Assembly (NCBI GenBank): GCA_963717145.1 | Contig: OY970325.1 | Coordinates: 4,896,001-4,960,000, forward strand | Source: an uncultured Armatimonadetes bacterium | GTDB taxonomy: Bacteria; Armatimonadota; UBA5829; DTJY01 | Direction of reading: 5' to 3' | Length of the DNA: 64,000 bases | Part shown: piece after piece, positions 1 through 64,000 of the stretch | Layout of the letters: each line of letters opens with the position of its first letter | Position numbering within the stretch: the stretch's first letter is position 1 | Program-made: the position numbers and the translations under genes | Notes under the pieces: generated by a model | What the model was told of the DNA's origin: nothing | Databases searched by the model: none | Seen by the model: the letters and a program-made list of their open reading frames with translations, nothing else

Positions 1-2
1 CC

Positions 3-998
3 AAGTACGGCTTCGGTCAGCTCGTTCAGGCGACGAAGCTCTCCTCAGACTCTCTGCCGTTCAATCAGCCTGAGATCAAGGCGGGCCAGAGCCATCCACT
101 CGCCGCGAGCCTCATCATCGAGGACGCGCAGTGCCCGCTGAGGCGGACCGAGATCACTCTCCTCGCCGGGGAGCCGATCGTCCGCTTCCGGCACACATTC
201 GACATGACGCGCACGTCTCACAGGACATACGACGAAGGCCCGATCAGGTACGACGTCGCCTATCCGCTCGACATTCTCAATGGCAAGCTCGCATTCGACA
301 CGCCCGCGGGGATGCTCGACCCCGACCTCGACTTCATGCCCAAAGCCCACCACATAATCAACGTCCACCACGGCGGTGATGTCAGCGGCGATGAGTGCGG
401 AGTGGCCTTCGCATCCCCTGAGGCGTTCATGTGGGAGTTCGGCGGCATCAACGGCCTCTGGGGCACTGCCATCCCGCCGGAATCGACGCCGCTGATGATG
501 CGGCTGCTCAGCAAGCACGACGAGGCCAGCTACAAGGAAGGCATCGGCCCGGTCGTCACCGAGCCCGGCGCGCCCCAGGAGCGCATCTACGAGGCCGTCT
601 TCATGCTTCACTCGGGCGATGATCCATCGGCGGTCAGGCGGTTCATGCTCGACGAAGCGAATCCGCTCGTCGCCGTCCCAATCAGCGCGAATCCGAAGGG
701 AATCCTTCCGGAATCCGGGCAGTTCCTCCATGTGGACGGCAAGGACATCGTGCTTCTGACGCTGAAACAGGCTGAAGACGGCGATGGTTACATCATGCGC
801 CTGATGGAGACCAGCGGCTCGGAGTCGGATGTGACGATCAGGCCCGGACTGCTGACCATCGCCAACCCGTGGCTTGTCGACAACGTCGAGCGCCCGATCC
901 GTGCCCTGACGCTCGATCATGGGCAGGTGAAACTTACTCTCCGCCCCAGGGAGATCGTGACGATCAGATTCAACTTGGAGGTTCACACATGCGACTAG
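3..998 (+). CDS. Glycoside hydrolase family 38 (alpha-mannosidase-like) C-terminal region, 5'-partial
   Basis: Frame is open from the window start. C-terminal motif LKQAEDGDGYIMRLMETSG...LTLRPREIVTIRF resembles the GH38 C-terminal beta-sandwich. Confidence 0.6.
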   Translation, partial: KYGFGQLVQATKLSSDSLPFNQPEIKAGQSHPLAASLIIEDAQCPLRRTEITLLAGEPIVRFRHTFDMTRTSHRTYDEGPIRYDVAYPLDILNGKLAFDTPAGMLDPDLDFMPKAHHIINVHHGGDVSGDECGVAFASPEAFMWEFGGINGLWGTAIPPESTPLMMRLLSKHDEASYKEGIGPVVTEPGAPQERIYEAVFMLHSGDDPSAVRRFMLDEANPLVAVPISANPKGILPESGQFLHVDGKDIVLLTLKQAEDGDGYIMRLMETSGSESDVTIRPGLLTIANPWLVDNVERPIRALTLDHGQVKLTLRPREIVTIRFNLEVHTCD

Positions 999-2749
999 CC
1001 GCTATTCTACTGCTGACTATGCTTATCGTTTCCGAATCCCTCGCCCGAGATCTGGAGATATCCCACGCCTATTACCGAGATACGAACGCCAGCCTGCATC
1101 TCTTCCTGGCGAACCACGGCAATGAGCCGGTGTCGATACTGCCACCTGTCGTCGATGGTCAGGACTGCGCCACCCTCGGCAGGGATGGCCTCCACATTAC
1201 AAACGTCCTCTGGTTCCGAAGCCGTCCGAATCCCATTCCGCCCGGTGGGATCGCCGACCTGACGATCACCCTGGCCCTTCCGACCGACAAACCGGTGACC
1301 GTCGAACTGACTACGTCGTCCGGGCAGAAGCTTCGGAAGGTCATCCGATGTGTGCCGGAGCCGATCCGTTTCCAGGCCGTCCGGTTCAGCGCGGACCTGC
1401 GGACCGTGGATGTCTACGTCCGCACGACTGAGGCCCTGCGCCGGATACGTATGGACGGCACCGATGTCGGCAGATCGGGTGAGAGCCTCGACGGCCTCGC
1501 GTTTACTCGAATCAGGCTGAAAGAGCCGCTCGCGCCGAACTCATTCCACGTCTTCGAAGTCGAGGCCGAGGGAGGAGCATCTACCGCGTGTCAGATCCGC
1601 GCGATCCCCGCCGAATTCCTGATCGGCGTCTATGGCAGCCCGAGTCCCGAGGCAATCGCCGATTGGGCGAAGCACGGCCTCAACCATTACCTGTCGTTCG
1701 GCGGAGTCTCGACAGACCTCCTGGATACGTTCGCCGAGCACAAGATCAGCGTCGGGGCGAAATACATCCCCGAGCACCTGGTGGACCGTACCGCCGGCAA
1801 GGTCTCCATCTATGATGAAGAGAAAGCCAAGTCCGCGCTGGATGCCGTCATCGACAAGCCGAGCCTGCTCTACCACCATCTCGTGGACGAGCCGGATGTC
1901 TCCGACTACTACGTGAACCACACGCTCGGCGCGAGCGGGATGGAGCTTATCGCGCGCGACGAGTTCTACGAGCGAAACGATCCCGGGCGCTACACCTTCG
2001 TTCAGCTCGACAACACCTTCCGGCCCAGGAACTACCGAGTCTATGGAGAGAGCGCCGATCTGCTGGCGACGCACAGGTATTCCCTCGGCAGCTATCTCAA
2101 GAGCGAGGCGGGCGAGACGACGGTCAAGCGCCTGCCCTTCTTCGAGGACATGGTCGAGACGTTACGACTTCTTCGCGGTGCTACTGAGCCTAAGCCGTTC
2201 TTCATGGTGCCCCAGTTCTTCAACCTCGGGCCGGGCCGCGCGGGACGTCCGCCGACCATCGAGGAGATGCGCCTCCAGTGCTACACCATGGTCGCAGGCG
2301 GCGCTCGCGGGCTGATTCACTACATATTCTCCGGCTCGACAGGCGGCGGTGAAGGCGGGCGAACTCCGGCTCTCTGGGACGCTATGACCGGCCTCCATCA
2401 GGAGCTTGCCGGCGTCGGCGAGATCGTCGGTTCCGGTACGCCCGCGCCCGCCAATTGGGTGAAATGCAGTTCCGCGAACGTGCTGGCGACTGGGCTGCTC
2501 TGCGGGGACGAGATGGCGGTCGTGTTCATCAATCTCAGTCACCGCTCGTCGCTCCATAGCTTCACCGCGATCTCGGTGCGAGACTTCACGGTAAGAGTGC
2601 GCATCCCGCCGTGGATCGAGGCCTCGGATCTGGAGGTCCGTCTCGCGGACACCGGGGATCCGATTGGGGCCACGATCGAAGGCGACACCTTGAGCTTCAC
2701 GGTCGATGAAGTGACCGATGCTCGATGCGTTCTGCTCTTACGGAAGTGA
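989..2749 (+). CDS. Secreted hypothetical protein, possibly with a glycoside-hydrolase-like TIM barrel
   Basis: ATG at 989 follows a GGAGG RBS. Signal peptide MRLAAILLLTMLIVSESLA; DEP motif and GARGLIHY are typical of uncharacterised GH-like proteins. Confidence 0.55.
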   Translation: MRLAAILLLTMLIVSESLARDLEISHAYYRDTNASLHLFLANHGNEPVSILPPVVDGQDCATLGRDGLHITNVLWFRSRPNPIPPGGIADLTITLALPTDKPVTVELTTSSGQKLRKVIRCVPEPIRFQAVRFSADLRTVDVYVRTTEALRRIRMDGTDVGRSGESLDGLAFTRIRLKEPLAPNSFHVFEVEAEGGASTACQIRAIPAEFLIGVYGSPSPEAIADWAKHGLNHYLSFGGVSTDLLDTFAEHKISVGAKYIPEHLVDRTAGKVSIYDEEKAKSALDAVIDKPSLLYHHLVDEPDVSDYYVNHTLGASGMELIARDEFYERNDPGRYTFVQLDNTFRPRNYRVYGESADLLATHRYSLGSYLKSEAGETTVKRLPFFEDMVETLRLLRGATEPKPFFMVPQFFNLGPGRAGRPPTIEEMRLQCYTMVAGGARGLIHYIFSGSTGGGEGGRTPALWDAMTGLHQELAGVGEIVGSGTPAPANWVKCSSANVLATGLLCGDEMAVVFINLSHRSSLHSFTAISVRDFTVRVRIPPWIEASDLEVRLADTGDPIGATIEGDTLSFTVDEVTDARCVLLLRK

Positions 2750-2755
2750 GGGGCG

Positions 2756-3763
2756 ATGACCGCATCCGTATCGGTCCTCATGCCTGCATACAACGCCGCG
2801 GACACGATCCGTCAGGCCGTGACGAGCCTCCAGCGTCAGACCCTCGCCGACTTCGAGGTCGTCGCGGTGGACGACGGCTCGACCGACGGCACGGGTGACA
2901 TTCTCGATGAGCTGGCGCTCGATGACACGCGCATCAGGCCGGTCCATCTCCCGCACTCGGGGCTGATTGAGGCGCTCAATGCCGGAATCAAGCGGTGCGG
3001 CGCAGACCTCATCGCCCGCATGGACGCCGATGACATATGCCACCCTGAGCGCGTGAGGCTTCAGGTCGAGTACATGCGCGATCATCCTGATGTAAGCGTA
3101 TGCGGGTGCCTGGTCCGCTCGTTTCCCAGGAATGTGATCCGAGAGGGCTTCCTCCGCTACGAGGCGTGGCTGAACTCCCTCACCACGCACGACCAGATCG
3201 CGCGCGACTTCTTCGTCGAGAGCCCGCTCGCCCACCCCAGCGTCATGATGCGGGCGTCCGACCTGCGAGCGATCGGGGGGTACCGGGAGATGGGCTGGCC
3301 GGAGGACTACGACCTCTGGCTGCGGTTCTTCATGGCGGACAAGCGTTTCGGCAAGGTGGCGCGGACTCTCCTCTTCTGGCGCGAAACGCCCGGGCGGCTC
3401 ACGTTCACGGATTCTCGCTACTCGCTCGAGAACTTCGTACGGGCGAAGGCACACTTCCTGGCGATACTGATTCAGGCCAAGAACCGGCCGCTGATCGTCT
3501 GGGGCGCAGGAATGATGGGCCGCCGACTGACGAAGCACCTCGTCCGGGAGGGTATCCAGCCGATCGCGGTGGTTGACATCGACCCGCGCAAGATCGGCCG
3601 GACGATGCGAGGATCTCCGATCATCCCGCCGGAACAGCTTGCAGGTCATCCGAACGCATTCGTCATCGTCGCAGTGGGATCGGAGGGCGCGCGGGAGATC
3701 ATTCGCGCCAGGCTGAACGCGATGGGCCGAATCGAAGTGGAAGATCACCTCTGTGCTGCGTAG
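2756..3763 (+). CDS. Glycosyltransferase family 2
   Basis: VSVLMPAYN, VDDGSTD, RMDADD and EDYDLW motifs; C-terminal Rossmann-like WGAG. Confidence 0.9.
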   Translation: MTASVSVLMPAYNAADTIRQAVTSLQRQTLADFEVVAVDDGSTDGTGDILDELALDDTRIRPVHLPHSGLIEALNAGIKRCGADLIARMDADDICHPERVRLQVEYMRDHPDVSVCGCLVRSFPRNVIREGFLRYEAWLNSLTTHDQIARDFFVESPLAHPSVMMRASDLRAIGGYREMGWPEDYDLWLRFFMADKRFGKVARTLLFWRETPGRLTFTDSRYSLENFVRAKAHFLAILIQAKNRPLIVWGAGMMGRRLTKHLVREGIQPIAVVDIDPRKIGRTMRGSPIIPPEQLAGHPNAFVIVAVGSEGAREIIRARLNAMGRIEVEDHLCAA

Positions 3764-3801
3764 CCCGGGTTGCTCATGATATGTTCAGAGGGCGTGCGCT
3801 C

Positions 3802-3880
3802 TGTCATTCTGAGCGAAGTGACGAATCTGGCGAGAGCATACCTCAAGAACGCCGGATTCTTCACTTCGCTCAGAATGACA
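3802..3880. repeat. REP-like palindromic element
   Basis: Perfect 20-bp inverted repeat TGTCATTCTGAGCGAAGTGA (3802-3821) / TCACTTCGCTCAGAATGACA (3861-3880), extended by GAATC/GATTC, downstream of the operon. Confidence 0.75.
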
Positions 3881-3947
3881 CGGATGATCCGGGCTAGCAG
3901 ACTGAAGAATCGGGACGATTCCTCCGAAATTCCTGGGTGGTAAGGTA

Positions 3948-5309
3948 CGTGTTGCCTCATTTAACTTTGTTACCGAAACGCCATTCGTTGCGTCATTGAT
4001 AATGTTACCAAGTAGTGTGTTCAAGTATGTCAGATCGGCTCTTGATCGCCGCTCAGGGCCGCGCCTTGCTCGCTTTCGATCTGTCTTTGTTCGGCATCCT
4101 GTCAAGCTTTGATGATAGCCTGTGGATGCGTCTTAGTAGCTCCACCGGGTTCGTCGCTCTACGTTCTTTATCGAGGCGATCCTTTGCTTCATCGTCAAGC
4201 CATCCTTCAACACTTATCAGCTTGCGGTACGGCGTCATCGCAGGCTCATAGCGTTTGATCACTTTACTCCCAATCCGCTCCTTTTCTTTAAGACGCATCA
4301 TGGGCTGACAGAAGTTGTGATACGCCACGATCAGCGGATATATCGCCTTTAGTACCGCAAGCTGCTCGTCCGTCTCGAATCGCCGGTAACCTATAAACTG
4401 CCGGACTACGCTCCAGTTCTTCTGCTCTACATGACATTGATCGTTCTTCTTGTAAGGCCGACTGCGCGTAAACGTGATCCTGTGCGCTCGACAGTACTTG
4501 TTCATGTGATGGTTGATGAACTCGCCGCCGTTGTCGGTATCTATGCCTCTGACTGCAAACGGTGCGCTCTTGGACGCGGACTGCACCGCAAGCACGGTTC
4601 CGTGCTCCCCTCGGCCTTTCATTCCATCAAGCGCTACCCATCCGGTCGCTACATCAGTCATAGTCAAAGTATACAGGAACTCTCCGCTCCCGTCACCTCC
4701 GCAATGACCCACCAAGTCCATCTCGAAGAACCCAGGCTCAGCTTCATCCCAGTCGGCAAACGTCCTCACCGGGATCTGAGACCGAAGCAGTGTCCCCGGC
4801 TTTGTTAAGGTCCTCCCTGTTAGCGATAGGGCAGACCGCTCCTTCTTCATCAACCTGTCGATGCTCGACGCGCTGATCGAGTTAAGCAGCCTCTCTTCTT
4901 CTGGTGTAACCGTTATCTCCCCGAATGACTCCAGTATGGGTAGAAACTCAGTCAGAAACGGCTGCAGACGCTTACCGCACGCGTAGAAACTCGCAGCCCA
5001 GAGTGTCTTCAGCTTGTGGGCTATCGGCTCGTATTTCGACTTCCTTGCGCGTCTCACTGGACTCCTCGCTGGTGGAACTCCTTTCGCGAACAGCCTCACC
5101 AGCGACTTCCTGTGGTAACCGGTCAATCCCTGGACTTCACTCAATACCAGCTTCTTCTCCGATTTGGTGGCTTTGCCATATTCTTTGCGTTTGCGCCTCA
5201 CGACTTCTCTTACGGATGCAGTTGTCATCTTCTCCATGCCTCAGTTTCGGTAACATTCTTATCTGAGGCAACGTTTCCGTTTCGGTAACATCGTTCGTGA
5301 AGCAATTCG
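3948..5309 (-). mobile_element. IS with rve/integrase-core DDE transposase (ISNCY/IS481-like), copy 1
   Basis: 1362 bp, essentially identical to 32040-33401. 5-bp TSD AGGTA at 3943-3947 and 5310-5314. Ends carry repeated TTGCCTCA-N7/8-TGTTACCGAA motifs. Confidence 0.9.
4053..5237 (-). CDS. DDE (rve) transposase
   Basis: EMDLVGH, IDTDNGGEF and RSRPYKKNDQCHVEQKN catalytic motifs. Confidence 0.9.
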   Translation of the reverse strand: MEKMTTASVREVVRRKRKEYGKATKSEKKLVLSEVQGLTGYHRKSLVRLFAKGVPPARSPVRRARKSKYEPIAHKLKTLWAASFYACGKRLQPFLTEFLPILESFGEITVTPEEERLLNSISASSIDRLMKKERSALSLTGRTLTKPGTLLRSQIPVRTFADWDEAEPGFFEMDLVGHCGGDGSGEFLYTLTMTDVATGWVALDGMKGRGEHGTVLAVQSASKSAPFAVRGIDTDNGGEFINHHMNKYCRAHRITFTRSRPYKKNDQCHVEQKNWSVVRQFIGYRRFETDEQLAVLKAIYPLIVAYHNFCQPMMRLKEKERIGSKVIKRYEPAMTPYRKLISVEGWLDDEAKDRLDKERRATNPVELLRRIHRLSSKLDRMPNKDRSKASKARP

Positions 5310-5314
5310 AGGTA

Positions 5315-5343
5315 TAGACAACACGCAGGAATCGTGCTATAAT
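5315..5343 (+). promoter_or_regulatory. sigma70 promoter of tRNA-Asn
   Basis: TAGACA-17 bp-TATAAT with extended -10 TG, about 50 bp upstream of the tRNA. Confidence 0.75.
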
Positions 5344-5391
5344 TCCATGGCTGGCAGGGATCAGCATTCATACCTGCCAATCCGTCGATGC

Positions 5392-5464
5392 TCCTCGGTA
5401 GCTCAATCGGCAGAGCACTTGGCTGTTAACCAGGGGGTTCGTGGTTCGAGTCCACGCCGGGGAG
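5392..5464 (+). tRNA. tRNA-Asn (GTT); probable island integration site
   Basis: Cloverleaf with acceptor stem TCCTCGG/CCGGGGA, D arm GCTCAATCGGCAGAGC, anticodon loop CTGTTAA and T loop GTTCGAGTC. CCA is not encoded. Confidence 0.95.
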
Positions 5465-7026
5465 CTCAACCTTTACGTACTGGACAACATCAGCACCATC
5501 TTCCCGCGCATAGAACTCGAATTCGACCGTCTTATCCTTCTGCACCACGGCTTTCTTCAGGATGAAGTCCACCAGGTGTTCCTTCTCTTCCTCCGTGCAG
5601 CCCGGAAACACAGTTGCGAACTCAGCGAAGACCTGCTGAGCCGCCTCTGCATCCACCGAGTCTGGCTTTGCCTCCTTCAGCCTGGTGCGAACGATGTTCA
5701 GTTGAGCCTTGATGGTGGCAAGCACATTCTCCAGTTCCGCAAGGCGCGTCTGGACTGATGTGCTAGCAAGGCCCTGCTCTATTGCACTCATGACGTTGCC
5801 GAGTTTGACCTCGACTTCCTTGCCACGTTGGACGAGGGCTTTCTCCTCCACCTCTATCTGCTCGGTGTTCTCGTCCGTCATGCATGCTTGAGCCGCAGCC
5901 CCCTCTATGAGCGTCCGATCCTCGGCTAACTTAGCGACAGTATCGCAGAACATCTCCTCTATGATGTCGGCATTCATTCGCCGAATATCGCAGTCGATCC
6001 CCCGGTACCTGCCGGTTCGGTAGCACTCATAGTATGGGGTATAGCCTTTCTTGCGGCGGGGATGATTCGTCGATCTTGGCACAAGGCGGCAGCCGCAATC
6101 GCCGCAGTAGATCTTGCCGACTAGATAGTAGCCATGAGGACTATCGATCCGGGGATGCCTGAATCCATCAGCGAACAAGCCCTGAACGAGATCAAAGACA
6201 TCGGCATCCACGATGGCAGGATGCGTACCCTCGACGCGTATCCCGTCATAGTTCAGTTCGCCCAGGTACACGCGGTTTCTCAGGATGTAGTCAACCTTCT
6301 GCCTGGACCATTCGCTGACCACGTCTTTGGTAGCATTCCGAAACTTGGGGCGCTTAGTCTGGGCTCCCAGGGCTATCAACCTGTCTCTCACAGCCCCAAG
6401 GCATTTGGTCTCAAGATAGGTCTCAAACATCAGTCTAACGATTGACGCCTCCCTTTCATTCGGAATGAGCTTCCCATCGAGTACATCATAGCCTAAGGCC
6501 AAATTGCCACCCGGCCATCTTCCCTGTCGGACCATTGCGGTCATCTTGTCTCTCGTTCTCTCTGCGACCATCTCGCGTTCGAGTTCGGCGAAGGTCAGAG
6601 CGATATTCCGCATAGCCCGTCCCATCGCGGTTGAGGTATCGAACTGCTCCTTGACCGAGATGAAGCTGACGCCATACTGCTCGAAGGTACGGTCGAGGTC
6701 AAAGAAGTCCGAAGGGACCTGGTGATCCGGTCCAGCTTGTAGGTCACCACCACGTCGAACTTCCCCATCTGGCAGTCCGCGAGAAGAGACTGTAGTCCGG
6801 GACGGTTTGTGTCCTTTCCGGAGAACCCGCCGTCCTCATAGAAGGCGACGATCTCCCAGTCGGGATGGACCGCTTGGATGTAGTTCCGAACGTAGTCCTT
6901 CTGAGACTCCAACGTGCTGTAGTCGCCCTCACTCTGCTCCACGGTCGAACAACGGCCATACGACACTGCTCGAACAACGCCCTTTCGCTCCATGTTGGCG
7001 CCACGCTTGGGTACTCTCTTGCGCAT
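5426..7026 (-). pseudogene. Large serine recombinase (island integrase), frameshifted near 6710
   Basis: Resolvase domain (YGRCST...YEDGGFSG...KLDRITRS) in ORF 6595-7026. Recombinase, Zn-ribbon (CGDCG) and coiled-coil domains in ORF 5426-6625. Adding one base near CTTCGGAC joins them. Confidence 0.8.
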
Positions 7027-7027
7027 C

Positions 7028-9383
7028 TTATACTGCCTCCCCTTCTTCGGGCCAATCCAGGATGCCGAGCTCTCGCACTCGCTCCAGCGCCGTCCTCAGG
7101 CTGTCGCCGCCAACTATTCGCCATATCCGCATCCTCATATACACCACCGCTTGGACTCCTATGCCCATTAGCTTGGCTGTCTCTTCGCCGCCGTATCCAT
7201 CTACCAGCAATTGCAGGCACTCCATCTGCCGCTTGGTCGGAGGCGTTAGTCCAAGCGCCGTAGCTCGATGGGAGTAGTTGGGCGATGCCAGATGCTGGCA
7301 TGCCTTGAGAAGCATGAGCGGCGATGGGTCATCCGGGGCCAGTAAGCCGAGCGAGGCGGCCTTGGCTATTGCAGCTTCGCTACAGTGTGCTCCGAGCTTC
7401 ACCCGGATCCGGGCACGCCTGCCCGACACCGTCGATTCCGGAACACACAGTTCTTCCGCTATCTCAGGATCGGTCTTGCCGGCAGCCATCGCCTTGAGCA
7501 CCAGCATCTCCTGTGACTTGAGTGCACAGGCGTCCTCCTTTGGCTTGCCCCAGCGACCATCGAGTGGAAGGCAGTGCGCCCAGTCGGACAAGTACGGCTT
7601 GATCTTCTCAATGGCTTCCTCCAGTGATGTAACACCCAAGCCAACTATCGCATCCCTGCGATGCCTCTTTACGGTGCCAACCTTGACATTCCATCTGGCC
7701 GCGATCTGCGCGTTACTGTATCCATCGGCGGCGAGAGCGAGATAGGCCAACTGCCTGCGCCCCACGGGCGGCTTCTTGATGCCGTTCCTGGCCCGCTCCC
7801 ATTGCGAGTGCACCGGAAGCGTGAAATGGATCTCGTCGATGAACCTGATCTTAAGCTTGATCAGTGTCACGCTGTCCATGCGGCGGACTCGGATATGTTC
7901 TATCAGCATCTCGTAGACGGCACGGCGTTCTTTGGGAAGCATGGCCGACCACATAGTGGGGAAGTCGCGAAGCAGTTGTACGGCTCGGGACTGCTGGGCC
8001 TCCAGTGTCTCCAACCTGACGTGCACATTCTCCAACTCGGACAGGCGCGTGGTGATGAACGTCTTGCGGTCCGATACGGCCCTATCGTAGGCTGTCAGGG
8101 TGTCTAGCGATACCTCGTCCCTGGCAAACGCCCTGGAAAGCTCCTCCTTCTTGGAGTCAATCCTGGTAAGCTCAGACCGGAGACTCTCGGCTTCTGAATC
8201 GTGATCCTGGGGCAGCCGTTCCAGGATATCCTTTGCTACGGTCTCCGCTTTGTCCAGGACGAGCGGGTCTTGAGCGATCTTCATGATCTCGTGGTCGATT
8301 CGAGGCTCCAAGAACCCCGCAGGTATGTAAGGTCTCGACGCACATGGTATGCCGTGTCGCCGTGTATCCTCGCATCTGTACCCTCTGTAAGGGCCGTTGG
8401 GATGGACGATCCTCATTCGACCGCCGGATTCGTCGCAATACGTCAGCCGCGCGAGAGGGGCCTCCGCGCAAGACTCCGTTCTCGGCCCGAAATGCTTCCT
8501 TTTCTTCATCTCCTCCTGAATCTGGTAGTACACCGCTTCGTCGTAGATGCGGTTCTCGTGGTGTCTACCTGCTATGCATTTGCCGCCATGGCGGATCAAC
8601 CCCGCATTGAGAGGATTGCGTAGTATGCTCCGGACTACGTTCGGATGCCATCTTGGGCCACCCTTTGGGGCGGGGACTCCCTGCTGCTCCAATTCCCGGC
8701 AGATGTCAAGAAGCCCCAGCCCCCTCAGGTATGAATTGGCTATCTGGCGGATCACAGGTGTCTCTCGTTCATCAGGAGCGATACCCGGTCGGCGACTGGA
8801 GTTATTCATCATCCACCTCCCTTGCAGTTCGCCGCCAGCCGAAGCCGACCTGGCCGGTCGGATAGCCGTCCTCACGCCTTCTTGCCATCGCGGCTTTGAC
8901 ATTCTCTGCCGTGATATCCGAGAAGAGCTCGGCTGCCAATATGAGAATACCGGCGGCGAAACGACCCATCGAACGGCTTGTATCGATGCTATCCTGAACT
9001 GATATCAGCGTGACGTCGTACTTCAGGATATAGTCCTGTAAGAACTCATGCCAGACCCTGGCGTTGCGGCTCAACCTGTCGAGTCGCCAGAAGATGACTA
9101 CCGATACCTCCCCGTCGGCTATTGCCTGGACGAGCGCCGATAGACCCGGCCTGACGTTCTTTGCTGGCGATCCCGGCTTGGCGAAGCCGAGCTTTCCGCT
9201 GTAACCCTCATCAGCGAATACCTTGGCAGTGTAGTTGCCGGGCCCGAAGACGCGGTCCAGGTATTCACGGCATACTCGCTCTTGTTGCTCAAGAGAATAT
9301 CCGAAGTCCGCCTGTTCCGATGTGCTTACGCGGATTGGTATGCCAACCGAGGGTTGGCTACTTTCGTGTGCCAAAGACTTCAA
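7028..9383 (-). pseudogene. Large serine recombinase fused to three LuxR-type HTH domains, frameshifted near 8810-8850
   Basis: Resolvase domain (IRVST, DEGYSG, WRLDRLSR) in ORF 8802-9383. Recombinase domain, coiled coil and three LuxR-like repeats in ORF 7028-8902. Confidence 0.75.
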
Positions 9384-9861
9384 TTCCGGTTACTCCTTTC
9401 AGGTATTCGTGTGCACTTCGAATCACTCGCTGTTCGGCTGCAAAGATCAGGGAGCAGCCATGATTCTCGATGACATTCACAAGAAACTCGAGGCACAGAG
9501 CAAAGCGTCGAGCAATTCTATCCAAGCGGTGCACTATGACCACCTGGATCTCCCCCGTGGCCACGGCGGCAGCGAGGGCCGAAAGCCCCGGGCGGGCGTT
9601 GTCTTGGCACCGTTCAGGAACGGTAGAGCCTCGGTTTCCACCGAACCCGTCGTCGGTGTACACCTTGACCTGATAGCCTCCGGGACCGTACGCTTGGTCC
9701 AGGAAGTCGAGGCACACTCGCTCTTGGTCGACCAGAGAGCTTGCGTCGCCCAAACTCGCTGTTCGCCAGTACGGGCCCACACTGTCCAGGTTTTCGCTTT
9801 CAGAATTTTCCATCAGAACCTTCTCCTTCATAATACTACTTGGCGGCTTGTTTGTCAACAC
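9358..9861 (-). CDS. Stand-alone resolvase-domain protein with degenerate catalytic motif
   Basis: Clear paralog of the 8802-9383 N-terminus (QERVC..LD...GPG.Y..KV..D.G..G; RPGLSAL; HRLDRIAR). YWRTAS replaces the Y.R.S motif. Confidence 0.7.
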   Translation of the reverse strand: MLTNKPPSSIMKEKVLMENSESENLDSVGPYWRTASLGDASSLVDQERVCLDFLDQAYGPGGYQVKVYTDDGFGGNRGSTVPERCQDNARPGLSALAAAVATGEIQVVIVHRLDRIARRFALCLEFLVNVIENHGCSLIFAAEQRVIRSAHEYLKGVTGIEVFGTRK

Positions 9862-10056
9862 TTGACTATATATTACAACAAACGCCCGCTGTTTGATTCA
9901 AGAATGTGGCTTTACTGAGTGCATGAAGCCTGCTGTAATGATTACTGCCGAGGTTCGATGACCCTTGGCTTGTCTCGCTGTCTAATGAGTCTGACAGCGA
10001 CCTGTGCTAGCAGTCTCGCCAAGCGTGCGTACAGCTCCGACTGACTATCCGGTACG

Positions 10057-10218
10057 CTACTGCTCACTGCTCTCACCCCCCTCCTGTGCCTTCCGGGCCT
10101 CCAGGCGTTTCTTAGCCCGAAGGAGAATCTCCAGAGCACGGGCGTAGCGCTCGACGGCGTCTGGTGTCGGAACATACTTGATTGTTGCGGTGTATCCGCC
10201 TCGCGGCTTTCTGCCCAT
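10057..10218 (-). CDS. Small basic hypothetical protein upstream of the recombinase operon
   Basis: 53 aa with a GGGGTC-type RBS, co-oriented with the recombinases. Confidence 0.4.
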   Translation of the reverse strand: MGRKPRGGYTATIKYVPTPDAVERYARALEILLRAKKRLEARKAQEGGESSEQ

Positions 10219-10344
10219 GATGACCCCACCGCCGGCTGACAAACAAAAACCGCCGGCCACTACCCAAAGAATAGCGACCGGCGGATGGGGTGCCTCGACA
10301 ACGCTAGTGTGCACGCTAGCGTTGCCGATTTTTTGTTATAGGGT

Positions 10345-11355
10345 CTACAGGTTCAGCGATTCCCAGTCCCTCCTCAGTGTTCTCTCGTCTCGGCGGAAGA
10401 TGCCAGCATCGATCTCTTCTGCGGGATATCGATCGAGAAGGCTTTGGACCATCTCCACTATCAGACTCGGCGCATGCATCCGTCGGGCGACGTGCTGAAC
10501 TCGCACAGCATGATTCATCTGTGACTCGCCAGACGCCATTGCCTGTCGTATCTCTGAAGCGAGGCTTGCCCAATAGCTGAACTCATTGATCACTTGGATT
10601 ACGGAGTATCCGGCATCCCGCAGTTGTCGTAGCATCTCACGTCTGTGCTGCAGAAGCTCCGTAGTCTTCGATCCGCGAAACGTACGCGGGAGCTTGCTAA
10701 GTTGGATACCGTACTTAGCCCTGAGCCCGGATAGTTCACCAGTAACTTCCCGTATCGGCCGATTTCCAAATGGCGAGGTCGTGTTGACGTCGTTGGAGAG
10801 TATGGTAGCTACGCGGTTGATGTCTCCGTACCTGTATAGAGGTGTCCAGCCGTATTCCGGCAGGACAGGTGTAGGCAGCCGTTGGCGTTCCCTTTCGGTG
10901 GTTGTGCGCCAAACTAGCATCCCGAACCAGTACTCCCCGAGATCGGGCGGGGGATGAAGGCGCAGGCTGCCATCGTCGGCCATTGCATCATATGCCGCCT
11001 CCCAACTCCGGTCAATGGCTGTGAACTCCCTGTCCATACGCTCCGGATCGTAGCCGAAGACATCGCTGGCGGCTAGTCTGATGCGGCATATCTGATCGCG
11101 CTTGATCCAGCAGACCGGATGCACTTCGCCCGTCTTGGCCAAACGGGCCAGAATATGGAACGGATAGTTCAGAAACCAGATCCAGTCTTCATCTACCATC
11201 TCTCTCAGGTGCGTGGGAACACTAGCCTTAGTGAGCTGGATCTGATACTCCACGTATTGGGCTGCAGGATGACGATCTCCAAGTTCCTTGCTCAGTTGCT
11301 GTGCGAAATCCTGGGCCATTATCAGCTCATGGGGTCTGTCAGGCATGGGTGTCAT
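10345..11355 (-). CDS. Hypothetical protein
   Basis: 336-aa ORF with no family recognised. Confidence 0.55.
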   Translation of the reverse strand: MTPMPDRPHELIMAQDFAQQLSKELGDRHPAAQYVEYQIQLTKASVPTHLREMVDEDWIWFLNYPFHILARLAKTGEVHPVCWIKRDQICRIRLAASDVFGYDPERMDREFTAIDRSWEAAYDAMADDGSLRLHPPPDLGEYWFGMLVWRTTTERERQRLPTPVLPEYGWTPLYRYGDINRVATILSNDVNTTSPFGNRPIREVTGELSGLRAKYGIQLSKLPRTFRGSKTTELLQHRREMLRQLRDAGYSVIQVINEFSYWASLASEIRQAMASGESQMNHAVRVQHVARRMHAPSLIVEMVQSLLDRYPAEEIDAGIFRRDERTLRRDWESLNL

Positions 11356-11516
11356 CGTTTTACATCCTGGTGCTAAGCATCACCAATCTAGGGGTCTACT
11401 TTCCAGTCCCAATGCCTGCGGTGGCAGATACCTTCCAGCGCCGAGCTGTGAGCCAAGCGGTGGTTGATCGACCACGGGCTGCTACAGCATAGTAGAACAG
11501 GAAGGTGGTAGCGCTC

Positions 11517-11807
11517 TCATACGTGACGCTCAGATTGGGCCGCTGCCCCCTCAAGTAGCCAGCATGTAGAGCATTCCAGGGCGTCGGCTAGAGCCAGTAC
11601 TTCCAGATCAGAAACGAGCCTTGATCCGTTTTCGATGCGTGAGATATCCTGCCAAGCCGGGTTCCACATTCCGTTTGTGGCACGGGCGACTCGGGCACAG
11701 AGTTCATCCTGGACAATCCCAAGGTGATGACGGCGGTCCCTTACACGAGGGCCCACCTGGTTCATCTTCCCTTCACTGGTTCTAAGTCGAGCACCGCCAC
11801 GAGGCAT
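11517..11807 (-). CDS. XRE-family HTH transcriptional regulator
   Basis: VGPRVRDRR...QDELCARV...ISRIENGSR...LADAL...WLL pattern. Confidence 0.8.
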   Translation of the reverse strand: MPRGGARLRTSEGKMNQVGPRVRDRRHHLGIVQDELCARVARATNGMWNPAWQDISRIENGSRLVSDLEVLALADALECSTCWLLEGAAAQSERHV

Positions 11808-11813
11808 CTCTAG

Positions 11814-13401
11814 CAGCCTGTCTGAGAATTCCCCGCTATGTGGGTGAGTTTCCCATCTGCGGGGTCGCGCTGGCTGCTGTTCGATAGTGTTTTTCGCCGG
11901 ATTTCCGGCGAGGGTCTGTAAAGACCCCTTGTACCTTGATAATCAGCCTGATCCAGGTCATATATCTACGTATCGAAGATCGATTTCCGGTCGCCGTATC
12001 GGTATAGCTTCAGCATGTTGTGCCCAAGACACGCAAGCGTCCACTCCGACTTCGCTTTCGCAAGGCCTCGGAGTAGGAAGCCTCGGAAGTTCCGTGCGCT
12101 CTTGATCTGGCCGAACACCGGCTCTACCGTCTCCTTCCGCCTCCCGTAGATCTTTCGGCCAAGAGGAGTCAAGAGCTTTGCTCTCTGGCGATCTGCGGCG
12201 GATTGCTTTGCCGGATCAAGGCAGGAAGGCGCCGTCGGCTCTTTGCCATGACGTTGTCTGTCAGGCGGTATATAAGCGTCGATCCCTTGCTGCTCGACCA
12301 TCTCTATGTTGTCGCTGCTGAAGTATCCGGCATCGGCGGATAGTTCTTCCGGTTTCTTTCCGGTGTTCTCCTTGATTGCCTCGATCATGTCACTAAGATG
12401 CGGTGAGTCCGCTGCCTGGTTCGTGAGATCACACGCCACTACAATCTGATGATCTGCGTCTACCGCAGCTTGTCCGTTGTATGCCTGCACGAAGGCTTTC
12501 TTTGCGTCCTTCATTATCCGGCTTTCCGGGTCTGTGAAGTTCCGCTGTGCCTTCCCTTCCGGCTCTGTCTTTACGGGCCCCGGCTCTCTGCCGCGAGGCT
12601 TCTTCCCGGATGCTTCCTGCTCCGCCTTCTCTTGGGCTCGCATCGCTTCTTCGGCTGATGCTCGCTCTTTGGCCTCGCGCTCCAGCGCTTCTTTTGCTTC
12701 CCTGATCTTGGCGAGCCGCTTCTCTCTGGTTGCGAGTTCCTCCGGGAGTTCGTCTCCTCGGCGGTCAAGACCATATTCCGCGTCTTCCTGGTCGTCCACA
12801 GAAAGACCCTTCGCAAGGAGCGCCTCGATCTCAGCCTGAAGCTCTTTTTCTTTCTCGACCATCCGAGAGTAGCTCATGGCGGAGTGCTTGCTTGCGTTGG
12901 CAAGCAGCTTTGTTCCGTCTATGGCTATGTGTTTCATCGACACAAGCCCGGCGCTTGCGCATAGCCTGAGCACTTGCACAAACAGGTCCGCAAGGGACTT
13001 GAGATGCCTCTTCCTGAACTCGCTTATCGTGCGGAAGTCGGGATGATTTCCTGCCGCAAGCACCCGGAAGGCTACATCTTCATACGTGGCCAGGGAGAGC
13101 TTTCGAGATGAATACACTCCCCGGCACAAACCGTAGAATATGATCTTTGTAAGCATTGCCGGATGGAACGGCGGCGCTCCTCGGGCCTCTTTCTCGTATG
13201 AGGCGTATATCGCGGAAAGGTCGAGTCCGTCTACGACATCGCTCACAAAGTATGCGAGATGTCCTTGGGGAAGCCACTCCGAGATCGACGGCGGCATCAA
13301 GAATATCTGGTCGGGTTGATAAGGAAGGTATGGCTTGCTCATACCAGTATTTTACTATATATCTGGCACCTTGTGCCAGAGGTTATTTCGTGGACAGGCT
13401 G
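11814..13401 (-). mobile_element. IS1182-family element
   Basis: Inverted repeats CAGCCTGTC/GACAGGCTG, flanked by CTAG on both sides (11810-11813 and 13402-13405). Confidence 0.85.
11966..13342 (-). CDS. IS1182-family transposase
   Basis: PDFRTISEFRKR, IDGTKLLANAS, ADAGY and RKETVEPVFGQIK motifs. Confidence 0.92.
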   Translation of the reverse strand: MSKPYLPYQPDQIFLMPPSISEWLPQGHLAYFVSDVVDGLDLSAIYASYEKEARGAPPFHPAMLTKIIFYGLCRGVYSSRKLSLATYEDVAFRVLAAGNHPDFRTISEFRKRHLKSLADLFVQVLRLCASAGLVSMKHIAIDGTKLLANASKHSAMSYSRMVEKEKELQAEIEALLAKGLSVDDQEDAEYGLDRRGDELPEELATREKRLAKIREAKEALEREAKERASAEEAMRAQEKAEQEASGKKPRGREPGPVKTEPEGKAQRNFTDPESRIMKDAKKAFVQAYNGQAAVDADHQIVVACDLTNQAADSPHLSDMIEAIKENTGKKPEELSADAGYFSSDNIEMVEQQGIDAYIPPDRQRHGKEPTAPSCLDPAKQSAADRQRAKLLTPLGRKIYGRRKETVEPVFGQIKSARNFRGFLLRGLAKAKSEWTLACLGHNMLKLYRYGDRKSIFDT

Positions 13402-15799
13402 CTAGGGCATCGAGAACGAATACACAGGGGGCGGTGCCATCATGGCGAAGAATATCACAAGTGGCAATGCCGAAGAGGGGGCGCAGGATACTCAGGTCCT
13501 CCTCAGGTACATTGTGCATGATCTCATCAATATCAACGCCTTTGTCCACAAAGTCAGCGAAATTGGAGAACGCACCCTGTATTGCCGCTCCAGGCACGTA
13601 GAATACTGTCTGGAGTTTCTGGTCGATTGCAGGGTATACCGCCGTTGACTTTCCGAAACCAAACTCCCCCAGGAGAACTGTGATTCGTCTTCTCTTGTCA
13701 CCAAAGAGCACGGATGCAGGATCAGCTACGAAGGAATCGCCAATCTCAATCCTCTCAAGCTTATTGGGACCAACGACTACCAGGCATTCGCGCAATGGAA
13801 CCTCGGAGATCGGTTCGTATCCTGGAAAGGCCTCGATACCTGGCCTTTTGCCGGGAGACGAAGCCTGTTCCTGCAGGAATGCCTTTACCTGTTGCTTGGC
13901 GGTCTCAAATATGGTCCGCGGTATGATATCACGATACCACACCTCAGCAGTCTCAGCTTTTCCAGACTCCATGAGCTGACTCATCAGGCGGACGAGCTCG
14001 TCACGAATGTCCGCGCTATGTACATTCCGATTCAGTACAAGGACGTACCTCCTGGCCCGGAAGGGGCTCTTCATGAAGGAGTTGACAGACTTCCTGCAGT
14101 TGGCGACCTGTCTGATGCCTACCTCCTGGTCTGTCACTTTGAAGCCCTTGCACTGTATGACCAGAGGGAACGGCTGACTATCCGACCAGGATATGTAGTC
14201 AACTCCAGAGTTATCCAGGGGTGGAACTCCTCAGAGTGGGTAGAGCACGTCTCAGGCAGCCCTTGCCGCGTGCTCAATCCGAGCCAGTTCGCCACTCAGG
14301 AGGGCGGTTCTCACCGCGAGCACTGCATCTGCCCCATCCTTTGTCCACCGCATCCCGGCTTGCTTTAGCCTCTGGCTCACTATCACCTTGCACGCTGATT
14401 CCACCGGACCGCTGCCTATCATCATCCCCTTGGCCCTGTATGCCGGGTAGTTCATGTACTTCCGGTACTTCCTGAAGTCCCATCTCCAGCCGAAGTGCTT
14501 CTTGTTCCTCTTTGCCCCGAGCCTTGCGCCGCTTCATGGCTCTGAGTAGACTCCCAGGTCCCTTCTCCTTGAGCTTCCGGCAGTGCTCATTTGCCCAGCG
14601 CTTCCCTTTGGGACTTCCCTCTCCATAGAGCGCCCGCGCCAAGTTGTGTATGTGCTCGCAGGCATGCCAGTAGTCGATGATCTTGATGCTCTCCGGCAGA
14701 TGATCCCTGACCTCTCTCCATATCCAATCTGCTCCGTCAGCGATGACTATCCGCTCTTTTGCAGTACCGTAGCCGGCTTGCATTGCCCAGGTGTATACCC
14801 GTCTCCCGAACTCTTCGCTCTTCTCTTGTGCCGCTATGTAGCGCGAGTTCGTGACTGTGTCCGTGTCTTTGCCTGCAGCCGGAACGCCTTCGTATACCAC
14901 CATAGCCTTGATGTCATGCCACTGGCCATCGGTGTGCGCTTTGGCCGCGTCTATGCCAATGTAGAGCCTCTGTGGCGTCGCCTCGCAGGAGACCTCTTCA
15001 CCTGTGTCTACCGCAGAGATGATCGCTTCCTGCTCCTCTCGGCGGAGGCATTCCCCAACATCCCGGACTATCTCTTCTTCGCTGCTCTCTTCGATCGCAA
15101 TACCCGTGGTTCGCTCGATCAGCCTTGCGGCTGCTTCATATGGAAGCGCGGCGCAGATCGAGGCCGTGAGTTCTTTCACGCTGGCGGTCCATACTCTCTC
15201 GGACAGCCCCTGCTCGCGGTCCCATGGAATGTAACCCTGCCCGCAGTGGTCGCAGCGGTAATATGCCCGGCTTACCTCTGCATCTCCGTGCAACGTCCGC
15301 ACAAAGCGCTTTCGGTATCCCTTGAACCTGGCCAGTCTGCCGCATTCGCACTCTATCCGAACGCCTCTGTAGGTGGGCTTTCCGCTCATCTTTCCGGCAA
15401 CCTCACTCATCATTGCGCCGGCGATCTGGCGCGCCAGGATCTGAATACGCTCCTCGGCTGACCCCAAGTCCGCGCAATCGATGTAGCTGCGGGCAAAGTC
15501 GCGAGCGGCCTCAAGGAGGGAGTCTGTGTGCAAAAGTGTAAGCCTTCTCTGGGAGTCTCCTTTCGGAATGTTTGTCCTTCAACAAACCGTTACCGACTAT
15601 TACAGGAGACTCCTTCCTTACTTGCTACCCACTCAACGCGAATGCACCCGTTATCCAGAGTAGCTAGATCGGTGCACTCAACGATTCCAGGAAAGGCCAA
15701 GCGTAGGTAAGGTCCGACACCTCGCTGGAAATGATGTCCCTCAAGAGAACTCAAAACATTTCCGATCTGTATGATCTGAGCTTTTGCCTGCCAAGTCAT
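13402..15799 (-). pseudogene. Mrr-like PD-(D/E)xK nuclease fused to NACHT/STAND NTPase, interrupted by one IS and truncated by IS1182
   Basis: Removing IS 14219-15649 and one TSD restores the frame ...LDNSGVDYI...VIQCKGF...GEFGFGKST...VFVLDAL, which stops at the IS1182 junction. Confidence 0.7.
14219..15649 (-). mobile_element. Mutator-like IS (ISKra4/ISLre2 type), copy 1, with frameshifted transposase
   Basis: Ends GGGTGCATTC.../...TCCACCC; 9-bp TSD GTTATCCAG at 14210-14218 and 15650-15658. It is 2 bp shorter than copies 2 and 3, which splits the ORF near 14478. Confidence 0.9.
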
Positions 15800-16259
15800 A
15801 GTGGTGTCATCACGGAATCCGTCGTCCCATGCTCGCGAATCAGGTGAACCGTTGGGTGTACAGTAGGGATTGTCAAGGTTATCCAACAGCACATCTGATC
15901 GGCTTCACCTTGCTTCTAGTATCCGGTCACTCAACTCCTCAATCCCACGTACATTCCGCCCTCGGACGCTTTGTTCCTGCAGCAATAAGAGTCACGAACT
16001 CATCCGGGGCTGACCTAAGCTCTGCCATAATCGAAGGCACGGTGTATATGTTGGGATCCGGTCGAAGAATACCAACCCCGAATGCTTCCGTGCGCAGAAT
16101 ACCGGGGCTCAGAGAAGACGCAGAAGGAAAGCCAGAAAGCAAGGACAAGAGCCAGGTGATGACCGGATCGCAGTCGTCATTGGGGGGTATTACTCGCCCA
16201 CAGAGGCCACCGCATTGATGTAAGTGATCTCTTCTCCCCGAGCGTTGAGCACGATCTGC

Positions 16260-16495
16260 TCGTCTTACGGCTGGTGACGGCAAACCGACTGTCTCAGCAG
16301 AGAACAGACGATAGAGTCTCTGCTGCGGGCCGTCCCAGAGCACCGGAGGGCAGACATCGGTGGGGGGCTTGGTGCTGTCCCAGCACGATGCCGATCAGTT
16401 CTTCTCTTGACAGGCAGCCGAGATCGTCACAACCGATCATTCGACAGCCGATCCTGGGGTACCTCCTCAGATCATCAATGATCGTGAGCTCTTGC
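16260..16495 (-). mobile_element. Degenerate IS66 left-end remnant
   Basis: IR-like GCAAGAGCTCACGATCATTGAT on the minus strand, plus LSREELIGIVL matching the IS66 transposase N-terminus at 17923. Left boundary approximate. Confidence 0.6.
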
Positions 16496-16820
16496 AGCGA
16501 CAAATCAGGGCTGACCTGTCTAATGTGGTAGTGTGTCTTGATACTACTTGAAATTGGAGTATAGTAATGCTAATTATTACAGCGTGAAGGCTGGCCACTG
16601 CATAGCACTATAGCCATCATGCCTGATTCGGGTCTTTTTGGGTGAAACTACCTTTGACACGGAGTTATCCGCCACCGGCAGGATCATGTCCGGCTTCGCT
16701 CGTCAGCGTAAGCCCGACTCGATCGGAAAAAAACGGCCTGCGCTTTTCGGAGGAAACTATGGTACAATACATCGTTACATGAAGCGGCTGCGGATAGGGA
16801 TAGATGATGGGTCAAAGCCA

Positions 16821-17291
16821 ATGATTGAAAGGATGGCAGACATCTTGGCAGGAGTACGAGAGATCGCACAGAGTGATCTAGTGGAGATTGCGGAATTTGA
16901 GAAGGATATCTCGTTGATCTCCTTTGGCCATGAAGCGGTCACCGACCTCGATTTCCATATGCGCAAGCTGGAGACGGCCATGGCGAAGGAGCACGCAGGA
17001 ATGCTGGTGCTTGACCACGATGGGGAGATCTGCGGATGGCTCTGGATGACCGCAAAGCGGAATTCCGTCACAAACGAGAAGTATGTCAATTTCAGGAGTT
17101 TCTATATCAAAGAAGCCTACCGGGGCACGGAATACACGAAGGTCTTGTTCGATGCAGGCATGGCCTTCAGCAGAAATACCGGCGCAAAGCGCATTGTCGG
17201 CAAAGTACATGCAAGCAACCTGCCGATGCGCGTCCTGTACAAATCTTATCAATTCGAACCGACGCATATCACCATGGAGTATACGTTTTGA
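16821..17291 (+). CDS. GNAT-family N-acetyltransferase
   Basis: YIKEAYRGTEY and V.ASNLPMRVLYKSYQF GNAT motifs. Start chosen at ATG 16821. Confidence 0.8.
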   Translation: MIERMADILAGVREIAQSDLVEIAEFEKDISLISFGHEAVTDLDFHMRKLETAMAKEHAGMLVLDHDGEICGWLWMTAKRNSVTNEKYVNFRSFYIKEAYRGTEYTKVLFDAGMAFSRNTGAKRIVGKVHASNLPMRVLYKSYQFEPTHITMEYTF

Positions 17292-17377
17292 ATGTCTAGA
17301 TCTGCGAAGCCCCACCCAGTACCTGTCAGACTCAGGGAACTCCCCTCTGAATCAGCGTACACGCAACGTACCCAGTC

Positions 17378-17638
17378 TTGGATGGAGCGAGCGCGGTATG
17401 GTGGGGGATAATGGTCTTGGCATACAATCTGCATGCGGCCAAGATACACCTGGCGCTGCCGAAGGTGCTTGTAAAGAAGCGGGTCAAGGCGGTTCGGTTT
17501 GCGTTGATAGACGCATCCGGTCGGATAGTGGAGCACGGACGGCAGCTATACGTGAGGCTTGCGAAGGGTCATTCCGCGCTCATCTGGCTTCTGGAGATAC
17601 GCCGCAAGGTAGGGATGCTGACTCCCTGCGAAACATAG
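17378..17638 (+). pseudogene. IS1380-family transposase C-terminal remnant
   Basis: WW.IMVLAYNL...VRFALI...GRIVEHGRQLYVRL resembles IS1380 transposase C-termini. Confidence 0.6.
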
Positions 17639-17884
17639 GCGAAGGCTGGCAGACTAACCAAAGCCATCGGATGCGCCCGAAGAGAGGGTGCGGGGAGTAG
17701 TCATGCCTCAACCAGCCGGGAAAGCAACATCCGACCAGCCCGAGGCTCTGCTGCATGCACATCGGACGGCTGAAGACATAACGATCCGGCATTGACGGCC
17801 ATGATCATCGCAAAAAACGAGTTCATGCCGGCCCAAATGACACAGCGCCCGGATCTGGTGGAGGATCAGGGGCCTTGCGGCGAC

Positions 17885-19361
17885 GTAAGAGTTCACGATC
17901 ATTGATAGTCTGAGCAGGAACCTTGGAGCGGACTGTCGAATGGCAGGTTGTGAACGATCTCGGCAACCTATCAAGAGAAGAACTGATCGGCATCGTCCTG
18001 GAGCAGCACCAGGCCGTCCTGGAATTGCGTGAAGGCGTGGACACCCTCACCGAACGCGTCCGAGCGCTTGAGAAGGAGAATGAAGAACTCCGGTCCAAGC
18101 TCGGTGGCGGCGGCAGGACGATACCTGCCTTTGTGAAGGCAAACCGGCCCGAGCGCAAGAAGAAGGATCGCAAGAAGCGGCAGAAGTCGTTTGCACGGCT
18201 GAGGGAGACTCCGACTGAGATCGTGGATCACGCGCTCGACACCTGTCCCGACTGCGGAAGGAAGCTCTCGGGCGGCACGGTGCATCACAGCCGGCAGGTG
18301 ATCGAGATACCGGTGATGCCGGTCAGGATCATCGAGCACCTGGTGATCGGACGGTACTGCGGAGTCTGCCACAAGATACACGTGCCGAAGCTCGACCTCT
18401 CCGAAGAGGTGGTCGGGACACACCGGGTGGGCATCCGGCTGATGAGCCTGGTGAGCTATCTCCACACTGTGTGCAGAATGCCGGTTGAGCGTGTGCAGAA
18501 GCTTCTGGAGTCGCTCTACGGTCTGCATCTCGGGCTCGGAGAGATCGCGAAGATACTCCAGAAGGTGGCCTCCATGGGCAAGCCGGAGGTAGAGAAACTT
18601 CTGCAAGCAGTCAGAGGAAGCCCTACGGTGAACGCGGATGAGACCGGCTGGCGGGAAGATGGGAAGAACGGATACATCTGGAGCTTCACGACGCCACGCG
18701 TGCGCTACTTCGTCCGAAACAAGAGTCGGAGCGGCCAGGTCGCAAAAGACGTGCTGGGAGAGGACTACGAGGGTGTAGTCGTAAGCGACTTCTACTGCGG
18801 CTACAACGTGCTGCTCGGTTGGCATCAGCGGTGTTGGGTGCACTACCTGCGGGACTTGCGAACGCTCGTCGAGGCGAACCCTGACAAGAGAGGGGTAGCA
18901 GTCTGGGCCGGCAAGGTCAAGGCCGTTTACAGGCGCGCGAAGGCATTTTCGGGCGATGATTCGAAGGCCCGGCAGAAGCGGCGAATCGCATTCGAGGACG
19001 AGTTGCTTCGACTCGCCAGACCATATGTGAAGCGGGATGTTCCGCAGAGGATACTCGCTGAGCGGATCGAGAGATTCCTGCCGGAGCTGTTTGTCTTCGT
19101 AGAATGTCCGGAAGTACCAAGCGAGAACAATGCGGCCGAGCGAGCGATCCGGCCTGCGGTAACAGCTCGCAAGATCAGCGGCGGCACACGATCGGCCAAG
19201 GGATCTGAGACCCGCATGGCGCTGATGAGTCTATTCGGAACCTGGCACTTGCGTGGTGAAGATGCGATGGAGTCATGTTGGCGAATGCTCGCGGGCGTTC
19301 CTCAGACACTCGCGACCGATCCAGCCTGACAACTTCACTATCAACGATCGTGAACTCTTAT
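17885..19361 (+). mobile_element. IS66-family single-ORF element (ISBst12-like); transposase 17923-19329
   Basis: Inverted repeats GTAAGAGTTCACGATC/GATCGTGAACTCTTA(T). Leucine zipper, CPDCG, ADETGW, QRCWVH and ENNAAERAIRP motifs. Confidence 0.9.
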
Positions 19362-19369
19362 TCATCTGA

Positions 19370-20802
19370 GGGTGCATTCGCGTTGAGTGGGTAGCAAGTA
19401 AGGAAGGAGTCTCCTGTAATAGTCGGTAATGGTTTGTTGAAGGACAAACATTCCGAAAGGAGACTCCCAGAGAATGCTTACACTTTTGCACACAGACTCC
19501 CTCCTTCAGGCCGCTCGCGACTTTGCGCGCAGCTACATCGATTGCACGGACTTAGGGTCAGCCGAGGAGCGTATTCAGATCCTGGCGCGTCAGATTGCCG
19601 GCGCAATGATGAGTGAGGTTGCCGCCAAGATGAGCGGAAAGCCCACCTACAAGGGTGTTGGGATAGAATGCGAATGCGGCAGACTGGCCAGGTTCAAGGG
19701 ATACCGGAAACGCTTCATTCGGACTTTGCACGGAGACATAGAGGTCGAGAGGTCATACTACCGTTGCGACCATTGCAGGCGGGGCTACATTCCATGGGAC
19801 CGCGAGCAGGGGCTGTCCGAGAGAGTATGGACCGCCAGAGTGAAGGAACTCACCGCCTCGATCTGCGCCGCGCTTCCATATGAAGCAGCCGCAAGGCTGA
19901 TCGAGCGAACCACGGGTATTGCGATCGAAGAGAGCAGCGAAGAAGAGATAGTCCGGGATGTTGGGGAATGCCTCCGCCGAGAGGAGCAGGAAGCGATCAT
20001 CTCTGTGGTAGACACAGGTGAAGAGGTCTCCTGCGAGGCGACGCCACAGAGGCTCTACATTGGCATAGACGCGGCCAAAGCGCACACCGATGGCCAGTGG
20101 CATGACATCAAGACCATGGTGGTATACGAAGGCGTTCCGGCTGCAGGCAAAGACACGGATACCGTCACCAACTCGCGCTACATAGCGGCGCAAGAGACGA
20201 GCGACGAGTTCGGGAGACGGGTATACACCAGAGCACTGCAAGCCGGCTATGACGGGGCAAAAGAGCGTATAGTGATCGCCGACGGCGCAGACTGGATATG
20301 GAGAGAGGTCAGGAATCATCTGCCGGAGAGCATCAAGATCATCGACTACTGGCATGCCTGTGAGCACATATACGGCTTGGCGCGGACACTCTACGGAGAG
20401 GGGAATCCCAAAGGGAAGCGCTGGGCAAACGAACACTGCCGGAAGCTTAAAGAGAAGGGGCCGGGGAGTCTGCTTAGAGCCATGAAGCGGCGCAGAGCAC
20501 GAAACGATTCTGAGAGGGAAGCGCTTCGGATCGAGACAGGCTACTTCAGAAAGTACCGCAAGTACATGAACTACCCGGCATACAGGGCCAAGGGGATGAT
20601 GATAGGCAGCGGTCCGGTGGAAGCGGCGTGCAAGGTGATAGTAGGCCAGAGGTTAAAGCAAGCCGGGATGCGATGGACGAAGGACGGCGCAGATGCAGTG
20701 CTCGCGGTGAGAACTGCCCTCCTAAGCGGCGAACTGGCTCGGATCGAGCACGCAGCACGTGCCGCCTGAGCCGTGCTCTACCCACTCTGAGGAATTCCAC
20801 CC
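19370..20802 (+). mobile_element. Mutator-like IS (ISKra4/ISLre2 type), copy 2; transposase 19474-20769
   Basis: 1433 bp with the same ends as copy 1. GIDA, ADGADWIW, IDYWHACEH and IGSGPVEAACK motifs. Confidence 0.9.
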
Positions 20803-20818
20803 GGCTCCAACATATGGC

Positions 20819-20848
20819 TTGACCTGTTACCACTTCAGGTGTTATGAT
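20819..20848 (+). promoter_or_regulatory. Putative sigma70 promoter of the ACP/BtrH/carbamoyltransferase operon
   Basis: TTGACC-18 bp-TATGAT with extended TG. Confidence 0.55.
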
Positions 20849-21011
20849 AATGCATTCTCGCACCAATGACGTCCTGCAGTCTGCCATTGGCGCGTCCATC
20901 GCCGCATGCAGCCTCACCACCAAACCGCTCGTGTGGCGAAGGCCTGCTGCAGGGTATTCTTGGTTCTCTAATGCTTACAAGTAAGTGCTAACTTATGGGA
21001 GCGATCTCAAT

Positions 21012-21278
21012 ATGCGGCATCGATTACTGCATGCCATTCGACAGGTTGTCGATCCATATCAACAGCCAACCGTCACCTTGGATGACAAGTTTGACCAGCT
21101 GGGCCTCAATTCTGTGACATTGGTCAGATTGATCGTCTTGGTCGAAAAGGAGTTCGATATCATATTCCGAGACGAAGATCTGCAGATGATTGATTTTGAG
21201 TCTGGAAGAAGTCTCCTGGAGTATATTGAGAAGGAAAGGGCTGCGACGAATAACCGTAAGAATAGGCCCATGAAGTAG
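21012..21278 (+). CDS. Acyl carrier protein
   Basis: DQLGLNSVTLVRL...VEKEFDI ACP signature; ATG at 21012 after GGGAG. Confidence 0.8.
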   Translation: MRHRLLHAIRQVVDPYQQPTVTLDDKFDQLGLNSVTLVRLIVLVEKEFDIIFRDEDLQMIDFESGRSLLEYIEKERAATNNRKNRPMK

Positions 21279-21301
21279 CGGGGCAGAGGAAGGTAGCTAT
21301 C

Positions 21302-22417
21302 GTGACGAGTGGATCTACTCTGGAAGGCTATACCAGCAGGCGGGGAGAGATCTGTTTTCTCGCCTCCATGGCCGATATGTTGTCGTACCTGGGAAGCCCA
21401 GTTACTGAGGATATTCTCTTTGCGATGGGGGTCGGGCTGGACTTCCGTTTTGGTCTAATCATCGGCGAGAAGATGCCCCGTTCCCGGCAACGACAGCGCT
21501 TGAAGGTCTGTTGTGTCGATACCATGGCAAACCTGTGCGATTGGGTGCACATTTGTCGCACCTATGGCGTTAATCTGGCACAGCGCGAGTTCTCGGCATT
21601 GCAGGAAATGCAAGATTGCTGTCGTGAGGAATTACGCATGGCTCGACCCGTGCTCATCTCAGTCGATATCTACTACCTTGGTTACCACCCCAGTGTGAGC
21701 AAGGTGCATGCCGGCCATACGGTCGTGTTGTGTGGGATGGATTTGGCTGCCGGGACGGCATGGATCGCCGATAACCATACCGCAACGTTGGCATCAAACA
21801 CGTTTGCTGGAACGATCCCAATCTCCGACTTAATGAAGGCGATCGATCTTCGGAAGACGGATTCCTCCCTGACTGCCATATGCTGGACGATGCATCCTGT
21901 TGCAGACGCCAGGCCTTTCCTGATTTCAGAAGTTCCTATGCAACTTCAGCGCTCGGGCGCTGCCATTCTTGCTGGCGGCAAAGATGGCCGACTTTACCGT
22001 GGTGGAGATGCATTCCGCCAACTGGCCGAGTATCTGAATGACCTGGCCGTGGCAGTGCCCACACAAGCGTGGTCGGAAAAACTCCGTGGGTTGCATATGT
22101 CGATCACGGGACTCGGGGGCCCAGTTCCCACCCGCAGCCTGTTCGCGCGGTTCTTGGGTAGAATGTATGCGGAGAAAGCCATTTGCCTTAAGCCTGGTCT
22201 CGATGAATCATATGCACGGATAAGCCAGGAATGGCGCATATTGTCGACGCTGTTACTGAAAGCGGCCTCAACCGATGAATCGGAGTGCGTACGACGTGCT
22301 GCCGGACGTCTGGCAGCGGTTACTGAAGAAGAGGAGCGATTGGCAAGAATGCTCTGCGAGGTGTCGGTGGATCTGAGAGACGATCACATCGCTGCAACCT
22401 TGGCATGCCCTGATTAA
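21302..22417 (+). CDS. BtrH-like (C39/papain-fold) ACP-dependent acyltransferase
   Basis: Cys (ICFLAS), VDIYYLGY, His (HAGHTVVLCG) and Asp (IADN) motifs, a DUF4872-like helical C-terminus, and a position between two ACPs. Confidence 0.75.
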   Translation: MTSGSTLEGYTSRRGEICFLASMADMLSYLGSPVTEDILFAMGVGLDFRFGLIIGEKMPRSRQRQRLKVCCVDTMANLCDWVHICRTYGVNLAQREFSALQEMQDCCREELRMARPVLISVDIYYLGYHPSVSKVHAGHTVVLCGMDLAAGTAWIADNHTATLASNTFAGTIPISDLMKAIDLRKTDSSLTAICWTMHPVADARPFLISEVPMQLQRSGAAILAGGKDGRLYRGGDAFRQLAEYLNDLAVAVPTQAWSEKLRGLHMSITGLGGPVPTRSLFARFLGRMYAEKAICLKPGLDESYARISQEWRILSTLLLKAASTDESECVRRAAGRLAAVTEEEERLARMLCEVSVDLRDDHIAATLACPD

Positions 22418-22438
22418 GACAAGAGGTGGACACAAACC

Positions 22439-22717
22439 ATGAATTACAACGAAAAGATTGCTGCCGTCGAAGACACAATTGCCAACATCTTCACGGAATT
22501 TCTGCGCCTATCCGAGCGGGAAGATGCCAGTCAGGTACCTCATCTTGATACATACAGCCTGAACTCCATAGACGCGCTTGAGGTGCTGCTGCGCGTCGAG
22601 AAGGAATTCGGCATCGAGATTGCAGATGAGGATCTCAATGCCGATCTACTTACGAATCAGCATAGCCTGGCAGCCTACGTTGTTCGCTGCCTGGCCGAAA
22701 CACAACGCAACGAGTAG
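22439..22717 (+). CDS. Acyl carrier protein
   Basis: LNSIDALEVLLRVEKEFGIEIADEDL signature. Confidence 0.85.
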   Translation: MNYNEKIAAVEDTIANIFTEFLRLSEREDASQVPHLDTYSLNSIDALEVLLRVEKEFGIEIADEDLNADLLTNQHSLAAYVVRCLAETQRNE

Positions 22718-22765
22718 CTCCGGTATGCTGGAATCTGCTGATGGTATTCCAGCGGGGAATGCACG

Positions 22766-24457
22766 ATGTACATACTAGGTCTTGGTGGTTCTGACCACGA
22801 CGTGTCTGCGGCCCTCCTAGAAAACGATCGAATCGTATGCGCAATCGAGGAGGAACGCGTCAGCAGAATGAAGTACGGGTTGGGCGGAAATCTATTGCTC
22901 GGTCAGGCCCGCAGACATGTTCTGAGCGAGGCTAGACTCCGGTTAGACCAAGTTGATATGGTAGTAGTGGACGACATATTACCCAAGACTGCAACCTTCA
23001 CGGTGCGTGGCCATAATGTACACCTTGTCAATCATCATCTGCTACACGCCGCGAGTGCGTTCTACCCATCACCTTTCGAAGCCGCTGCCATTCTGATCGT
23101 CGACGGTGCAGGATCGCTGATCGAGTATCGGGGCAAGAGGGGTATTGAGTGCCTTACGTATGCCTATGGCACCGGCAATACCATCCACACCCTTGACAAG
23201 ATCATCGGAGAGAAATACCATATCGCACCGCTCGGATACTCTACGCCCTATCAAAAAGGCGATCCGGATAATTCGCTCGGGTACTTCTACAGGCTCATCT
23301 CCCACTATTGTGGTTTCAACTATGTCAACACCGAGCACTTCTTCTTCACGGAGGACGGGAAGACGATGGGGCTGGCTCCCTATGGCTCTGATGCGTACTG
23401 GCCACTCATTCGCCCATTTGTCGACCTGTTAGATGAGGGTCAAATCCGCATTGATCTGCGTTCTGGCGAGTTTGAGCAAGTCCTAGAGAGTATTGTCCGG
23501 GAATCGCTGGGTGCAGAAGATGATTTGACGCGACGTGCTGATCTGGCGTGGGCAGGGCAGAAGGTCCTCGAGGAAGCACTGGTTCATGCAGCGCGCTACC
23601 TTTATACGAAAACGCAGTGTCCGTACCTGTGTATCGCCGGCGGCGTAGGGCTAAACAGTGTTGCCAACGGCAAGATTCTTGTGGACACGCCCTTCGAAGA
23701 GATCTTTGTGCAACCTGCCAGTGGTGATGGCGGCACCTCTCTTGGTGCGGCACTATGGGGTTACTATGGTATCCAGGGGCATGAACGCAAGTCCACTGAT
23801 CGGCTCATAATGCGCAATGCTTATCTTGGGCGAGAGTATCGGGAAGACGAGATAATGGAAGCCTTGCGCCAGTTCCCATCCATACAATGGGAACTACTCG
23901 AGGATCTGCCCGCCACCACAGCACGTTTGATCGTCGATGGCAAGATAGTCGGGATGTTCCAAGGAGGTTCTGAGTTCGGTCCGAGAGCCCTTGGACATAG
24001 GAGCATTCTCGCAAATCCGATGCTGCCCGGAATGAAGGATCATCTGAACAACCGCGTCAAGTTCCGCGAGCCCTTCCGCCCATTTGCCCCCGCAGTCTTG
24101 TTCGAGCACCAGGCAGATTACTTCGAGATTAGGCAATATACGCCATTCATGCTGATTGTTGCTGAGGTCAAGCCCGAGAAGCGGTTCGCCATTCCCGCCG
24201 TCACACACGTTGACGGTACGGCTCGCGTCCAGAGCGTATCCAAAGAAGATCATGGCGTCTTCTACGACGTGATACATGCGTTCTACGAGATCACAGGTGT
24301 ACCCATCGTTCTCAACACTTCCTTCAACGTAAAAGGAGAACCGATAGTCGAGAGCCCGGTGGACGCGCTGAAATGCTTTCTCGGAACCGGTATCGATAAC
24401 CTGGTGCTGGGACCCTACCTTGTAAACAAGTCGCCTGGCAGCGATGAGGCGATCTAA
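22766..24457 (+). CDS. Carbamoyltransferase (NodU/CmcH/TobZ family)
   Basis: EEERVSR.K, HHLLHAASAF, GK.MGLAPYG, EFGPRALGHRS, KFREPFRPFAP and LNTSFN motifs. Confidence 0.95.
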   Translation: MYILGLGGSDHDVSAALLENDRIVCAIEEERVSRMKYGLGGNLLLGQARRHVLSEARLRLDQVDMVVVDDILPKTATFTVRGHNVHLVNHHLLHAASAFYPSPFEAAAILIVDGAGSLIEYRGKRGIECLTYAYGTGNTIHTLDKIIGEKYHIAPLGYSTPYQKGDPDNSLGYFYRLISHYCGFNYVNTEHFFFTEDGKTMGLAPYGSDAYWPLIRPFVDLLDEGQIRIDLRSGEFEQVLESIVRESLGAEDDLTRRADLAWAGQKVLEEALVHAARYLYTKTQCPYLCIAGGVGLNSVANGKILVDTPFEEIFVQPASGDGGTSLGAALWGYYGIQGHERKSTDRLIMRNAYLGREYREDEIMEALRQFPSIQWELLEDLPATTARLIVDGKIVGMFQGGSEFGPRALGHRSILANPMLPGMKDHLNNRVKFREPFRPFAPAVLFEHQADYFEIRQYTPFMLIVAEVKPEKRFAIPAVTHVDGTARVQSVSKEDHGVFYDVIHAFYEITGVPIVLNTSFNVKGEPIVESPVDALKCFLGTGIDNLVLGPYLVNKSPGSDEAI

Positions 24458-25099
24458 TGGATGATAGCGACCTGGATTGGCGGCCGACCGAGTACGGAGT
24501 ATCTATATCCCAACCTGCTCTGCAATCTGGCGTGTGCCATGAGCTATGCCGGCGGACACCATGACAGTCACTTGAAGGTTGTATTCGATCCTATACGCGG
24601 GTGTCAGACTCTCCGGGATGGCCTCATCATCTCGACAACCGGCATGGTCAGGGGCTGTACTGCCACGGTTTTCGGCAGATGATTGCTACGTCGGAAATGC
24701 CAGAAGGGAGCCATGGGGGTCCTATGTAAACGTCTCATCTATATATGAGGGTGGCTAAAGGATCGGGAAACGTCCCTCAAAACCAAGGAGACTTGCTCTT
24801 CCTGTGCCTATTGGAACTCGTGCCCAGGTGGGTGCCCCGCCGTTGCATACCAATATCATGGATTCCTCGATAGTGCCGATCCAACTTGTAGACAGGGTGA
24901 TATCTGTATGTCAGCTCCACCCTAGTACCTAGTTGCGGAAGTTCCTGACATCAAATGTGGCTGAGTTCACGCTCAATAGTGGCATTTTCATCAGCAATGG
25001 ATTTGCGCAACTTACTACTAGGCAGACCATCTTCAAGAAACTATGACGTCGCCCTGACCATACCCACCGTGGGGTAGAATCAGGGATAGCAGGTGGAAC

Positions 25100-28000
25100 G
25101 TGACCAAGCATCCTTTGTCTAACCAACAACGCCGCATCTATAGCCTGGCGAAACTCCAACCAACTAGTTCTATGTGGAACGCCGGCTTCTTTGAGAGGTA
25201 TGAAGGCACATTCGACGTTGAATGCTTGCGGCAGTCAGTAGGGCATCTTGTACGCAAACACACGATACTACGCGTTAGAGTTGATGAGAGTGATGGCAAA
25301 GTGCCCTGTTGTGTGGATGGCGGTTATTCAGTATCCCAGTTATTCACGCATATCCCACTGCATGCAAGTGCGACAGGTGTGAGCGATGAACAGATTCGGC
25401 GCATGTGCATTGCCGAGATCTGCCAACCATTTGACCTGGAACAGGGGCCACTGTTTCGATGCAAGTTGTTGACGACCGAGCCCCATGAAGCATACTTCAT
25501 CGCGGTGATTCATCATGTGATCAGCGACTTCCTCTCGGCCCGTACTATCAAGCGAGAGTTGATTTCGGTATACAACCACTTGTATACCGGTGGGCAGATC
25601 CGTGATTCACATGTCGCCCAATATTCAGATTACATTGTGCATCAGCAAGCTGATCGTCGGGCACAAGAGCTTGACCGTCATTACTGGGCATCGCAGTACC
25701 AGAAACCAGTGCCGCCATTGAACCTGCCTACGGATTATCCTCGACCGCCAATCCCGTCGTATATGGGCGACTATGAGGAGTTTACACTGGATAAGCGTTT
25801 GCATGAGCGGCTGAATGCATTTGCCATCAGGCATCGGCTGCCGTTGTCAACTGTGTTGTTGGCAAACTTCTACCTGTTGTTGTCCCGGCATAGCGGAGAG
25901 CAGGATATTGCCGTCGGGATCCACTACTCGAAACGGCACTGCTACGGATTCGACTTTGATCACACAGTCGGGAATTTCGTCCACACTCTCCCCGTGCGAA
26001 TCTCGTATGATCGGGCTGGACGCAGTGTACTGGATTGCGTGCAGAGAATAGGCACGTGCCTGGACGAAGCCTACTCGCATCATAACAGTCCCTTTGATCA
26101 TATGGTTAGTGCGATCGGGTCGGCAGAGGATGCTTTGCAGGTCTCGCCATACCAGGCTGAATTCAACTTTATTAGCACTAGTGGAGCAGAAGATCAGGAG
26201 TCCTTCCTAGGCCTCCAGCTTCACTTCATGGATGACCAAGTGAACACATCAGCACAGGCGGATATCGGATTGCATGTCGTCAATTTCAAGAATGGGCTCG
26301 TGTCGAGTGAAATGAAGCTAATAGTATTGTATGCAACTGATCTGTTTACCCAGAAACACATCGCTAGGATGGTCAGACAGTTTATCCATATTCTGTCGCA
26401 GGTGGTTCAGTCACCGGATGCCAGCCTAGCGTCCATCAGCCTGATTGACGACGCGGAATTTGACCAGGTTATCAGACGATTTAACGACACTGGCTACTCG
26501 TATCCCACGGGCCGGCTCATTTCGGAGTTGATCGAAGAAGCTGCCAGGCAGTATCCAGGCAACACTGCACTTGTGTGTGAAGACGATAGGTTGACGTATC
26601 AGCAACTCGTATCGAAGGTGAACTGTCGGGCGGCATATCTTCACGACCGGGGGTTCGGTCCCGGGATGGTAGCTGGCATACTGCTGGGGGCTTCTATAGA
26701 GGCGCTAATATGGTTGCTAGCTGTACTCCATGCCGGGGGAGTGTACCTACCCTTAGATCCGATGCATCCGAAAGAGCGCTTATCTTTCATGCTGAAAGAC
26801 TCCGGCGCATCATTGCTTCTGACAAGAAGCCTCTTTCTCTCAGAGGCTGCCCTATATGCCGGGGAAGTGGTCTGCATAGACACCGTGAGAGACAACCCAA
26901 GGCATCTCGACCCAGTCAAGCTGCTATCAGCATCCACCGATGCGGCATGTCTCATTTATGTCTCAGGATCCGCCGGAACTCCCAACGCGACTCTGATCTC
27001 GCATCGTGCGATACTGAACCTTGTCTTTGGCATCAGGGATATTATACCATTCTCCCAGGGGAAGTGCATGCTGTGCAGTGCGCCACATGTGTCTCATAGG
27101 TTCATATTGGAATCGTTGATCCCGCTGTCGCAGGGGATGAAGGTTGTCATAGCAACGGTTGAGCAGCAACAAGGATCCGAACGCCTTGCCGAAGTCATCG
27201 CTCGCAATAACGTCGAGATGATACAGGCCGTTCCGTCGCAGATGCAACTGATTGTTGAGACGGAGGCCTATTGCCTGGCGAATCTATCTGAGATACTGGT
27301 CGGTGGAGAGGTGCTCTCGGCTGAGTTGTTCGAAGCTCTGTCCGGTGCTACGTCTGCAACAATATATCACACGTATGGACTCACGGAGGCCACCGGCTGC
27401 TGCACGGTGAAATGCGTCAGGAATAAGGAAGACCTCACCATCGGTCGCCCCATCGCAAACACTGCGGTGTATGTTCTGGATGCCCAACTAAGGCCAATGC
27501 CGGTAGGGACGCCTGGCGAGTTGTTCATCGGCGGACACGGGCTGGCTATCGGCTATCTGAACCGGAGTGCACTGACTGCAGCCAGCTTTCTCCCCAATCC
27601 CTTTTCACCAGGTGGGTATATCTACCGCACTGGCGATCTTGCGCGCTGGAAGGACAACGGTGAGATTGAATACATTGGTCGCATCGATAACCAGGTAAAG
27701 GTCCGAGGCTTCAGAGTCGAACTTGGTGAGATAGAGTCAGTGCTGTCAGAGCATGCCGATGTGAGAGAGGCAGTGGTGATAGCCAGGGAAGACAGTCCTG
27801 GAGACAAGAGACTAGTGGCCTATGTAGTTATGGCAAAAGCAAGTCAGACCTCAACACTGTCACTCCGATCTTTTCTTAGGGGAAGATTGCCCCATTACAT
27901 GATTCCTTCGTCGTTTGTTGTGTCCGACGAACTGCCCTGCACTCCGGGTGGAGACGTTGATAGAAAGAGACTCCTATTACTAGGTGGTGACATGATGCTC

Positions 28001-28249
28001 GCCGGACTAGGCTATATTCCTCCGACCAGTCTGGTTGAGAAAGCCATTGCAGCAGTGTTCCAGGATGTCCTTGGCGTTGAGAGGGTTGGGCTGAGGGATA
28101 CGTTTTTCGATCTTGGAGGGCACTCACTGTCTGCTCTCACTGTGATCTCGAGAATCCACGACGCCTTAGGGGTACAGATTCCTCCGATTAGACTCTTTAC
28201 CCGGAATCTTGGACAGATTGCTGAGGAATGTGCACAGATCGGCAAGTAG
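25100..28249 (+). CDS. Single-module NRPS (C-A-T) with degenerate adenylation domain
   Basis: C domain HHVISD; A domain YRTGD and GRIDNQVKVRGFRVELGEIE; T domain GGHSL. Motifs A3, A4 and A10 are altered. Confidence 0.9.
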   Translation: MTKHPLSNQQRRIYSLAKLQPTSSMWNAGFFERYEGTFDVECLRQSVGHLVRKHTILRVRVDESDGKVPCCVDGGYSVSQLFTHIPLHASATGVSDEQIRRMCIAEICQPFDLEQGPLFRCKLLTTEPHEAYFIAVIHHVISDFLSARTIKRELISVYNHLYTGGQIRDSHVAQYSDYIVHQQADRRAQELDRHYWASQYQKPVPPLNLPTDYPRPPIPSYMGDYEEFTLDKRLHERLNAFAIRHRLPLSTVLLANFYLLLSRHSGEQDIAVGIHYSKRHCYGFDFDHTVGNFVHTLPVRISYDRAGRSVLDCVQRIGTCLDEAYSHHNSPFDHMVSAIGSAEDALQVSPYQAEFNFISTSGAEDQESFLGLQLHFMDDQVNTSAQADIGLHVVNFKNGLVSSEMKLIVLYATDLFTQKHIARMVRQFIHILSQVVQSPDASLASISLIDDAEFDQVIRRFNDTGYSYPTGRLISELIEEAARQYPGNTALVCEDDRLTYQQLVSKVNCRAAYLHDRGFGPGMVAGILLGASIEALIWLLAVLHAGGVYLPLDPMHPKERLSFMLKDSGASLLLTRSLFLSEAALYAGEVVCIDTVRDNPRHLDPVKLLSASTDAACLIYVSGSAGTPNATLISHRAILNLVFGIRDIIPFSQGKCMLCSAPHVSHRFILESLIPLSQGMKVVIATVEQQQGSERLAEVIARNNVEMIQAVPSQMQLIVETEAYCLANLSEILVGGEVLSAELFEALSGATSATIYHTYGLTEATGCCTVKCVRNKEDLTIGRPIANTAVYVLDAQLRPMPVGTPGELFIGGHGLAIGYLNRSALTAASFLPNPFSPGGYIYRTGDLARWKDNGEIEYIGRIDNQVKVRGFRVELGEIESVLSEHADVREAVVIAREDSPGDKRLVAYVVMAKASQTSTLSLRSFLRGRLPHYMIPSSFVVSDELPCTPGGDVDRKRLLLLGGDMMLAGLGYIPPTSLVEKAIAAVFQDVLGVERVGLRDTFFDLGGHSLSALTVISRIHDALGVQIPPIRLFTRNLGQIAEECAQIGK

Positions 28250-28472
28250 ACAGGTATGGCAAGCCTGCATTGTGCTCTCGCCGGTCCCTCCGGCACAAAG
28301 GCTAGGTTGCCCTCAGATATCGACTCCGTAGGCAGAAGGTCAGTTTCCTGGTCATCCACCGGCGGTTCCAATCGCTCCAGCTCGGCCTCAACTGAGATAG
28401 CGGGTTCGATGAGCCGGCCGAGATAGGTGCCAGTGTCGATCTCGCCCCAATGCCATCTGATACCAGTGCTTA

Positions 28473-30392
28473 CTATATGGTACCAGCGGGCACTTTTCCG
28501 GGTGGCACCACGGATGGCATGGGACGGAGTGGGAGTTCCAGCAGTGCGCAGCCGGTGCTGTAGATCAGGGGAAGATACTCATTCCGATGGGTCAGCTGCA
28601 CGTCATCTGTTATGCGAACTTCCCAGCGTGGGGCTTCGTCGCTTCGCCTGATATCGGTCGGCGATTGAACCGCGGAGGGGCACCCAACTGGTGTGGCTGG
28701 GCTTTCCGGTTGCGAGGGCTCGCCATTGACGATGGTCACGCCCTCGGCGATCTCCTCAATAGTGTCGGCCGCGATCGTGAATGCATGCTTGTTAGAGGCT
28801 TCCCCTTCACAGACCCACCCAGTGCGTGCCAGGAAATCAGCGGCTGGCAGGTTGCGCTCAGTGGGTTGGAATTCCACCGTAATGACCGCGATCCCGTGAT
28901 CTTCACAGTAGCTCTTGAGAAAGGTGAGCATGGCATCCTCGATGGCGCGTCCCAATACGCGGCAACTCAACAGGAATGTGTTCAGATACATGATCCTGCC
29001 ACGTGTCTCCGCAATGATGGCACCTACCAGGCCATAGGCGCCAAAGCGATCGATCACGCTGATGCTCCAACCGACCCACCCCGGCGCGATGAGCTGATGC
29101 CGGATCTCTTCTTCTGTCCGCTTGTGGGGGCGCAGATTGAACTGATTGGTCCGCTGAGTCAGCTGTGCTATCCGCCGCAATTGTTCCTCCTGGATCGGTT
29201 GAATATAGACCTGGAGGTTGAGGTTGGCAAGGAAGTCCGCCAGAGTACCGGTTGTCGCCTTCAAGCGCTGCCTTTCCTGCTCGCGGGTGTACATCACCGT
29301 CCGTTGCCGATCCTCTTCTGTCACTGTCAGGGCATCGAATGCCCATACATGAGCGAGGAAGAGCGGGATCTGCGCGTGATCCTCGGGAAGTTGCAGGGTC
29401 AGAACCTCCGGGCAGTGCTTCATCACCTCGGCGCACTCAAGTGGACTATCGTCGAGGAACACGAAGCTAGCGAGCCCGAGCTGTAGTGCTTCAGCCAGTG
29501 CTTGGAGATTTGCGGATTTGGCGTCCCAGTTGATGCGCCAGCCAACCAAGTGCTTGCGGGAGAGCACCATATCTGTGTGGTCATTGAATACCCTCCAGAC
29601 ATCGTCTTCCATGTTCTTGCTGCACAGTGCGAGTAGGAAACCTCGATCATGCTGCGAGAGCAGGAATTGCTGAAGATATCGGTACGGTGTGTCGATAGTG
29701 ACACCATTAACACCATCTTCGCTACAGACGCCGTTCCAGAGCGTATTGTCGCAATCCACCACGATTACCTTGAATGGGTGTTGGCGGTGGATGCCGCGCA
29801 CTATGCGGGTGATAGCTGTGCCCAACGCGGCGTAGTACATCTCGGTGAACGGCATGTGTCCCGCCACATCCGCAGTGCGGTCAAACACCGCCGGGATCTG
29901 ATATAACTGGGTCAACGCCATGCCGTCGACCACGAAGACATGATCCATTTGCGCGAGGTCGTGCCGCCAGTGGGCGTTGAGCAACTCTAGGCACTCCGCG
30001 ACCGATGGCTCCAAGTATGGCGAGACTGGAAAGAGGCCGACGCAGTACGGCACACGCTTGGGCGTGTGCTGAAACAGTGTGACGAACTCGGTATAGAGTT
30101 CCTCGAGCAGACGACACTGCTGGGCGGGTGGCGCGTTGTTGAACCTGAGCCAATCCTCGAAACGGACCAGCAACACGTTTACCCCCGTATTGGTTGCAAG
30201 CAGGCTCGTCGCGTCCATGAGCTGCTGGTGTACCTGGTGGTAGGGGGCAAAACGCACCTCGATCTCCTCGCCGAAGCGCGCACCCCACGAGGTGATGTAC
30301 TCACCAATGGGTTCAGCGGTGAACGTGGCGCTCACCACCACGCAGAGCGGCACCGGCGTTCTGAAATCCAGGCAATTCGTTGTAGGGTTCAT
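28473..30392 (-). CDS. FkbH-like protein (HAD-IIIC glyceryl transferase with acetyltransferase-like domain)
   Basis: DCDNTLW.G, CSKN, FLDDS, QLTQRTNQFN, DRFGAYGLVG and LLSCRVLGR motifs. Confidence 0.92.
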   Translation of the reverse strand: MNPTTNCLDFRTPVPLCVVVSATFTAEPIGEYITSWGARFGEEIEVRFAPYHQVHQQLMDATSLLATNTGVNVLLVRFEDWLRFNNAPPAQQCRLLEELYTEFVTLFQHTPKRVPYCVGLFPVSPYLEPSVAECLELLNAHWRHDLAQMDHVFVVDGMALTQLYQIPAVFDRTADVAGHMPFTEMYYAALGTAITRIVRGIHRQHPFKVIVVDCDNTLWNGVCSEDGVNGVTIDTPYRYLQQFLLSQHDRGFLLALCSKNMEDDVWRVFNDHTDMVLSRKHLVGWRINWDAKSANLQALAEALQLGLASFVFLDDSPLECAEVMKHCPEVLTLQLPEDHAQIPLFLAHVWAFDALTVTEEDRQRTVMYTREQERQRLKATTGTLADFLANLNLQVYIQPIQEEQLRRIAQLTQRTNQFNLRPHKRTEEEIRHQLIAPGWVGWSISVIDRFGAYGLVGAIIAETRGRIMYLNTFLLSCRVLGRAIEDAMLTFLKSYCEDHGIAVITVEFQPTERNLPAADFLARTGWVCEGEASNKHAFTIAADTIEEIAEGVTIVNGEPSQPESPATPVGCPSAVQSPTDIRRSDEAPRWEVRITDDVQLTHRNEYLPLIYSTGCALLELPLRPMPSVVPPGKVPAGTI

Positions 30393-30727
30393 TCACCTCA
30401 CCGCCGGACAGCTTGCACATCCTGCGGTGCGGGTGGTGCTACTGTCCTATCTGCACAGATGATCTCACACGTATCGGGCCGTGAAACTCCGCTGGGGAGT
30501 TTGAGCAACCTGGATCTCCCCGAGCCTCTTGGCACGAGGATTACGGTGCCCTCTTCCTATATCCCTTGATCAGACCGAGCCCTCTCCACGATGCTATCGA
30601 TTGGATAAGTGCTTGTGCGCCCGCGCCATTCTCCTGTAGTGCTTGAAGACGGAGACGATATAACCGAGTGGCCGCGAGTCGTAGATACTTGTCGAGGCCT
30701 ATGCTGTCGGTTCATGAATGATCCTTT

Positions 30728-31981
30728 CTAGTGCGGCGTGGCGGTACGTTTGCGCAGTTCAAATGATTGCCCGTGACATGCAGGACAACTGGCTGCTTTC
30801 AGTGCCTCGATTGTCTTGATCTCCTGCGTGGTCCCGACTTCAATAAGTAGCTGGCAGCTCATGCAGCGGTAGGAGCGTACCGTGCACCTTAGTTCCCCGG
30901 TATAGATGGCACCCTCGAATGCTTCCTTCACCATCGGTGAAGTCTTGCTGGTGGTGTGCAGAATCATCATCTGCCCGGTGCCAGCAATAATCCCTGCGCC
31001 CTCGTACTGGCTGAAACGTGGAATCACCTCGGTGATGATCAGGCCCATATCGAGCAAGGACCGCTGCATGTTCAGCGTGAATCCCGGTGGCTTGTGGGCA
31101 AAGGAGAAGAAGACTGCAAGGTCTGGTTGCTGTTTCAAGGCTTCAATGCCACGCGAGAGGAACAGCTCCATGCCGGGAAGGGTGTAGGGAGGATCCGTAA
31201 GGAAACAGTCGTATTGGTCCTGTAGCACATCTGGCAACGGTTGCCGCACATCAACGGTCTGGCAATCGATCGGCAACCCCAGCATTTGTGCGGCATGCGA
31301 GATGTATGCGGTGAACCGTGAATCGATATCCAGCACCGTAATGACGCCGGTTCTGCCGGTGCGTTCTGGGATGACCTTCTTAAGCAATACTCCGAGTGAT
31401 ATGCTCACCAGATCATCATCGCCAATGCATAGGATGCGTTTGCCAACCAGCGATCCATGTTGGAGGCAGAGGACGGCCCGCCGAAGGCTGGTCTCTATAG
31501 TGCATTTCGACTGATCGATGGACACGTCCACCTGGGGACGCTCGGCGAAGATCTGCGCTAACACGGGCTGCTCGCTGGCAAAGTCATGCGCCATGTCCCA
31601 GGTGCCGTTCTTGAAGCGGGTATACTGCGGGATATCGAGGCCGGCGTACCCTAGGGTACGCTCGACGTAAACTCTGCCTTGATGCGTCAGGATGGTGCCG
31701 TTGCCCTGAGCAGCAACCAATCCCCGTTTCTTGAGTTCGTTCTTGATCGCGGCGATCACCGGCACGGGCAGCAGCACCTTGAGTGCAAGCTCTTTGGTTG
31801 AGAGACCGGTGTTGAGCATCAGAGAGAGCATGATATTCTCCAGTACAACAGTGCCCTCCTGCAGCTTCACTGCATGGGCGACATCCTGCAACATATCTTC
31901 CACTGGTGTCTCCTCTAGGTTGAACTCGAAGTGTTGGCTGATATGGAACCTGTCGCTGCGTGGAACGTGACAGGAGTACAT
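30728..31981 (-). CDS. BpsA/DUF43-like aminopropyltransferase (branched-chain polyamine synthase family)
   Basis: GDDDLVS, LDID and TDPPYT motifs, an N-terminal winged HTH-like segment and a C-terminal CxxC...CxxC. True start may be further downstream. Confidence 0.8.
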   Translation of the reverse strand: MYSCHVPRSDRFHISQHFEFNLEETPVEDMLQDVAHAVKLQEGTVVLENIMLSLMLNTGLSTKELALKVLLPVPVIAAIKNELKKRGLVAAQGNGTILTHQGRVYVERTLGYAGLDIPQYTRFKNGTWDMAHDFASEQPVLAQIFAERPQVDVSIDQSKCTIETSLRRAVLCLQHGSLVGKRILCIGDDDLVSISLGVLLKKVIPERTGRTGVITVLDIDSRFTAYISHAAQMLGLPIDCQTVDVRQPLPDVLQDQYDCFLTDPPYTLPGMELFLSRGIEALKQQPDLAVFFSFAHKPPGFTLNMQRSLLDMGLIITEVIPRFSQYEGAGIIAGTGQMMILHTTSKTSPMVKEAFEGAIYTGELRCTVRSYRCMSCQLLIEVGTTQEIKTIEALKAASCPACHGQSFELRKRTATPH

Positions 31982-32005
31982 ACCGATGCGTCAGTTTTGA
32001 CCCTA

Positions 32006-32034
32006 AGTATACAATAATGTGCTGGCTCCGTCAA
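32006..32034 (-). promoter_or_regulatory. sigma70 promoter of the bpsA-like/fkbH unit
   Basis: Minus strand TTGACG-17 bp-TATACT. Confidence 0.7.
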
Positions 32035-32039
32035 GGTCG

Positions 32040-33401
32040 CGAATTGCTTCACGAACGATGTTACCGAAACGGAAACGTTGCCTCAGATAAGAATGTTACC
32101 GAAACTGAGGCATGGAGAAGATGACAACTGCATCCGTAAGAGAAGTCGTGAGGCGCAAACGCAAAGAATATGGCAAAGCCACCAAATCGGAGAAGAAGCT
32201 GGTATTGAGTGAAGTCCAGGGATTGACCGGTTACCACAGGAAGTCGCTGGTGAGGCTGTTCGCGAAAGGAGTTCCACCAGCGAGGAGTCCAGTGAGACGC
32301 GCAAGGAAGTCGAAATACGAGCCGATAGCCCACAAGCTGAAGACACTCTGGGCTGCGAGTTTCTACGCGTGCGGTAAGCGTCTGCAGCCGTTTCTGACTG
32401 AGTTTCTACCCATACTGGAGTCATTCGGGGAGATAACGGTTACACCAGAAGAAGAGAGGCTGCTTAACTCGATCAGCGCGTCGAGCATCGACAGGTTGAT
32501 GAAGAAGGAGCGGTCTGCCCTATCGCTAACAGGGAGGACCTTAACAAAGCCGGGGACACTGCTTCGGTCTCAGATCCCGGTGAGGACGTTTGCCGACTGG
32601 GATGAAGCTGAGCCTGGGTTCTTCGAGATGGACTTGGTGGGTCATTGCGGAGGTGACGGGAGCGGAGAGTTCCTGTATACTTTGACTATGACTGATGTAG
32701 CGACCGGATGGGTAGCGCTTGATGGAATGAAAGGCCGAGGGGAGCACGGAACCGTGCTTGCGGTGCAGTCCGCGTCCAAGAGCGCACCGTTTGCAGTCAG
32801 AGGCATAGATACCGACAACGGCGGCGAGTTCATCAACCATCACATGAACAAGTACTGTCGAGCGCACAGGATCACGTTTACGCGCAGTCGGCCTTACAAG
32901 AAGAACGATCAATGTCATGTAGAGCAGAAGAACTGGAGCGTAGTCCGGCAGTTTATAGGTTACCGGCGATTCGAGACGGACGAGCAGCTTGCGGTACTAA
33001 AGGCGATATATCCGCTGATCGTGGCGTATCACAACTTCTGTCAGCCCATGATGCGTCTTAAAGAAAAGGAGCGGATTGGGAGTAAAGTGATCAAACGCTA
33101 TGAGCCTGCGATGACGCCGTACCGCAAGCTGATAAGTGTTGAAGGATGGCTTGACGATGAAGCAAAGGATCGCCTCGATAAAGAACGTAGAGCGACGAAC
33201 CCGGTGGAGCTACTAAGACGCATCCACAGGCTATCATCAAAGCTTGACAGGATGCCGAATAAAGACAGATCGAAAGCGAGCAAGGCGCGGCCCTGAGCGG
33301 CGATCAAGAGCCGATCTGACATACTTGAACACACTACTTGGTAACATTATCAATGACGCAACGAATGGCGTTTCGGTAACAAAGTTAAATGAGGCAACAC
33401 G
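32040..33401 (+). mobile_element. rve-type IS, copy 2; transposase 32112-33296
   Basis: Protein identical to 4053-5237. TSD GGTCG at 32035-32039 and 33402-33406. Confidence 0.92.
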
Positions 33402-33417
33402 GGTCGCCGCGAAACAA

Positions 33418-34885
33418 GTAAGAGTTCACGATCGTTGATAGTGAAGTTGTCAGGCTGGATCGGTCGCGAGTGTCTGAGGAACGCCCGCGAGCATTCGCCG
33501 ACATGACTCCATCGCATCTTCACCACGCAAGTGCCAGGTTCCGAATAGACTCATCAGCGCCATGCGGGTCTCAGATCCCTTGGCCGATCGTGTGCCGCCG
33601 CTGATCTTGCGAGCTGTTACCGCAGGCCGGATCGCTCGCTCGGCCGCATTGTTCTCGCTTGGTACTTCCGGACATTCTACGAAGACAAACAGCTCCGGCA
33701 GGAATCTCTCGATCCGCTCAGCGAGTATCCTCTGCGGAACATCCCGCTTCACATATGGTCTGGCGAGTCGAAGCAACTCGTCCTCGAATGCGATTCGCCG
33801 CTTCTGCCGGGCCTTCGAATCATCGCCCGAAAATGCCTTCGCGCGCCTGTAAACGGCCTTGACCTTGCCGGCCCAGACTGCTACCCCTCTCTTGTCAGGG
33901 TTCGCCTCGACGAGCGTTCGCAAGTCCCGCAGGTAGTGCACCCAACACCGCTGATGCCAACCGAGCAGCACGTTGTAGCCGCAGTAGAAGTCGCTTACGA
34001 CTACACCCTCGTAGTCCTCTCCCAGCACGTCTTTTGCGACCTGGCCGCTCCGACTCTTGTTTCGGACGAAGTAGCGCACGCGTGGCGTCGTGAAGCTCCA
34101 GATGTATCCGTTCTTCCCATCTTCCCGCCAGCCGGTCTCATCCGCGTTCACCGTAGGGCTTCCTCTGACTGCTTGCAGAAGTTTCTCTACCTCCGGCTTG
34201 CCCATGGAGGCCACCTTCTGGAGTATCTTCGCGATCTCTCCGAGCCCGAGATGCAGACCGTAGAGCGACTCCAGAAGCTTCTGCACACGCTCAACCGGCA
34301 TTCTGCACACAGTGTGGAGATAGCTCACCAGGCTCATCAGCCTTATGCCCACACGGTGCGTTCCGATTACCTCCCTGGAGAGATCGAGCTTTGGCACATG
34401 CCTCTTGTGGCAGACTCCGCAGTACCGTCCGATCACTCTGTGCTCGATGATCCTCACCGGTATCTCGATTACCTGCCGACTGTGATGCACCGTGCCGCCC
34501 GAGAGCTTCCTTCCGCAGTCGGGACAGGTGTCGAGCGCGTGATCCACGATCTCAGTCGGAGTCTCCCTCAGCCGTGCAAACGACTTCTGCCGCTTCTTGC
34601 GGTCCTTCTTCTTGCGCTCCGGGCGGTTTGCCTTCACAAAGGCCGGTATCGTCCTGCCGCCGCCACCGAGCTTGGAACGGAGTTCTTCATTCTCCTTCTC
34701 AAGCGCTCGGACGCGTTCGGTGAGGGTGTCCACGCCTTCACGCAATTCCAGGACGGCCTGGTGCTGCTCCAGGACGATGCCGATCAGTTCTTCTCTTGAT
34801 AGGTTGCCGAGATCGTTCACAACCTGCCATTCGACAGCCCGCTCCAAGGTTCCTGCCTACGTTATCAATGTTCGTGAACTCTTAC
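33418..34885 (-). mobile_element. IS66-family single-ORF element; transposase 33450-34847
   Basis: GTAAGAGTTCACG inverted repeats; near-identical to 17885-19361. Confidence 0.9.
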
Positions 34886-34889
34886 CAGA

Positions 34890-35050
34890 TGACGGCGGGC
34901 GATACCCCGGCGAGCTGTGCGGAAGCATCCTGTTGTAGCGAGTCCGCTAGCGCTCGATAAGTTCCTTGCCTCGAGCAGGGTATCAAAGACCTCGCCATTC
35001 GGCAACTCATACCTCATCTTACCATTGAAGCTCTGGCAGCAATCTGCTTC
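34890..35050 (-). pseudogene. IS3-family transposase C-terminal remnant
   Basis: SFNGKMRYEL.NGEVFDTLLEAR, followed by a frameshifted YN...PHSS.GYRPP-like sequence. Confidence 0.65.
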
Positions 35051-35088
35051 ACTGTGCGGAACCCGAGTCATGGGCGCATGCCTGTAGT

Positions 35089-36069
35089 TCATGAACGCAT
35101 GCCCTGCAGTTGCTCTGCTATGGCCTTGACAGATTCAAAGCCCTCCTGTTCGAGATCGACAATGTCGCGAATACGCTGTGCGAGACGCTGCTGTAGTTGG
35201 CGATCGTCTGTCCTGCTAAGCTTGAAGAGTAGATTGGCGATCACACGCCATGTGTTAGACAGCTGATTATATATGGCAGCACAGTGCTCTGTAGACAAGG
35301 CAGGCCACCGATGCTGCAATGCTGTGCATAAGTCGTGCATCTGCCCTCGTGTAATACTCAATCCACCTGGTCGGTTCAGCTGGCGGTAGTAATTGTATAA
35401 TGCGGGCATATCGCGGCTTCGCTCTACGTCTCGCATGAAGGCAACCATACCATAGACTCCCTGGTACTCGTTGTCGATGCTTGCGCCACCCAGACGGTCA
35501 ACCGTAATCATCAGCCCGCGTGCGATCGCCTTCTCCGCGGACTCCGACTGCCATATCGTGCGTAGAGATGTATAGTGTATGTCCACTTGTCCATTTCGAT
35601 CCACGGCTTTGCAGAATACCTGAGGGTTCAGTCGGTAACGCCCGTTATCGAAAAATAGCACCTGATCTTCTCTCACATCGAGTATGGGGACCACGCTCCA
35701 ATAGGAGGCAATGCCGGCGTACTCCGTGTGAGCCAGGTAGAAGTCGTTTATCCATACCAGAGGGATATGGTCTTGCTCCAGCAACTCGCGCAAGGATTGC
35801 AAGCACTCTTTTCCAGTAGCCAATTGAACATGTGTGAGTGGCTGAGCCAGGCAGTGCATGAACCTGGCAAATAAGTCCTCGTGGGTGCCGCTTCTACCAT
35901 GAACTACCTCCTTTGATGGTACGGCAACAGCTGAGTAGTAGAATCCCCAGTACCCCAGCATCGCTGCCAGCGTGCTCTCCGACATATCCAGATGGTAACA
36001 CTGGAGGTAACACCGCAGATTCACCAGGAAGCAGAATACCCCTGTCTCATCAAAATATGCTCTGCTCAT
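35089..36069 (-). CDS. Second BtrH-like protein
   Basis: FCFLVN, INDFYLAH and FFDN motifs plus a W..IANLLFK helical tail, paralleling 21302-22417. Confidence 0.6.
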   Translation of the reverse strand: MSRAYFDETGVFCFLVNLRCYLQCYHLDMSESTLAAMLGYWGFYYSAVAVPSKEVVHGRSGTHEDLFARFMHCLAQPLTHVQLATGKECLQSLRELLEQDHIPLVWINDFYLAHTEYAGIASYWSVVPILDVREDQVLFFDNGRYRLNPQVFCKAVDRNGQVDIHYTSLRTIWQSESAEKAIARGLMITVDRLGGASIDNEYQGVYGMVAFMRDVERSRDMPALYNYYRQLNRPGGLSITRGQMHDLCTALQHRWPALSTEHCAAIYNQLSNTWRVIANLLFKLSRTDDRQLQQRLAQRIRDIVDLEQEGFESVKAIAEQLQGMRS

Positions 36070-36226
36070 ACAGGTAGTTGGCTAGTTAAGCCACCCTCGC
36101 CACTGCCGTACATCTCGTAGGTGATCACTAGATGATCGGAGCACAGATTGAAGATCAGCGGCAGTGTTGTATATGAACGTTCAAGATGGCGGCCATTCTA
36201 CAGATGAGTCACTTCCTCACATCCAT

Positions 36227-37162
36227 CTAGGCCCCTGGATGGTCTGTGCCCATTGTCGGCATCTGTCCCGTAGCCCATCGCATGAAGGCATCAACACCGA
36301 TTCCGCCAGTGACGAACTTGTGGAACAACAGGATGTTCTCATCGTGATGCTTCTCATAGAAATAGGCACTTGTCTCAGAGTGCTCGGCATCAAACGTCCG
36401 CCGATAATGGGCAAGGTGATAGTTCGTGGCCTGTGGGCAGTAGCCGAACGGCCTGTTCTGGTTGAAGAGGCGATAACCTAGCTCAACATCCTCACAACCC
36501 CAACTGCGTCCGAATCCCTCATCAAACCCTCCCGCCTGTTCAACCCATGCCTTATGCACTGCCATGTTGCCACCGATAAAACCAATCCAAGGTGCCTGCG
36601 CCCCTTCGCGCGTCAGCACAGTCTCAATAATCCGCTCGATCGCGGAACGCCTCTGATAGCAGGACACCTTCTGATCAAAACGTTCACGCACATCCGCTTC
36701 ACTAAGGCATTGCTCTCGCAGCGCATCATAATGAGCAGCCGTCGCAGCAACTTCCGGGTAAAACACACCATGCGTGGGATCGGCGAAGAACTTCAGATGC
36801 GCCAGGTTCACGGTTCTCCCGTGGACAGCGCGCAGTTGTTGCTCTTGCATATCTACATGTGCGGCTATGAACTCCGGACACAGCAGTACGTCATCATCCG
36901 TGAAGATCAGTAACTCATGTACGGCCTTAGCGATTCCGGCGTTGCGCGCAGCGGCTCGTCCTTTATTGTGCTGCGAGATCGCCGTCCACCGGAATGGTAG
37001 CTCGAGTTGGCGCAGAAACTGCGCCGTCCCATCGGTCGACCCATCATCGACAAAGATGACCTCGACATCATCATGCAGGCACGATTGGTTGACCAGCGAC
37101 GCCGCCATCAACACTAATCGCGATATTTTGTTGAATGTCGGGACGATCACTGATGCTTTCAT
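36227..37162 (-). CDS. Glycosyltransferase family 2
   Basis: SVIVPTFN, VDDGSTD, FTDDD and GGFDE...WGCEDVELGYRL motifs. Confidence 0.9.
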   Translation of the reverse strand: MKASVIVPTFNKISRLVLMAASLVNQSCLHDDVEVIFVDDGSTDGTAQFLRQLELPFRWTAISQHNKGRAAARNAGIAKAVHELLIFTDDDVLLCPEFIAAHVDMQEQQLRAVHGRTVNLAHLKFFADPTHGVFYPEVAATAAHYDALREQCLSEADVRERFDQKVSCYQRRSAIERIIETVLTREGAQAPWIGFIGGNMAVHKAWVEQAGGFDEGFGRSWGCEDVELGYRLFNQNRPFGYCPQATNYHLAHYRRTFDAEHSETSAYFYEKHHDENILLFHKFVTGGIGVDAFMRWATGQMPTMGTDHPGA

Positions 37163-37190
37163 AGCAGTTATCTGGCTGAGAAGTAGCACG

Positions 37191-39000
37191 TCAGAGGCTA
37201 CGGAACTGTGCCGTACCAAAGCCAATCTGTGCAGCCTCTTGCACCAACACATCCTCAAGTTTCCCTCTGAAATACGCTCGATTATATGCGTCAATCATCT
37301 GAGAGATCCGAGCTTCCAATGCCCCAGCGAACTCCTTCTGGGCCGGTTGATAAGCGCCCAAATGTGCGACGCTTTCCAGTAAGATATCGACCACAAGGTG
37401 ACCAAGATTGTGCCGCCACCGACCGACAGCCTGGACAAAAGCCAGAAAATGAGCCATCTCATCGTCGGTCGATGAGAAACGAGTTTCCCTCGCATGGGTG
37501 CGCCAATGAGCTAGCATTGCAGGGAACACCTCATCCGCCCAGAAAGACAACCGATTCGTCTGGAGCACTAGTACGTTCCAAGTATCCCGGATGAACGGGT
37601 CGATGATCTCGTACGGACGGCTCGAAGATTCGTCGGCAGAAGCTCATCAGCTGCTCGGGATCATCCATATTCTCTCGAACCTGCCAAGGATCAACACGGG
37701 ATATCAGACCGTCAGTGAGCAACTGTGATTCAATCGCTGTACCAGGAAATACAATTACTTGATTGAACAAATATAAGGGCGAAAAAAAAGGAGAATTCTC
37801 GATGCACATGTCCGTTTCGCTGATGAACTGAACCGTTTCCCGGTATTCTTGAATGGTGGTATATGGATCGACAAGGATCATGGATGTCTCCAAATGAAAC
37901 CCTTGTTTTCGCATGAACTCAATCGCATGGCGATTCTGTGCAACTGTCGTTCCTTTTCGATAGCGATTCAAGGTGCTCTGTGCACCGGATTCAATGCCGA
38001 GGAACACATCCTGCAATCCAGCAGTTCTCAATAGGGTGAATAGTTCCGGGTCGAGACTGATATCGACACGGACTTCTATCCAAAATCTCAGCCTCATTTT
38101 GTTGTCAAGAATGCGATGTGCGAGTTCATACAACCGTTGATGCCCAGAATCCCCGTAGCCGAAAAAGTTTTCATCAATGATCGTCAGATACTCAATACCA
38201 AACTCTCGTACCAAGTACTCAATCTCTTCAAATACCGAATCAACCGAACGACAGCGCCATGCCGTAGGTACAAGGGCTGCACATGCCGGTGCCCCGCAGT
38301 ATGTACACCGACCACGACATCCCCGGCTGGTGAAGATGGAGGCTGTACGGAGGGTGATTCCATCACGCAGTAAGCGCTCCTTGAGCTCTGCAAACGTATC
38401 GCGGGCGGCAAAGGGAAGGCTCGATAGATCCTCAACCACCGGCCCGCACGCGTTGACTACAACACGTGTGCCATCCCGCCAAGCCAGACCAGGTAGGTCT
38501 TGCCACTCCTCTCCCCGCTTCAAACGTTCAAGGAGGCGTATCAGGGTGACCTCTCCCTCTCCCCGAACAACCGAGTCGAATTCAGGAATTCCGGCCAGCA
38601 GATACTCATATGTCATTGTCGCAAACGGACCGCCTATGCTGATATGCCCGTGGTAGCCACGTTGCCTCAGAGCACGTGCAATCCGACACGCCTCAACCGT
38701 ATGCAGGTCATATAGCAGGCTGATACCGACAAGCGGTGGGTTGATGGCCAGCACCCGATCACAAACATCATCGATATCCAGATCATGCAGATGGGCGCTC
38801 AATATCTGAACAGTGTAGCCGTATGAACGCGCATAGGAAGCCAGACAGCATAAACCGAGATTATCCTTCAGGAACTTGGCGTAGACTGCATTCATTGGTC
38901 CGCCCGTGAAAACTTCGACATCATTTCTGACATTCTTCTCTCGAAACAATGTCTTATCGCGAAGCGATGTCTCCTTTGGGGCGATTAATATGACATCCAT
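37191..39000 (-). pseudogene. B12-dependent radical SAM enzyme, copy B, with +1 frameshift near 37626
   Basis: B12-binding domain and SRGCRGRCTYC. One extra base relative to the paralog (CTCGAAGATT vs CTCGAGATT) splits off ORF 37191-37568. Confidence 0.85.
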
Positions 39001-39179
39001 TTGATCTGCTCCATGGTCAGCTCACAGGCAAGCGGCTCTTCAGATGGATCCGTCTTCCAGTGAAGGCCTCACGCGGCACGAGACTGTGCCAGCGCATCCT
39101 GCAATGAATCGTACTATAACCTGTCTGAACGCTCTATCTGCGCCATTCCTCTTGATAACCACATCGGTGAATTGACTCG

Positions 39180-41027
39180 TCAACACTGTGGCTGATCCAA
39201 GTATGAACAAAGCTGAGGTTGGCCATAGCAGCCTATTCTTGCTGCCACTCTGGCTAATAATCCGTCAAGCTCCTCGCCGAAACACGCCCGGTTGTAGCAA
39301 TCGATCATCTCTGCGATCCGGGTGCTTAGGGCAAGAGCAAACCCGGGATATATGGGCCGACGGCTGTCGGTGCATTCGATACTTTGGCGCATCATGTCCA
39401 TCACCAGCGAGCCCAAATCGTGCCGCCAACGACCGGCAGCATGGACAAAAGATGTATACCGCTCTGTCTCTGTGTCAGCCGACACGGCGCGCCTTTGTTT
39501 TGTATATAGCCGCCAATGACCAAGCAAGGCAGGGAAGATATCATCGTCTAGCAGTGCAAGACGGTTACTCTGGGTAGCTAGGACGTCCCAGATATCCCGG
39601 ATGAACGGATCGATGATCTCGTACGGACGGCTCGAGATTCGTCGGCAGAAGCTCATCAGCTGCTCGGGATCATCCATATTCTCTCGAACCTGCCAAGGAT
39701 CAACACGGGATATCAGACCGTCAGTGAGCAACTGTGATTCAATCGCTGTACCAGGAAATACGACTAGTCGGTTGAATAAAAACAAAGGAAAAGCTTCCCG
39801 ATGAATCTCCATCTCTTCGATGAATTGAACCGTTTCCCGGTATTCTTGAATGGTGGTATATGGATCGACAAGGATCATCGCCAACTCCCGATGAAACCCT
39901 TGTTTTCGCATGAACTCAATCGCATGGCGATTCTGTGCAACTGTCGTTCCTTTTCGATAGCGATTCAAGGTGCTCTGTGCACCGGATTCAATGCCGAGGA
40001 GCACATCCTGCAATCCAGCAGTTCTCAATAGGGTGAATAGTTCCGGGTCGAGACTGATATCGACACGGACTTGCACCCAAAATCTCAGCCTCATTTTGTT
40101 GTCAAGAATGCGATGTGCGAGTTCATACAACCGTTGATGCCCGGAATCCCCGTAGCCGAAAAAGTTTTCATCAATGATCGTCAGATACTCAATACCAAAC
40201 TCTCGTACCAAGTACTCAATCTCTTCAAATACCGAATCAACCGAACGACAGCGCCATGCCGTAGGTACAAGGGCTGCACATGCCGGTGCCCCGCAGTATG
40301 TACACCGACCACGACATCCCCGGCTGGTGAAGATGGAGGCTGTACGGAGGGTGATTCCATCACGCAGTAAGCGCTCCTTGAGCTCTGCAAACGTATCGCG
40401 GGCGGCAAAGGGAAGGCTCGATAGATCCTCGACCACCGGCCCGCACGCGTTGACTACAACACGTGTGCCATCCCGCCAAGCCAGACCAGGTAGGTCTTGC
40501 CACTCCTCTCCCCGCTTCAAACGTTCAAGGAGGCGTATCAGGGTGACCTCTCCCTCTCCCCGAACAACCGAGTCGAATTCAGGAATTCCGGCCAGCAGAT
40601 ACTCATATGTCATTGTCGCAAACGGACCGCCTATGCTGATATGCCCGTGGTAGCCACGTTGCCTCAGAGCACGTGCAATCCGACACGCCTCAACCGTATG
40701 CAGGTCATATAGCAGGCTGATACCGACAAGCGGTGGGTTGATGGCCAGCACCCGATCACAAACATCATCGATATCCAGATCATGCAGATGGGCGCTCAAT
40801 ATCTGAACAGTGTAGCCGTATGAACGCGCATAGGAAGCCAGACAGCATAAACCGAGATTATCCTTCAGTACCTTGACATAGACGCTACTCATGGGACTGC
40901 CGGACAATCTGTCGTAGTCATTCTTCGTTATACCGTCGCGGAACAAGACAGAATTCCGCAGGGACAATTCACGAGGCCCTATCAATATGGCATCCACTTG
41001 GCTTATATCCTCTGCCCCGTCACACAC
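39180..41027 (-). CDS. B12-dependent radical SAM enzyme, copy A
   Basis: LGLCCLAS, GGPFAT, GEGE, SRGCRGRCTYC, IDENF and GIESG motifs. Confidence 0.92.
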   Translation of the reverse strand: MCDGAEDISQVDAILIGPRELSLRNSVLFRDGITKNDYDRLSGSPMSSVYVKVLKDNLGLCCLASYARSYGYTVQILSAHLHDLDIDDVCDRVLAINPPLVGISLLYDLHTVEACRIARALRQRGYHGHISIGGPFATMTYEYLLAGIPEFDSVVRGEGEVTLIRLLERLKRGEEWQDLPGLAWRDGTRVVVNACGPVVEDLSSLPFAARDTFAELKERLLRDGITLRTASIFTSRGCRGRCTYCGAPACAALVPTAWRCRSVDSVFEEIEYLVREFGIEYLTIIDENFFGYGDSGHQRLYELAHRILDNKMRLRFWVQVRVDISLDPELFTLLRTAGLQDVLLGIESGAQSTLNRYRKGTTVAQNRHAIEFMRKQGFHRELAMILVDPYTTIQEYRETVQFIEEMEIHREAFPLFLFNRLVVFPGTAIESQLLTDGLISRVDPWQVRENMDDPEQLMSFCRRISSRPYEIIDPFIRDIWDVLATQSNRLALLDDDIFPALLGHWRLYTKQRRAVSADTETERYTSFVHAAGRWRHDLGSLVMDMMRQSIECTDSRRPIYPGFALALSTRIAEMIDCYNRACFGEELDGLLARVAARIGCYGQPQLCSYLDQPQC

Positions 41028-41752
41028 CAGATGCGCTCATATTGGCCGCCTTGACCAAGAATACTGGCGTGCTCAATAAGTCTTTCGATCTCTCTGGGCC
41101 CAATCTGGCTCTGGTACTGCCCCACTAACTCGCGCTTCCTCTCGATCCACCCATCGACGGGAATCAGATGTTCGACGAGGCGCCATCCCGCAGATGCCAA
41201 AGTGTCCAACGCACGCTCCACCCAAGGGGGGTGGAGCGCATAGGGCAATTCCTCATAGAGGAACAGCGTTGGCCTATCCTTCACCGGTAAGCCCTGCCAC
41301 CAGGACAATCCGGCCTCACGCGCGAGCACATGGTCAACATGAGCCCCGATTCCCAGCGGAAGCCCTATCTGATTTGGCAGCGCCGCATTGTATATCCGAG
41401 AGAACCCCACTATAATGGTATCATACACTTCACGTTCAGCCTCCGGAATGTCAGAACTCGTAAAACTGCAGCCCAGAATGTCGCGCAGCCGCTGATAGCC
41501 ACGCAAGTAGGCATCCGGCAACGCTTCGAATTGCAGTGCTACGCTCGACATCTCAGAGAAGCGTTGCTCCTCGTCTAGGATCCGTTGCCGAGCCTCCGCA
41601 CGGGACTCGGGAAGAATTGTATACTCCTGCACTGTAAAGATATCCCATACGATCACCTGCGATCGACGGGGTTGTACAATGCTGGCGCCCAGTGAGAAAC
41701 AAGCGTCATCACAATGTGGGGATGTAAGCAGGATCGTATTACTCATATCCAC
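41003..41752 (-). CDS. PIG-L family de-N-acetylase
   Basis: SPHCDD, HVDH, YEELPY and YQSQ motifs. Confidence 0.88.
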   Translation of the reverse strand: MDMSNTILLTSPHCDDACFSLGASIVQPRRSQVIVWDIFTVQEYTILPESRAEARQRILDEEQRFSEMSSVALQFEALPDAYLRGYQRLRDILGCSFTSSDIPEAEREVYDTIIVGFSRIYNAALPNQIGLPLGIGAHVDHVLAREAGLSWWQGLPVKDRPTLFLYEELPYALHPPWVERALDTLASAGWRLVEHLIPVDGWIERKRELVGQYQSQIGPREIERLIEHASILGQGGQYERIWCVTGQRI

Positions 41753-42560
41753 CTGATATCATGCACCGACGCGGTGCCTCTGAGAGTTCACTGATCCTGA
41801 CCGAATCAGACTGGTCACCATGATGAAAGGCTTCAATCGTCGCATAGCCGTCATAGCTCACGGAGTACGGGGCAGCGAATGTCGTGGGCCAATCGAAATC
41901 GCCTTGTCCGATAGCCGCAAACTCGGTAAACAACTTGCGAACCCTCCGGATATCGGTGACATGTAGCTTGCGAATCCAATGATCTAGTGCTTCGACCCAG
42001 TGGCGTGGGTAGCCGGCCAAGCAGGCATTCCGGGTATCCAGACAAGCCGCGACACTGGAACTGTCGAGGGTATCAATGAATCCAGCAAATTCTAGTGGGC
42101 TCAACAGGAAGCCTTGCCAGTCATTCTCAAGGCAGATGACCACGCCAAGCGCTTGAGCCCGGCGCGCCCAAAAGTCATAGTGCTCTGAGGCACGCTGGTA
42201 AACTGCTCGATAGCTGACATCAGAGGTAACCTTGCCGGGAGCGAGTTGGACGGTCGGGATCCCCAACTCGGCGGCGATTCGGCACGCGTAGTCACGCTCC
42301 TCAGTGTCATCCACCGTGATGCGGACGGTGTTGAACAACAGCGCTGACAGACTGCTCAAGAATGCACCGGTTTTTGGGGTTGCCTTACGCAGTGCGGTGA
42401 GTCCCGCTATCGTTGTATAGAAACTAATCAGACCGCTGGCGTCGAAGCTTATCTCCAAGGCATCAAAGCCTGCATGCCGAGCCAACGCTGCGGCATCGCT
42501 AGTGGAAAGCTCCCCAGTCTGACCCCCGGCAAATGCACAGATAGTAATAGCGGTCTTCGT
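41739..42560 (-). CDS. Sugar-phosphate isomerase/epimerase (TIM barrel), apparent start codon ACG
   Basis: LEN, DTRN, H.TD and IG.GD.DW motifs. The frame extends to an ACG at 42560 behind a GAGGTG RBS. Confidence 0.7.
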   Translation of the reverse strand, partial: TKTAITICAFAGGQTGELSTSDAAALARHAGFDALEISFDASGLISFYTTIAGLTALRKATPKTGAFLSSLSALLFNTVRITVDDTEERDYACRIAAELGIPTVQLAPGKVTSDVSYRAVYQRASEHYDFWARRAQALGVVICLENDWQGFLLSPLEFAGFIDTLDSSSVAACLDTRNACLAGYPRHWVEALDHWIRKLHVTDIRRVRKLFTEFAAIGQGDFDWPTTFAAPYSVSYDGYATIEAFHHGDQSDSVRISELSEAPRRCMISGGYE

Positions 42561-42566
42561 AGCAGA

Positions 42567-43817
42567 TCACCTCACCAACTCCTGAAGATGCAGGCGGATT
42601 TTTGTGATTGCTCCGGCGATCTCTTCCATATCATGGCGATCACCGAGCAACAGGTTCTGTGGCAGCCAGACGGCTTCACGACAGATCTGCTCAGCGACGT
42701 GACAGCGGTCGGCATACGCGGAAGAAACATCCTCACTGAACCCAAACAGCGGATTCCTATAGATTGGATGTGAATAACCCTCGGTGCATGGAATGCCTTC
42801 TGCATTCAGCGCCACGACGAACCGCCTACGACTGAGCCCCGGCCAGGCATCCCGCTGGAAACGGAAGGCAAACAGGTGAAAGATCGGATTTGTGGCACGG
42901 GGATCGAGGTGTTTGACCAGGATTCCCTCCATGCCGCTCAGAAACTCCGTCAGGTACGCCGCATTCGCCGCACGGGTTGCACGTTGGACGTCAAAGCGGC
43001 GCAGCTGTGCGCAAGCCACCGCAGCTTGCAACTCTGTTAACCGGTAGTTCCACCCCAACTCCGAATGCGTATACCAGGGGCTGCCGAAAGCTCTTCCCAG
43101 GGTGTGCAGTGCATAGAGTTTGTGGTAATGATCTTCGCTGTTGGTAACAACGACTCCACCTTCGCCACATGTGAGATTCTTCGACCCTTGCAGGCTAAAG
43201 CATCCGATGTCACCCATTGAGCCGATCGGACGTCCGCACCAACTCGCGTTCACGGCTTGTGCTGCATCTTCTATCACGGATAGTCCGTGCCGTTCGGCCA
43301 AGGTGCACAGGGTATCCATCTCGCATGGCTGCCCTGCAAAATGCACCGCGATGATGGCGCGTGTCTTATCGGTAAGGTGGTCTGGGATGTCGTGAACGTT
43401 CAGATTCCATGTATCGGGACATATGTCGACAAACACCGGAACAGCGCCCGCGTGGAGAATGCATGTAGCGCTAGAAATGAAGGAATACGGCGACACAACG
43501 ACTTCGTCGCCTCGCTGGATATCCACACAACTGACCGCCATGTCTAATGCTGCAGTGCCGCTAGCGACAGCCAACGCGTAGCGGGCGGCGTGCCGCTGGG
43601 CAAAGGCCTGCTCCAGCCGCTCAAGATAGCCATCATTGTTCCCTTGTGGAGATTGCCTTGCCAAACTCACCCGTGACCAACGACCAAGACGCAGGGCATC
43701 CAACATTGCTGACTCATCACTCGCATCCCATTGCGGCCAGGCTGGGAACGGTTTGGACTTTACCTTCTGTCCTCCACATATCGCTAGCTTGCACGTATCT
43801 CGCTCAAGATAGGGCAT
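42567..43817 (-). CDS. DegT/DnrJ/EryC1/StrS PLP aminotransferase (RifK/BtrR-like)
   Basis: FPAWPQW, SGTAAL, EDAAQA, FSLQGSKNLTCGEGG and GWNYRL motifs. Confidence 0.93.
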   Translation of the reverse strand: MPYLERDTCKLAICGGQKVKSKPFPAWPQWDASDESAMLDALRLGRWSRVSLARQSPQGNNDGYLERLEQAFAQRHAARYALAVASGTAALDMAVSCVDIQRGDEVVVSPYSFISSATCILHAGAVPVFVDICPDTWNLNVHDIPDHLTDKTRAIIAVHFAGQPCEMDTLCTLAERHGLSVIEDAAQAVNASWCGRPIGSMGDIGCFSLQGSKNLTCGEGGVVVTNSEDHYHKLYALHTLGRAFGSPWYTHSELGWNYRLTELQAAVACAQLRRFDVQRATRAANAAYLTEFLSGMEGILVKHLDPRATNPIFHLFAFRFQRDAWPGLSRRRFVVALNAEGIPCTEGYSHPIYRNPLFGFSEDVSSAYADRCHVAEQICREAVWLPQNLLLGDRHDMEEIAGAITKIRLHLQELVR

Positions 43818-44018
43818 GTTGTCAATGGGTGCATGGAAGCGTGATCAACCAAACGGGGCCTTGTGCTGCTTGGTACTTTACCCGGCCTGAGTTCTCTTCA
43901 CACCGCCGACAGACCCCCACTCCTTTCCTGTCCAAGCTACGCCTTGTAACCCCTGAGTGTTGAGCTTATGAGATAACGCTTAGCTCCCATGCACTGGACA
44001 GATTCCATTACCAGCGTC

Positions 44019-44435
44019 CTAGGGTCCTGCTACCATATCATCGCCGTATTGTTCATCTTGCTGCGGAAAGCCTCGCAGAACTCCATGTATCTCCATGCGT
44101 TCAGGCTGAAATGCCTGTCGAAACACGGGAATAGCCTCGTGCGGAACGCCTTCTCCGCAGGCGAACACATCTAGGGCTGCATAGCCCTTCTCCGGCCACG
44201 AATGGAAACTGATATGTGATTCACAGAGCAAGACCACAGCCGTCACGCCGGCTGTACATGGAAACGTGTGTACTCTGGTATCTATCACCGTAGTACGACA
44301 AGCCGAAGCCGCAGCCAGCAACGTGTCTCTCACAAACTCGGGATCATCCAACCGAGTCGCTCCCCAGATATCAATCGCGAGATGAACACCAAGGACTTGG
44401 TAGTCATCCGGGCTTGGGCCCTGTCGAGTTATCAT
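44019..44435 (-). CDS. speD: S-adenosylmethionine decarboxylase proenzyme
   Basis: G.HL..D.WG and LLCESHISFHSWPEKGYAALDVFACG, including the ES self-cleavage site. Confidence 0.9.
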   Translation of the reverse strand: MITRQGPSPDDYQVLGVHLAIDIWGATRLDDPEFVRDTLLAAASACRTTVIDTRVHTFPCTAGVTAVVLLCESHISFHSWPEKGYAALDVFACGEGVPHEAIPVFRQAFQPERMEIHGVLRGFPQQDEQYGDDMVAGP

Positions 44436-44806
44436 AGATCCAAGCACAGCACATTTCCCTCTCAGCAGAAGTTGTGCATCGACTCTATAGCATTGCCGCC
44501 ACGTATCGACCCATACTGGCGAACCGACACCCCTTACCGTCCTGCTCACCTTGGCTATCGTGCACCGAAGCAGAAGCAGCACTCCCGACGGCCCAACGAT
44601 GGCATCACAACATGGACATGAAGCCTGTAATGTGCGTAATGGATATCGCTGCGTTTGGAAGCATCATGCTCTCATCTTGCTGTTGGCGATCCAGCAATGA
44701 TATGGGCGCAGTTCTGACCACGTTATCGCTCAACTCGAATCGACCTTGCGTTAGGTTGAAAGGAGAGTGCTTCCTGCTCATCTTCAATGCACTGTACATC
44801 CTAGTC

Positions 44807-44835
44807 AGTATATCATTCAGTCACCCGGAAGTCAA
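44807..44835 (-). promoter_or_regulatory. sigma70 promoter of the speD-degT operon
   Basis: Minus strand TTGACT-17 bp-TATACT with extended TG. Confidence 0.75.
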
Positions 44836-44841
44836 CATGAC

Positions 44842-46308
44842 GTAACAGTTCACGCTTGGGGATAACGAGTTTGATCAGGCAGGGAAGAGGACAGACTTGC
44901 CTGCGAGCAGTTGCCTGCATGATTCGAGCATGTCCAGACCCCTGACGTGCCATGTGCCAAACAGACTCATGAGCGTCATCTTTGTCTCGGAACCCTTCGC
45001 GCTTCGTGTGCCTCCGCATACCTTGCGGGCGATCACACACGGCCTCAGCGCTCGTTCTGCGCCATTGTTGTCCGACGGTACTTCCGGGTACTCTACGAAC
45101 ATGAACAACTCGTGCAAGCGATCTATGAATCTCTTTGCCAGCGTCTGCTGTGGAGCATCTGAGCCGACATACGGACCTGAGAGCGCCTCTACCTCTTCCT
45201 CGAAGAGTACTCGCTTCCACTTGCGAACCTCCGCCTTCTTGCTCCGGAACTCCTTTGCCCGATCGTAAACACCCTTCACCGCATCCGCCCATGCGATGAC
45301 GCCCGTGTCGTCCGCGTTCCTCTCCTTCAGTTTGTGCAGATCCCTGGCCAGATGTGCCCAGCATATCTGGCGGTCTGCAACTACCGGGTTGTATCCGGCA
45401 TAGCAATCCGTTACCACTACCCCTTCGTAGTCGCCGCCTATCGTTTCCTTCGGGATCTCTCCACTCCGACTCCGCCGGTAGATGAAGTAGCGCACGTTCT
45501 TAGTGGAGAAGGTCCAGATGTATCCGTTCAGCCCATCCTCTCTCCAGCCCGTCTCGTCTGCGTTTATGTATGGGCTTCCACGTACAAGCGAGAGTAGCCG
45601 CTCTTTCTCTTTTTTGCCACAGTCTGCCACCGTGTGCAATATCTCGCTTATCTCTCCCACAGAGAGCTGAAGACCATACAGAGCCTTCAGCAATCCCTGT
45701 ATCGTCCGCTTTGTCATGCGACCTACCGTCGAAAGATACGATATCAGGCTCATCAGGTTCACGCCTACCCGATGCTTGCCTACAACCTGGCCGGAAAGGT
45801 CAACCTTCGGCACATGACTCTTGCCACAGTATCCGCATCTTCTGGCGATGAACCTGTGCTCGACTACGTCCACAGGCACGATGGGGATGTCGATGACTTG
45901 GCGGAGTCTCTTTACCGTGCCCCCTGTGAGCGCTCGGCCGCAGTCCGGACACTTCGAGTGCGCGTGCTCGACTACACGGGTGGGTGTCTCCCGCCTGCGC
46001 ACGAACGACTTCTTGCGCTTCTTTCGTTCAGCTGCCCGGCGCTCTTTGCGGTTCGGCTTCACCCAGTCAGGCACGGATGGGGAACTGCCATCACCGCCGG
46101 AAAGCCTGGCGCGAAGGTCTTCGTTCTCCTTCTCCAGGTCGCCGATACGCGCCACGAGTTGGGGAACTAGACCTTCCAACTGGCTGACCCTGGCCTCAAG
46201 CTCCTCGTATGTCGGCTTGGATTGCTCGCTCACACTCCTTGGTTCGAGACGCTCCCAGCAGGTTCCTTCTTCTTACAGACAAAATAATCCCTAAGCCTGA
46301 ACTGTTAC
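44842..46308 (-). mobile_element. IS66-family single-ORF element; transposase 44875-46233
   Basis: Inverted repeats GTAACAGTTCA/TGAACTGTTAC; 8-bp TSD AACATGAC at 44834-44841 and 46309-46316. Confidence 0.92.
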
Positions 46309-46315
46309 AACATGA

Positions 46316-47674
46316 CGAATTGCCTCACCAAAGATGTTACCGAAGTGGATTCGTTGCCTCACGAATGAATGTTACTGTAGAACAGAGGCATGGAGAGGAT
46401 GAGCACTTCAACAACAAGAGAGATCATGAGGCGAAGGAGAAAGGAGTATCTAAGGAGTGGGAAATCGGCCAAGAAGGTGATACTGGACGAGCTGGAGGAG
46501 TTGACCGGTTATCACCGGAAGTCGCTGGTAAGGATGTTTCGAGGAGGCGTGAAGAGGAGGAATGCGCCGATCAGGAGACCTCGAGCTTCGAAGTACGAGG
46601 CGATCCTGCCGCTGCTCAAGGTCCTGTGGGCTACAAGCTTCTACGCCTGCGGGAAGCGGCTTGCTCCGTTCTTGCTGGAACTGGTTTCGGTGATGAAGAG
46701 GTTCGGAGAGATCCGGCCAACCGTGAGTGAGGAGTCGCTGCTTGCCTCGATCAGCGCGGCCACGATAGACAGGATGCTGACGCCGGATCGGGAGTCCATG
46801 AGGGTGAAGGGACGTACGACGACCAAGCCTGGGACGCTGCTTCGGAGCAGGATCGCGATAAGGACCTTCGCCCAGTGGGACGAGAACGAGCCTGGATTCT
46901 TTGAGTTCGACCTGGTAGGCCACTGCGGTGGGACAGCGAGAGGAGAGTTCCTGTATACCCTGAACATGACGGACGTGCACTCCGGCTGGATAGCGCTCGG
47001 CGGTATGAAAGGCAGAGGAGAGCGAGGCACCGTCCTGGCGATCAAATCCGCGTCCGCTCAGCTATCATTCAGGGTCAAAGGGATGGACTCAGACAACGAC
47101 AGCGCATTCATCAACTATCATCTGGCACGGTACTGCCGCCGGGAGAACATATTGCCGACCCGCAGCCGGCCGTACAAGAAGAACGATCAGTGTCATGTGG
47201 AGCAGAAGAACTGGACCGTGGTGAGGCAGTTCATCGGCTACCGGCGATTCGAGACTGATGAGCAGTTGGCCATACTCCAGAAGGTCTATCCGCTGATCAT
47301 GGCCTACCACAACTACTTCTCTCCCATGATGAAGCTTGCCGAGAAGGAACGTGATGGGAGCAAGGTGACCAAGCGCTATACGAAAGCGATGACTCCATAC
47401 CAGAGGCTTCTCATGGCCGACGGATGCATGGACGAGGCTACCAAGGGTCAACTGGCGCGAGAGTATGAATCCACAAACCCGGCCGAACTGCTCAGACGGA
47501 TACGAATGCTGCTCAGACAACTGGAGGACATGCCCACCGAGCAGGCCGATCCCAGGGTACGGTGACCCAGGAGCACGCCTGCTTACGTACCCGGACACGT
47601 AAGACCACTTTCGGTAACAATCCAGATGAGGCAATGATCACCGTTTCGGTAACAAGGATTAATGAGGCAACACG
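46316..47674 (+). mobile_element. rve-type IS, diverged relative; transposase 46390-47565
   Basis: Same CGAATTGC...GGCAACACG ends; TSD CATGA at 46311-46315 and 47675-47679. Confidence 0.9.
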
Positions 47675-47680
47675 CATGAC

Positions 47681-49156
47681 GTAACAGTTCACGCTTGGGG
47701 ATAACGAGTTTGATCAGGCGGGGAAGAGGACAGACTTGCCTGCGAGCAGTTGCCTGCAGGACTCGAGCATGTCCAGCCCTCGGACGTGCCATGTGCCAAA
47801 CAGACTCATGAGCGTCATCTTTGTCTCGGAACCCTTCGCGCTTCGTGTGCCTCCGCATACCTTGCGGGCGATCACACACGGCCTCAGCGCTCGTTCTGCG
47901 CCATTGTTGTCCGACGGTACTTCCGGGTACTCTACGAACATGAACAACTCATGCAAGCGATCCGTCAATCTCTTTGCCAGCACCTGCTGTGGAACCTCTA
48001 AGCCGACATACGGACCTGAGAGCGTCTCTACCTCTTCCTCGAAGAGCACTCGCTTCCACTTGCGAACCTCCGCCTTCTTGCTCCGGAACTTCTTTGCCTG
48101 ATCGTAAACACCCTTCACCGCATCCGCCCATGATATGACGTCCGGGTTATCGGCGTTCTTCTCCTTCAGTTTGTGCAGTTCCCTGGCCAGATGTGCCCAG
48201 CATATCTGACGGTCTGCAACTACGGGGTTGTATCCGGCGTAGCAATCCGTTACCACCACCCCTTCGTAGTCGCCGCCTATCGTTTCCTTAGGTATCTCTC
48301 CGCTCCGACTCCGCCGGTAGATGAAGTATCGCACGTTCTTAGTGGAGAAGGTCCAGATGTATCCGTTGAGCCCGTCCTCTCTCCAGCCCGTCTCGTCTGC
48401 GTTTATGTATGGACTTCCGCGTACAAGCGATAGAAGTCCCTTCATCTCGCCTCTGCCACAGCCTGCCACCGTGTGCAATATCTCGCTTATCTCTCCCACA
48501 GAGAGATGAAGACGATACAGAGCCTTCAGCAACCCCTGTATCGTTCGCTTTGTCATACGGCCTACTGTCGAAAGATACGATATCAGGCTCATCAGGTTCA
48601 CGCCTACTCGATGCTTGCCTACAACCTGGCTCGACAGGTCAACCTTCGGCACATGCGCCTTGCCACAGTATCCGCATCTTCTGGCGATGAATCTGTGCTC
48701 GACTATGTCCACAGGCACGATCGGTATATCAATAACCTGGCGGACTCTCTTTACCGTGCCCTCCGTGAGTGCCCGACCGCAGTCCGGACACTTCGAGTGC
48801 GCATGCTCGACTACACGGGTGGGGGTCTCCCGCCTGCGAACGAACGACTTCTGGCGCTTCTTTCGTTCGGCTGCCCGGCGCTCTTTGCGGTTCGGCTTGA
48901 CCCAGTCAGGTATGGGGGTGGAACTGCCGCCACCCGAGAGCTTTGCCTTGAGATCCTCCAGTTCCTTGACGAGACGCTGGATCATCTCCCGCTGCTCCAG
49001 GACAATGCCCACCAATTCTTCTCTTGTCAGACCGTCGAACTCTTCCACACAGGCATGTTCCACCCGCCCGGCCAAGGGTCCTTCCTATTGCAAGCCGACA
49101 ATGTCGGAAAAACTCTCACTGCTCTCGCAAAATGATCCACAAGCCTGAACTGTTAC
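47681..49156 (-). mobile_element. IS66-family single-ORF element; transposase 47714-49075
   Basis: Same inverted repeats as 44842-46308 but a different N-terminus. Right flank CACATGGC is a 6/8 match to AACATGAC. Confidence 0.9.
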
Positions 49157-49189
49157 CACATGGCGAACAGGGCACTTGGCGGCCCACCG

Positions 49190-49999
49190 GAAACAGTTCA
49201 CGATCGTTGATACTGAAGTTGCTCAGGCGGGATTGGCGGAGAGCGGCTGGGAGACGCCGGACAGCATCCGTCGGCATGACTCCATCGCATCCTCGCCCCG
49301 TAGAAGCCAGGTTCCGAACAGACTCATCGGCCCCATCCGGGTCTCAGACCCCTTCGCCGACCGTGTGCCTCCACTGATCTTCCGAGCCGTCACCGCTGGC
49401 CGAATCGCTCGCTCTGCTGCGTTGTTCTCAGAGGGTACTTCCGGATGCTCCACAAAGACGAACAGCTCCGGCAGGAACCTCTCGATCCGCTGAGCCAGTA
49501 TCCGCTGTGGAACGTCCCGCCTCAGGTATGGCCTGGCGAGCCGATACAACTCTTCCTCGAATGCGATCCGCTGCTCGTGCCGAGCCTTCGACTCCTCGTT
49601 CGAATATCTCTTCGCGCGTCTGTAAACGGCCTTGACCTTGCCGACCCAGATCGCAACCGCTCTATCCCCAGTGTTCGCCTCCACAAGGTCTCGCAAGTCT
49701 CGAAGGTAGTGCACCCAGCACCGCTGATGCCGACCCAAGAGCACGTTGTAGCCGCAGTAGAAGTCGCTTACGACTACACCGCCGTAGTCCTCTCCCAGCA
49801 CACCTTTTGCGACCTCTCCGCTCCGACTCTTGTTGCGAACGAAGTAGCGCACGTTTCGCGTCGAGAAGCTCCAGATGTATCCGTTCTTCCCATCTTCTCG
49901 CCAGCCGGTTTCATCCGCGTTCACCGCAGGGCTTCCCCTGACCGCTTGCAGAAGCTTCTCTACCTCGGGCTTGCCCCTGGAGTCCACCTTCTGGAGTAT
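49190..49999 (-). mobile_element. 5'-truncated IS66 element
   Basis: Right IR GAAACAGTTCACGATCG and the C-terminal half of the transposase, cut at 50000 by a duplicated segment. Confidence 0.85.
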
Positions 50000-50140
50000 C
50001 AGGCAAAAGCTCAGATCATACAGATCGGAAATGTTTTGAGTTCTCTTGAGGGACATCATTTCCAGCGAGGTGTCGGACCTTACCTACGCTTGGCCTTTCC
50101 TGGAATCGTTGAGTGCACCGATCTAGCTACTCTGGATAAC
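50000..50140 (-). repeat. Inverted duplicate of 15650-15790 (fragment of the nuclease-NACHT gene)
   Basis: 141-bp reverse-complement match read directly from the sequence. Confidence 0.9.
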
Positions 50141-51573
50141 GGGTGCATTCGCGTTGAGTGGGTAGCAAGTAAGGAAGGAGTCTCCTGTAATAGTCGGTAA
50201 CGGTTTGTTGAAGGACAAACATTCCGAAAGGAGACTCCCAGAGAATGCTTACACTTTTGCACACAGACTCCCTCCTTCAGGCCGCTCGCGACTTTGCGCG
50301 CAGCTACATCGATTGCACGGACTTAGGGTCAGCCGAGGAGCGTATTCAGATCCTGGCGCGTCAGATTGCCGGCGCAATGATGAGTGAGGTTGCCGCCAAG
50401 ATGAGCGGAAAGCCCACCTACAAGGGTGTTGGGATAGAATGCGAATGCGGCAGACTGGCCAGGTTCAAGGGATACCGGAAACGCTTCATTCGGACTTTGC
50501 ACGGAGACATAGAGGTCGAGAGGTCATACTACCGTTGCGACCATTGCAGGCGGGGCTACATTCCATGGGACCGCGAGCAGGGGCTGTCCGAGAGAGTATG
50601 GACCGCCAGAGTGAAGGAACTCACCGCCTCGATCTGCGCCGCGCTTCCATATGAAGCAGCCGCAAGGCTGATCGAGCGAACCACGGGTATTGCGATCGAA
50701 GAGAGCAGCGAAGAAGAGATAGTCCGGGATGTTGGGGAATGCCTCCGCCGAGAGGAGCAGGAAGCGATCATCTCTGTGGTAGACACAGGTGAAGAGGTCT
50801 CCTGCGAGGCGACGCCACAGAGGCTCTACATTGGCATAGACGCGGCCAAAGCGCACACCGATGGCCAGTGGCATGACATCAAGACCATGGTGGTATACGA
50901 AGGCGTTCCGGCTGCAGGCAAAGACACGGATACCGTCACCAACTCGCGCTACATAGCGGCGCAAGAGACGAGCGACGAGTTCGGGAGACGGGTATACACC
51001 AGAGCACTGCAAGCCGGCTATGACGGGGCAAAAGAGCGTATAGTGATCGCCGACGGCGCAGACTGGATATGGAGAGAGGTCAGGAATCATCTGCCGGAGA
51101 GCATCAAGATCATCGACTACTGGCATGCCTGTGAGCACATATACGGCTTGGCGCGGACACTCTACGGAGAGGGGAATCCCAAAGGGAAGCGCTGGGCAAA
51201 CGAACACTGCCGGAAGCTTAAAGAGAAGGGGCCGGGGAGTCTGCTTAGAGCCATGAAGCGGCGCAGAGCACGAAACGATTCTGAGAGGGAAGCGCTTCGG
51301 ATCGAGACAGGCTACTTCAGAAAGTACCGCAAGTACATGAACTACCCGGCATACAGGGCCAAGGGGATGATGATAGGCAGCGGTCCGGTGGAAGCGGCGT
51401 GCAAGGTGATAGTAGGCCAGAGGTTAAAGCAAGCCGGGATGCGATGGACGAAGGACGGCGCAGATGCAGTGCTCGCGGTGAGAACTGCCCTCCTAAGCGG
51501 CGAACTGGCTCGGATCGAGCACGCAGCACGTGCCGCCTGAGCCGTGCTCTACCCACTCTGAGGAATTCCACCC
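50141..51573 (+). mobile_element. Mutator-like IS, copy 3; transposase 50245-51540
   Basis: 1433 bp; protein identical to copy 2. Confidence 0.92.
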
Positions 51574-51589
51574 CTCATCTGACGTGACC

Positions 51590-51619
51590 TTGACAACTGA
51601 TGAATGGATAGGTTACGAT
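51590..51619 (+). promoter_or_regulatory. Putative sigma70 promoter of the GT9 array
   Basis: TTGACA-18 bp-TACGAT. Confidence 0.6.
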
Positions 51620-51779
51620 TCGCAAAGCATGTTTGTACGGCGAAGAAGCCAGCGACAGGCCTGTGGCCACCTAATGCTGTGATCTCTCGCACAGAGGTCG
51701 TCTCGTCTGAATGCTATCTTGCAGGGTTGTCCCCTAGGTCTGTTGGGGTCATCGATGGTAGTATACGAAAGAGGGAGGC

Positions 51780-53063
51780 GTGCTAGTGTACTTTGGGTCA
51801 GCGAGGACGTTGATATGGGCATCTGTGGCCCGCATGATCAGACCACTTGTGAGGCTCCATCCTGCTGTACGACATCATACCGCCGTGAAAAACGGAAAGC
51901 GTATTCTAGTTAAGATACACGGTGGCGCCGGCGTCGGTGATGTTATCATGTGTACACCGAGTCTTAGAGCACTGCGGCATGGGCATCCAAATGCCTATAT
52001 TGCATGCATGGTTAGCAAGGCACATAGTCCAGTTCTCCTGGGATGCCCTTATATAGATGAGATTATCAGCGTTGAGCAGGCGGCAGCCTCGAGGCTAAGG
52101 TATGTCACTCAGTTGGCCAAGTACCTAAGGCTGGTAATCCGGCTGGCAGCTTACCATTTCGATTTCAGCGTCGAATTGAAACAAGGCACACCCCCGATGT
52201 TGAGGCAGATTCCTGTGATGGCAGGTATCGAGCATCGTTATGGCCCCCGGGTTACCGACCCGTGGCATTCCCCTGAGGCCTATTCTGTTCGAGTACCTTT
52301 GCTAACAGATAGCACGCAAGTCGTCAGGTTCATGGAGGTCGCGGTCGCTGCCGGCGGCATACCGGATGGTGAGGAAACTGAATGCTATGTATCTCTCGAA
52401 TGGAGAAAGAGCGTTGCTAACCTCTTGGGACCGGTCGATTCTCGGCCGCTCATCGTTGTTCATCCTGGCAGCAATGACTGCTGTAGACGATGGCCAGAAG
52501 CATCGTTTGCCAAAGTCATCAATGACCTGCAAGCTGACCAGCCGGTCCGCATTCTGCTTATAGGAGTCACAGCAGAGATTGCTGTGATCAATCATATCGC
52601 TGTAGAATGCCGGTGCGCGGTCGAGACTATCGTATCAGTGCTCGATCTGGGTGAGTTGCAGGCGCTGATAGAGCGAGCTGATCTGCTTCTTTGCAACGAC
52701 TCAGGGCCGATGCACATGGCAATAGCTTTGGGCACTCCCGTTGTGGCTGTATTCGGTCCGACGAATCCCGACAAGATTGTAGGACTCAATCCACCAGACT
52801 GGTGCCGTCTTATCCGAGTACCAGCAGATTGCCCTCCGCGGTCAGAATGCCCCGTCTATGCCTGCATGTCGGGGAAGAGACGCCGTCAGGTCTTACCGAT
52901 ATGCAGCACGACAGACGCAGTATGTGTGGATGCCGTCAGTGTACAACCAGTGCTCGAAGCCGCCAGGGGACTCCTGGCATGCAAGCGGAGTTCTACAGAG
53001 CGGTTGTCCCCTAGGTCTGTTGGGGTCATCGATGTTAGTATACGAAAGAAGGAGGCGTGCTAG
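51780..53063 (+). CDS. Glycosyltransferase family 9 (heptosyltransferase-like), copy 1
   Basis: GD...TP.LRALR, HPG...RRWP and NDSGPMHMA.ALGTPVVAVFGPT motifs. Confidence 0.9.
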   Translation: MLVYFGSARTLIWASVARMIRPLVRLHPAVRHHTAVKNGKRILVKIHGGAGVGDVIMCTPSLRALRHGHPNAYIACMVSKAHSPVLLGCPYIDEIISVEQAAASRLRYVTQLAKYLRLVIRLAAYHFDFSVELKQGTPPMLRQIPVMAGIEHRYGPRVTDPWHSPEAYSVRVPLLTDSTQVVRFMEVAVAAGGIPDGEETECYVSLEWRKSVANLLGPVDSRPLIVVHPGSNDCCRRWPEASFAKVINDLQADQPVRILLIGVTAEIAVINHIAVECRCAVETIVSVLDLGELQALIERADLLLCNDSGPMHMAIALGTPVVAVFGPTNPDKIVGLNPPDWCRLIRVPADCPPRSECPVYACMSGKRRRQVLPICSTTDAVCVDAVSVQPVLEAARGLLACKRSSTERLSPRSVGVIDVSIRKKEAC

Positions 53064-54340
53064 TGTACTTTGGGTCAGCGAGGACGTTGATATGGGCATC
53101 TGTGGCCCGCATGATCAGACCACTTGTGAGGCTCCATCCTGCTGTACGACATCATACCGCCGTGAAAAACGGAAAGCGTATTCTAGTTAAGATACACGGT
53201 GTCGCCGGTGCCGGTGATGTTATCATGTGTACACCCAGCCTTAGGGCGCTGCGACGTGGGCATCCAAATGCCTATATTGCATGCATGGTTAGCAAGGCAC
53301 ATAGTCCAGTTCTCCTGGGATGCCCTTATATAGATGAGATTATCAGCGTTGAGCAGGCGGCAGCCTCGAGGCTAAGGTATGTCACTCAGTTGGCCAAGTA
53401 CCTAAGGCTGGTAATCCGGCTGGCAGCTTACCATTTCGATTTCAGCGTCGAATTGACGCAAGGCGCACCCCCCATGCTGAGGCAGATTCCTGTGATGGCA
53501 GGTATCGAGCATCGTTATGGCCCCCGGGTTACCGACCCGTGGCATTCGCCCGAGGCCTATTCTGTTCGAGTACCTTTGCCAACAGATAGCACGCAAGTCG
53601 TCAGGTTCATGGAGATCGCGGTCGCTGCCGGCGGCATACCGGATGGTGAGGAAACTGAATGCTATGTATCTCTCGAATGGAGAAAGAGCGTTGCTAACCT
53701 CTTGGGACCGATCGATTCTCGGCCGCTCATCGTTGTTCATCCTGGCAGCCGGGACTGCTGTAGACGATGGCCAGAAGCATCGTTTGCCAAAGTCATCAAT
53801 GACCTGCAAGCTGACCAGCCGGTCCGCATTCTGCTTATAGGAGTCACAGCAGAGATTGCTGTGATCAATCATATCGCTGCAGAATGCCGGGCGCCGGTCG
53901 AGACTATCGTATCAGTGCTCGATCTGGGTGAGTTGCAGGCGCTGATAGAGCGAGCTGATCTGCTTCTTTGCAACGACTCAGGGCCGATGCACATGGCAAT
54001 AGCTTTGGGCACTCCCGTTGTGGCTGTATTCGGTCCGACGAATCCCGACAAGATTGTAGGACTCAATCCACCAGACTGGTGCCGTCTTATCCGAGTACCA
54101 GCAGATTGCCCTCCGCGGTCAGAATGCCCCGTCTATGCCTGCATGTCGGGGAAGAGACGCCGTCAGGTCTTACCGATATGCAGCACGACAGACGCAGTAT
54201 GTGTGGATGCCGTCAGTGTACAACCAGTGCTCGAAGCCGCCAGGGGACTCCTGGCATGCAAGCGGAGTTCTACAGAGCGGTTGTCCCCTAGGTCTGTTGG
54301 GGTCATCGATGGTAGTATACGAAAGAAGGAGGCGTGCTAG
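53057..54340 (+). CDS. Glycosyltransferase family 9, copy 2
   Basis: Same motifs as copy 1; the GTG start overlaps the previous stop (GTGCTAG). Confidence 0.9.
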   Translation: MLVYFGSARTLIWASVARMIRPLVRLHPAVRHHTAVKNGKRILVKIHGVAGAGDVIMCTPSLRALRRGHPNAYIACMVSKAHSPVLLGCPYIDEIISVEQAAASRLRYVTQLAKYLRLVIRLAAYHFDFSVELTQGAPPMLRQIPVMAGIEHRYGPRVTDPWHSPEAYSVRVPLPTDSTQVVRFMEIAVAAGGIPDGEETECYVSLEWRKSVANLLGPIDSRPLIVVHPGSRDCCRRWPEASFAKVINDLQADQPVRILLIGVTAEIAVINHIAAECRAPVETIVSVLDLGELQALIERADLLLCNDSGPMHMAIALGTPVVAVFGPTNPDKIVGLNPPDWCRLIRVPADCPPRSECPVYACMSGKRRRQVLPICSTTDAVCVDAVSVQPVLEAARGLLACKRSSTERLSPRSVGVIDGSIRKKEAC

Positions 54341-55803
54341 TGTACTTTGGGTCAGCGAGGACGTTGATATGGGCATCTGTGGCCCGCATGATCAGACCAC
54401 TTGTGAGGCTCCATCCTGCTGTACGACATCATACCGCCGTGAAAAACGGAAAGCGTATTCTAGTTAAGATACACGGTGGCGCCGGTGCCGGTGATGTTAT
54501 CATGTGTACACCCAGCCTTAGGGCGCTGCGACGTGGGCATCCAAATGCCTATATTGCATGCATGGTTAGCAAGGCACATAGTCCAGTTCTCCTGGGATGC
54601 CCTTATATAGATGAGATTATCAGCGTTGAGCAGGCGGCAGCCTCGAGGCTAAGGTATGTCACTCAGTTGGCCAAGTACCTAAGGCTGGTAATCCGGCTGG
54701 CAGCTTACCATTTCGATTTCAGCGTCGAATTGTCACATGGCGTACCCCCCATGCTGAGGCAGATTCCTGTGATGGCAGGTATCGAGCATCGTTATGGCCC
54801 CCGGGTTACCAACCAATACCATTCTCCTGAGGCCTATTCTGTTCGAGTACCTTTGCTAACAGATAGCACGCAAGTCGTCAGGTTCATGGAGGTCGCGGTC
54901 GCTGCCGGCGGCATACCGGATGGTGAGGAAACTGAATGCTATGTATCTCTCGAATGGAGAAAGAGCGTTGCTAACCTCTTGGGACCGGTCGATTCTCGGC
55001 CGCTCATCGTTGTTCATCCTGGCAGCAATGACTGCTGTAGACGATGGCCAGAAGCATCGTTTGCCAAAGTCATCAATGACCTGCAAGCTGACCAGCCGAT
55101 CCGCATTCTGCTTATAGGGGTCACAGCAGAGATTGCTGTGATCAATCATATCGCTGCAGAATGCCGGGCGCAGGTCGAGACTATCGTATCAGTGCTCGAT
55201 CTGGGTGAGTTGCAGGCGCTGATAGAGCGAGCTGATCTGCTTCTTTGCAACGACTCAGGGCCGATGCACATGGCAATAGCTTTAGGCACTCCCGTTGTGG
55301 CTGTATTCGGTCTGACGAATCCCGACAAGATTGTAGGACTCAATCCACCAGACTGGTGCCGTCTTATCCGAGTACCAGCAGATTGCCCTCCGCGGTCAGA
55401 ATGCCCCGTCTATGCCTGCATGTCGGAGAAGAGACGCCGTCAGGTCTTACCGATATGCAGCACGACAGACGCAGTATGTGTGGATGCCGTCAGTGTACAA
55501 CCAGTGCTCGAAGCCGCCAGGGGACTCCTGGCATGTAAGCGGAGTTCTACACCCGTGTACCCCTTGATCAGGTCAGACCGCGCATTCCTTCACGATTTCG
55601 GAGTCAGCGACAGTTCTTGCCTCGCTAACATCAACGCCGATTCTGCCGCTAAGAGCCAAGCATCCACTTCGAGTATCCTCCGCTCATGCAGACAGCATCA
55701 TCTTAACCAGGAACAGATCGCCATCGGGATGGCTGTGAGCTCTTCGGGGGTTCGCTCCGCGTGTGAGCCGCTCTGGACCGGCTGGCGCATTACTCCCTGG
55801 TGA
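54334..55803 (+). CDS. Glycosyltransferase family 9, copy 3, with read-through C-terminal tail
   Basis: Same motifs; diverges from the repeat unit after 55551. Confidence 0.88.
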   Translation: MLVYFGSARTLIWASVARMIRPLVRLHPAVRHHTAVKNGKRILVKIHGGAGAGDVIMCTPSLRALRRGHPNAYIACMVSKAHSPVLLGCPYIDEIISVEQAAASRLRYVTQLAKYLRLVIRLAAYHFDFSVELSHGVPPMLRQIPVMAGIEHRYGPRVTNQYHSPEAYSVRVPLLTDSTQVVRFMEVAVAAGGIPDGEETECYVSLEWRKSVANLLGPVDSRPLIVVHPGSNDCCRRWPEASFAKVINDLQADQPIRILLIGVTAEIAVINHIAAECRAQVETIVSVLDLGELQALIERADLLLCNDSGPMHMAIALGTPVVAVFGLTNPDKIVGLNPPDWCRLIRVPADCPPRSECPVYACMSEKRRRQVLPICSTTDAVCVDAVSVQPVLEAARGLLACKRSSTPVYPLIRSDRAFLHDFGVSDSSCLANINADSAAKSQASTSSILRSCRQHHLNQEQIAIGMAVSSSGVRSACEPLWTGWRITPW

Positions 55804-56001
55804 GCAGGTCGCCAGGGAAAGGTACCGCCGGAAAGAGCGGTGAACGGAGCACGAAAAGCGGAGACAAGACCAGAGATCACATGAGACTGAATTGGTTTCG
55901 AAGAAGGCACGTTCGCATGTTCTCAGCCGGCGTGGGCTACTTGAGTACCGCCCGATGCTGCCCAGGAAGACCTGTCTCGCAAAAGTACGATATGTCGCCA
56001 C

Positions 56002-56031
56002 TTGACGGATGATTTGCCTCTGCAGTAAGAT
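56002..56031 (+). promoter_or_regulatory. Possible sigma70 promoter
   Basis: TTGACG-18 bp-TAAGAT upstream of the FkbM gene. Confidence 0.4.
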
Positions 56032-56109
56032 AGATCATATTACTGCTGGAAGAGCTAAGCGGTTTGGGTTCTCGAATGGTTTCGCACTATGAGCGCATGA
56101 GATGATTTC

Positions 56110-57030
56110 ATGAGGTTGCCAGGTCTCCATATTGTACAACAGTTTGCTTGCATCCTAGGCTACGTGTTTGCGGGTGTCTATGACAGAGTTCGCATAGTGG
56201 CTTACTGGGTGCGCGGCCGGAGGAATGGGATCGGTGCGATGGAACTGATCGGGAGGGTGGTCGCTAGGTCGGCCAAGCACAGAGCCAAACGCATAGCCAA
56301 GCGCAGGATACGGAGGCTAGGTGTTACCAGCGGGACGCGGGTAGGCGAATTGTATCACGTCGTGCATCTGCACGAGACAGAACGCCCGCTCTACTGGCCT
56401 TGTGAGCTTGGGCTGGACTGTCTGTATATGACTGTGAACGAGTGTTGTTGCCGGGATCACTGGCACTACTATGAGACTTCTGAGACGCGAGTACATCCGG
56501 AAGACGTCGTGTTGGACTGTGGTGCCGCAGAAGGGCTTTTCAGTCTGCAAGTGCAGCCCAGATGTAAGAGAGTCTTCTGCGTAGAGCCTCTGCCCATGTT
56601 CGTGCGGTCTCTACAGATGACGTTCGATTCTTGTCGCAATGTGACCATCGTACCGGTGGCATTGTCGGACGTGGAGGAAGAGGCACGCCTTTATCAGAAC
56701 GGAGCGGCCTCGTGCATCACGGCATGTTCGCGGGAAGGTTCATTCGACATTCCGATCAAAGTGACGACCATCGATTCGCTGTTCGGAAACACACCGGTCA
56801 CATACATAAAGGCGGATGTAGAAGGCTCCGAGTTGCAGTTGCTAAGAGGAGCAGAACAGACAATCCGGAGGTGGCGCCCCAAGATCGCAATAGCAGCATA
56901 CCATAGCAGTGCGGATGCAGAGCTGCTTTCCAAGTTCCTCACGGAGCTCAATCTGGGTTACAAAGTCCTGCTGAGGGGGATATGCCCGGAAGCGGGAAAA
57001 CCGATAATGCTTCATGCATGGGTCGACTGA
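56110..57030 (+). CDS. FkbM-family SAM methyltransferase
   Basis: VLDCGAAEG.F, VEP, IKADVEGSE and AAYH motifs. Confidence 0.88.
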   Translation: MRLPGLHIVQQFACILGYVFAGVYDRVRIVAYWVRGRRNGIGAMELIGRVVARSAKHRAKRIAKRRIRRLGVTSGTRVGELYHVVHLHETERPLYWPCELGLDCLYMTVNECCCRDHWHYYETSETRVHPEDVVLDCGAAEGLFSLQVQPRCKRVFCVEPLPMFVRSLQMTFDSCRNVTIVPVALSDVEEEARLYQNGAASCITACSREGSFDIPIKVTTIDSLFGNTPVTYIKADVEGSELQLLRGAEQTIRRWRPKIAIAAYHSSADAELLSKFLTELNLGYKVLLRGICPEAGKPIMLHAWVD

Positions 57031-57112
57031 CAGTCTGTCCTGTGACTGAGCGCTAATGCGCCACCCGTCGGCAGAGAACCCGATATCGATCCGCTGCAGG
57101 TGCCAACCCGAG

Positions 57113-57713
57113 GTAAGAGCTCACGATCATTGATGATCCGGGCAGGTGCACTGGAGCGGGCTGTCGAATGGTAGGTTGTGAACGGTCTCGGCAGCCTATC
57201 AGGAGAAGAACTGTCGATCTAGTCTAGGAGCAGCATCAGGCTGTCCTGGAGTTGCGTGAAGCCGTGGACACCCTTGCGGAGAGCGTGGGGATGCTCGAGA
57301 AGGAGAAGGACGATCTGTCGTCCAAGCCCAGCGGCTGCAGCAGGACGATTCCTGCCTGGGCAAAGCCGAACCCGGCCCGAGCGCGAGAAGAAGGATCGCA
57401 ATAAGCGGTAGAAGTTGTTTCTGCGCCTGATGGAGACTCCGGCTGAGACACCTGTGTTGGTCAAATGCCCGAAGCTCCCTCTGAGAGCGAGACTGCAGGG
57501 CGAGCGATCTGGTCTGCGGTAACGGCAAGGGAGGTAAGTGGAGGGACACGATCGGCGAAGGGGTCTGGGGCCTGGATGAGGCTCATGGGTTTGTTTGGGA
57601 CATGGCTTCTATGAGAGGCCAAGAGCCAGTGTAGTCATGCTGCAGGATGCTTTCCGGCGCTCTCTACCCGTCCTGTCTGACCAGCTTCTCCATCAAGCAT
57701 CGTGAACTGTTTA
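57113..57713 (+). mobile_element. Internally deleted, decayed IS66 derivative
   Basis: Left IR GTAAGAGCTCACGATCATTGAT, degenerate transposase 5' and 3' fragments, right IR-like ATCGTGAACTGTT. Confidence 0.75.
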
Positions 57714-57719
57714 GAGATA

Positions 57720-57748
57720 TTGACAATTCTGGGAAAGCGGCATAGAAT
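57720..57748 (+). promoter_or_regulatory. sigma70 promoter
   Basis: TTGACA-17 bp-TAGAAT. Confidence 0.75.
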
Positions 57749-57981
57749 GGGAGCAAGTCACCGGCCACTTTCCACTACGGCTGGGACAAGCTCAGCCAAG
57801 ATAGCCGATGAGGCAAGAAGGAATAGCTTTCGAGTGTGACGAAGCGGTATGTTTGCGAGCGGTCGAAAGCTATGCTGGTTACAAGTAGCATTGTCAGTTC
57901 GGGGCAGCTCTAGTCCACACTGCCGAACGACGTGTTTGAAGAATCCAGACGAGACCAGCAGGAGAGGGAGATTAAGAAGTA

Positions 57982-59034
57982 ATGAAGGAACCGAATCGTC
58001 TGCGGATCTGGCTGTCAGTCCTGTTGTCGGGGAGCTTGGTGGTCACAGGATTGTTCCTGTTCTGCCCACCTAGTTTATTCCATTCACGGCATCTTGGCCA
58101 TAGCTATCTGATGGAGCAGCCTCGGTATTTGACCGCAGTGGCCGGTAAGTCTGGCAGACTTGCAGTGAGCGTTCAAACTGGCGGCAAGGTGCGTATATAT
58201 GTGGAGCAGGGGCATGCCAAGCTCATTCCTGTAACATCTGGCAACTTAGATGCAGACCCTGCTTGGGACCCGGCGGGCACGCGTATTGCATACGTATCAT
58301 TAGGCCGGCACGGCAAACTGGCACTCCGGGTGCTCAGCATGACAGACGGCACAGACTCCGTACTCCTGGAACAACCCCTGATATCGCAGCCGTGCTGGTC
58401 GCACGATGGTATGACTATCCTCTTCTTGAGAAGCCGGCCGGATGTGGCAGGCCAATCGACCATATGTGCAGTTGATCTTGAGACAAAACGGACAATCTCT
58501 CTCGCAGAGACAACCTATAACAGGCCTCAGGCATGGGATGTGCTGGGAGAAGACAGGATAGCCTATACGTACAATGATGCGGTGTGGATAAGGCCTATCC
58601 GGAAACCTGCAGAGCGATTGCCGATCACCTTCACCACCCCGTGCATGGTTTCAGCAGCCCCAAATAATAGGCTGATGTTTGTCTGCGAGTCCATAACAGC
58701 CAACGATAAGCGCGCCATATTGGTTGATCTGCAACCACGGCGATCGAAGCAGCTCTATGAAGGTTACATTCGACATGCACTCTGGTCCCCCTCGGGCAGA
58801 ATATTGGCAATCGCCATCAAGTATGAGACCCTGCTGTTCAGGGCCAATAAGACGGCCACCACCACAGATGAGTGGCAACTGGCTTCCACGCTCAAGGGAA
58901 TCGCTGTATGTTGGCGTTCCGACTCGAAGCTCGTGTTGATCCGGCCTACCAAAGGAAGTCCGCACTTCTTGGAGGAAGAGGATCTGCAGTCGCAAGGTAT
59001 CACTAGCTTTGCACCATATACGGCTAAGCCTTAA
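57982..59034 (+). CDS. TolB-like (PD40) beta-propeller protein with N-terminal anchor
   Basis: PAWDPAGTRIAYVS, PCWSHDG and WSPSGRILA repeats. Confidence 0.7.
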   Translation: MKEPNRLRIWLSVLLSGSLVVTGLFLFCPPSLFHSRHLGHSYLMEQPRYLTAVAGKSGRLAVSVQTGGKVRIYVEQGHAKLIPVTSGNLDADPAWDPAGTRIAYVSLGRHGKLALRVLSMTDGTDSVLLEQPLISQPCWSHDGMTILFLRSRPDVAGQSTICAVDLETKRTISLAETTYNRPQAWDVLGEDRIAYTYNDAVWIRPIRKPAERLPITFTTPCMVSAAPNNRLMFVCESITANDKRAILVDLQPRRSKQLYEGYIRHALWSPSGRILAIAIKYETLLFRANKTATTTDEWQLASTLKGIAVCWRSDSKLVLIRPTKGSPHFLEEEDLQSQGITSFAPYTAKP

Positions 59035-59213
59035 AGCGGCCTTGCCCATGAGCGGTCTCTGTGTAAATCTATTCTGGTAGCACCTTTGGACATATAGTGG
59101 GGCCATATGATGAGAGCTACTTGTCATATTGTGAGGACTGTAGACCGTCGATTTGGCAATATGCGGAAAGCAATCTTGTGCGTGTCCGTCCGCACGCAGA
59201 GAGGATGTGACTT

Positions 59214-60050
59214 ATGTCTGCTGGTATCATTAGTCGGTGGCGGCGCAAGTTGGCTTGGACTCCTGTGGCAGTAGCCATCTTGTTCGTGGTAGTGTCCATT
59301 GTACAGATGGAAGGGGGTAGCGACACAACCCGTATTTTGATTATGTGCACGGACCTCAGAGGGCCTCTGATTACATCCGGACCCGCCGATAAGATTTCTC
59401 ACTATAGGTCAGATATTATGCTTATCGTAGAGATAAGAGAGAAAGAAAAGAGAATTGTTGTTACACAGGTTCCCAGGGATACTATGGCCTATATCTGCCC
59501 AGAGTTGGGATTAGATAAGGTCAACTCTAGCGTTTTTCTTGCTGGGGCACGAGAGAGCCGCGACGTTGTGGGTAAGTTGATGGGTAACGAGATCCAGCAT
59601 TATATTGTGCTTAGCGTACCGGAGAGCCTGCAGTTTGTCAAGATCATCGGAGGGATAACGATACCCACGGATTCCGGTGGAGGTTTGACCAGCGGAGACC
59701 CCAAGTCGGTTTCTTCAGATCAGAATGGCCAGAAGTCTATTCTGCTCAAGGATCAGGCAGCCCTTGATTATGTGATGATTCGTCCAGGTTCTGACGTGGA
59801 GAGAGAGAAGAACCAGCAGCAGTTCTTAAAGGCCCTCATCAAGCAATGCCGCAAGTTGAACGCTGAACAGGTCTGCAGACTGGCTCTATGGGCCTGGAAT
59901 CAGGATGGTGATATGTCGCCAGTACAGATGGCCAGGTATGGCCGTCTGTTTCTAAGGAGCGACCGGGAGTTCCGGTCGCTGGATACTTCTGCTCTCTACC
60001 TGAATGGAACTTCGTATCTACTCGCAGTGAAACAAGATCAAAGCCCCTAG
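59214..60050 (+). CDS. LytR-CpsA-Psr (LCP) family protein
   Basis: N-terminal TM helix; RSDIML, VPRDT, DKVN and SDVEREKNQQQFL motifs. Confidence 0.88.
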   Translation: MSAGIISRWRRKLAWTPVAVAILFVVVSIVQMEGGSDTTRILIMCTDLRGPLITSGPADKISHYRSDIMLIVEIREKEKRIVVTQVPRDTMAYICPELGLDKVNSSVFLAGARESRDVVGKLMGNEIQHYIVLSVPESLQFVKIIGGITIPTDSGGGLTSGDPKSVSSDQNGQKSILLKDQAALDYVMIRPGSDVEREKNQQQFLKALIKQCRKLNAEQVCRLALWAWNQDGDMSPVQMARYGRLFLRSDREFRSLDTSALYLNGTSYLLAVKQDQSP

Positions 60051-60169
60051 CAGGGGATGTCTGTTGTGAAGGAAAGGGGTTGTTCATAATGCTTCTTAGG
60101 GCTGTCCATGTGTTATCAAGAAGTCTCCGCTCACGGACCGGAAGGCATCGCTACTGCTTGCCAGACAAA

Positions 60170-61945
60170 ATGTGTTCGGATTGGGTGCACAGTTCTCCAC
60201 TGTCTGCTATTGCTGTAATATGCCTACTGCTGCTCAGTTCCGTCCAGTGTGCTGGGGCGGGGGAGCCAGAATCGGCAGAGCTGTCTTCCGAAGCACCTAA
60301 GCTTTACTCGCCGTTCGATGAGCCTAAGCCGAAGATACCCGCAGAGATCCTCTCCGACATACGCCTTGACACGAAGGTTACGATCTCAGTGAAGAGCAAG
60401 AACATGAAAGATCTCTTCTGGGAGATCCGTAAACGGACCGGCGTGAACATCGTCGCCGCGAAGGATCTGTCGGGTGAGAGGGCGATAGTTTTTTGCCACG
60501 ACAAACCCCTGCGCGACGTTATGACAGAGATCTCCGCGCTCTACGGGTACTACTGGCTGGCCAAGGGGCAAAAGGGTGCCTGGACCTACGAACTCTTCGA
60601 GGACATGATCCACGCCAAGCGAAGGGATCAGGTGCGAGACTCTCAGGAAGCGGCACAGGTCGACGCGCTCCTCGACTGCATCGATCAGGCCACCAGGGCG
60701 ATAAAGAGTGATGCCGCGCTCGAGCAGTTGCGCCGGACTAATCCGCGTCTGCACCTAACGGTGGCGGACCCCGGCAAGAGGGAACTGCTCAATCTCATCA
60801 ACCTCATGGACAAGCCGACCATTCGCGGTTTTCTGAATGACGTCGGGATAGCGTGGGACTTTCCCGATATGTCGGCCGAGATGCAGTCCGGAGTCCTCAA
60901 AGCTATCAACGGGGAGTATGGTGTGCGCGAAGGGGCGGGGTACGAGCCGTTGACCGCCGATCGGATGCAGAAGGCCTACGTGAGATTCAAGCGCTGGCGG
61001 ATGAACCTCTTCACGCCTCCTCACGTCATGCTCGTGGTGTCGGTCCCTGCAAAGGAGGATGGAACCGGCGGGGGGAGGCGGATGTGCATGTGGACGGATT
61101 ATGACGAAGGAGAGCCTGATCTGCTCAGCATGCCGGAGCAGCCCGCGGGGAGAGTGATCGGCGATCCGCTGCCGAGCGACGTCAAGATCACTGTCGAGAA
61201 GAAGCACGAGGTGTTCAACTATGGCGCGATCCTGGTCCAAGACGTGCTGGAGGCGGTTGCCAGGCAGGCGAAACTCAATGTCGTCGCCGACTACTATTTC
61301 CAGGAGACGGAGCTGCCCGCTTGTTCCGATGAGCCGCTGGACAAACTGGTCTCCGAGGTATGCCTCAAGATGGATTATACCTGCCAGGTGGAGAAGGATA
61401 CACTGCGCTTCAAATTCAACAAGTGGTATCTGCAGCCGCTGCCCGAGGAGCCGCCATCGGCACTTCAGGAACTCTGGTGGAGAAAGGTAAAGGAAACCGG
61501 CGGCCTGTCGCTCGATGATCTTCTGGATATCGCGTGTCTGCGGGATAAGCAGACATTCTGGGCAGGGTTCCGGTTTATACCCCAGGCACAGCAGGCAAGG
61601 TTGTTCCCCAGGACTGCGAGGATGGTGCGAATGCTCGGCTCGGCGCTCGAGGATGAAGCGTGTACTCCGGCGGGTCTGCCTGTCTCCAAACTCGACGCGG
61701 ACCAGTTCAGCCGCATCGCCGACTGGGCCGGCGTCATGGGGATTAAGGAGACACTAGAGGGCCTGCTCAAATGTACGATCAAGATCAAGAAATCGGGTGA
61801 TCCTGTGAACAGCCTCCAGTTCATGCTTGTGCTTCCGGACGGCACGCCTCGCGGCGTGCCGCTGAATGCGAGACTCGAACGCCTTGACGAGAAAGAACGC
61901 CGCACACTTGCCGCGGGAAAGGGCGGCAGAGCTGGCATCGGATAG
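60170..61945 (+). CDS. Secreted hypothetical protein with two secretin/TonB N-terminal (STN)-like domains
   Basis: Signal-like hydrophobic segment; DIRLDTKVTI...TGVNI...PLRDVM and a second similar repeat. Start uncertain. Confidence 0.5.
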   Translation: MCSDWVHSSPLSAIAVICLLLLSSVQCAGAGEPESAELSSEAPKLYSPFDEPKPKIPAEILSDIRLDTKVTISVKSKNMKDLFWEIRKRTGVNIVAAKDLSGERAIVFCHDKPLRDVMTEISALYGYYWLAKGQKGAWTYELFEDMIHAKRRDQVRDSQEAAQVDALLDCIDQATRAIKSDAALEQLRRTNPRLHLTVADPGKRELLNLINLMDKPTIRGFLNDVGIAWDFPDMSAEMQSGVLKAINGEYGVREGAGYEPLTADRMQKAYVRFKRWRMNLFTPPHVMLVVSVPAKEDGTGGGRRMCMWTDYDEGEPDLLSMPEQPAGRVIGDPLPSDVKITVEKKHEVFNYGAILVQDVLEAVARQAKLNVVADYYFQETELPACSDEPLDKLVSEVCLKMDYTCQVEKDTLRFKFNKWYLQPLPEEPPSALQELWWRKVKETGGLSLDDLLDIACLRDKQTFWAGFRFIPQAQQARLFPRTARMVRMLGSALEDEACTPAGLPVSKLDADQFSRIADWAGVMGIKETLEGLLKCTIKIKKSGDPVNSLQFMLVLPDGTPRGVPLNARLERLDEKERRTLAAGKGGRAGIG

Positions 61946-62304
61946 GATTGAGGTATCGGTATCGAGCGACAAGTGATGCTCATGCATTCTATGCTATCTG
62001 AGCGCGCGGCTCGGAGATGAGTAGCTGTTTCTGCTTGAACTGGGGATCGGCTAGTGACCCGATATGCGGCACGTGGCACATCCTACGCCAATATGCAGAT
62101 TTATCGGCGTTCTACTTGGCCTAAGATCGGACCAAAGGACCATCCTTGTGCCTGGGCTACTCGGACTGCTGGTGTGCTCTATACTGTCGGCATACCTGAA
62201 ATGATAATACAATCTCTAGATACTTTTTGTGGATCAGTGGGAGCGCAGAAAAATGGGTACTCCGTAGGGTCACAAGCTTCCTGCAGATGTTGGTTGGGTG
62301 CAAG

Positions 62305-63498
62305 ATGCTGTTTCTGTTCTGGCTGAGTCTGGGACTGCTGCTGTATATCTATATTGGCTACCCTGTGCTTCTTTTCTGTCTCACTAGGATCTGGTGCAAC
62401 AAGACGGGAAAAGCGTCGGTGTTGCCGAGCGTGAGCATTGTCATCTCGGCTCACAATGAGGAGGCAGGCATTAGGCGCAAGTTGGAGAACACCCTGGCTC
62501 TCGACTATCCGAAGGACCTTTGCGAGATCGTCCTGGTATCGGACGGATCCACCGATCGCACCGCCGAGATTGCCGTGGAGTTCGAGGAGCACGGAGTGCA
62601 ATGCCTCGTACTCTCGGAATGGGAAGGCAAGGCGGTTGCCCTCAACTGTGCGCTCGAGTTGGCGCAGGGCGAGATAATAGCTTTCACTGATGTGGCTGCA
62701 CTGGCCGAACCGGACTGCATCCGCAAACTCGTTGCGAATTTCGCAGATCCGAGGGTGGGATGTGTCTCTGCGGAGATGCAGGTGGTCGCTCAAGGGTCTG
62801 GAGGAAGTGAAGGTACGTACATTAGGTATCTGATGACTCTTCGGAGGCTTGAAGGGCAGATTGGCTCTTGTACGTGCGTATGCGGTCCGCTGTATGCTGC
62901 TCGCAAGGTCTTATGCCCTGAGTTTCCGGCACACATGGCAACAGATCTGGTATCGGCACTGGAAGCCGTACGATGTGGGTTCAAAGTGGTCAGCGAACCT
63001 GCAGCCCGCATGAGCGTTGGTAGCGTGGCTACTCAGCGAGAGGAGTTCCGAAGGAAAGCTCGCACTGTAATGTTAGGAGTTGAGTGCCTGCCAAAAATGA
63101 TGGAGCTTCTCAACCCGTTTCGATATGGCGTATTCTCCCTAGAACTGATTAGCCACAAGTTACTGCGCTGGGCTGGCGGGGTCTTCATGGCATTCCTGCT
63201 CATTTCCAGCATAGTGCTCTACGGTTCTTCGGAGGTATATGGTTTGGCACTGGTAGCCCAACTTGCTGTTTACTCACTCGCGTTAGCGGGAGGGTTATCC
63301 GAACGACTAGCCAGCAGATGCAGCGCGGTGCGCATATCAAGTTTCGTTGTTTATTCCCATGCTGCTGCACTCTTGGCATGCTGGAACTACTTGTGGGGTA
63401 AGCACACATGCACGTGGCACCCCTCAATACATCAGGTACCAGAAGAGTATGAGCCAAGCGCTGATAGCCTCTCTTTTTCCGGACGACGTGACTGCTGA
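62305..63498 (+). CDS. Membrane-associated glycosyltransferase family 2
   Basis: Y.YIGYP, SIVISAHNEE, SDGSTD, GKA.ALN, EFRRKAR and SHKLLRW motifs. Confidence 0.9.
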   Translation: MLFLFWLSLGLLLYIYIGYPVLLFCLTRIWCNKTGKASVLPSVSIVISAHNEEAGIRRKLENTLALDYPKDLCEIVLVSDGSTDRTAEIAVEFEEHGVQCLVLSEWEGKAVALNCALELAQGEIIAFTDVAALAEPDCIRKLVANFADPRVGCVSAEMQVVAQGSGGSEGTYIRYLMTLRRLEGQIGSCTCVCGPLYAARKVLCPEFPAHMATDLVSALEAVRCGFKVVSEPAARMSVGSVATQREEFRRKARTVMLGVECLPKMMELLNPFRYGVFSLELISHKLLRWAGGVFMAFLLISSIVLYGSSEVYGLALVAQLAVYSLALAGGLSERLASRCSAVRISSFVVYSHAAALLACWNYLWGKHTCTWHPSIHQVPEEYEPSADSLSFSGRRDC

Positions 63499-64000
63499 GG
63501 AGTCCTGGGGGAGCGACACCCTTGCCGGCCTCCACCCTGAGGAAGAAGCTCTGACTTCCAGCATGTCTACGAAGAGATACATCGAGTTCGCAGCCGGCCG
63601 ATGTTGTGCTCGACGAGCGCTGTCGAAACTGGGAGTATATGATACGCCTATCCTTGTACAACCAGACAGAGCTCCCATTTGGCCAACTGGCATCGTGGGC
63701 AGTATCTCCCACACGGAAGGGTATGTTGGCGCAGCTGTTGCTCGCAATGATGGAATACTGGGTATCGGTCTGGATGCGGAGGTGCTTGGAACTGTTGATC
63801 CAGACGTATGGCGGTTTGTTTGCACTGAGGAGGAGGTTTCGTGGCTCAGATCCTTGGATAGCGGGGAGAAACATACATATTCCTACCTCATCTTCAGTGC
63901 GAAGGAATGCACTTACAAGTGCTGGTGCTCGGCTACGAAACAGCGCTTGGGTTTTCACGATCTGCGCATTGTCATCGATGTGTCGCATCAGCGGTTCAGA
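63449..64000 (+). CDS. 4'-phosphopantetheinyl transferase (EntD/Sfp type), 3'-partial
   Basis: Translated by hand, absent from the ORF track: MSQALIASLF...EFAAGRCCARRAL...PIWPTGIVGSISHT...GIGLDAE...FSAKECTYK. Confidence 0.9.
   Translation, partial: MSQALIASLFPDDVTAEESWGSDTLAGLHPEEEALTSSMSTKRYIEFAAGRCCARRALSKLGVYDTPILVQPDRAPIWPTGIVGSISHTEGYVGAAVARNDGILGIGLDAEVLGTVDPDVWRFVCTEEEVSWLRSLDSGEKHTYSYLIFSAKECTYKCWCSATKQRLGFHDLRIVIDVSHQRFR

Follow-up and report, generated by a model that had tools for sequence, protein, structure and literature searches.

Oriented insertion beside bacterial promoters has been described for TnGBS, ISLre2 and ISKra4, whose prokaryotic Mutator-like DDE transposases insert 13-17 bp upstream of the -35 box, with the IRr end lying promoter-proximal and with an asymmetry of the inverted repeats proposed to set orientation (Guerillot et al. 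2014, PMC3942029). The abstract of that paper calls promoter aiming a "unique insertion specificity", one that belongs to a single transposase superfamily, and the first-pass annotation of the DNA analysed here was correct in recalling it for TnGBS and ISLre2. The rve-type family described below shares with these elements the oriented insertion beside sigmaA/sigma70 promoters. Its transposase is unrelated, however, and not Mutator-like (p-MULT 3/4); by comparison with the geometry given in PMC3942029, its distance to the -35 box is only 5 bp, and the end that lies next to the promoter is the transposase 5' end, in divergent arrangement, instead of IRr. Our searches of the open literature gave no account of promoter targeting by this rve family, by ISBj12/ISNCY, by IS481 or by IS66.

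Integrases of the same structural superfamily, those of Ty3 and Ty1 in yeast and of Tf1 in fission yeast, dock on the transcription initiation complex with near single-base precision. These are eukaryotic retroelements acting on Pol III or Pol II factors, whereas the element studied here is a bacterial DNA transposon at sigma70 promoters. The IS481 family likewise has a single rve-type transposase gene, a similar element size and a short target duplication; its termini are TGT...ACA, in contrast to CG...CG in the present family. The closest named relatives by sequence are the ISBj12 and "ISNCY family transposase" records of rhizobia (names taken from the record annotation), which align along most of the protein at about 37% identity and share the rve core and a TTGCCTC word near the ends. 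Their transposases measure about 500-635 aa in the records as opposed to 394 aa here, and at an ISBj12-type Bradyrhizobium locus the inverted repeat runs at least 23 bp past the CGCATTGCCTC word, so that the ends differ from those of our family. The accessible part of PMC8692435, which mentions ISBj12, contains nothing on target choice.

Three copies of the element lie in the window, that is, the whole 64-kb stretch of DNA analysed, with the following features:

3943..3947, 5-bp target duplication AGGTA on the right-end side of copy 1
3948..5309, minus strand, IS copy 1, 1362 bp
4053..5237, minus strand, transposase gene of copy 1, 394 aa
5310..5314, target duplication AGGTA on the left-end side of copy 1, at promoter positions of about -40 to -36
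5315..5343, plus strand, predicted sigma70-type promoter TAGACA-17-TATAAT with TG ahead of the -10 box, pointing away from copy 1
5392..5465, plus strand, tRNA-Asn(GTT), served by the copy-1 promoter
30731..31981, minus strand, gene for a 417-aa protein with a BpsA_C polyamine synthase domain, 3' of the copy-2 promoter
32006..32034, minus strand, predicted sigma70-type promoter TTGACG-17-TATACT at copy 2
32035..32039, target duplication GGTCG on the left-end side of copy 2
32040..33401, plus strand, IS copy 2, transposase at about 32112-33296 as placed by identity with copy 1
33402..33406, target duplication GGTCG on the right-end side of copy 2
33418..34892, minus strand, IS66-type 2 element, end approximate
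44022..44582, minus strand, gene for a 187-aa protein with an AdoMet decarboxylase domain, 3' of the copy-3 promoter
44807..44835, minus strand, predicted sigma70-type promoter TTGACT-17-TATACT at copy 3 with TG ahead of the -10 box
44836..44840, target duplication CATGA on the left-end side of copy 3, parted from it by an IS66-type insertion
44842..46308, minus strand, IS66-type 1 element, 1467 bp, with 8-bp duplication AACATGAC at 44834-44841 and 46309-46316
46316..47674, plus strand, IS copy 3, diverged, with an intact 391-aa transposase at 46390-47565
47675..47679, target duplication CATGA on the right-end side of copy 3

Over their 1362 nt, copies 1 and 2 show 100% identity, and copy 3 has 69% nucleotide identity to both. 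When the IS66-type 1 element, which arrived later between promoter and copy 3, is removed in silico, the flank of copy 3 reads CATGA and then TTGACT-17-TATACT. The first-pass annotation had stated that the duplication abuts the -35 box in the same orientation in three of three copies, and all three sites re-read as described. Before copy 2 arrived between the two, the IS66-type 2 element had its transposase-3' end 16 nt away from the -35 box of the copy-2 promoter.

The element is an autonomous insertion sequence of an rve-type (retroviral-integrase-like DDE) family that has so far had no classification. In the source genome it measures 1362 bp, encodes a 394-aa rve/DDE transposase and generates a 5-bp target duplication; across the family, the elements are about 1.3-1.4 kb long, with a single transposase gene, termini CGNNNTGNNTCA at both ends and, again, a 5-bp duplication. 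In copy 1 the left end is CGAATTGCTTCA at 5309 and the right end CGTGTTGCCTCA at 3948; in elements of the family, each end holds two tandem putative transposase-binding modules. Pfam rve (PF00665) matches residues 167-263 of the transposase at 38.2 bits (gathering cut-off 32.6). An alignment of 22 family sequences has D174, D235 and E271 invariant, and these residues, assigned by their spacing of about 35 residues from the second D to the E, form a putative catalytic triad. The AF2 model (pLDDT 78.8) predicts an RNase-H-like fold that closely resembles integrases and transposases of solved structure: a Foldseek search of solved structures gave PFV integrase as the best match (E 2.2e-6), along with IS21 IstA, HIV integrase and TnsB, and a PDB search by sequence also gave PFV integrase (E 8e-6). 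The N-terminal 140 aa match no Pfam family at E <=10, and the C-terminal 85 aa gave a sub-threshold SKA2 match alone. Among NCBIfam models at E <=0.01, the transposase matches IS481, IS3 and IS21 alone, with ISLre2 and ISKra4 absent. IS481 (NF033577) is the best of these, and membership in that family was rejected on a score of 46.4 bits against a cut-off of 224 and on the termini CGNNNTGNNTCA. Homologues are spread over many phyla, and 7966 of 8000 scored database candidates have E <=0.001.

Across the source genome there are 22 near-identical copies (99.85-100% identity) and one diverged copy. Reading outward from the CGAATT end, the base at +6 is T in 22 of the 23 copies; 18 copies carry T at +7, 20 carry G at +8 and 18 carry C at +10, with TTG at +6 to +8 in 17. 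In 14/23 copies a -35 hexamer (at least 5/6) has its first base at +6, and none lies elsewhere nearby, compared with 0.3% of random positions; in 18/23 there is a -10 hexamer (at least 5/6) beyond a spacer of 16-19 bp, at +28 to +31 (random positions, 0.35%). In 17 copies each of the two hexamers matches at 4/6 or better, against a background of 0.15%, and TG precedes the -10 box in 12. Chance is excluded as the cause of this genome-wide register. The promoters themselves are predictions from sequence and gene context: all 23 left flanks run into a gene or tRNA, comprising three tRNA genes that start at +48, +49 and +83 and 20 open reading frames, 18 of them with Pfam families (e.g. SecA, PEPCK, GDH, ThyX and E2 acyltransferase). 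The 5-bp duplication is intact in 17 of the 23 copies by script, plus copy 3 by reading; the flanks of the remaining five match duplications of other copies, as expected from recombination between copies. The DNA upstream of the promoter is irrelevant to the choice of target, since copy 752635 has a promoter on one side and a related IS's solo left end on the other, where the same 5 bp were re-used, and other copies have inserted between promoters and ISKra4-like or IS66-type elements.

The same register recurs in other genomes. Of 80 homologue loci, 66 had a left end and enough flank, and 64 of these flanks were unique; the other 14 loci were dropped (ten with no terminal motif, four with too short a flank). 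Ends were located by the terminal motif CGNNNTGNNTCA because a generic inverted-repeat finder often chose internal repeat modules instead, and for 31 of the 64 unique single-locus flanks the end is set by this motif with no matching 5-bp duplication. Profiling homologue flanks at the left end, a check that the first-pass annotation had proposed, gave a -35 peak at +6 and a -10 peak at +28 to +30. Of the 64 unique flanks, 17 have TTGACA (at least 5/6) beginning at +6, as against 0-2 at other positions, and TATAAT (at least 5/6) starts at +28, +29 and +30 in 11, 29 and 6 flanks, with 0-3 at other positions; control windows within the same flanks give 1.3%. In two further genomes every copy, nine and seven respectively, fits the register. 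Over the union of 92 unique flanks from several phyla, the -10 box starts at +28 to +31 in 68 and the -35 box at exactly +6 in 32, and 15 lack a strong box of either kind in register. A plasmid copy in Mycobacterium riyadhense (annotated CDS 1242 nt, about 413 aa) also fits, with GGTAG, TTGCAT at +6 and TAAGCT after 16 bp. Three long-transposase relatives inspected, from S. meliloti, Mesorhizobium and Marinobacter, have no in-register promoter. For the family as defined here, the flanks confirm promoter targeting as a family-wide trait at the level of predicted promoters. Together, the 23 own-genome and 92 family flanks strongly support the proposals of the first-pass annotation that promoter position rather than duplication sequence defines the target and that each core promoter is left intact.

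Orientation is fixed as well. The left end, which carries the transposase 5' end, faces the promoter in 23/23 own-genome copies, so that the transposase gene and the host gene diverge, and the right-end flanks of the same copies have no promoter peak; the fixed orientation claimed from three copies is thus strongly supported, with the signal confined to the left end. At position 3 of the terminus, all 42 left ends have A, C or G and none has T, which is the base present there in 35 of 37 right ends; this systematic difference is probably what sets orientation. A scenario in which insertion is random or regional, and purifying selection merely spares copies lying harmlessly upstream of promoters, draws on the expectation that such insertions are nearly neutral. 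Selection of this kind would allow any intergenic spot upstream of the -35 box, yet the peak is one base wide at +6 and orientation is fixed, and the copies are nearly identical and hence recent; we regard this scenario as scarcely credible. The termini also carry TTGCCTCA or TTGACTCA (TTGCC/TTGAC) at +5. The idea that the ends act as promoter mimics was considered and rejected, as no -10-like peak occurs at a fixed distance inside them.

The explanation that we hold to be probable, if by no means assured, is site-specific integration at sigma70-type promoters by a transpososome that docks on the polymerase. Strand transfer would take place at the upstream edge of the -35 hexamer, which would leave the duplication covering about -40 to -36. 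The transpososome would locate this site by docking on the promoter-bound RNA polymerase holoenzyme, most likely on sigma region 4 or the upstream face on the -35 box, and TTGACA itself would not be read. The element may gain in two ways: it would land where it does no harm, and transcription from outside would never read its transposase gene in the sense direction. Of the overall interpretation in the first-pass annotation, which combined a position-defined target with recruitment by polymerase or sigma in a safe-harbour strategy, the result is partial support: the sequence data agree with recruitment by RNA polymerase or sigma region 4, and we infer a safe harbour from intact predicted promoters, real downstream genes and high copy number. 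A complex prediction that paired the transposase with region 4 (residues 290-377) of the genome's primary sigma factor, run without controls, scored 0.00 and weighs neither way.

Polymerase guidance must be set against a simpler possibility, that a DNA-binding domain of the transposase recognises the -35 box, and perhaps the -10 box, without polymerase, the -10 enrichment then arising because good intergenic TTGACA words are mostly promoters. It is true that no target positions in the source genome are better conserved than T, T and G at +6 to +8 and that, given the words at +5 of the termini, the end-binding domain already reads a TTGNC-like word. However, of the 8289 TTGAC sites in the genome only 4.4% are followed by a -10 box (at least 5/6) at a spacer of 16-19 bp, compared with 18 of 23 insertion sites, and copies with 99.85-100% identity have had little time for selection to purge non-promoter insertions. 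Furthermore, 35 of the 92 flanks match TTGACA at 2/6 or fewer, and 26 of these 35 retain the -10 box at +28 to +31 (17 at +29), with the same spread as at sites with a good -35 box. Because the -10 register is kept without a recognisable -35 box, the flanks favour guidance by promoter-bound RNA polymerase, and we judge direct read-out as a complete account to be unlikely. A DNA-binding domain with a taste for TTGNC may nonetheless contribute to recognition, as the well-conserved TTG at +6 to +8 and the TTGCC/TTGAC of the termini suggest.

Alternatively, the transposase might sense the DNA shape of active promoters, such as a bend at -35/-40 or upstream supercoiling, with no specific protein contact. 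Integrase-type enzymes use bent target DNA, and at least three other IS types (ISKra4-like and two IS66-type) occur at the same promoters, every one with a register of its own. Strict orientation and a single-base register would be hard to obtain from shape alone, though, and a distance that is fixed but different for each family suggests family-specific docking; shape sensing seems to us decidedly improbable. The polymerase holoenzyme bound at a promoter could be a general landing platform that at least three unrelated transposase lineages have evolved to use, each in a fixed register: Mutator-like ISKra4/ISLre2, the rve family as a bacterial counterpart of Ty3 through direct contact with sigma region 4, and the single-ORF IS66-type elements. 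We put this forward tentatively, as a proposition about which we are slightly more doubtful than convinced. Were it true, every rve-family copy would mark a working sigma70 promoter at single-base resolution, uncultured phyla included.

What is new is a second, unrelated and very large family with predicted promoter targeting, of a different and tighter geometry than that of the Mutator-like elements. It opens the question of how an integrase-type enzyme recognises the transcription initiation complex, and whether aiming at promoters is a safe-harbour strategy that is common and has arisen convergently, a direction in which the four IS types of the source genome point. IS copies may also serve as base-precise promoter markers where transcriptome data are absent, and a transposase whose insertions sit beside promoters but leave them unbroken is a candidate for a benign genome-insertion tool.

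In the source genome, an ISKra4-like element and two IS66-type elements also adjoin promoters. The ISKra4-like element, which scores 171 bits on the NCBIfam ISKra4 model, has the -35 box at +17 in 7 of 12 copies and, having the published geometry, serves as an internal control.

The 1362-bp rve-type insertion sequence (rve IS) has three copies in the window, each with a 5-bp direct repeat on both sides; copies 1 and 2 are 100% identical across 1362 nt, and the diverged copy 3 retains an intact 391-aa ORF. Directly after the repeat, reading outward from the CGAATT (left) end, lies a predicted promoter, which for copy 3 is read once an IS66-type element is taken out together with one of its two 8-bp duplicates (AACATGAC).

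3948-5309, minus strand: rve IS copy 1, 1362 bp, duplication AGGTA
5315-5343: predicted promoter in the copy 1 flank, TAGACA-17-TATAAT
32040-33401, plus strand: rve IS copy 2, 1362 bp, duplication GGTCG
32034-32006: predicted promoter in the copy 2 flank, TTGACG-17-TATACT
46316-47674: rve IS copy 3, diverged, 69% nucleotide identity, duplication CATGA
44835-44807: predicted promoter in the copy 3 flank, TTGACT-17-TATACT
44842-46308: IS66-type element splitting copy 3 from its promoter, 1467 bp, single ORF, 8-bp duplication, 15 full copies in the host genome

A promoter consensus scan of 200-bp windows returned these three sites and no others. The first-pass annotation had the coordinates and sequences right.

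The host genome is a single contig of 5.37 Mb, in which the window occupies 4896001-4960000. Genome-wide, the host carries 22 full-length copies of 99.85-100% identity plus the diverged one, and the 23 flanks were aligned on the left end, with +1 to +5 denoting the duplication. The base at +6 is T in 22/23 flanks and at +7 T in 18, followed by G at +8 in 20 and C at +10 in 18, while the five duplicated bases are almost without information, in keeping with the earlier proposal that position relative to the promoter, not duplication sequence, defines the target. In 14 of the 23 flanks a -35 hexamer with five or more matching bases begins at +6. All 23 have a -10 hexamer at a spacer of 16-19 whose best match is 4/6 or better; it reaches 5/6 or better in 18, and TG precedes it in 12. 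The corresponding frequencies across 200,000 positions drawn at random from the genome are 0.3% for the -35 (at least 5/6), 0.35% for the -10 at 5/6 or better and 4.8% at 4/6 or better. Of 8289 genomic TTGAC words, only 4.4% are accompanied by such a -10; the target is therefore the promoter and not the TTGAC word. Right-end flanks of the same 23 copies have no peak in either orientation, so that the uniform orientation first seen in the window extends across the genome. The duplication is intact in 17/23 copies by script, and also in copy 3 by reading; the remaining five flanks match duplications of other copies (GTGCT, for example, is shared by the copies at genome coordinates 905202 and 1425534), a pattern that recombination between copies would give.

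These promoters are predictions from sequence and gene context, and they face a gene at all 23 copies. Three tRNA genes start at +48, +49 and +83. Pfam families are recognized in 18 of the 20 downstream ORFs and include SecA, PEPCK, glutamate dehydrogenase, ThyX, an E2 acyltransferase, phosphoglycerate mutase, a BpsA-type polyamine synthase and AdoMet decarboxylase. Only one flank seemed aberrant, GTAACA-16-TATTTT at copy 4728348; it is the terminus of an IS66-type element whose transposase gene lies 80 bp further on.

The same register is found across the transposase family, which is very large. Homologues at E of 0.001 or lower made up 7966 of 8000 scored candidates, and most lie on contigs of IS size; a scan with one genome per species gave 527 encoding stretches. 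The best 80 of these 527 (39-66% identity), many from metagenome bins, carry record titles of Chloroflexota, Armatimonadota, Coriobacteriia, several Pseudomonadota, Bacillota, Planctomycetota, Nitrospirota, CPR and others. A conserved terminal motif, CGNNNTGNNTCA, located the left end with enough flank in 66/80 loci, 10 having no terminal motif and 4 too short a flank; 64 flanks were unique, in 31 of which the ends were set by the motif without a matching duplication. TATAAT, matched at 5/6 or better, starts at +28, +29 or +30 in 11, 29 and 6 of the 64, respectively, and at any other position from 1 to 54 in 0-3; TTGACA at 5/6 or better starts at +6 in 17/64 and elsewhere in 0-2. Control windows of four positions further out in the same flanks gave 1.3%, and of the 24 loci whose 5-bp duplication was verified, 20 show the -10 in register. 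Every copy fits in two further genomes, with 9 in a member of the Chloroflexia and 7 in one of the Dehalococcoidia. In the pooled set of 104 flanks, 92 of them unique, the -10 lies at +28 to +31 in 68/92, a -35 matching 5/6 or better lies exactly at +6 in 32/92, and 77/92 have one or both. A relative on a Mycobacterium plasmid also fits the register, and three long-transposase relatives that were inspected do not.

Pfam recognizes only rve in the transposase (38.2 bits), and the top NCBIfam model, IS481, scores 46 bits where its cut-off is 224, so that the element is not IS481 by the NCBIfam rule. D174, D235 and E271 are invariant across 22 homologues. The AlphaFold model (pLDDT 78.8) comprises two N-terminal helical domains, a disordered linker, an RNase-H-like core, a small beta domain and C-terminal helices, with PFV and HIV integrases, IS21 IstA and TnsB as the nearest solved structures. 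Each end carries two tandem modules, TTGCCTCA then GTTAC ~8 nt on, at ~+5 and ~+38, presumably two transposase-binding sites per end. There is a systematic difference between the termini at position 3: among 42 left ends it is A or C in 41, G in the remaining one and never T, and 35/37 right ends have T there. The closest named relatives (~37% identity), on rhizobial plasmids, are annotated as 'ISNCY family' or 'ISNCY-like element ISBj12 family' transposases but differ in having longer proteins and different ends. In one such Bradyrhizobium ottawaense plasmid record (L113), the 23 bp outside the CGCATTGCCTC word at ~1390-1444 and ~3090-3130 are mutually inverted; the true ends of this ISBj12-type relative would lie further out, or else its location would be a palindrome.

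The insertion point is the upstream edge of the -35 hexamer, the duplication covering ~-40 to -36, and the left end faces a core promoter that is unaltered, as had been noted for the window copies. We favour guidance of the element by promoter-bound holoenzyme over direct read-out of TTGACA, in part because the sites are promoters rather than TTGAC words. Additionally, the -10 register persists without a good -35: TTGACA is matched at no more than 2/6 in 35/92 sites, of which 26 have a strong -10 at +28 to +31 (17 at +29), a spread no different from that at sites whose -35 is good. The register is set by something spanning both the -35 and the -10. Finally, holoenzyme guidance is favoured because the DNA upstream of the duplication is irrelevant. 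At copy 752635, which has a promoter on one side and on the other a related IS present as a solo left end, the same 5 bp were re-used. Other copies went in where an ISKra4-like or IS66-type element had itself inserted 16 nt from the -35, and now separate that element from the promoter.

~751274-752635, host genome: repeat hits on one promoter
~1489040-1490418, host genome: repeat hits on one promoter
33402-33430, window: repeat hits on one promoter

The element inserts where RNA polymerase touches the DNA through sigma region 4 and the C-terminal domains of alpha, which would make sigma region 4 the likeliest partner of the transposase. In the divergent layout, outside transcription would never reach the transposase gene in sense, and a harmless landing site would account for 22 nearly identical copies.

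Three other IS types in the host genome also adjoin promoters, each in its own register and with a signal at one end only.

14219-15649: ISKra4-like element; others at 19370-20802 and 50000-51575; 12 copies in the host genome
17885-19359: second IS66-type element; also at 33418-34892; 1475 bp, NF033517 251 bits, 16 copies in the host genome

The ISKra4-like element (NCBIfam ISKra4, 171 bits, under the 205 cut-off) has TTGACA at 5/6 or better at +17 and TATAAT at +40 or +41, each in 7/12 copies, reproducing the geometry that PMC3942029 gives for the ISKra4 group; it is an internal positive control that validates the method and the promoters. That paper documents promoter targeting for TnGBS, ISLre2 and ISKra4, all Mutator-like, at 13-17 bp upstream of the -35. 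Full-text searches of openly available papers found nothing comparable for the rve IS family, ISBj12/ISNCY, IS481 or IS66. The IS66-type element at 17885-19359 has TTGACA (at least 5/6) at +18 from its transposase-3' end in 9/16 copies and no such -35 peak at the other end of the 16. Outward from the transposase-3' end of the one at 44842-46308, 6/15 copies have a -35-like hexamer beginning at +6 to +9, and 9/15 have a -10-like one beginning at +28 to +32, with nothing comparable at the other end of the 15. Among 200 other genomes sampled from the phylum, 3/6 IS66-type loci with a readable end have, by eye, a promoter in one of the above registers; a literature search returned no report of promoter targeting by IS66.

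The window has an unusually high density of IS copies. Two 97%-identical IS66-type copies start directly after CATGAC on either side of copy 3 (47675-47690 and 44834-44842) and thus adjoin its two duplication copies, which may reflect coincidence, target preference or rearrangement. An ORF at 5426-6625 (minus) has the Recombinase and zinc-ribbon domains of large serine recombinases, with no match to the N-terminal catalytic domain. In its 3' part the ORF runs into the end of tRNA-Asn (5392-5465), and it may be what is left of an element that integrated at the tRNA. At 51725-55555, a 1277-bp unit occurs in three tandem copies that are 96-97% identical.

Follow-up and report, generated by a model that had tools for sequence, protein, structure and literature searches.

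What does a tightly packed run of serine recombinase reading frames encode when LuxR-type DNA-binding repeats appear to belong to one of them? This question is raised by positions 5426-9861 of the stretch analyzed here, 64,000 nucleotides of DNA from an uncultured Armatimonadetes bacterium (hereafter, the window), in which the initial annotation described three genes: a resolvase-only paralog, a large serine recombinase (LSR) fused to three LuxR-type helix-turn-helix (HTH) domains and a conventional LSR. A co-oriented, tightly packed serine recombinase cluster is present there on the minus strand, and ORF calling places A (9861-9358), B1 (9383-8802), B2 (8812-7028) and C (7026-5426) along it. 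Because B1 and B2 lie in different frames and C is frame-broken, the region comprises five recombinase-related ORFs, not three genes. Specifically, the first ORF (9861-9358) carries a Resolvase domain only, as described (PF00239, E 1.8e-10), with YWRTAS in place of the IRVSTS of B1; the second gene does contain the three quoted LuxR-like stretches but is not a single ORF, its Resolvase part being encoded in another frame; and the third has the domains of a conventional LSR but is not intact, its frame being broken into ORFs 7026-6595 and 6625-5426.

B1 (8802..9383, minus strand; 193 aa) is a stand-alone Resolvase catalytic domain with the E-helix region (PF00239, 88.3 bits), which ends 10 residues past an FGW motif. 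It contains all of the catalytic residues R18, S20, R78, R103 and R106, and matches the catalytic domain of TP901-1 integrase (3bvp, E 1.8e-11). Stand-alone homologs of B1 fall into 16 further clusters (186-215 aa, 58-86% identity), all of which have PF00239 only and end 7-11 residues past (Y/F)GW, and the five catalytic residues are invariant across the 17 B1-type sequences. B2 (7028..8812, minus strand; 593 aa; start ATG 8812 or 8809) comprises a Recombinase domain (PF07508, 53.5 bits), a Zn ribbon (PF13408, 27.7 bits), long coiled-coil helices and three LuxR/GerE-type four-helix bundles, and no Resolvase catalytic domain is detected in it by Pfam. In the AlphaFold2 model of B2, the long helices span residues 203-229 and 235-281; the model matches the LSR structures 4kis, 9dxh and 9ibl as well as LuxR DNA-binding domains in Foldseek, and the B2 profile aligns with SPbeta SprA residues 185-478. 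The seven B2 homologs recovered (45-79% identity) share a common start residue, and PF00239 is absent from each of them. Taken as one unit, B, the two ORFs supply the catalytic domain with its Ser and Arg residues together with the Recombinase domain, Zn ribbon and coiled coil of an LSR, but not within a single polypeptide, since the halves are separated by frame at all five junctions compared and homologs of each stand alone.

Sequence comparison indicates that this two-cistron encoding is conserved in all close relatives, which is unusual for LSRs. The junction DNA was compared in five loci, namely the window, L002, L003, L004 and L008. In the window (8802..8822, minus strand), a GGGAGG box, the ATGATG start of B2 and the TAA stop of B1 overlap, and the other four loci have the same layout. 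In 5/5 junctions, a GGAGG box stands 6 nt ahead of the B2 ATG, the B1 stop lies 8-14 nt past the A of that ATG (overlaps of 8, 8, 8, 11 and 14 nt) and the B2 frame is +1 relative to B1. Additionally, an independent metagenome contig (96% identical) covers 8224-8894 without gaps. Between the window and L002, dN/dS is 0.12 for B1 and 0.20 for B2, values which indicate that both are under purifying selection. In a tree of 35 rows, a branch with SH-aLRT 98 sets the eight split forms apart from the rest, and P0010 (815 aa) and P0011 (784 aa), which are fused proteins with three HTHs, are their sisters. The recombinase-LuxR fusion that includes the catalytic domain is absent from this clade, in which the enzyme is split, and fused forms constitute its sister group.

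The three LuxR-type repeats at the C-terminus of B2 occupy residues 351-413 (HTH 1, 7571..7759), 432-486 (HTH 2, 7352..7516) and 526-581 (HTH 3, 7067..7234), all on the minus strand. When each repeat was scanned alone against GerE (PF00196, Pfam gathering cut-off 23.5 bits), HTH 1 and HTH 2 scored above the cut-off (34.0 and 36.1 bits), whereas HTH 3 remained below it (18.5 bits); a lack of GerE/LuxR hits, named beforehand as a refuting outcome, thus applies to the third repeat at most. In the AlphaFold2 model, in which the helices of HTH 1 are present, all three repeats form four-helix bundles, and the pLDDT of the repeat 3 block is 84-90. The profile matches of repeats 1 and 2 include RhlR, VraR, GerE and NarL, and LuxR-type domains are typical of transcription regulators. 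A one-off read-through had been named as the case that would overturn the fusion; the combination of Recombinase, Zn ribbon and HTH instead recurs in many relatives. Specifically, a profile search recovered no fewer than 159 representatives with E <= 1e-30, the majority of which are 670-770 aa long and match from about residue 190 on, and Resolvase, Recombinase, Zn_ribbon and GerE occur together in 6/6 same-phylum genome copies scanned. Fused two-HTH forms of ~690 aa constitute a large, diverse family, and the architecture is thus not a one-off. A literature search found no paper describing an LSR subfamily that bears LuxR domains.

At the downstream end, the cluster adjoins tRNA-Asn(GTT) (5392..5465, plus strand; ARAGORN). 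The genome has no other tRNA gene for Asn, and an island is inserted at this one. The last 40 nt of C (5426-5465) are antisense to the 3' half of the tRNA gene and encode the tail ELPGVDSNHEPPG. The C homolog in L006 likewise overlaps tRNA-Glu, and that in G007 overlaps tRNA-Asn, with the tail LPGVDSNHEPDG; moreover, a tRNA or tmRNA gene lies within ~1.5 kb of 6 of the 29 further C-like loci. In the relative G085, the same upstream gene and tRNA-Asn are followed, 1.35 kb on, by genes matching G000 from 4986186 onward, and synteny with G085 resumes ~84 kb downstream of tRNA-Asn. The insertion is full of IS elements (rve, IS4-like, IS66 and UPF0236 transposases). No convincing displaced tRNA 3' fragment or att remnant was found near the synteny break at the far end of the island, and no repeat of at least 20 nt of the target 3' end occurs anywhere in the genome. 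The suggestion that the cluster serves the integration and excision of a mobile island agrees with its position beside tRNA-Asn at the edge of this ~84 kb insertion. Because its relatives overlap tRNA-Glu and tRNA-Asn in the same manner, C is probably the integrase of the island.

In this genome, C is split by a frameshift into a 5' part, C1 (6710..7026), with the N-terminal half of the Resolvase domain and the motif GRCSTVEQ (PF00239, E 2.1e-20), and a 3' part, C2 (5426..6709), with the Resolvase end, Recombinase (PF07508), Zn ribbon (PF13408) and coiled coil, both on the minus strand. All of the expected domains, Resolvase, Recombinase and Zn ribbon, are detected, but not in one open frame, which shifts at about 6705-6711 (minus strand), with the break placed at 6709-6711 between ...DRITRSLR and DFFDL.... 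C is continuous in 3/3 related loci (L006, L007 and, up to the contig end, L003) and in two metagenome contigs, and contigs from two studies (93-97% identical) have one extra base at this site; in these alignments, the frameshift is a matter of one base and specific to this genome. As a result of the frameshift, the island is probably immobilized. The sequence context, cttcggac, contains no long homopolymer, and an indel error in the single-contig assembly is possible.

Taken together, the ORF structure, its conservation, the single origin of the split, the purifying selection, the tRNA overlap and the island form a picture that we hold with considerable confidence. As an overall explanation, toward which we lean modestly, we propose that an ~84 kb, IS-riddled island has inserted at the 3' end of tRNA-Asn and that the locus serves as its recombination module on the tRNA-proximal side, with C as the island integrase, B split and reassembling, and A decaying. 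C would belong to a lineage in which the recombinase gene and a tRNA gene converge, the former running into the 3' half of the latter. B is a member of a large and diverse subfamily of LSRs that end in two or three HTHs of the LuxR/GerE type. The B gene was split once, in the variable loop between (Y/F)GW and the RPGI that begins the recombinase domain, leaving two translationally coupled cistrons. B1 and B2 may then be produced at similar levels and come together again, without a covalent bond, as a recombinase of two subunits, whose extra HTHs may bind accessory DNA sites or regulate the module; whether B1 and B2 do reassemble into an active enzyme we regard, on sequence evidence, as evenly balanced. 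No DNA sites for B were found, nor was the window stretch found as RNA among the listed sequencing runs. A bolder version, which we consider doubtful, is that B1 is a free, exchangeable catalytic head that docks non-covalently on B2 and maybe also on C, such that the supply or partitioning of heads switches recombination while the LuxR array provides arm-site-like accessory recognition.

A different division of labor would make B1 a free catalytic subunit that works with C, as has been proposed for DsiA/DsiB and CcrA/CcrB. B2 on its own would then bind DNA in a regulatory or architectural capacity, as an autoregulator, for instance, or as a factor that sets directionality by means of its coiled coil and HTHs. 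A catalytic-only serine recombinase does lie beside the attL-proximal LSR in 16 Dehalococcoides islands, according to the available part of the published account (PMC3146451), C follows B2 in four loci (the window, L003, L006 and L007), and the regulatory character of LuxR-type domains would suit such a role for B2. Additionally, B in L006 is cut down to residues ~233 onward and lacks B1, so that only the coiled-coil and HTH part of B2 is retained beside an intact C; in L007, B is interrupted by a 544-aa ORF, and this damage in the two loci implies that the B module is dispensable for keeping the island in place. However, B1 and B2 derive from one fused gene and are translationally coupled in 5/5 junctions, and L002 has the B1/B2 pair with a tyrosine recombinase after B2 in place of C, so that B and C are no obligate pair. 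Moreover, a second resolvase-domain ORF lies beside the C-like gene at only 1 of the 29 loci of the phylum sample, and C-like LSRs such as that of G007 sit at a tRNA gene with no B-like gene in the ~4.7 kb of contig upstream. We consider this arrangement unlikely.

The junction might alternatively be a site at which programmed +1 ribosomal frameshifting or transcriptional slippage fuses B1 to B2, with B1 alone as a by-product or regulator, reminiscent of OrfA/OrfAB of IS3. The constant +1 relation, which the differing overlaps preserve at all five junctions, is in line with this, and the +1 frameshift site of prfB likewise has a Shine-Dalgarno-like box upstream of its stop codon. Against it, the five junctions share no conserved slippery codon, the B2 frame in L002 is open just ~17 nt ahead of the B1 stop, and the GGAGG box keeps initiation spacing from an ATG that is retained at every junction, while its distance from the stop ranges over 10-17 nt. 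Frameshifting at this site is decidedly improbable, and translational coupling of two cistrons remains our preferred reading of the junction.

It is similarly improbable that the whole cluster here is a dead relic whose conservation reflects recent common descent alone. The frameshift in C, the IS-riddled state of the island and the missing far-end att remnant would fit such a relic, as would the first Zn-ribbon CxxC of B2, which reads CDES in the subclade of the window (P0001-P0003) and implies that one zinc ligand is Ser. B1 and B2 are nevertheless uninterrupted in the window, and the divergence within the split clade, combined with its invariant catalytic residues and low dN/dS, argues against recent descent of a dead gene.

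A (9358..9861, minus strand; likely true start ATG 9813) is a 167-aa paralog of B1 (47% identity over 98 aa) in which Pfam recognizes the catalytic domain only. Where B1 has S20, the aligned residue of A is Ala, so that A lacks the nucleophile serine of an active serine recombinase. Upstream of the cluster, a sigma-70-like promoter (9830..9858, minus strand; TTGACA-17-TATTAT, 11/12 matches) lies ahead of A, with the TTGACAA box likewise present in L002. It is preceded by two overlapping small ORFs conserved with L002, X (10218-10057, 53 aa) and Y (10067-9942, 41 aa), both on the minus strand and without a family match in Pfam or PHROG, and by a terminator-like hairpin (10250..10284, minus strand); homology with L002 starts just past the hairpin, which thus delimits the conserved module on its upstream side. 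That integration and excision are carried out by a single heteromer of A, B and C, with serine-less A as a dedicated inactive directionality partner, is very improbable: the co-orientation and tight packing, the promoter-like site, the lack of a strong terminator inside the cluster in a scan of the window, the RTAS motif shared by A of the window and of L002 and a dN/dS of 0.34 between them, below neutral, speak for it, but A has an in-frame stop in L002, has lost its 5' two-thirds in L004 and lacks most of the E-helix region, a soil contig departs from the window 24 codons ahead of the stop of A, C is replaced in L002, and the experimentally studied gin element, with three recombinases, needed just GirC and the small factor GirX in the part of the report available (PMC5595907). 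A looks like a decaying duplicate of B1, and not the inactive resolvase-domain partner initially envisaged.

If B1 and B2 do constitute a conserved natural split LSR, the pair would show where the enzyme tolerates a break and make one ask how subunit rotation proceeds with a head held non-covalently. Such a pair would also provide a template for split integrases with conditional activity, at present built with inteins. Switching by head supply, if true, would be a mode of control not described for LSRs, and the LuxR-bearing subfamily may reveal a new route to added DNA specificity or regulation in these enzymes. Most characterized LSRs target protein-coding genes, not tRNA genes; the lineage of C would extend the LSR integrases that target RNA genes to tRNA, beyond the tmRNA case of Dehalococcoides.

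Among known systems, canonical LSRs (LI/A118-type 4kis, SPbeta SprA 9dxh, PhiC31 9ibl, Bxb1 9iu2 and TP901-1 3bvp) match B in sequence and fold, and B has their domain order of catalytic domain, E-helix, recombinase domain and Zn ribbon with embedded coiled coil. To our knowledge, known LSRs are single polypeptides in which no array of LuxR-type HTHs follows the Zn ribbon and coiled coil, whereas B consists of two polypeptides and B2 carries such an array. CcrA and CcrB of SCCmec are paired serine recombinases. As far as the accessible portions of the sources extend, serine recombinase triplets are reported in Streptococcus ICEs (PMC4701971), and of the three recombinases of the Bacillus cereus gin element (girA-girB-girC), the outermost one suffices together with a small factor (PMC5595907). 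These modules resemble the present cluster in that multiple serine recombinase genes lie in one orientation at the border of an integrative element, and GirC with GirX is comparable to C with the small ORFs X and Y. Their genes are described there as full-length LSR paralogs, whereas here one is split and one is a serine-less catalytic remnant, with LSR bodies in C and split B only. No published multi-recombinase module reported with LuxR domains emerged from the literature search.

The closest likeness in layout may be the ssrA islands of Dehalococcoides, in which, in the available part of the account (McMurdie et al. 2011, PMC3146451), a DsiB/DsiA module on the reverse strand adjoins attL, where a gene for a small stable RNA has its 3' end, with an LSR of ~540 aa nearest the target followed by a co-oriented, catalytic-only serine recombinase of ~200 aa. 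In position, C corresponds to DsiB as the LSR nearest the target on the opposite strand, a geometry also seen in L006 and G007; B1 and A are of the catalytic-only ~200-aa type and are comparable to DsiA in layout and size. Both islands carry cargo and lack transfer genes of their own. In that partial account, the target is tmRNA, a 20-bp direct repeat marks the far end and the module includes RecF-, ParB- and Mom-like genes, whereas here the target is tRNA-Asn (tRNA-Glu in a relative), and neither such a repeat nor such genes were seen. Furthermore, B1 here is demonstrably an LSR head that has become separated from its body, which the next cistron encodes as B2 with its three LuxR HTHs. An engineered counterpart is split-intein PhiC31, described in the accessible part of a preprint (bioRxiv 10.1101/540872) as an integrase made in two polypeptides and joined by protein trans-splicing. 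B would likewise consist of two polypeptides that must meet for activity, but it has no intein, and its halves would need to be held in a non-covalent complex.

The second gene of the minus-strand recombinase cluster, which the initial annotation describes as a single recombinase-LuxR ORF, consists of two ORFs. B1 (9383-8802, minus strand, 193 aa) contains a full Resolvase domain (88.3 bits, motif IRVSTSEQ) and matches the TP901-1 integrase catalytic domain (E 1.8e-11). B2 (minus strand, ATG at 8812 or 8809 to 7028, 593 aa) contains the Recombinase, Zn_ribbon_recom and GerE/Sigma70_r4 domains. B2 lacks a Resolvase domain and lies in a different frame from B1; the catalytic domain is encoded separately from the body and its HTHs. 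The B2 profile aligns to residues 185-478 of SPbeta SprA. In Foldseek comparisons of the B2 AlphaFold2 model (mean pLDDT 75.4, 8-row alignment), residues 1 to ~360 group with the solved large serine recombinases (LSRs) 4kis, SPbeta 9dxh, PhiC31 9ibl and Bxb1 9iu2, and the tail groups with LuxR-type DNA-binding domains.

The B1/B2 arrangement is shared by relatives. All seven B2 homologs recovered by an HTH-region search (45-79% identity, 460-675 aa) contain Recombinase and GerE domains, all lack a Resolvase domain, and the six that are complete begin at the start residue of B2. Junction DNA is available from the window and from the metagenome loci L002, L004, L008 and L003 (B2 43-82% identical); in all five junctions, B1 stops 8-14 nt past the A of the B2 ATG, a GGAGG box lies 6 nt ahead of an ATG, and the B2 frame is +1 relative to that of B1. 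B1 likewise stands alone in 16 further homologous clusters (58-86% identity, 186-215 aa, contigs of at most 22 kb, with PF00239 as the sole domain), all of which stop 7-11 residues past (Y/F)GW and retain R18, S20, R78, R103 and R106. A soil-metagenome contig, 96% identical, covers window positions 8224-8894 gap-free. A sequencing error as the origin of the split is rejected by the five concordant junctions, this independent contig and the stand-alone B1 clusters. Comparison of the window with L002 gives dN/dS values of 0.12 (B1) and 0.20 (B2). Together these data show two separate but coupled cistrons, B1 and B2, that evolve under purifying selection and retain every catalytic residue. Complex prediction for B1 with B2 residues 1-340, each with its own alignment, gave a score of 0.01 (mark 0.32), which speaks neither for nor against binding.

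A B2 profile search of 1.84 billion representatives returned 27,800 proteins at E <= 0.001, 159 of them at E <= 1e-30. The top matches are split forms of 583-617 aa. Next in rank are the fused proteins P0010 (815 aa) and P0011 (784 aa), which have three HTHs and a Resolvase head and cover B2 end to end from their residue ~191-195. Further matches, many of 670-770 aa, cover B2 residues ~5-490 from their residue ~190 and are fused proteins with two HTHs. The counterpart of the break point in the fused proteins is a variable loop between YGW and R(R/P)G(I/V). In a tree of 35 rows (P0001-P0007 and P0009, and the members of P0010-P0040 of at least 560 aa; P0008 and shorter fragments were omitted), the eight split forms all fall on one side of a branch with an SH-aLRT value of 98, and P0010 and P0011 are sister to them (99). 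All six genome copies scanned from the same phylum, with 26-38% identity to the window parts, combine Resolvase, Recombinase, Zn_ribbon and GerE domains. This LSR-HTH architecture is thus a large and old family, 16 members of which show pairwise identities of 22-45%. A profile scan of named-genome contigs with the B2 alignment found no relatives, and a six-sequence alignment of fused forms found three loci only, one of them in a Chthonomonadales MAG. On this tree, the split arose once within the LSR-HTH family and has persisted since; such a stable natural split, missed by the initial annotation, is the most unusual feature.

In the ESM Atlas, the leads for B2 (below 0.9 only) are Recombinase plus Zn-ribbon clusters without a Resolvase domain. 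Several large clusters there (53-253 members, mostly Bacillota) comprise proteins of 300-375 aa with Recombinase and Zn ribbon, in which the Resolvase domain is largely or wholly absent. They hint at detached LSR bodies being commoner than the B2 clade, though many could be gene fragments.

The three LuxR-like repeats reported at the C-terminus of B2 are all present. When each repeat is scanned separately against GerE (Pfam cut-off 23.5 bits), repeats 1 and 2 pass with 34.0 and 36.1 bits, and repeat 3 falls below at 18.5 bits. In the B2 model, residues 351-413, 432-486 and 526-581 each fold into a four-helix bundle, one after another, and the block pLDDT of the third is 84-90. Nor is the architecture a one-off, as LSR plus HTH recurs in many relatives, including all six same-phylum copies scanned. 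The triple-LuxR architecture is real and recurrent.

Gene A (9861-9358, minus strand, 167 aa) consists of a Resolvase domain alone (PF00239, E 1.8e-10) and shares 47% identity with B1 (over 98 residues) and 34% with the head of C. It reads YWRTAS where active enzymes have RVS(T); the nucleophile serine is missing, as is most of the E-helix region. Its frame is open in the window only: L002 has an in-frame stop, L004 retains just the last ~49 codons, and a soil contig departs from the window 24 codons ahead of the A stop. The dN/dS of A against L002, 0.34, indicates weaker constraint and not clear neutrality. A strong sigma-70-like promoter box, TTGACA-17-TATTAT (9858-9830, minus strand, 11/12 matches), lies within the annotated 5' end of A, whose start, if it is translated, is probably ATG 9813 behind AAGGAG. 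A thus reads as a decaying duplicate of B1, with some residual role possible; its degenerate, resolvase-only character was correctly recognized, and the suggested role as an inactive partner is not supported, given its in-frame stop in L002 and truncation in L004.

Gene C, described earlier as a conventional LSR, is broken by a frameshift at ~6705-6711. Its first ORF (7026-6595, minus strand) encodes the N-terminal half of the Resolvase domain and its second (6625-5426, minus strand) the end of that domain, the Recombinase domain and the Zn ribbon; by ORF translation, the frame changes between ...DRITRSLR and DFFDL.... C is unbroken, directly after B2, in all three relatives' loci that hold it (L003, L006, L007). 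In metagenome contigs from two studies (X1-X3, 93-97% identical to the window), an extra base at 6709 (X1) or 6711 (X2, and the identical data set X3) keeps the C frame open, so that the break is specific to this genome or its assembly.

The final 40 nt of C are antisense to the 3' half of tRNA-Asn(GTT) (5392-5465), the sole Asn tRNA in the genome. The C homolog of L006 (53% identical) overlaps tRNA-Glu(CTC) with the same geometry, homology between the window and L006 elements reaches within a few bases of the tRNA 3' end, and a gene of genome G007, 35-40% identical to C, overlaps tRNA-Asn and has LPGVDSNHEPDG as its terminal tail. Among 29 further C-like loci from 400 phylum genomes, six have a tRNA or tmRNA gene within ~1.5 kb, and four of these are convergent with the RNA gene (Asn twice, tmRNA twice). 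C-type genes lie at the very edge of tRNA-inserted elements. The idea that C-like LSRs are generally accompanied by a second resolvase-domain ORF was rejected, as just 1 of the 29 loci shows one. At L064 (G085:C101) and L073 (G298:C328), C-like genes for serine recombinases converge on a tmRNA gene ~0.7 kb off; the two hosts fall in separate families of the class that includes the window's genome. Upstream of the truncated B2 in the tRNA-Glu element of L006, positions 1832-7465 encode a PLD/SNF2-helicase protein of 1118 aa and a protein of 563 aa whose C-terminus bears an excisionase-like MerR/HTH_17 motif.

Same-family relatives have in common the glycosyltransferase gene that lies ahead of tRNA-Asn. 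In genome G085, genes matching the source genome from 4986186 onward resume 1.35 kb past the tRNA, which gives an insertion of ~84 kb here, extending past the window. The island part within the window has a G+C content of 0.52-0.59 versus 0.62 and is rich in transposase genes (rve, DDE_Tnp_1, IS66, UPF0236) that neighbour NRPS, carbamoyltransferase, glycosyltransferase and radical-SAM genes. The tRNA 3' end has no repeat of at least 20 nt in the genome, and a search for a displaced copy at the island's far end gave only short matches at chance level. A 394-aa rve-family transposase occurs in two copies with equal Pfam scores (4053-5237, minus; 32112-33293, plus), one of them between the conserved glycosyltransferase gene and tRNA-Asn, and an IS66-family transposase is duplicated (17923-19329, 33450-34847). 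Of the UPF0236-family (PF06782) ORFs, two are of 431 aa (19474-20769 and 50245-51540, plus) and one of 419 aa (14274-15533, minus); the former share the same nested antisense ORF and are probably copies of one IS. The cargo at 21302-31981 includes a BtrH_N/DUF4872 protein, a carbamoyltransferase, an NRPS with one C-A-T module (1049 aa) and a BpsA_C-like polyamine synthase homolog; further along, at 35089-39000, are another BtrH_N protein, a glycosyltransferase and a B12-binding radical-SAM enzyme.

The window and L002 are homologous from just past a terminator-like hairpin (10284-10250, minus strand) to the end of B2. The shared stretch takes in ORF X (10218-10057, minus strand, 53 aa, 39 residues identical in L002) and the overlapping ORF Y (10067-9942, minus strand, 41 aa). 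X, Y and a 336-aa upstream ORF have no convincing Pfam or PHROG family, the last giving one sub-threshold match of 15.6 bits. In L002, a tyrosine recombinase (PF00589) follows B2 in place of C, and in genome G122 a tyrosine recombinase precedes a fused B relative; B-type genes thus occur alongside another site-specific recombinase, of the serine or the tyrosine class. Some elements that retain C have a damaged B, which is truncated in L006 and interrupted by a 544-aa ORF in L007. A 34-bp near-perfect loopless palindrome (10295-10328), just upstream of the hairpin on the minus strand, was rejected as a site for B: it is not conserved in L002 and lies upstream of the conserved module. No convincing repeat family that could serve as B's DNA sites was found in 5300-12000. 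In a search of sequencing runs, none contained more than 0.08 of the stretch's words, and no RNA run was listed as containing it.

We propose that C would act as the integrase, joining the element end to the 3' half of the tRNA. B1 and B2, co-produced by translational coupling, are predicted to rejoin across the broken loop as a two-subunit recombinase; the HTH array may provide extra accessory DNA contacts or autoregulation, and X and Y are candidate small directionality or regulatory factors. With C broken, the island is probably fixed, and thus probably immobile, in this genome. The first CxxC of the Zn ribbon reads CDES in the window's subclade, and this variant, together with the lack of an identified site, points against B activity here. 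Overall, the initial annotation was partly right in what it observed, and its interpretation is partly supported.

In searches of the open literature, we found no published account of LSRs with LuxR/GerE domains or of a natural split serine recombinase, the only split form met being an engineered split-intein PhiC31. Three-recombinase modules are known in Streptococcus ICEs (PMC4701971), and in the gin element, which has three recombinases, GirC and the 6.5 kDa factor GirX were the only ones required (PMC5595907). Among tycheposons, LSRs were reported on 27 of 937 tRNA-associated Prochlorococcus elements (bioRxiv 10.1101/2020.12.28.424599). The closest published system is the integration module of the Dehalococcoides ssrA islands (PMC3146451), which the tmRNA-convergent C-like genes of L064 and L073 recall. 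There, on the reverse strand next to the tmRNA gene, DsiB, a serine recombinase of ~540 aa, adjoins attL and is accompanied by the co-oriented DsiA, a serine recombinase of ~200 aa with the catalytic domain only; a CcrA/CcrB-like partnership of DsiB and DsiA is proposed in that paper without experiments.
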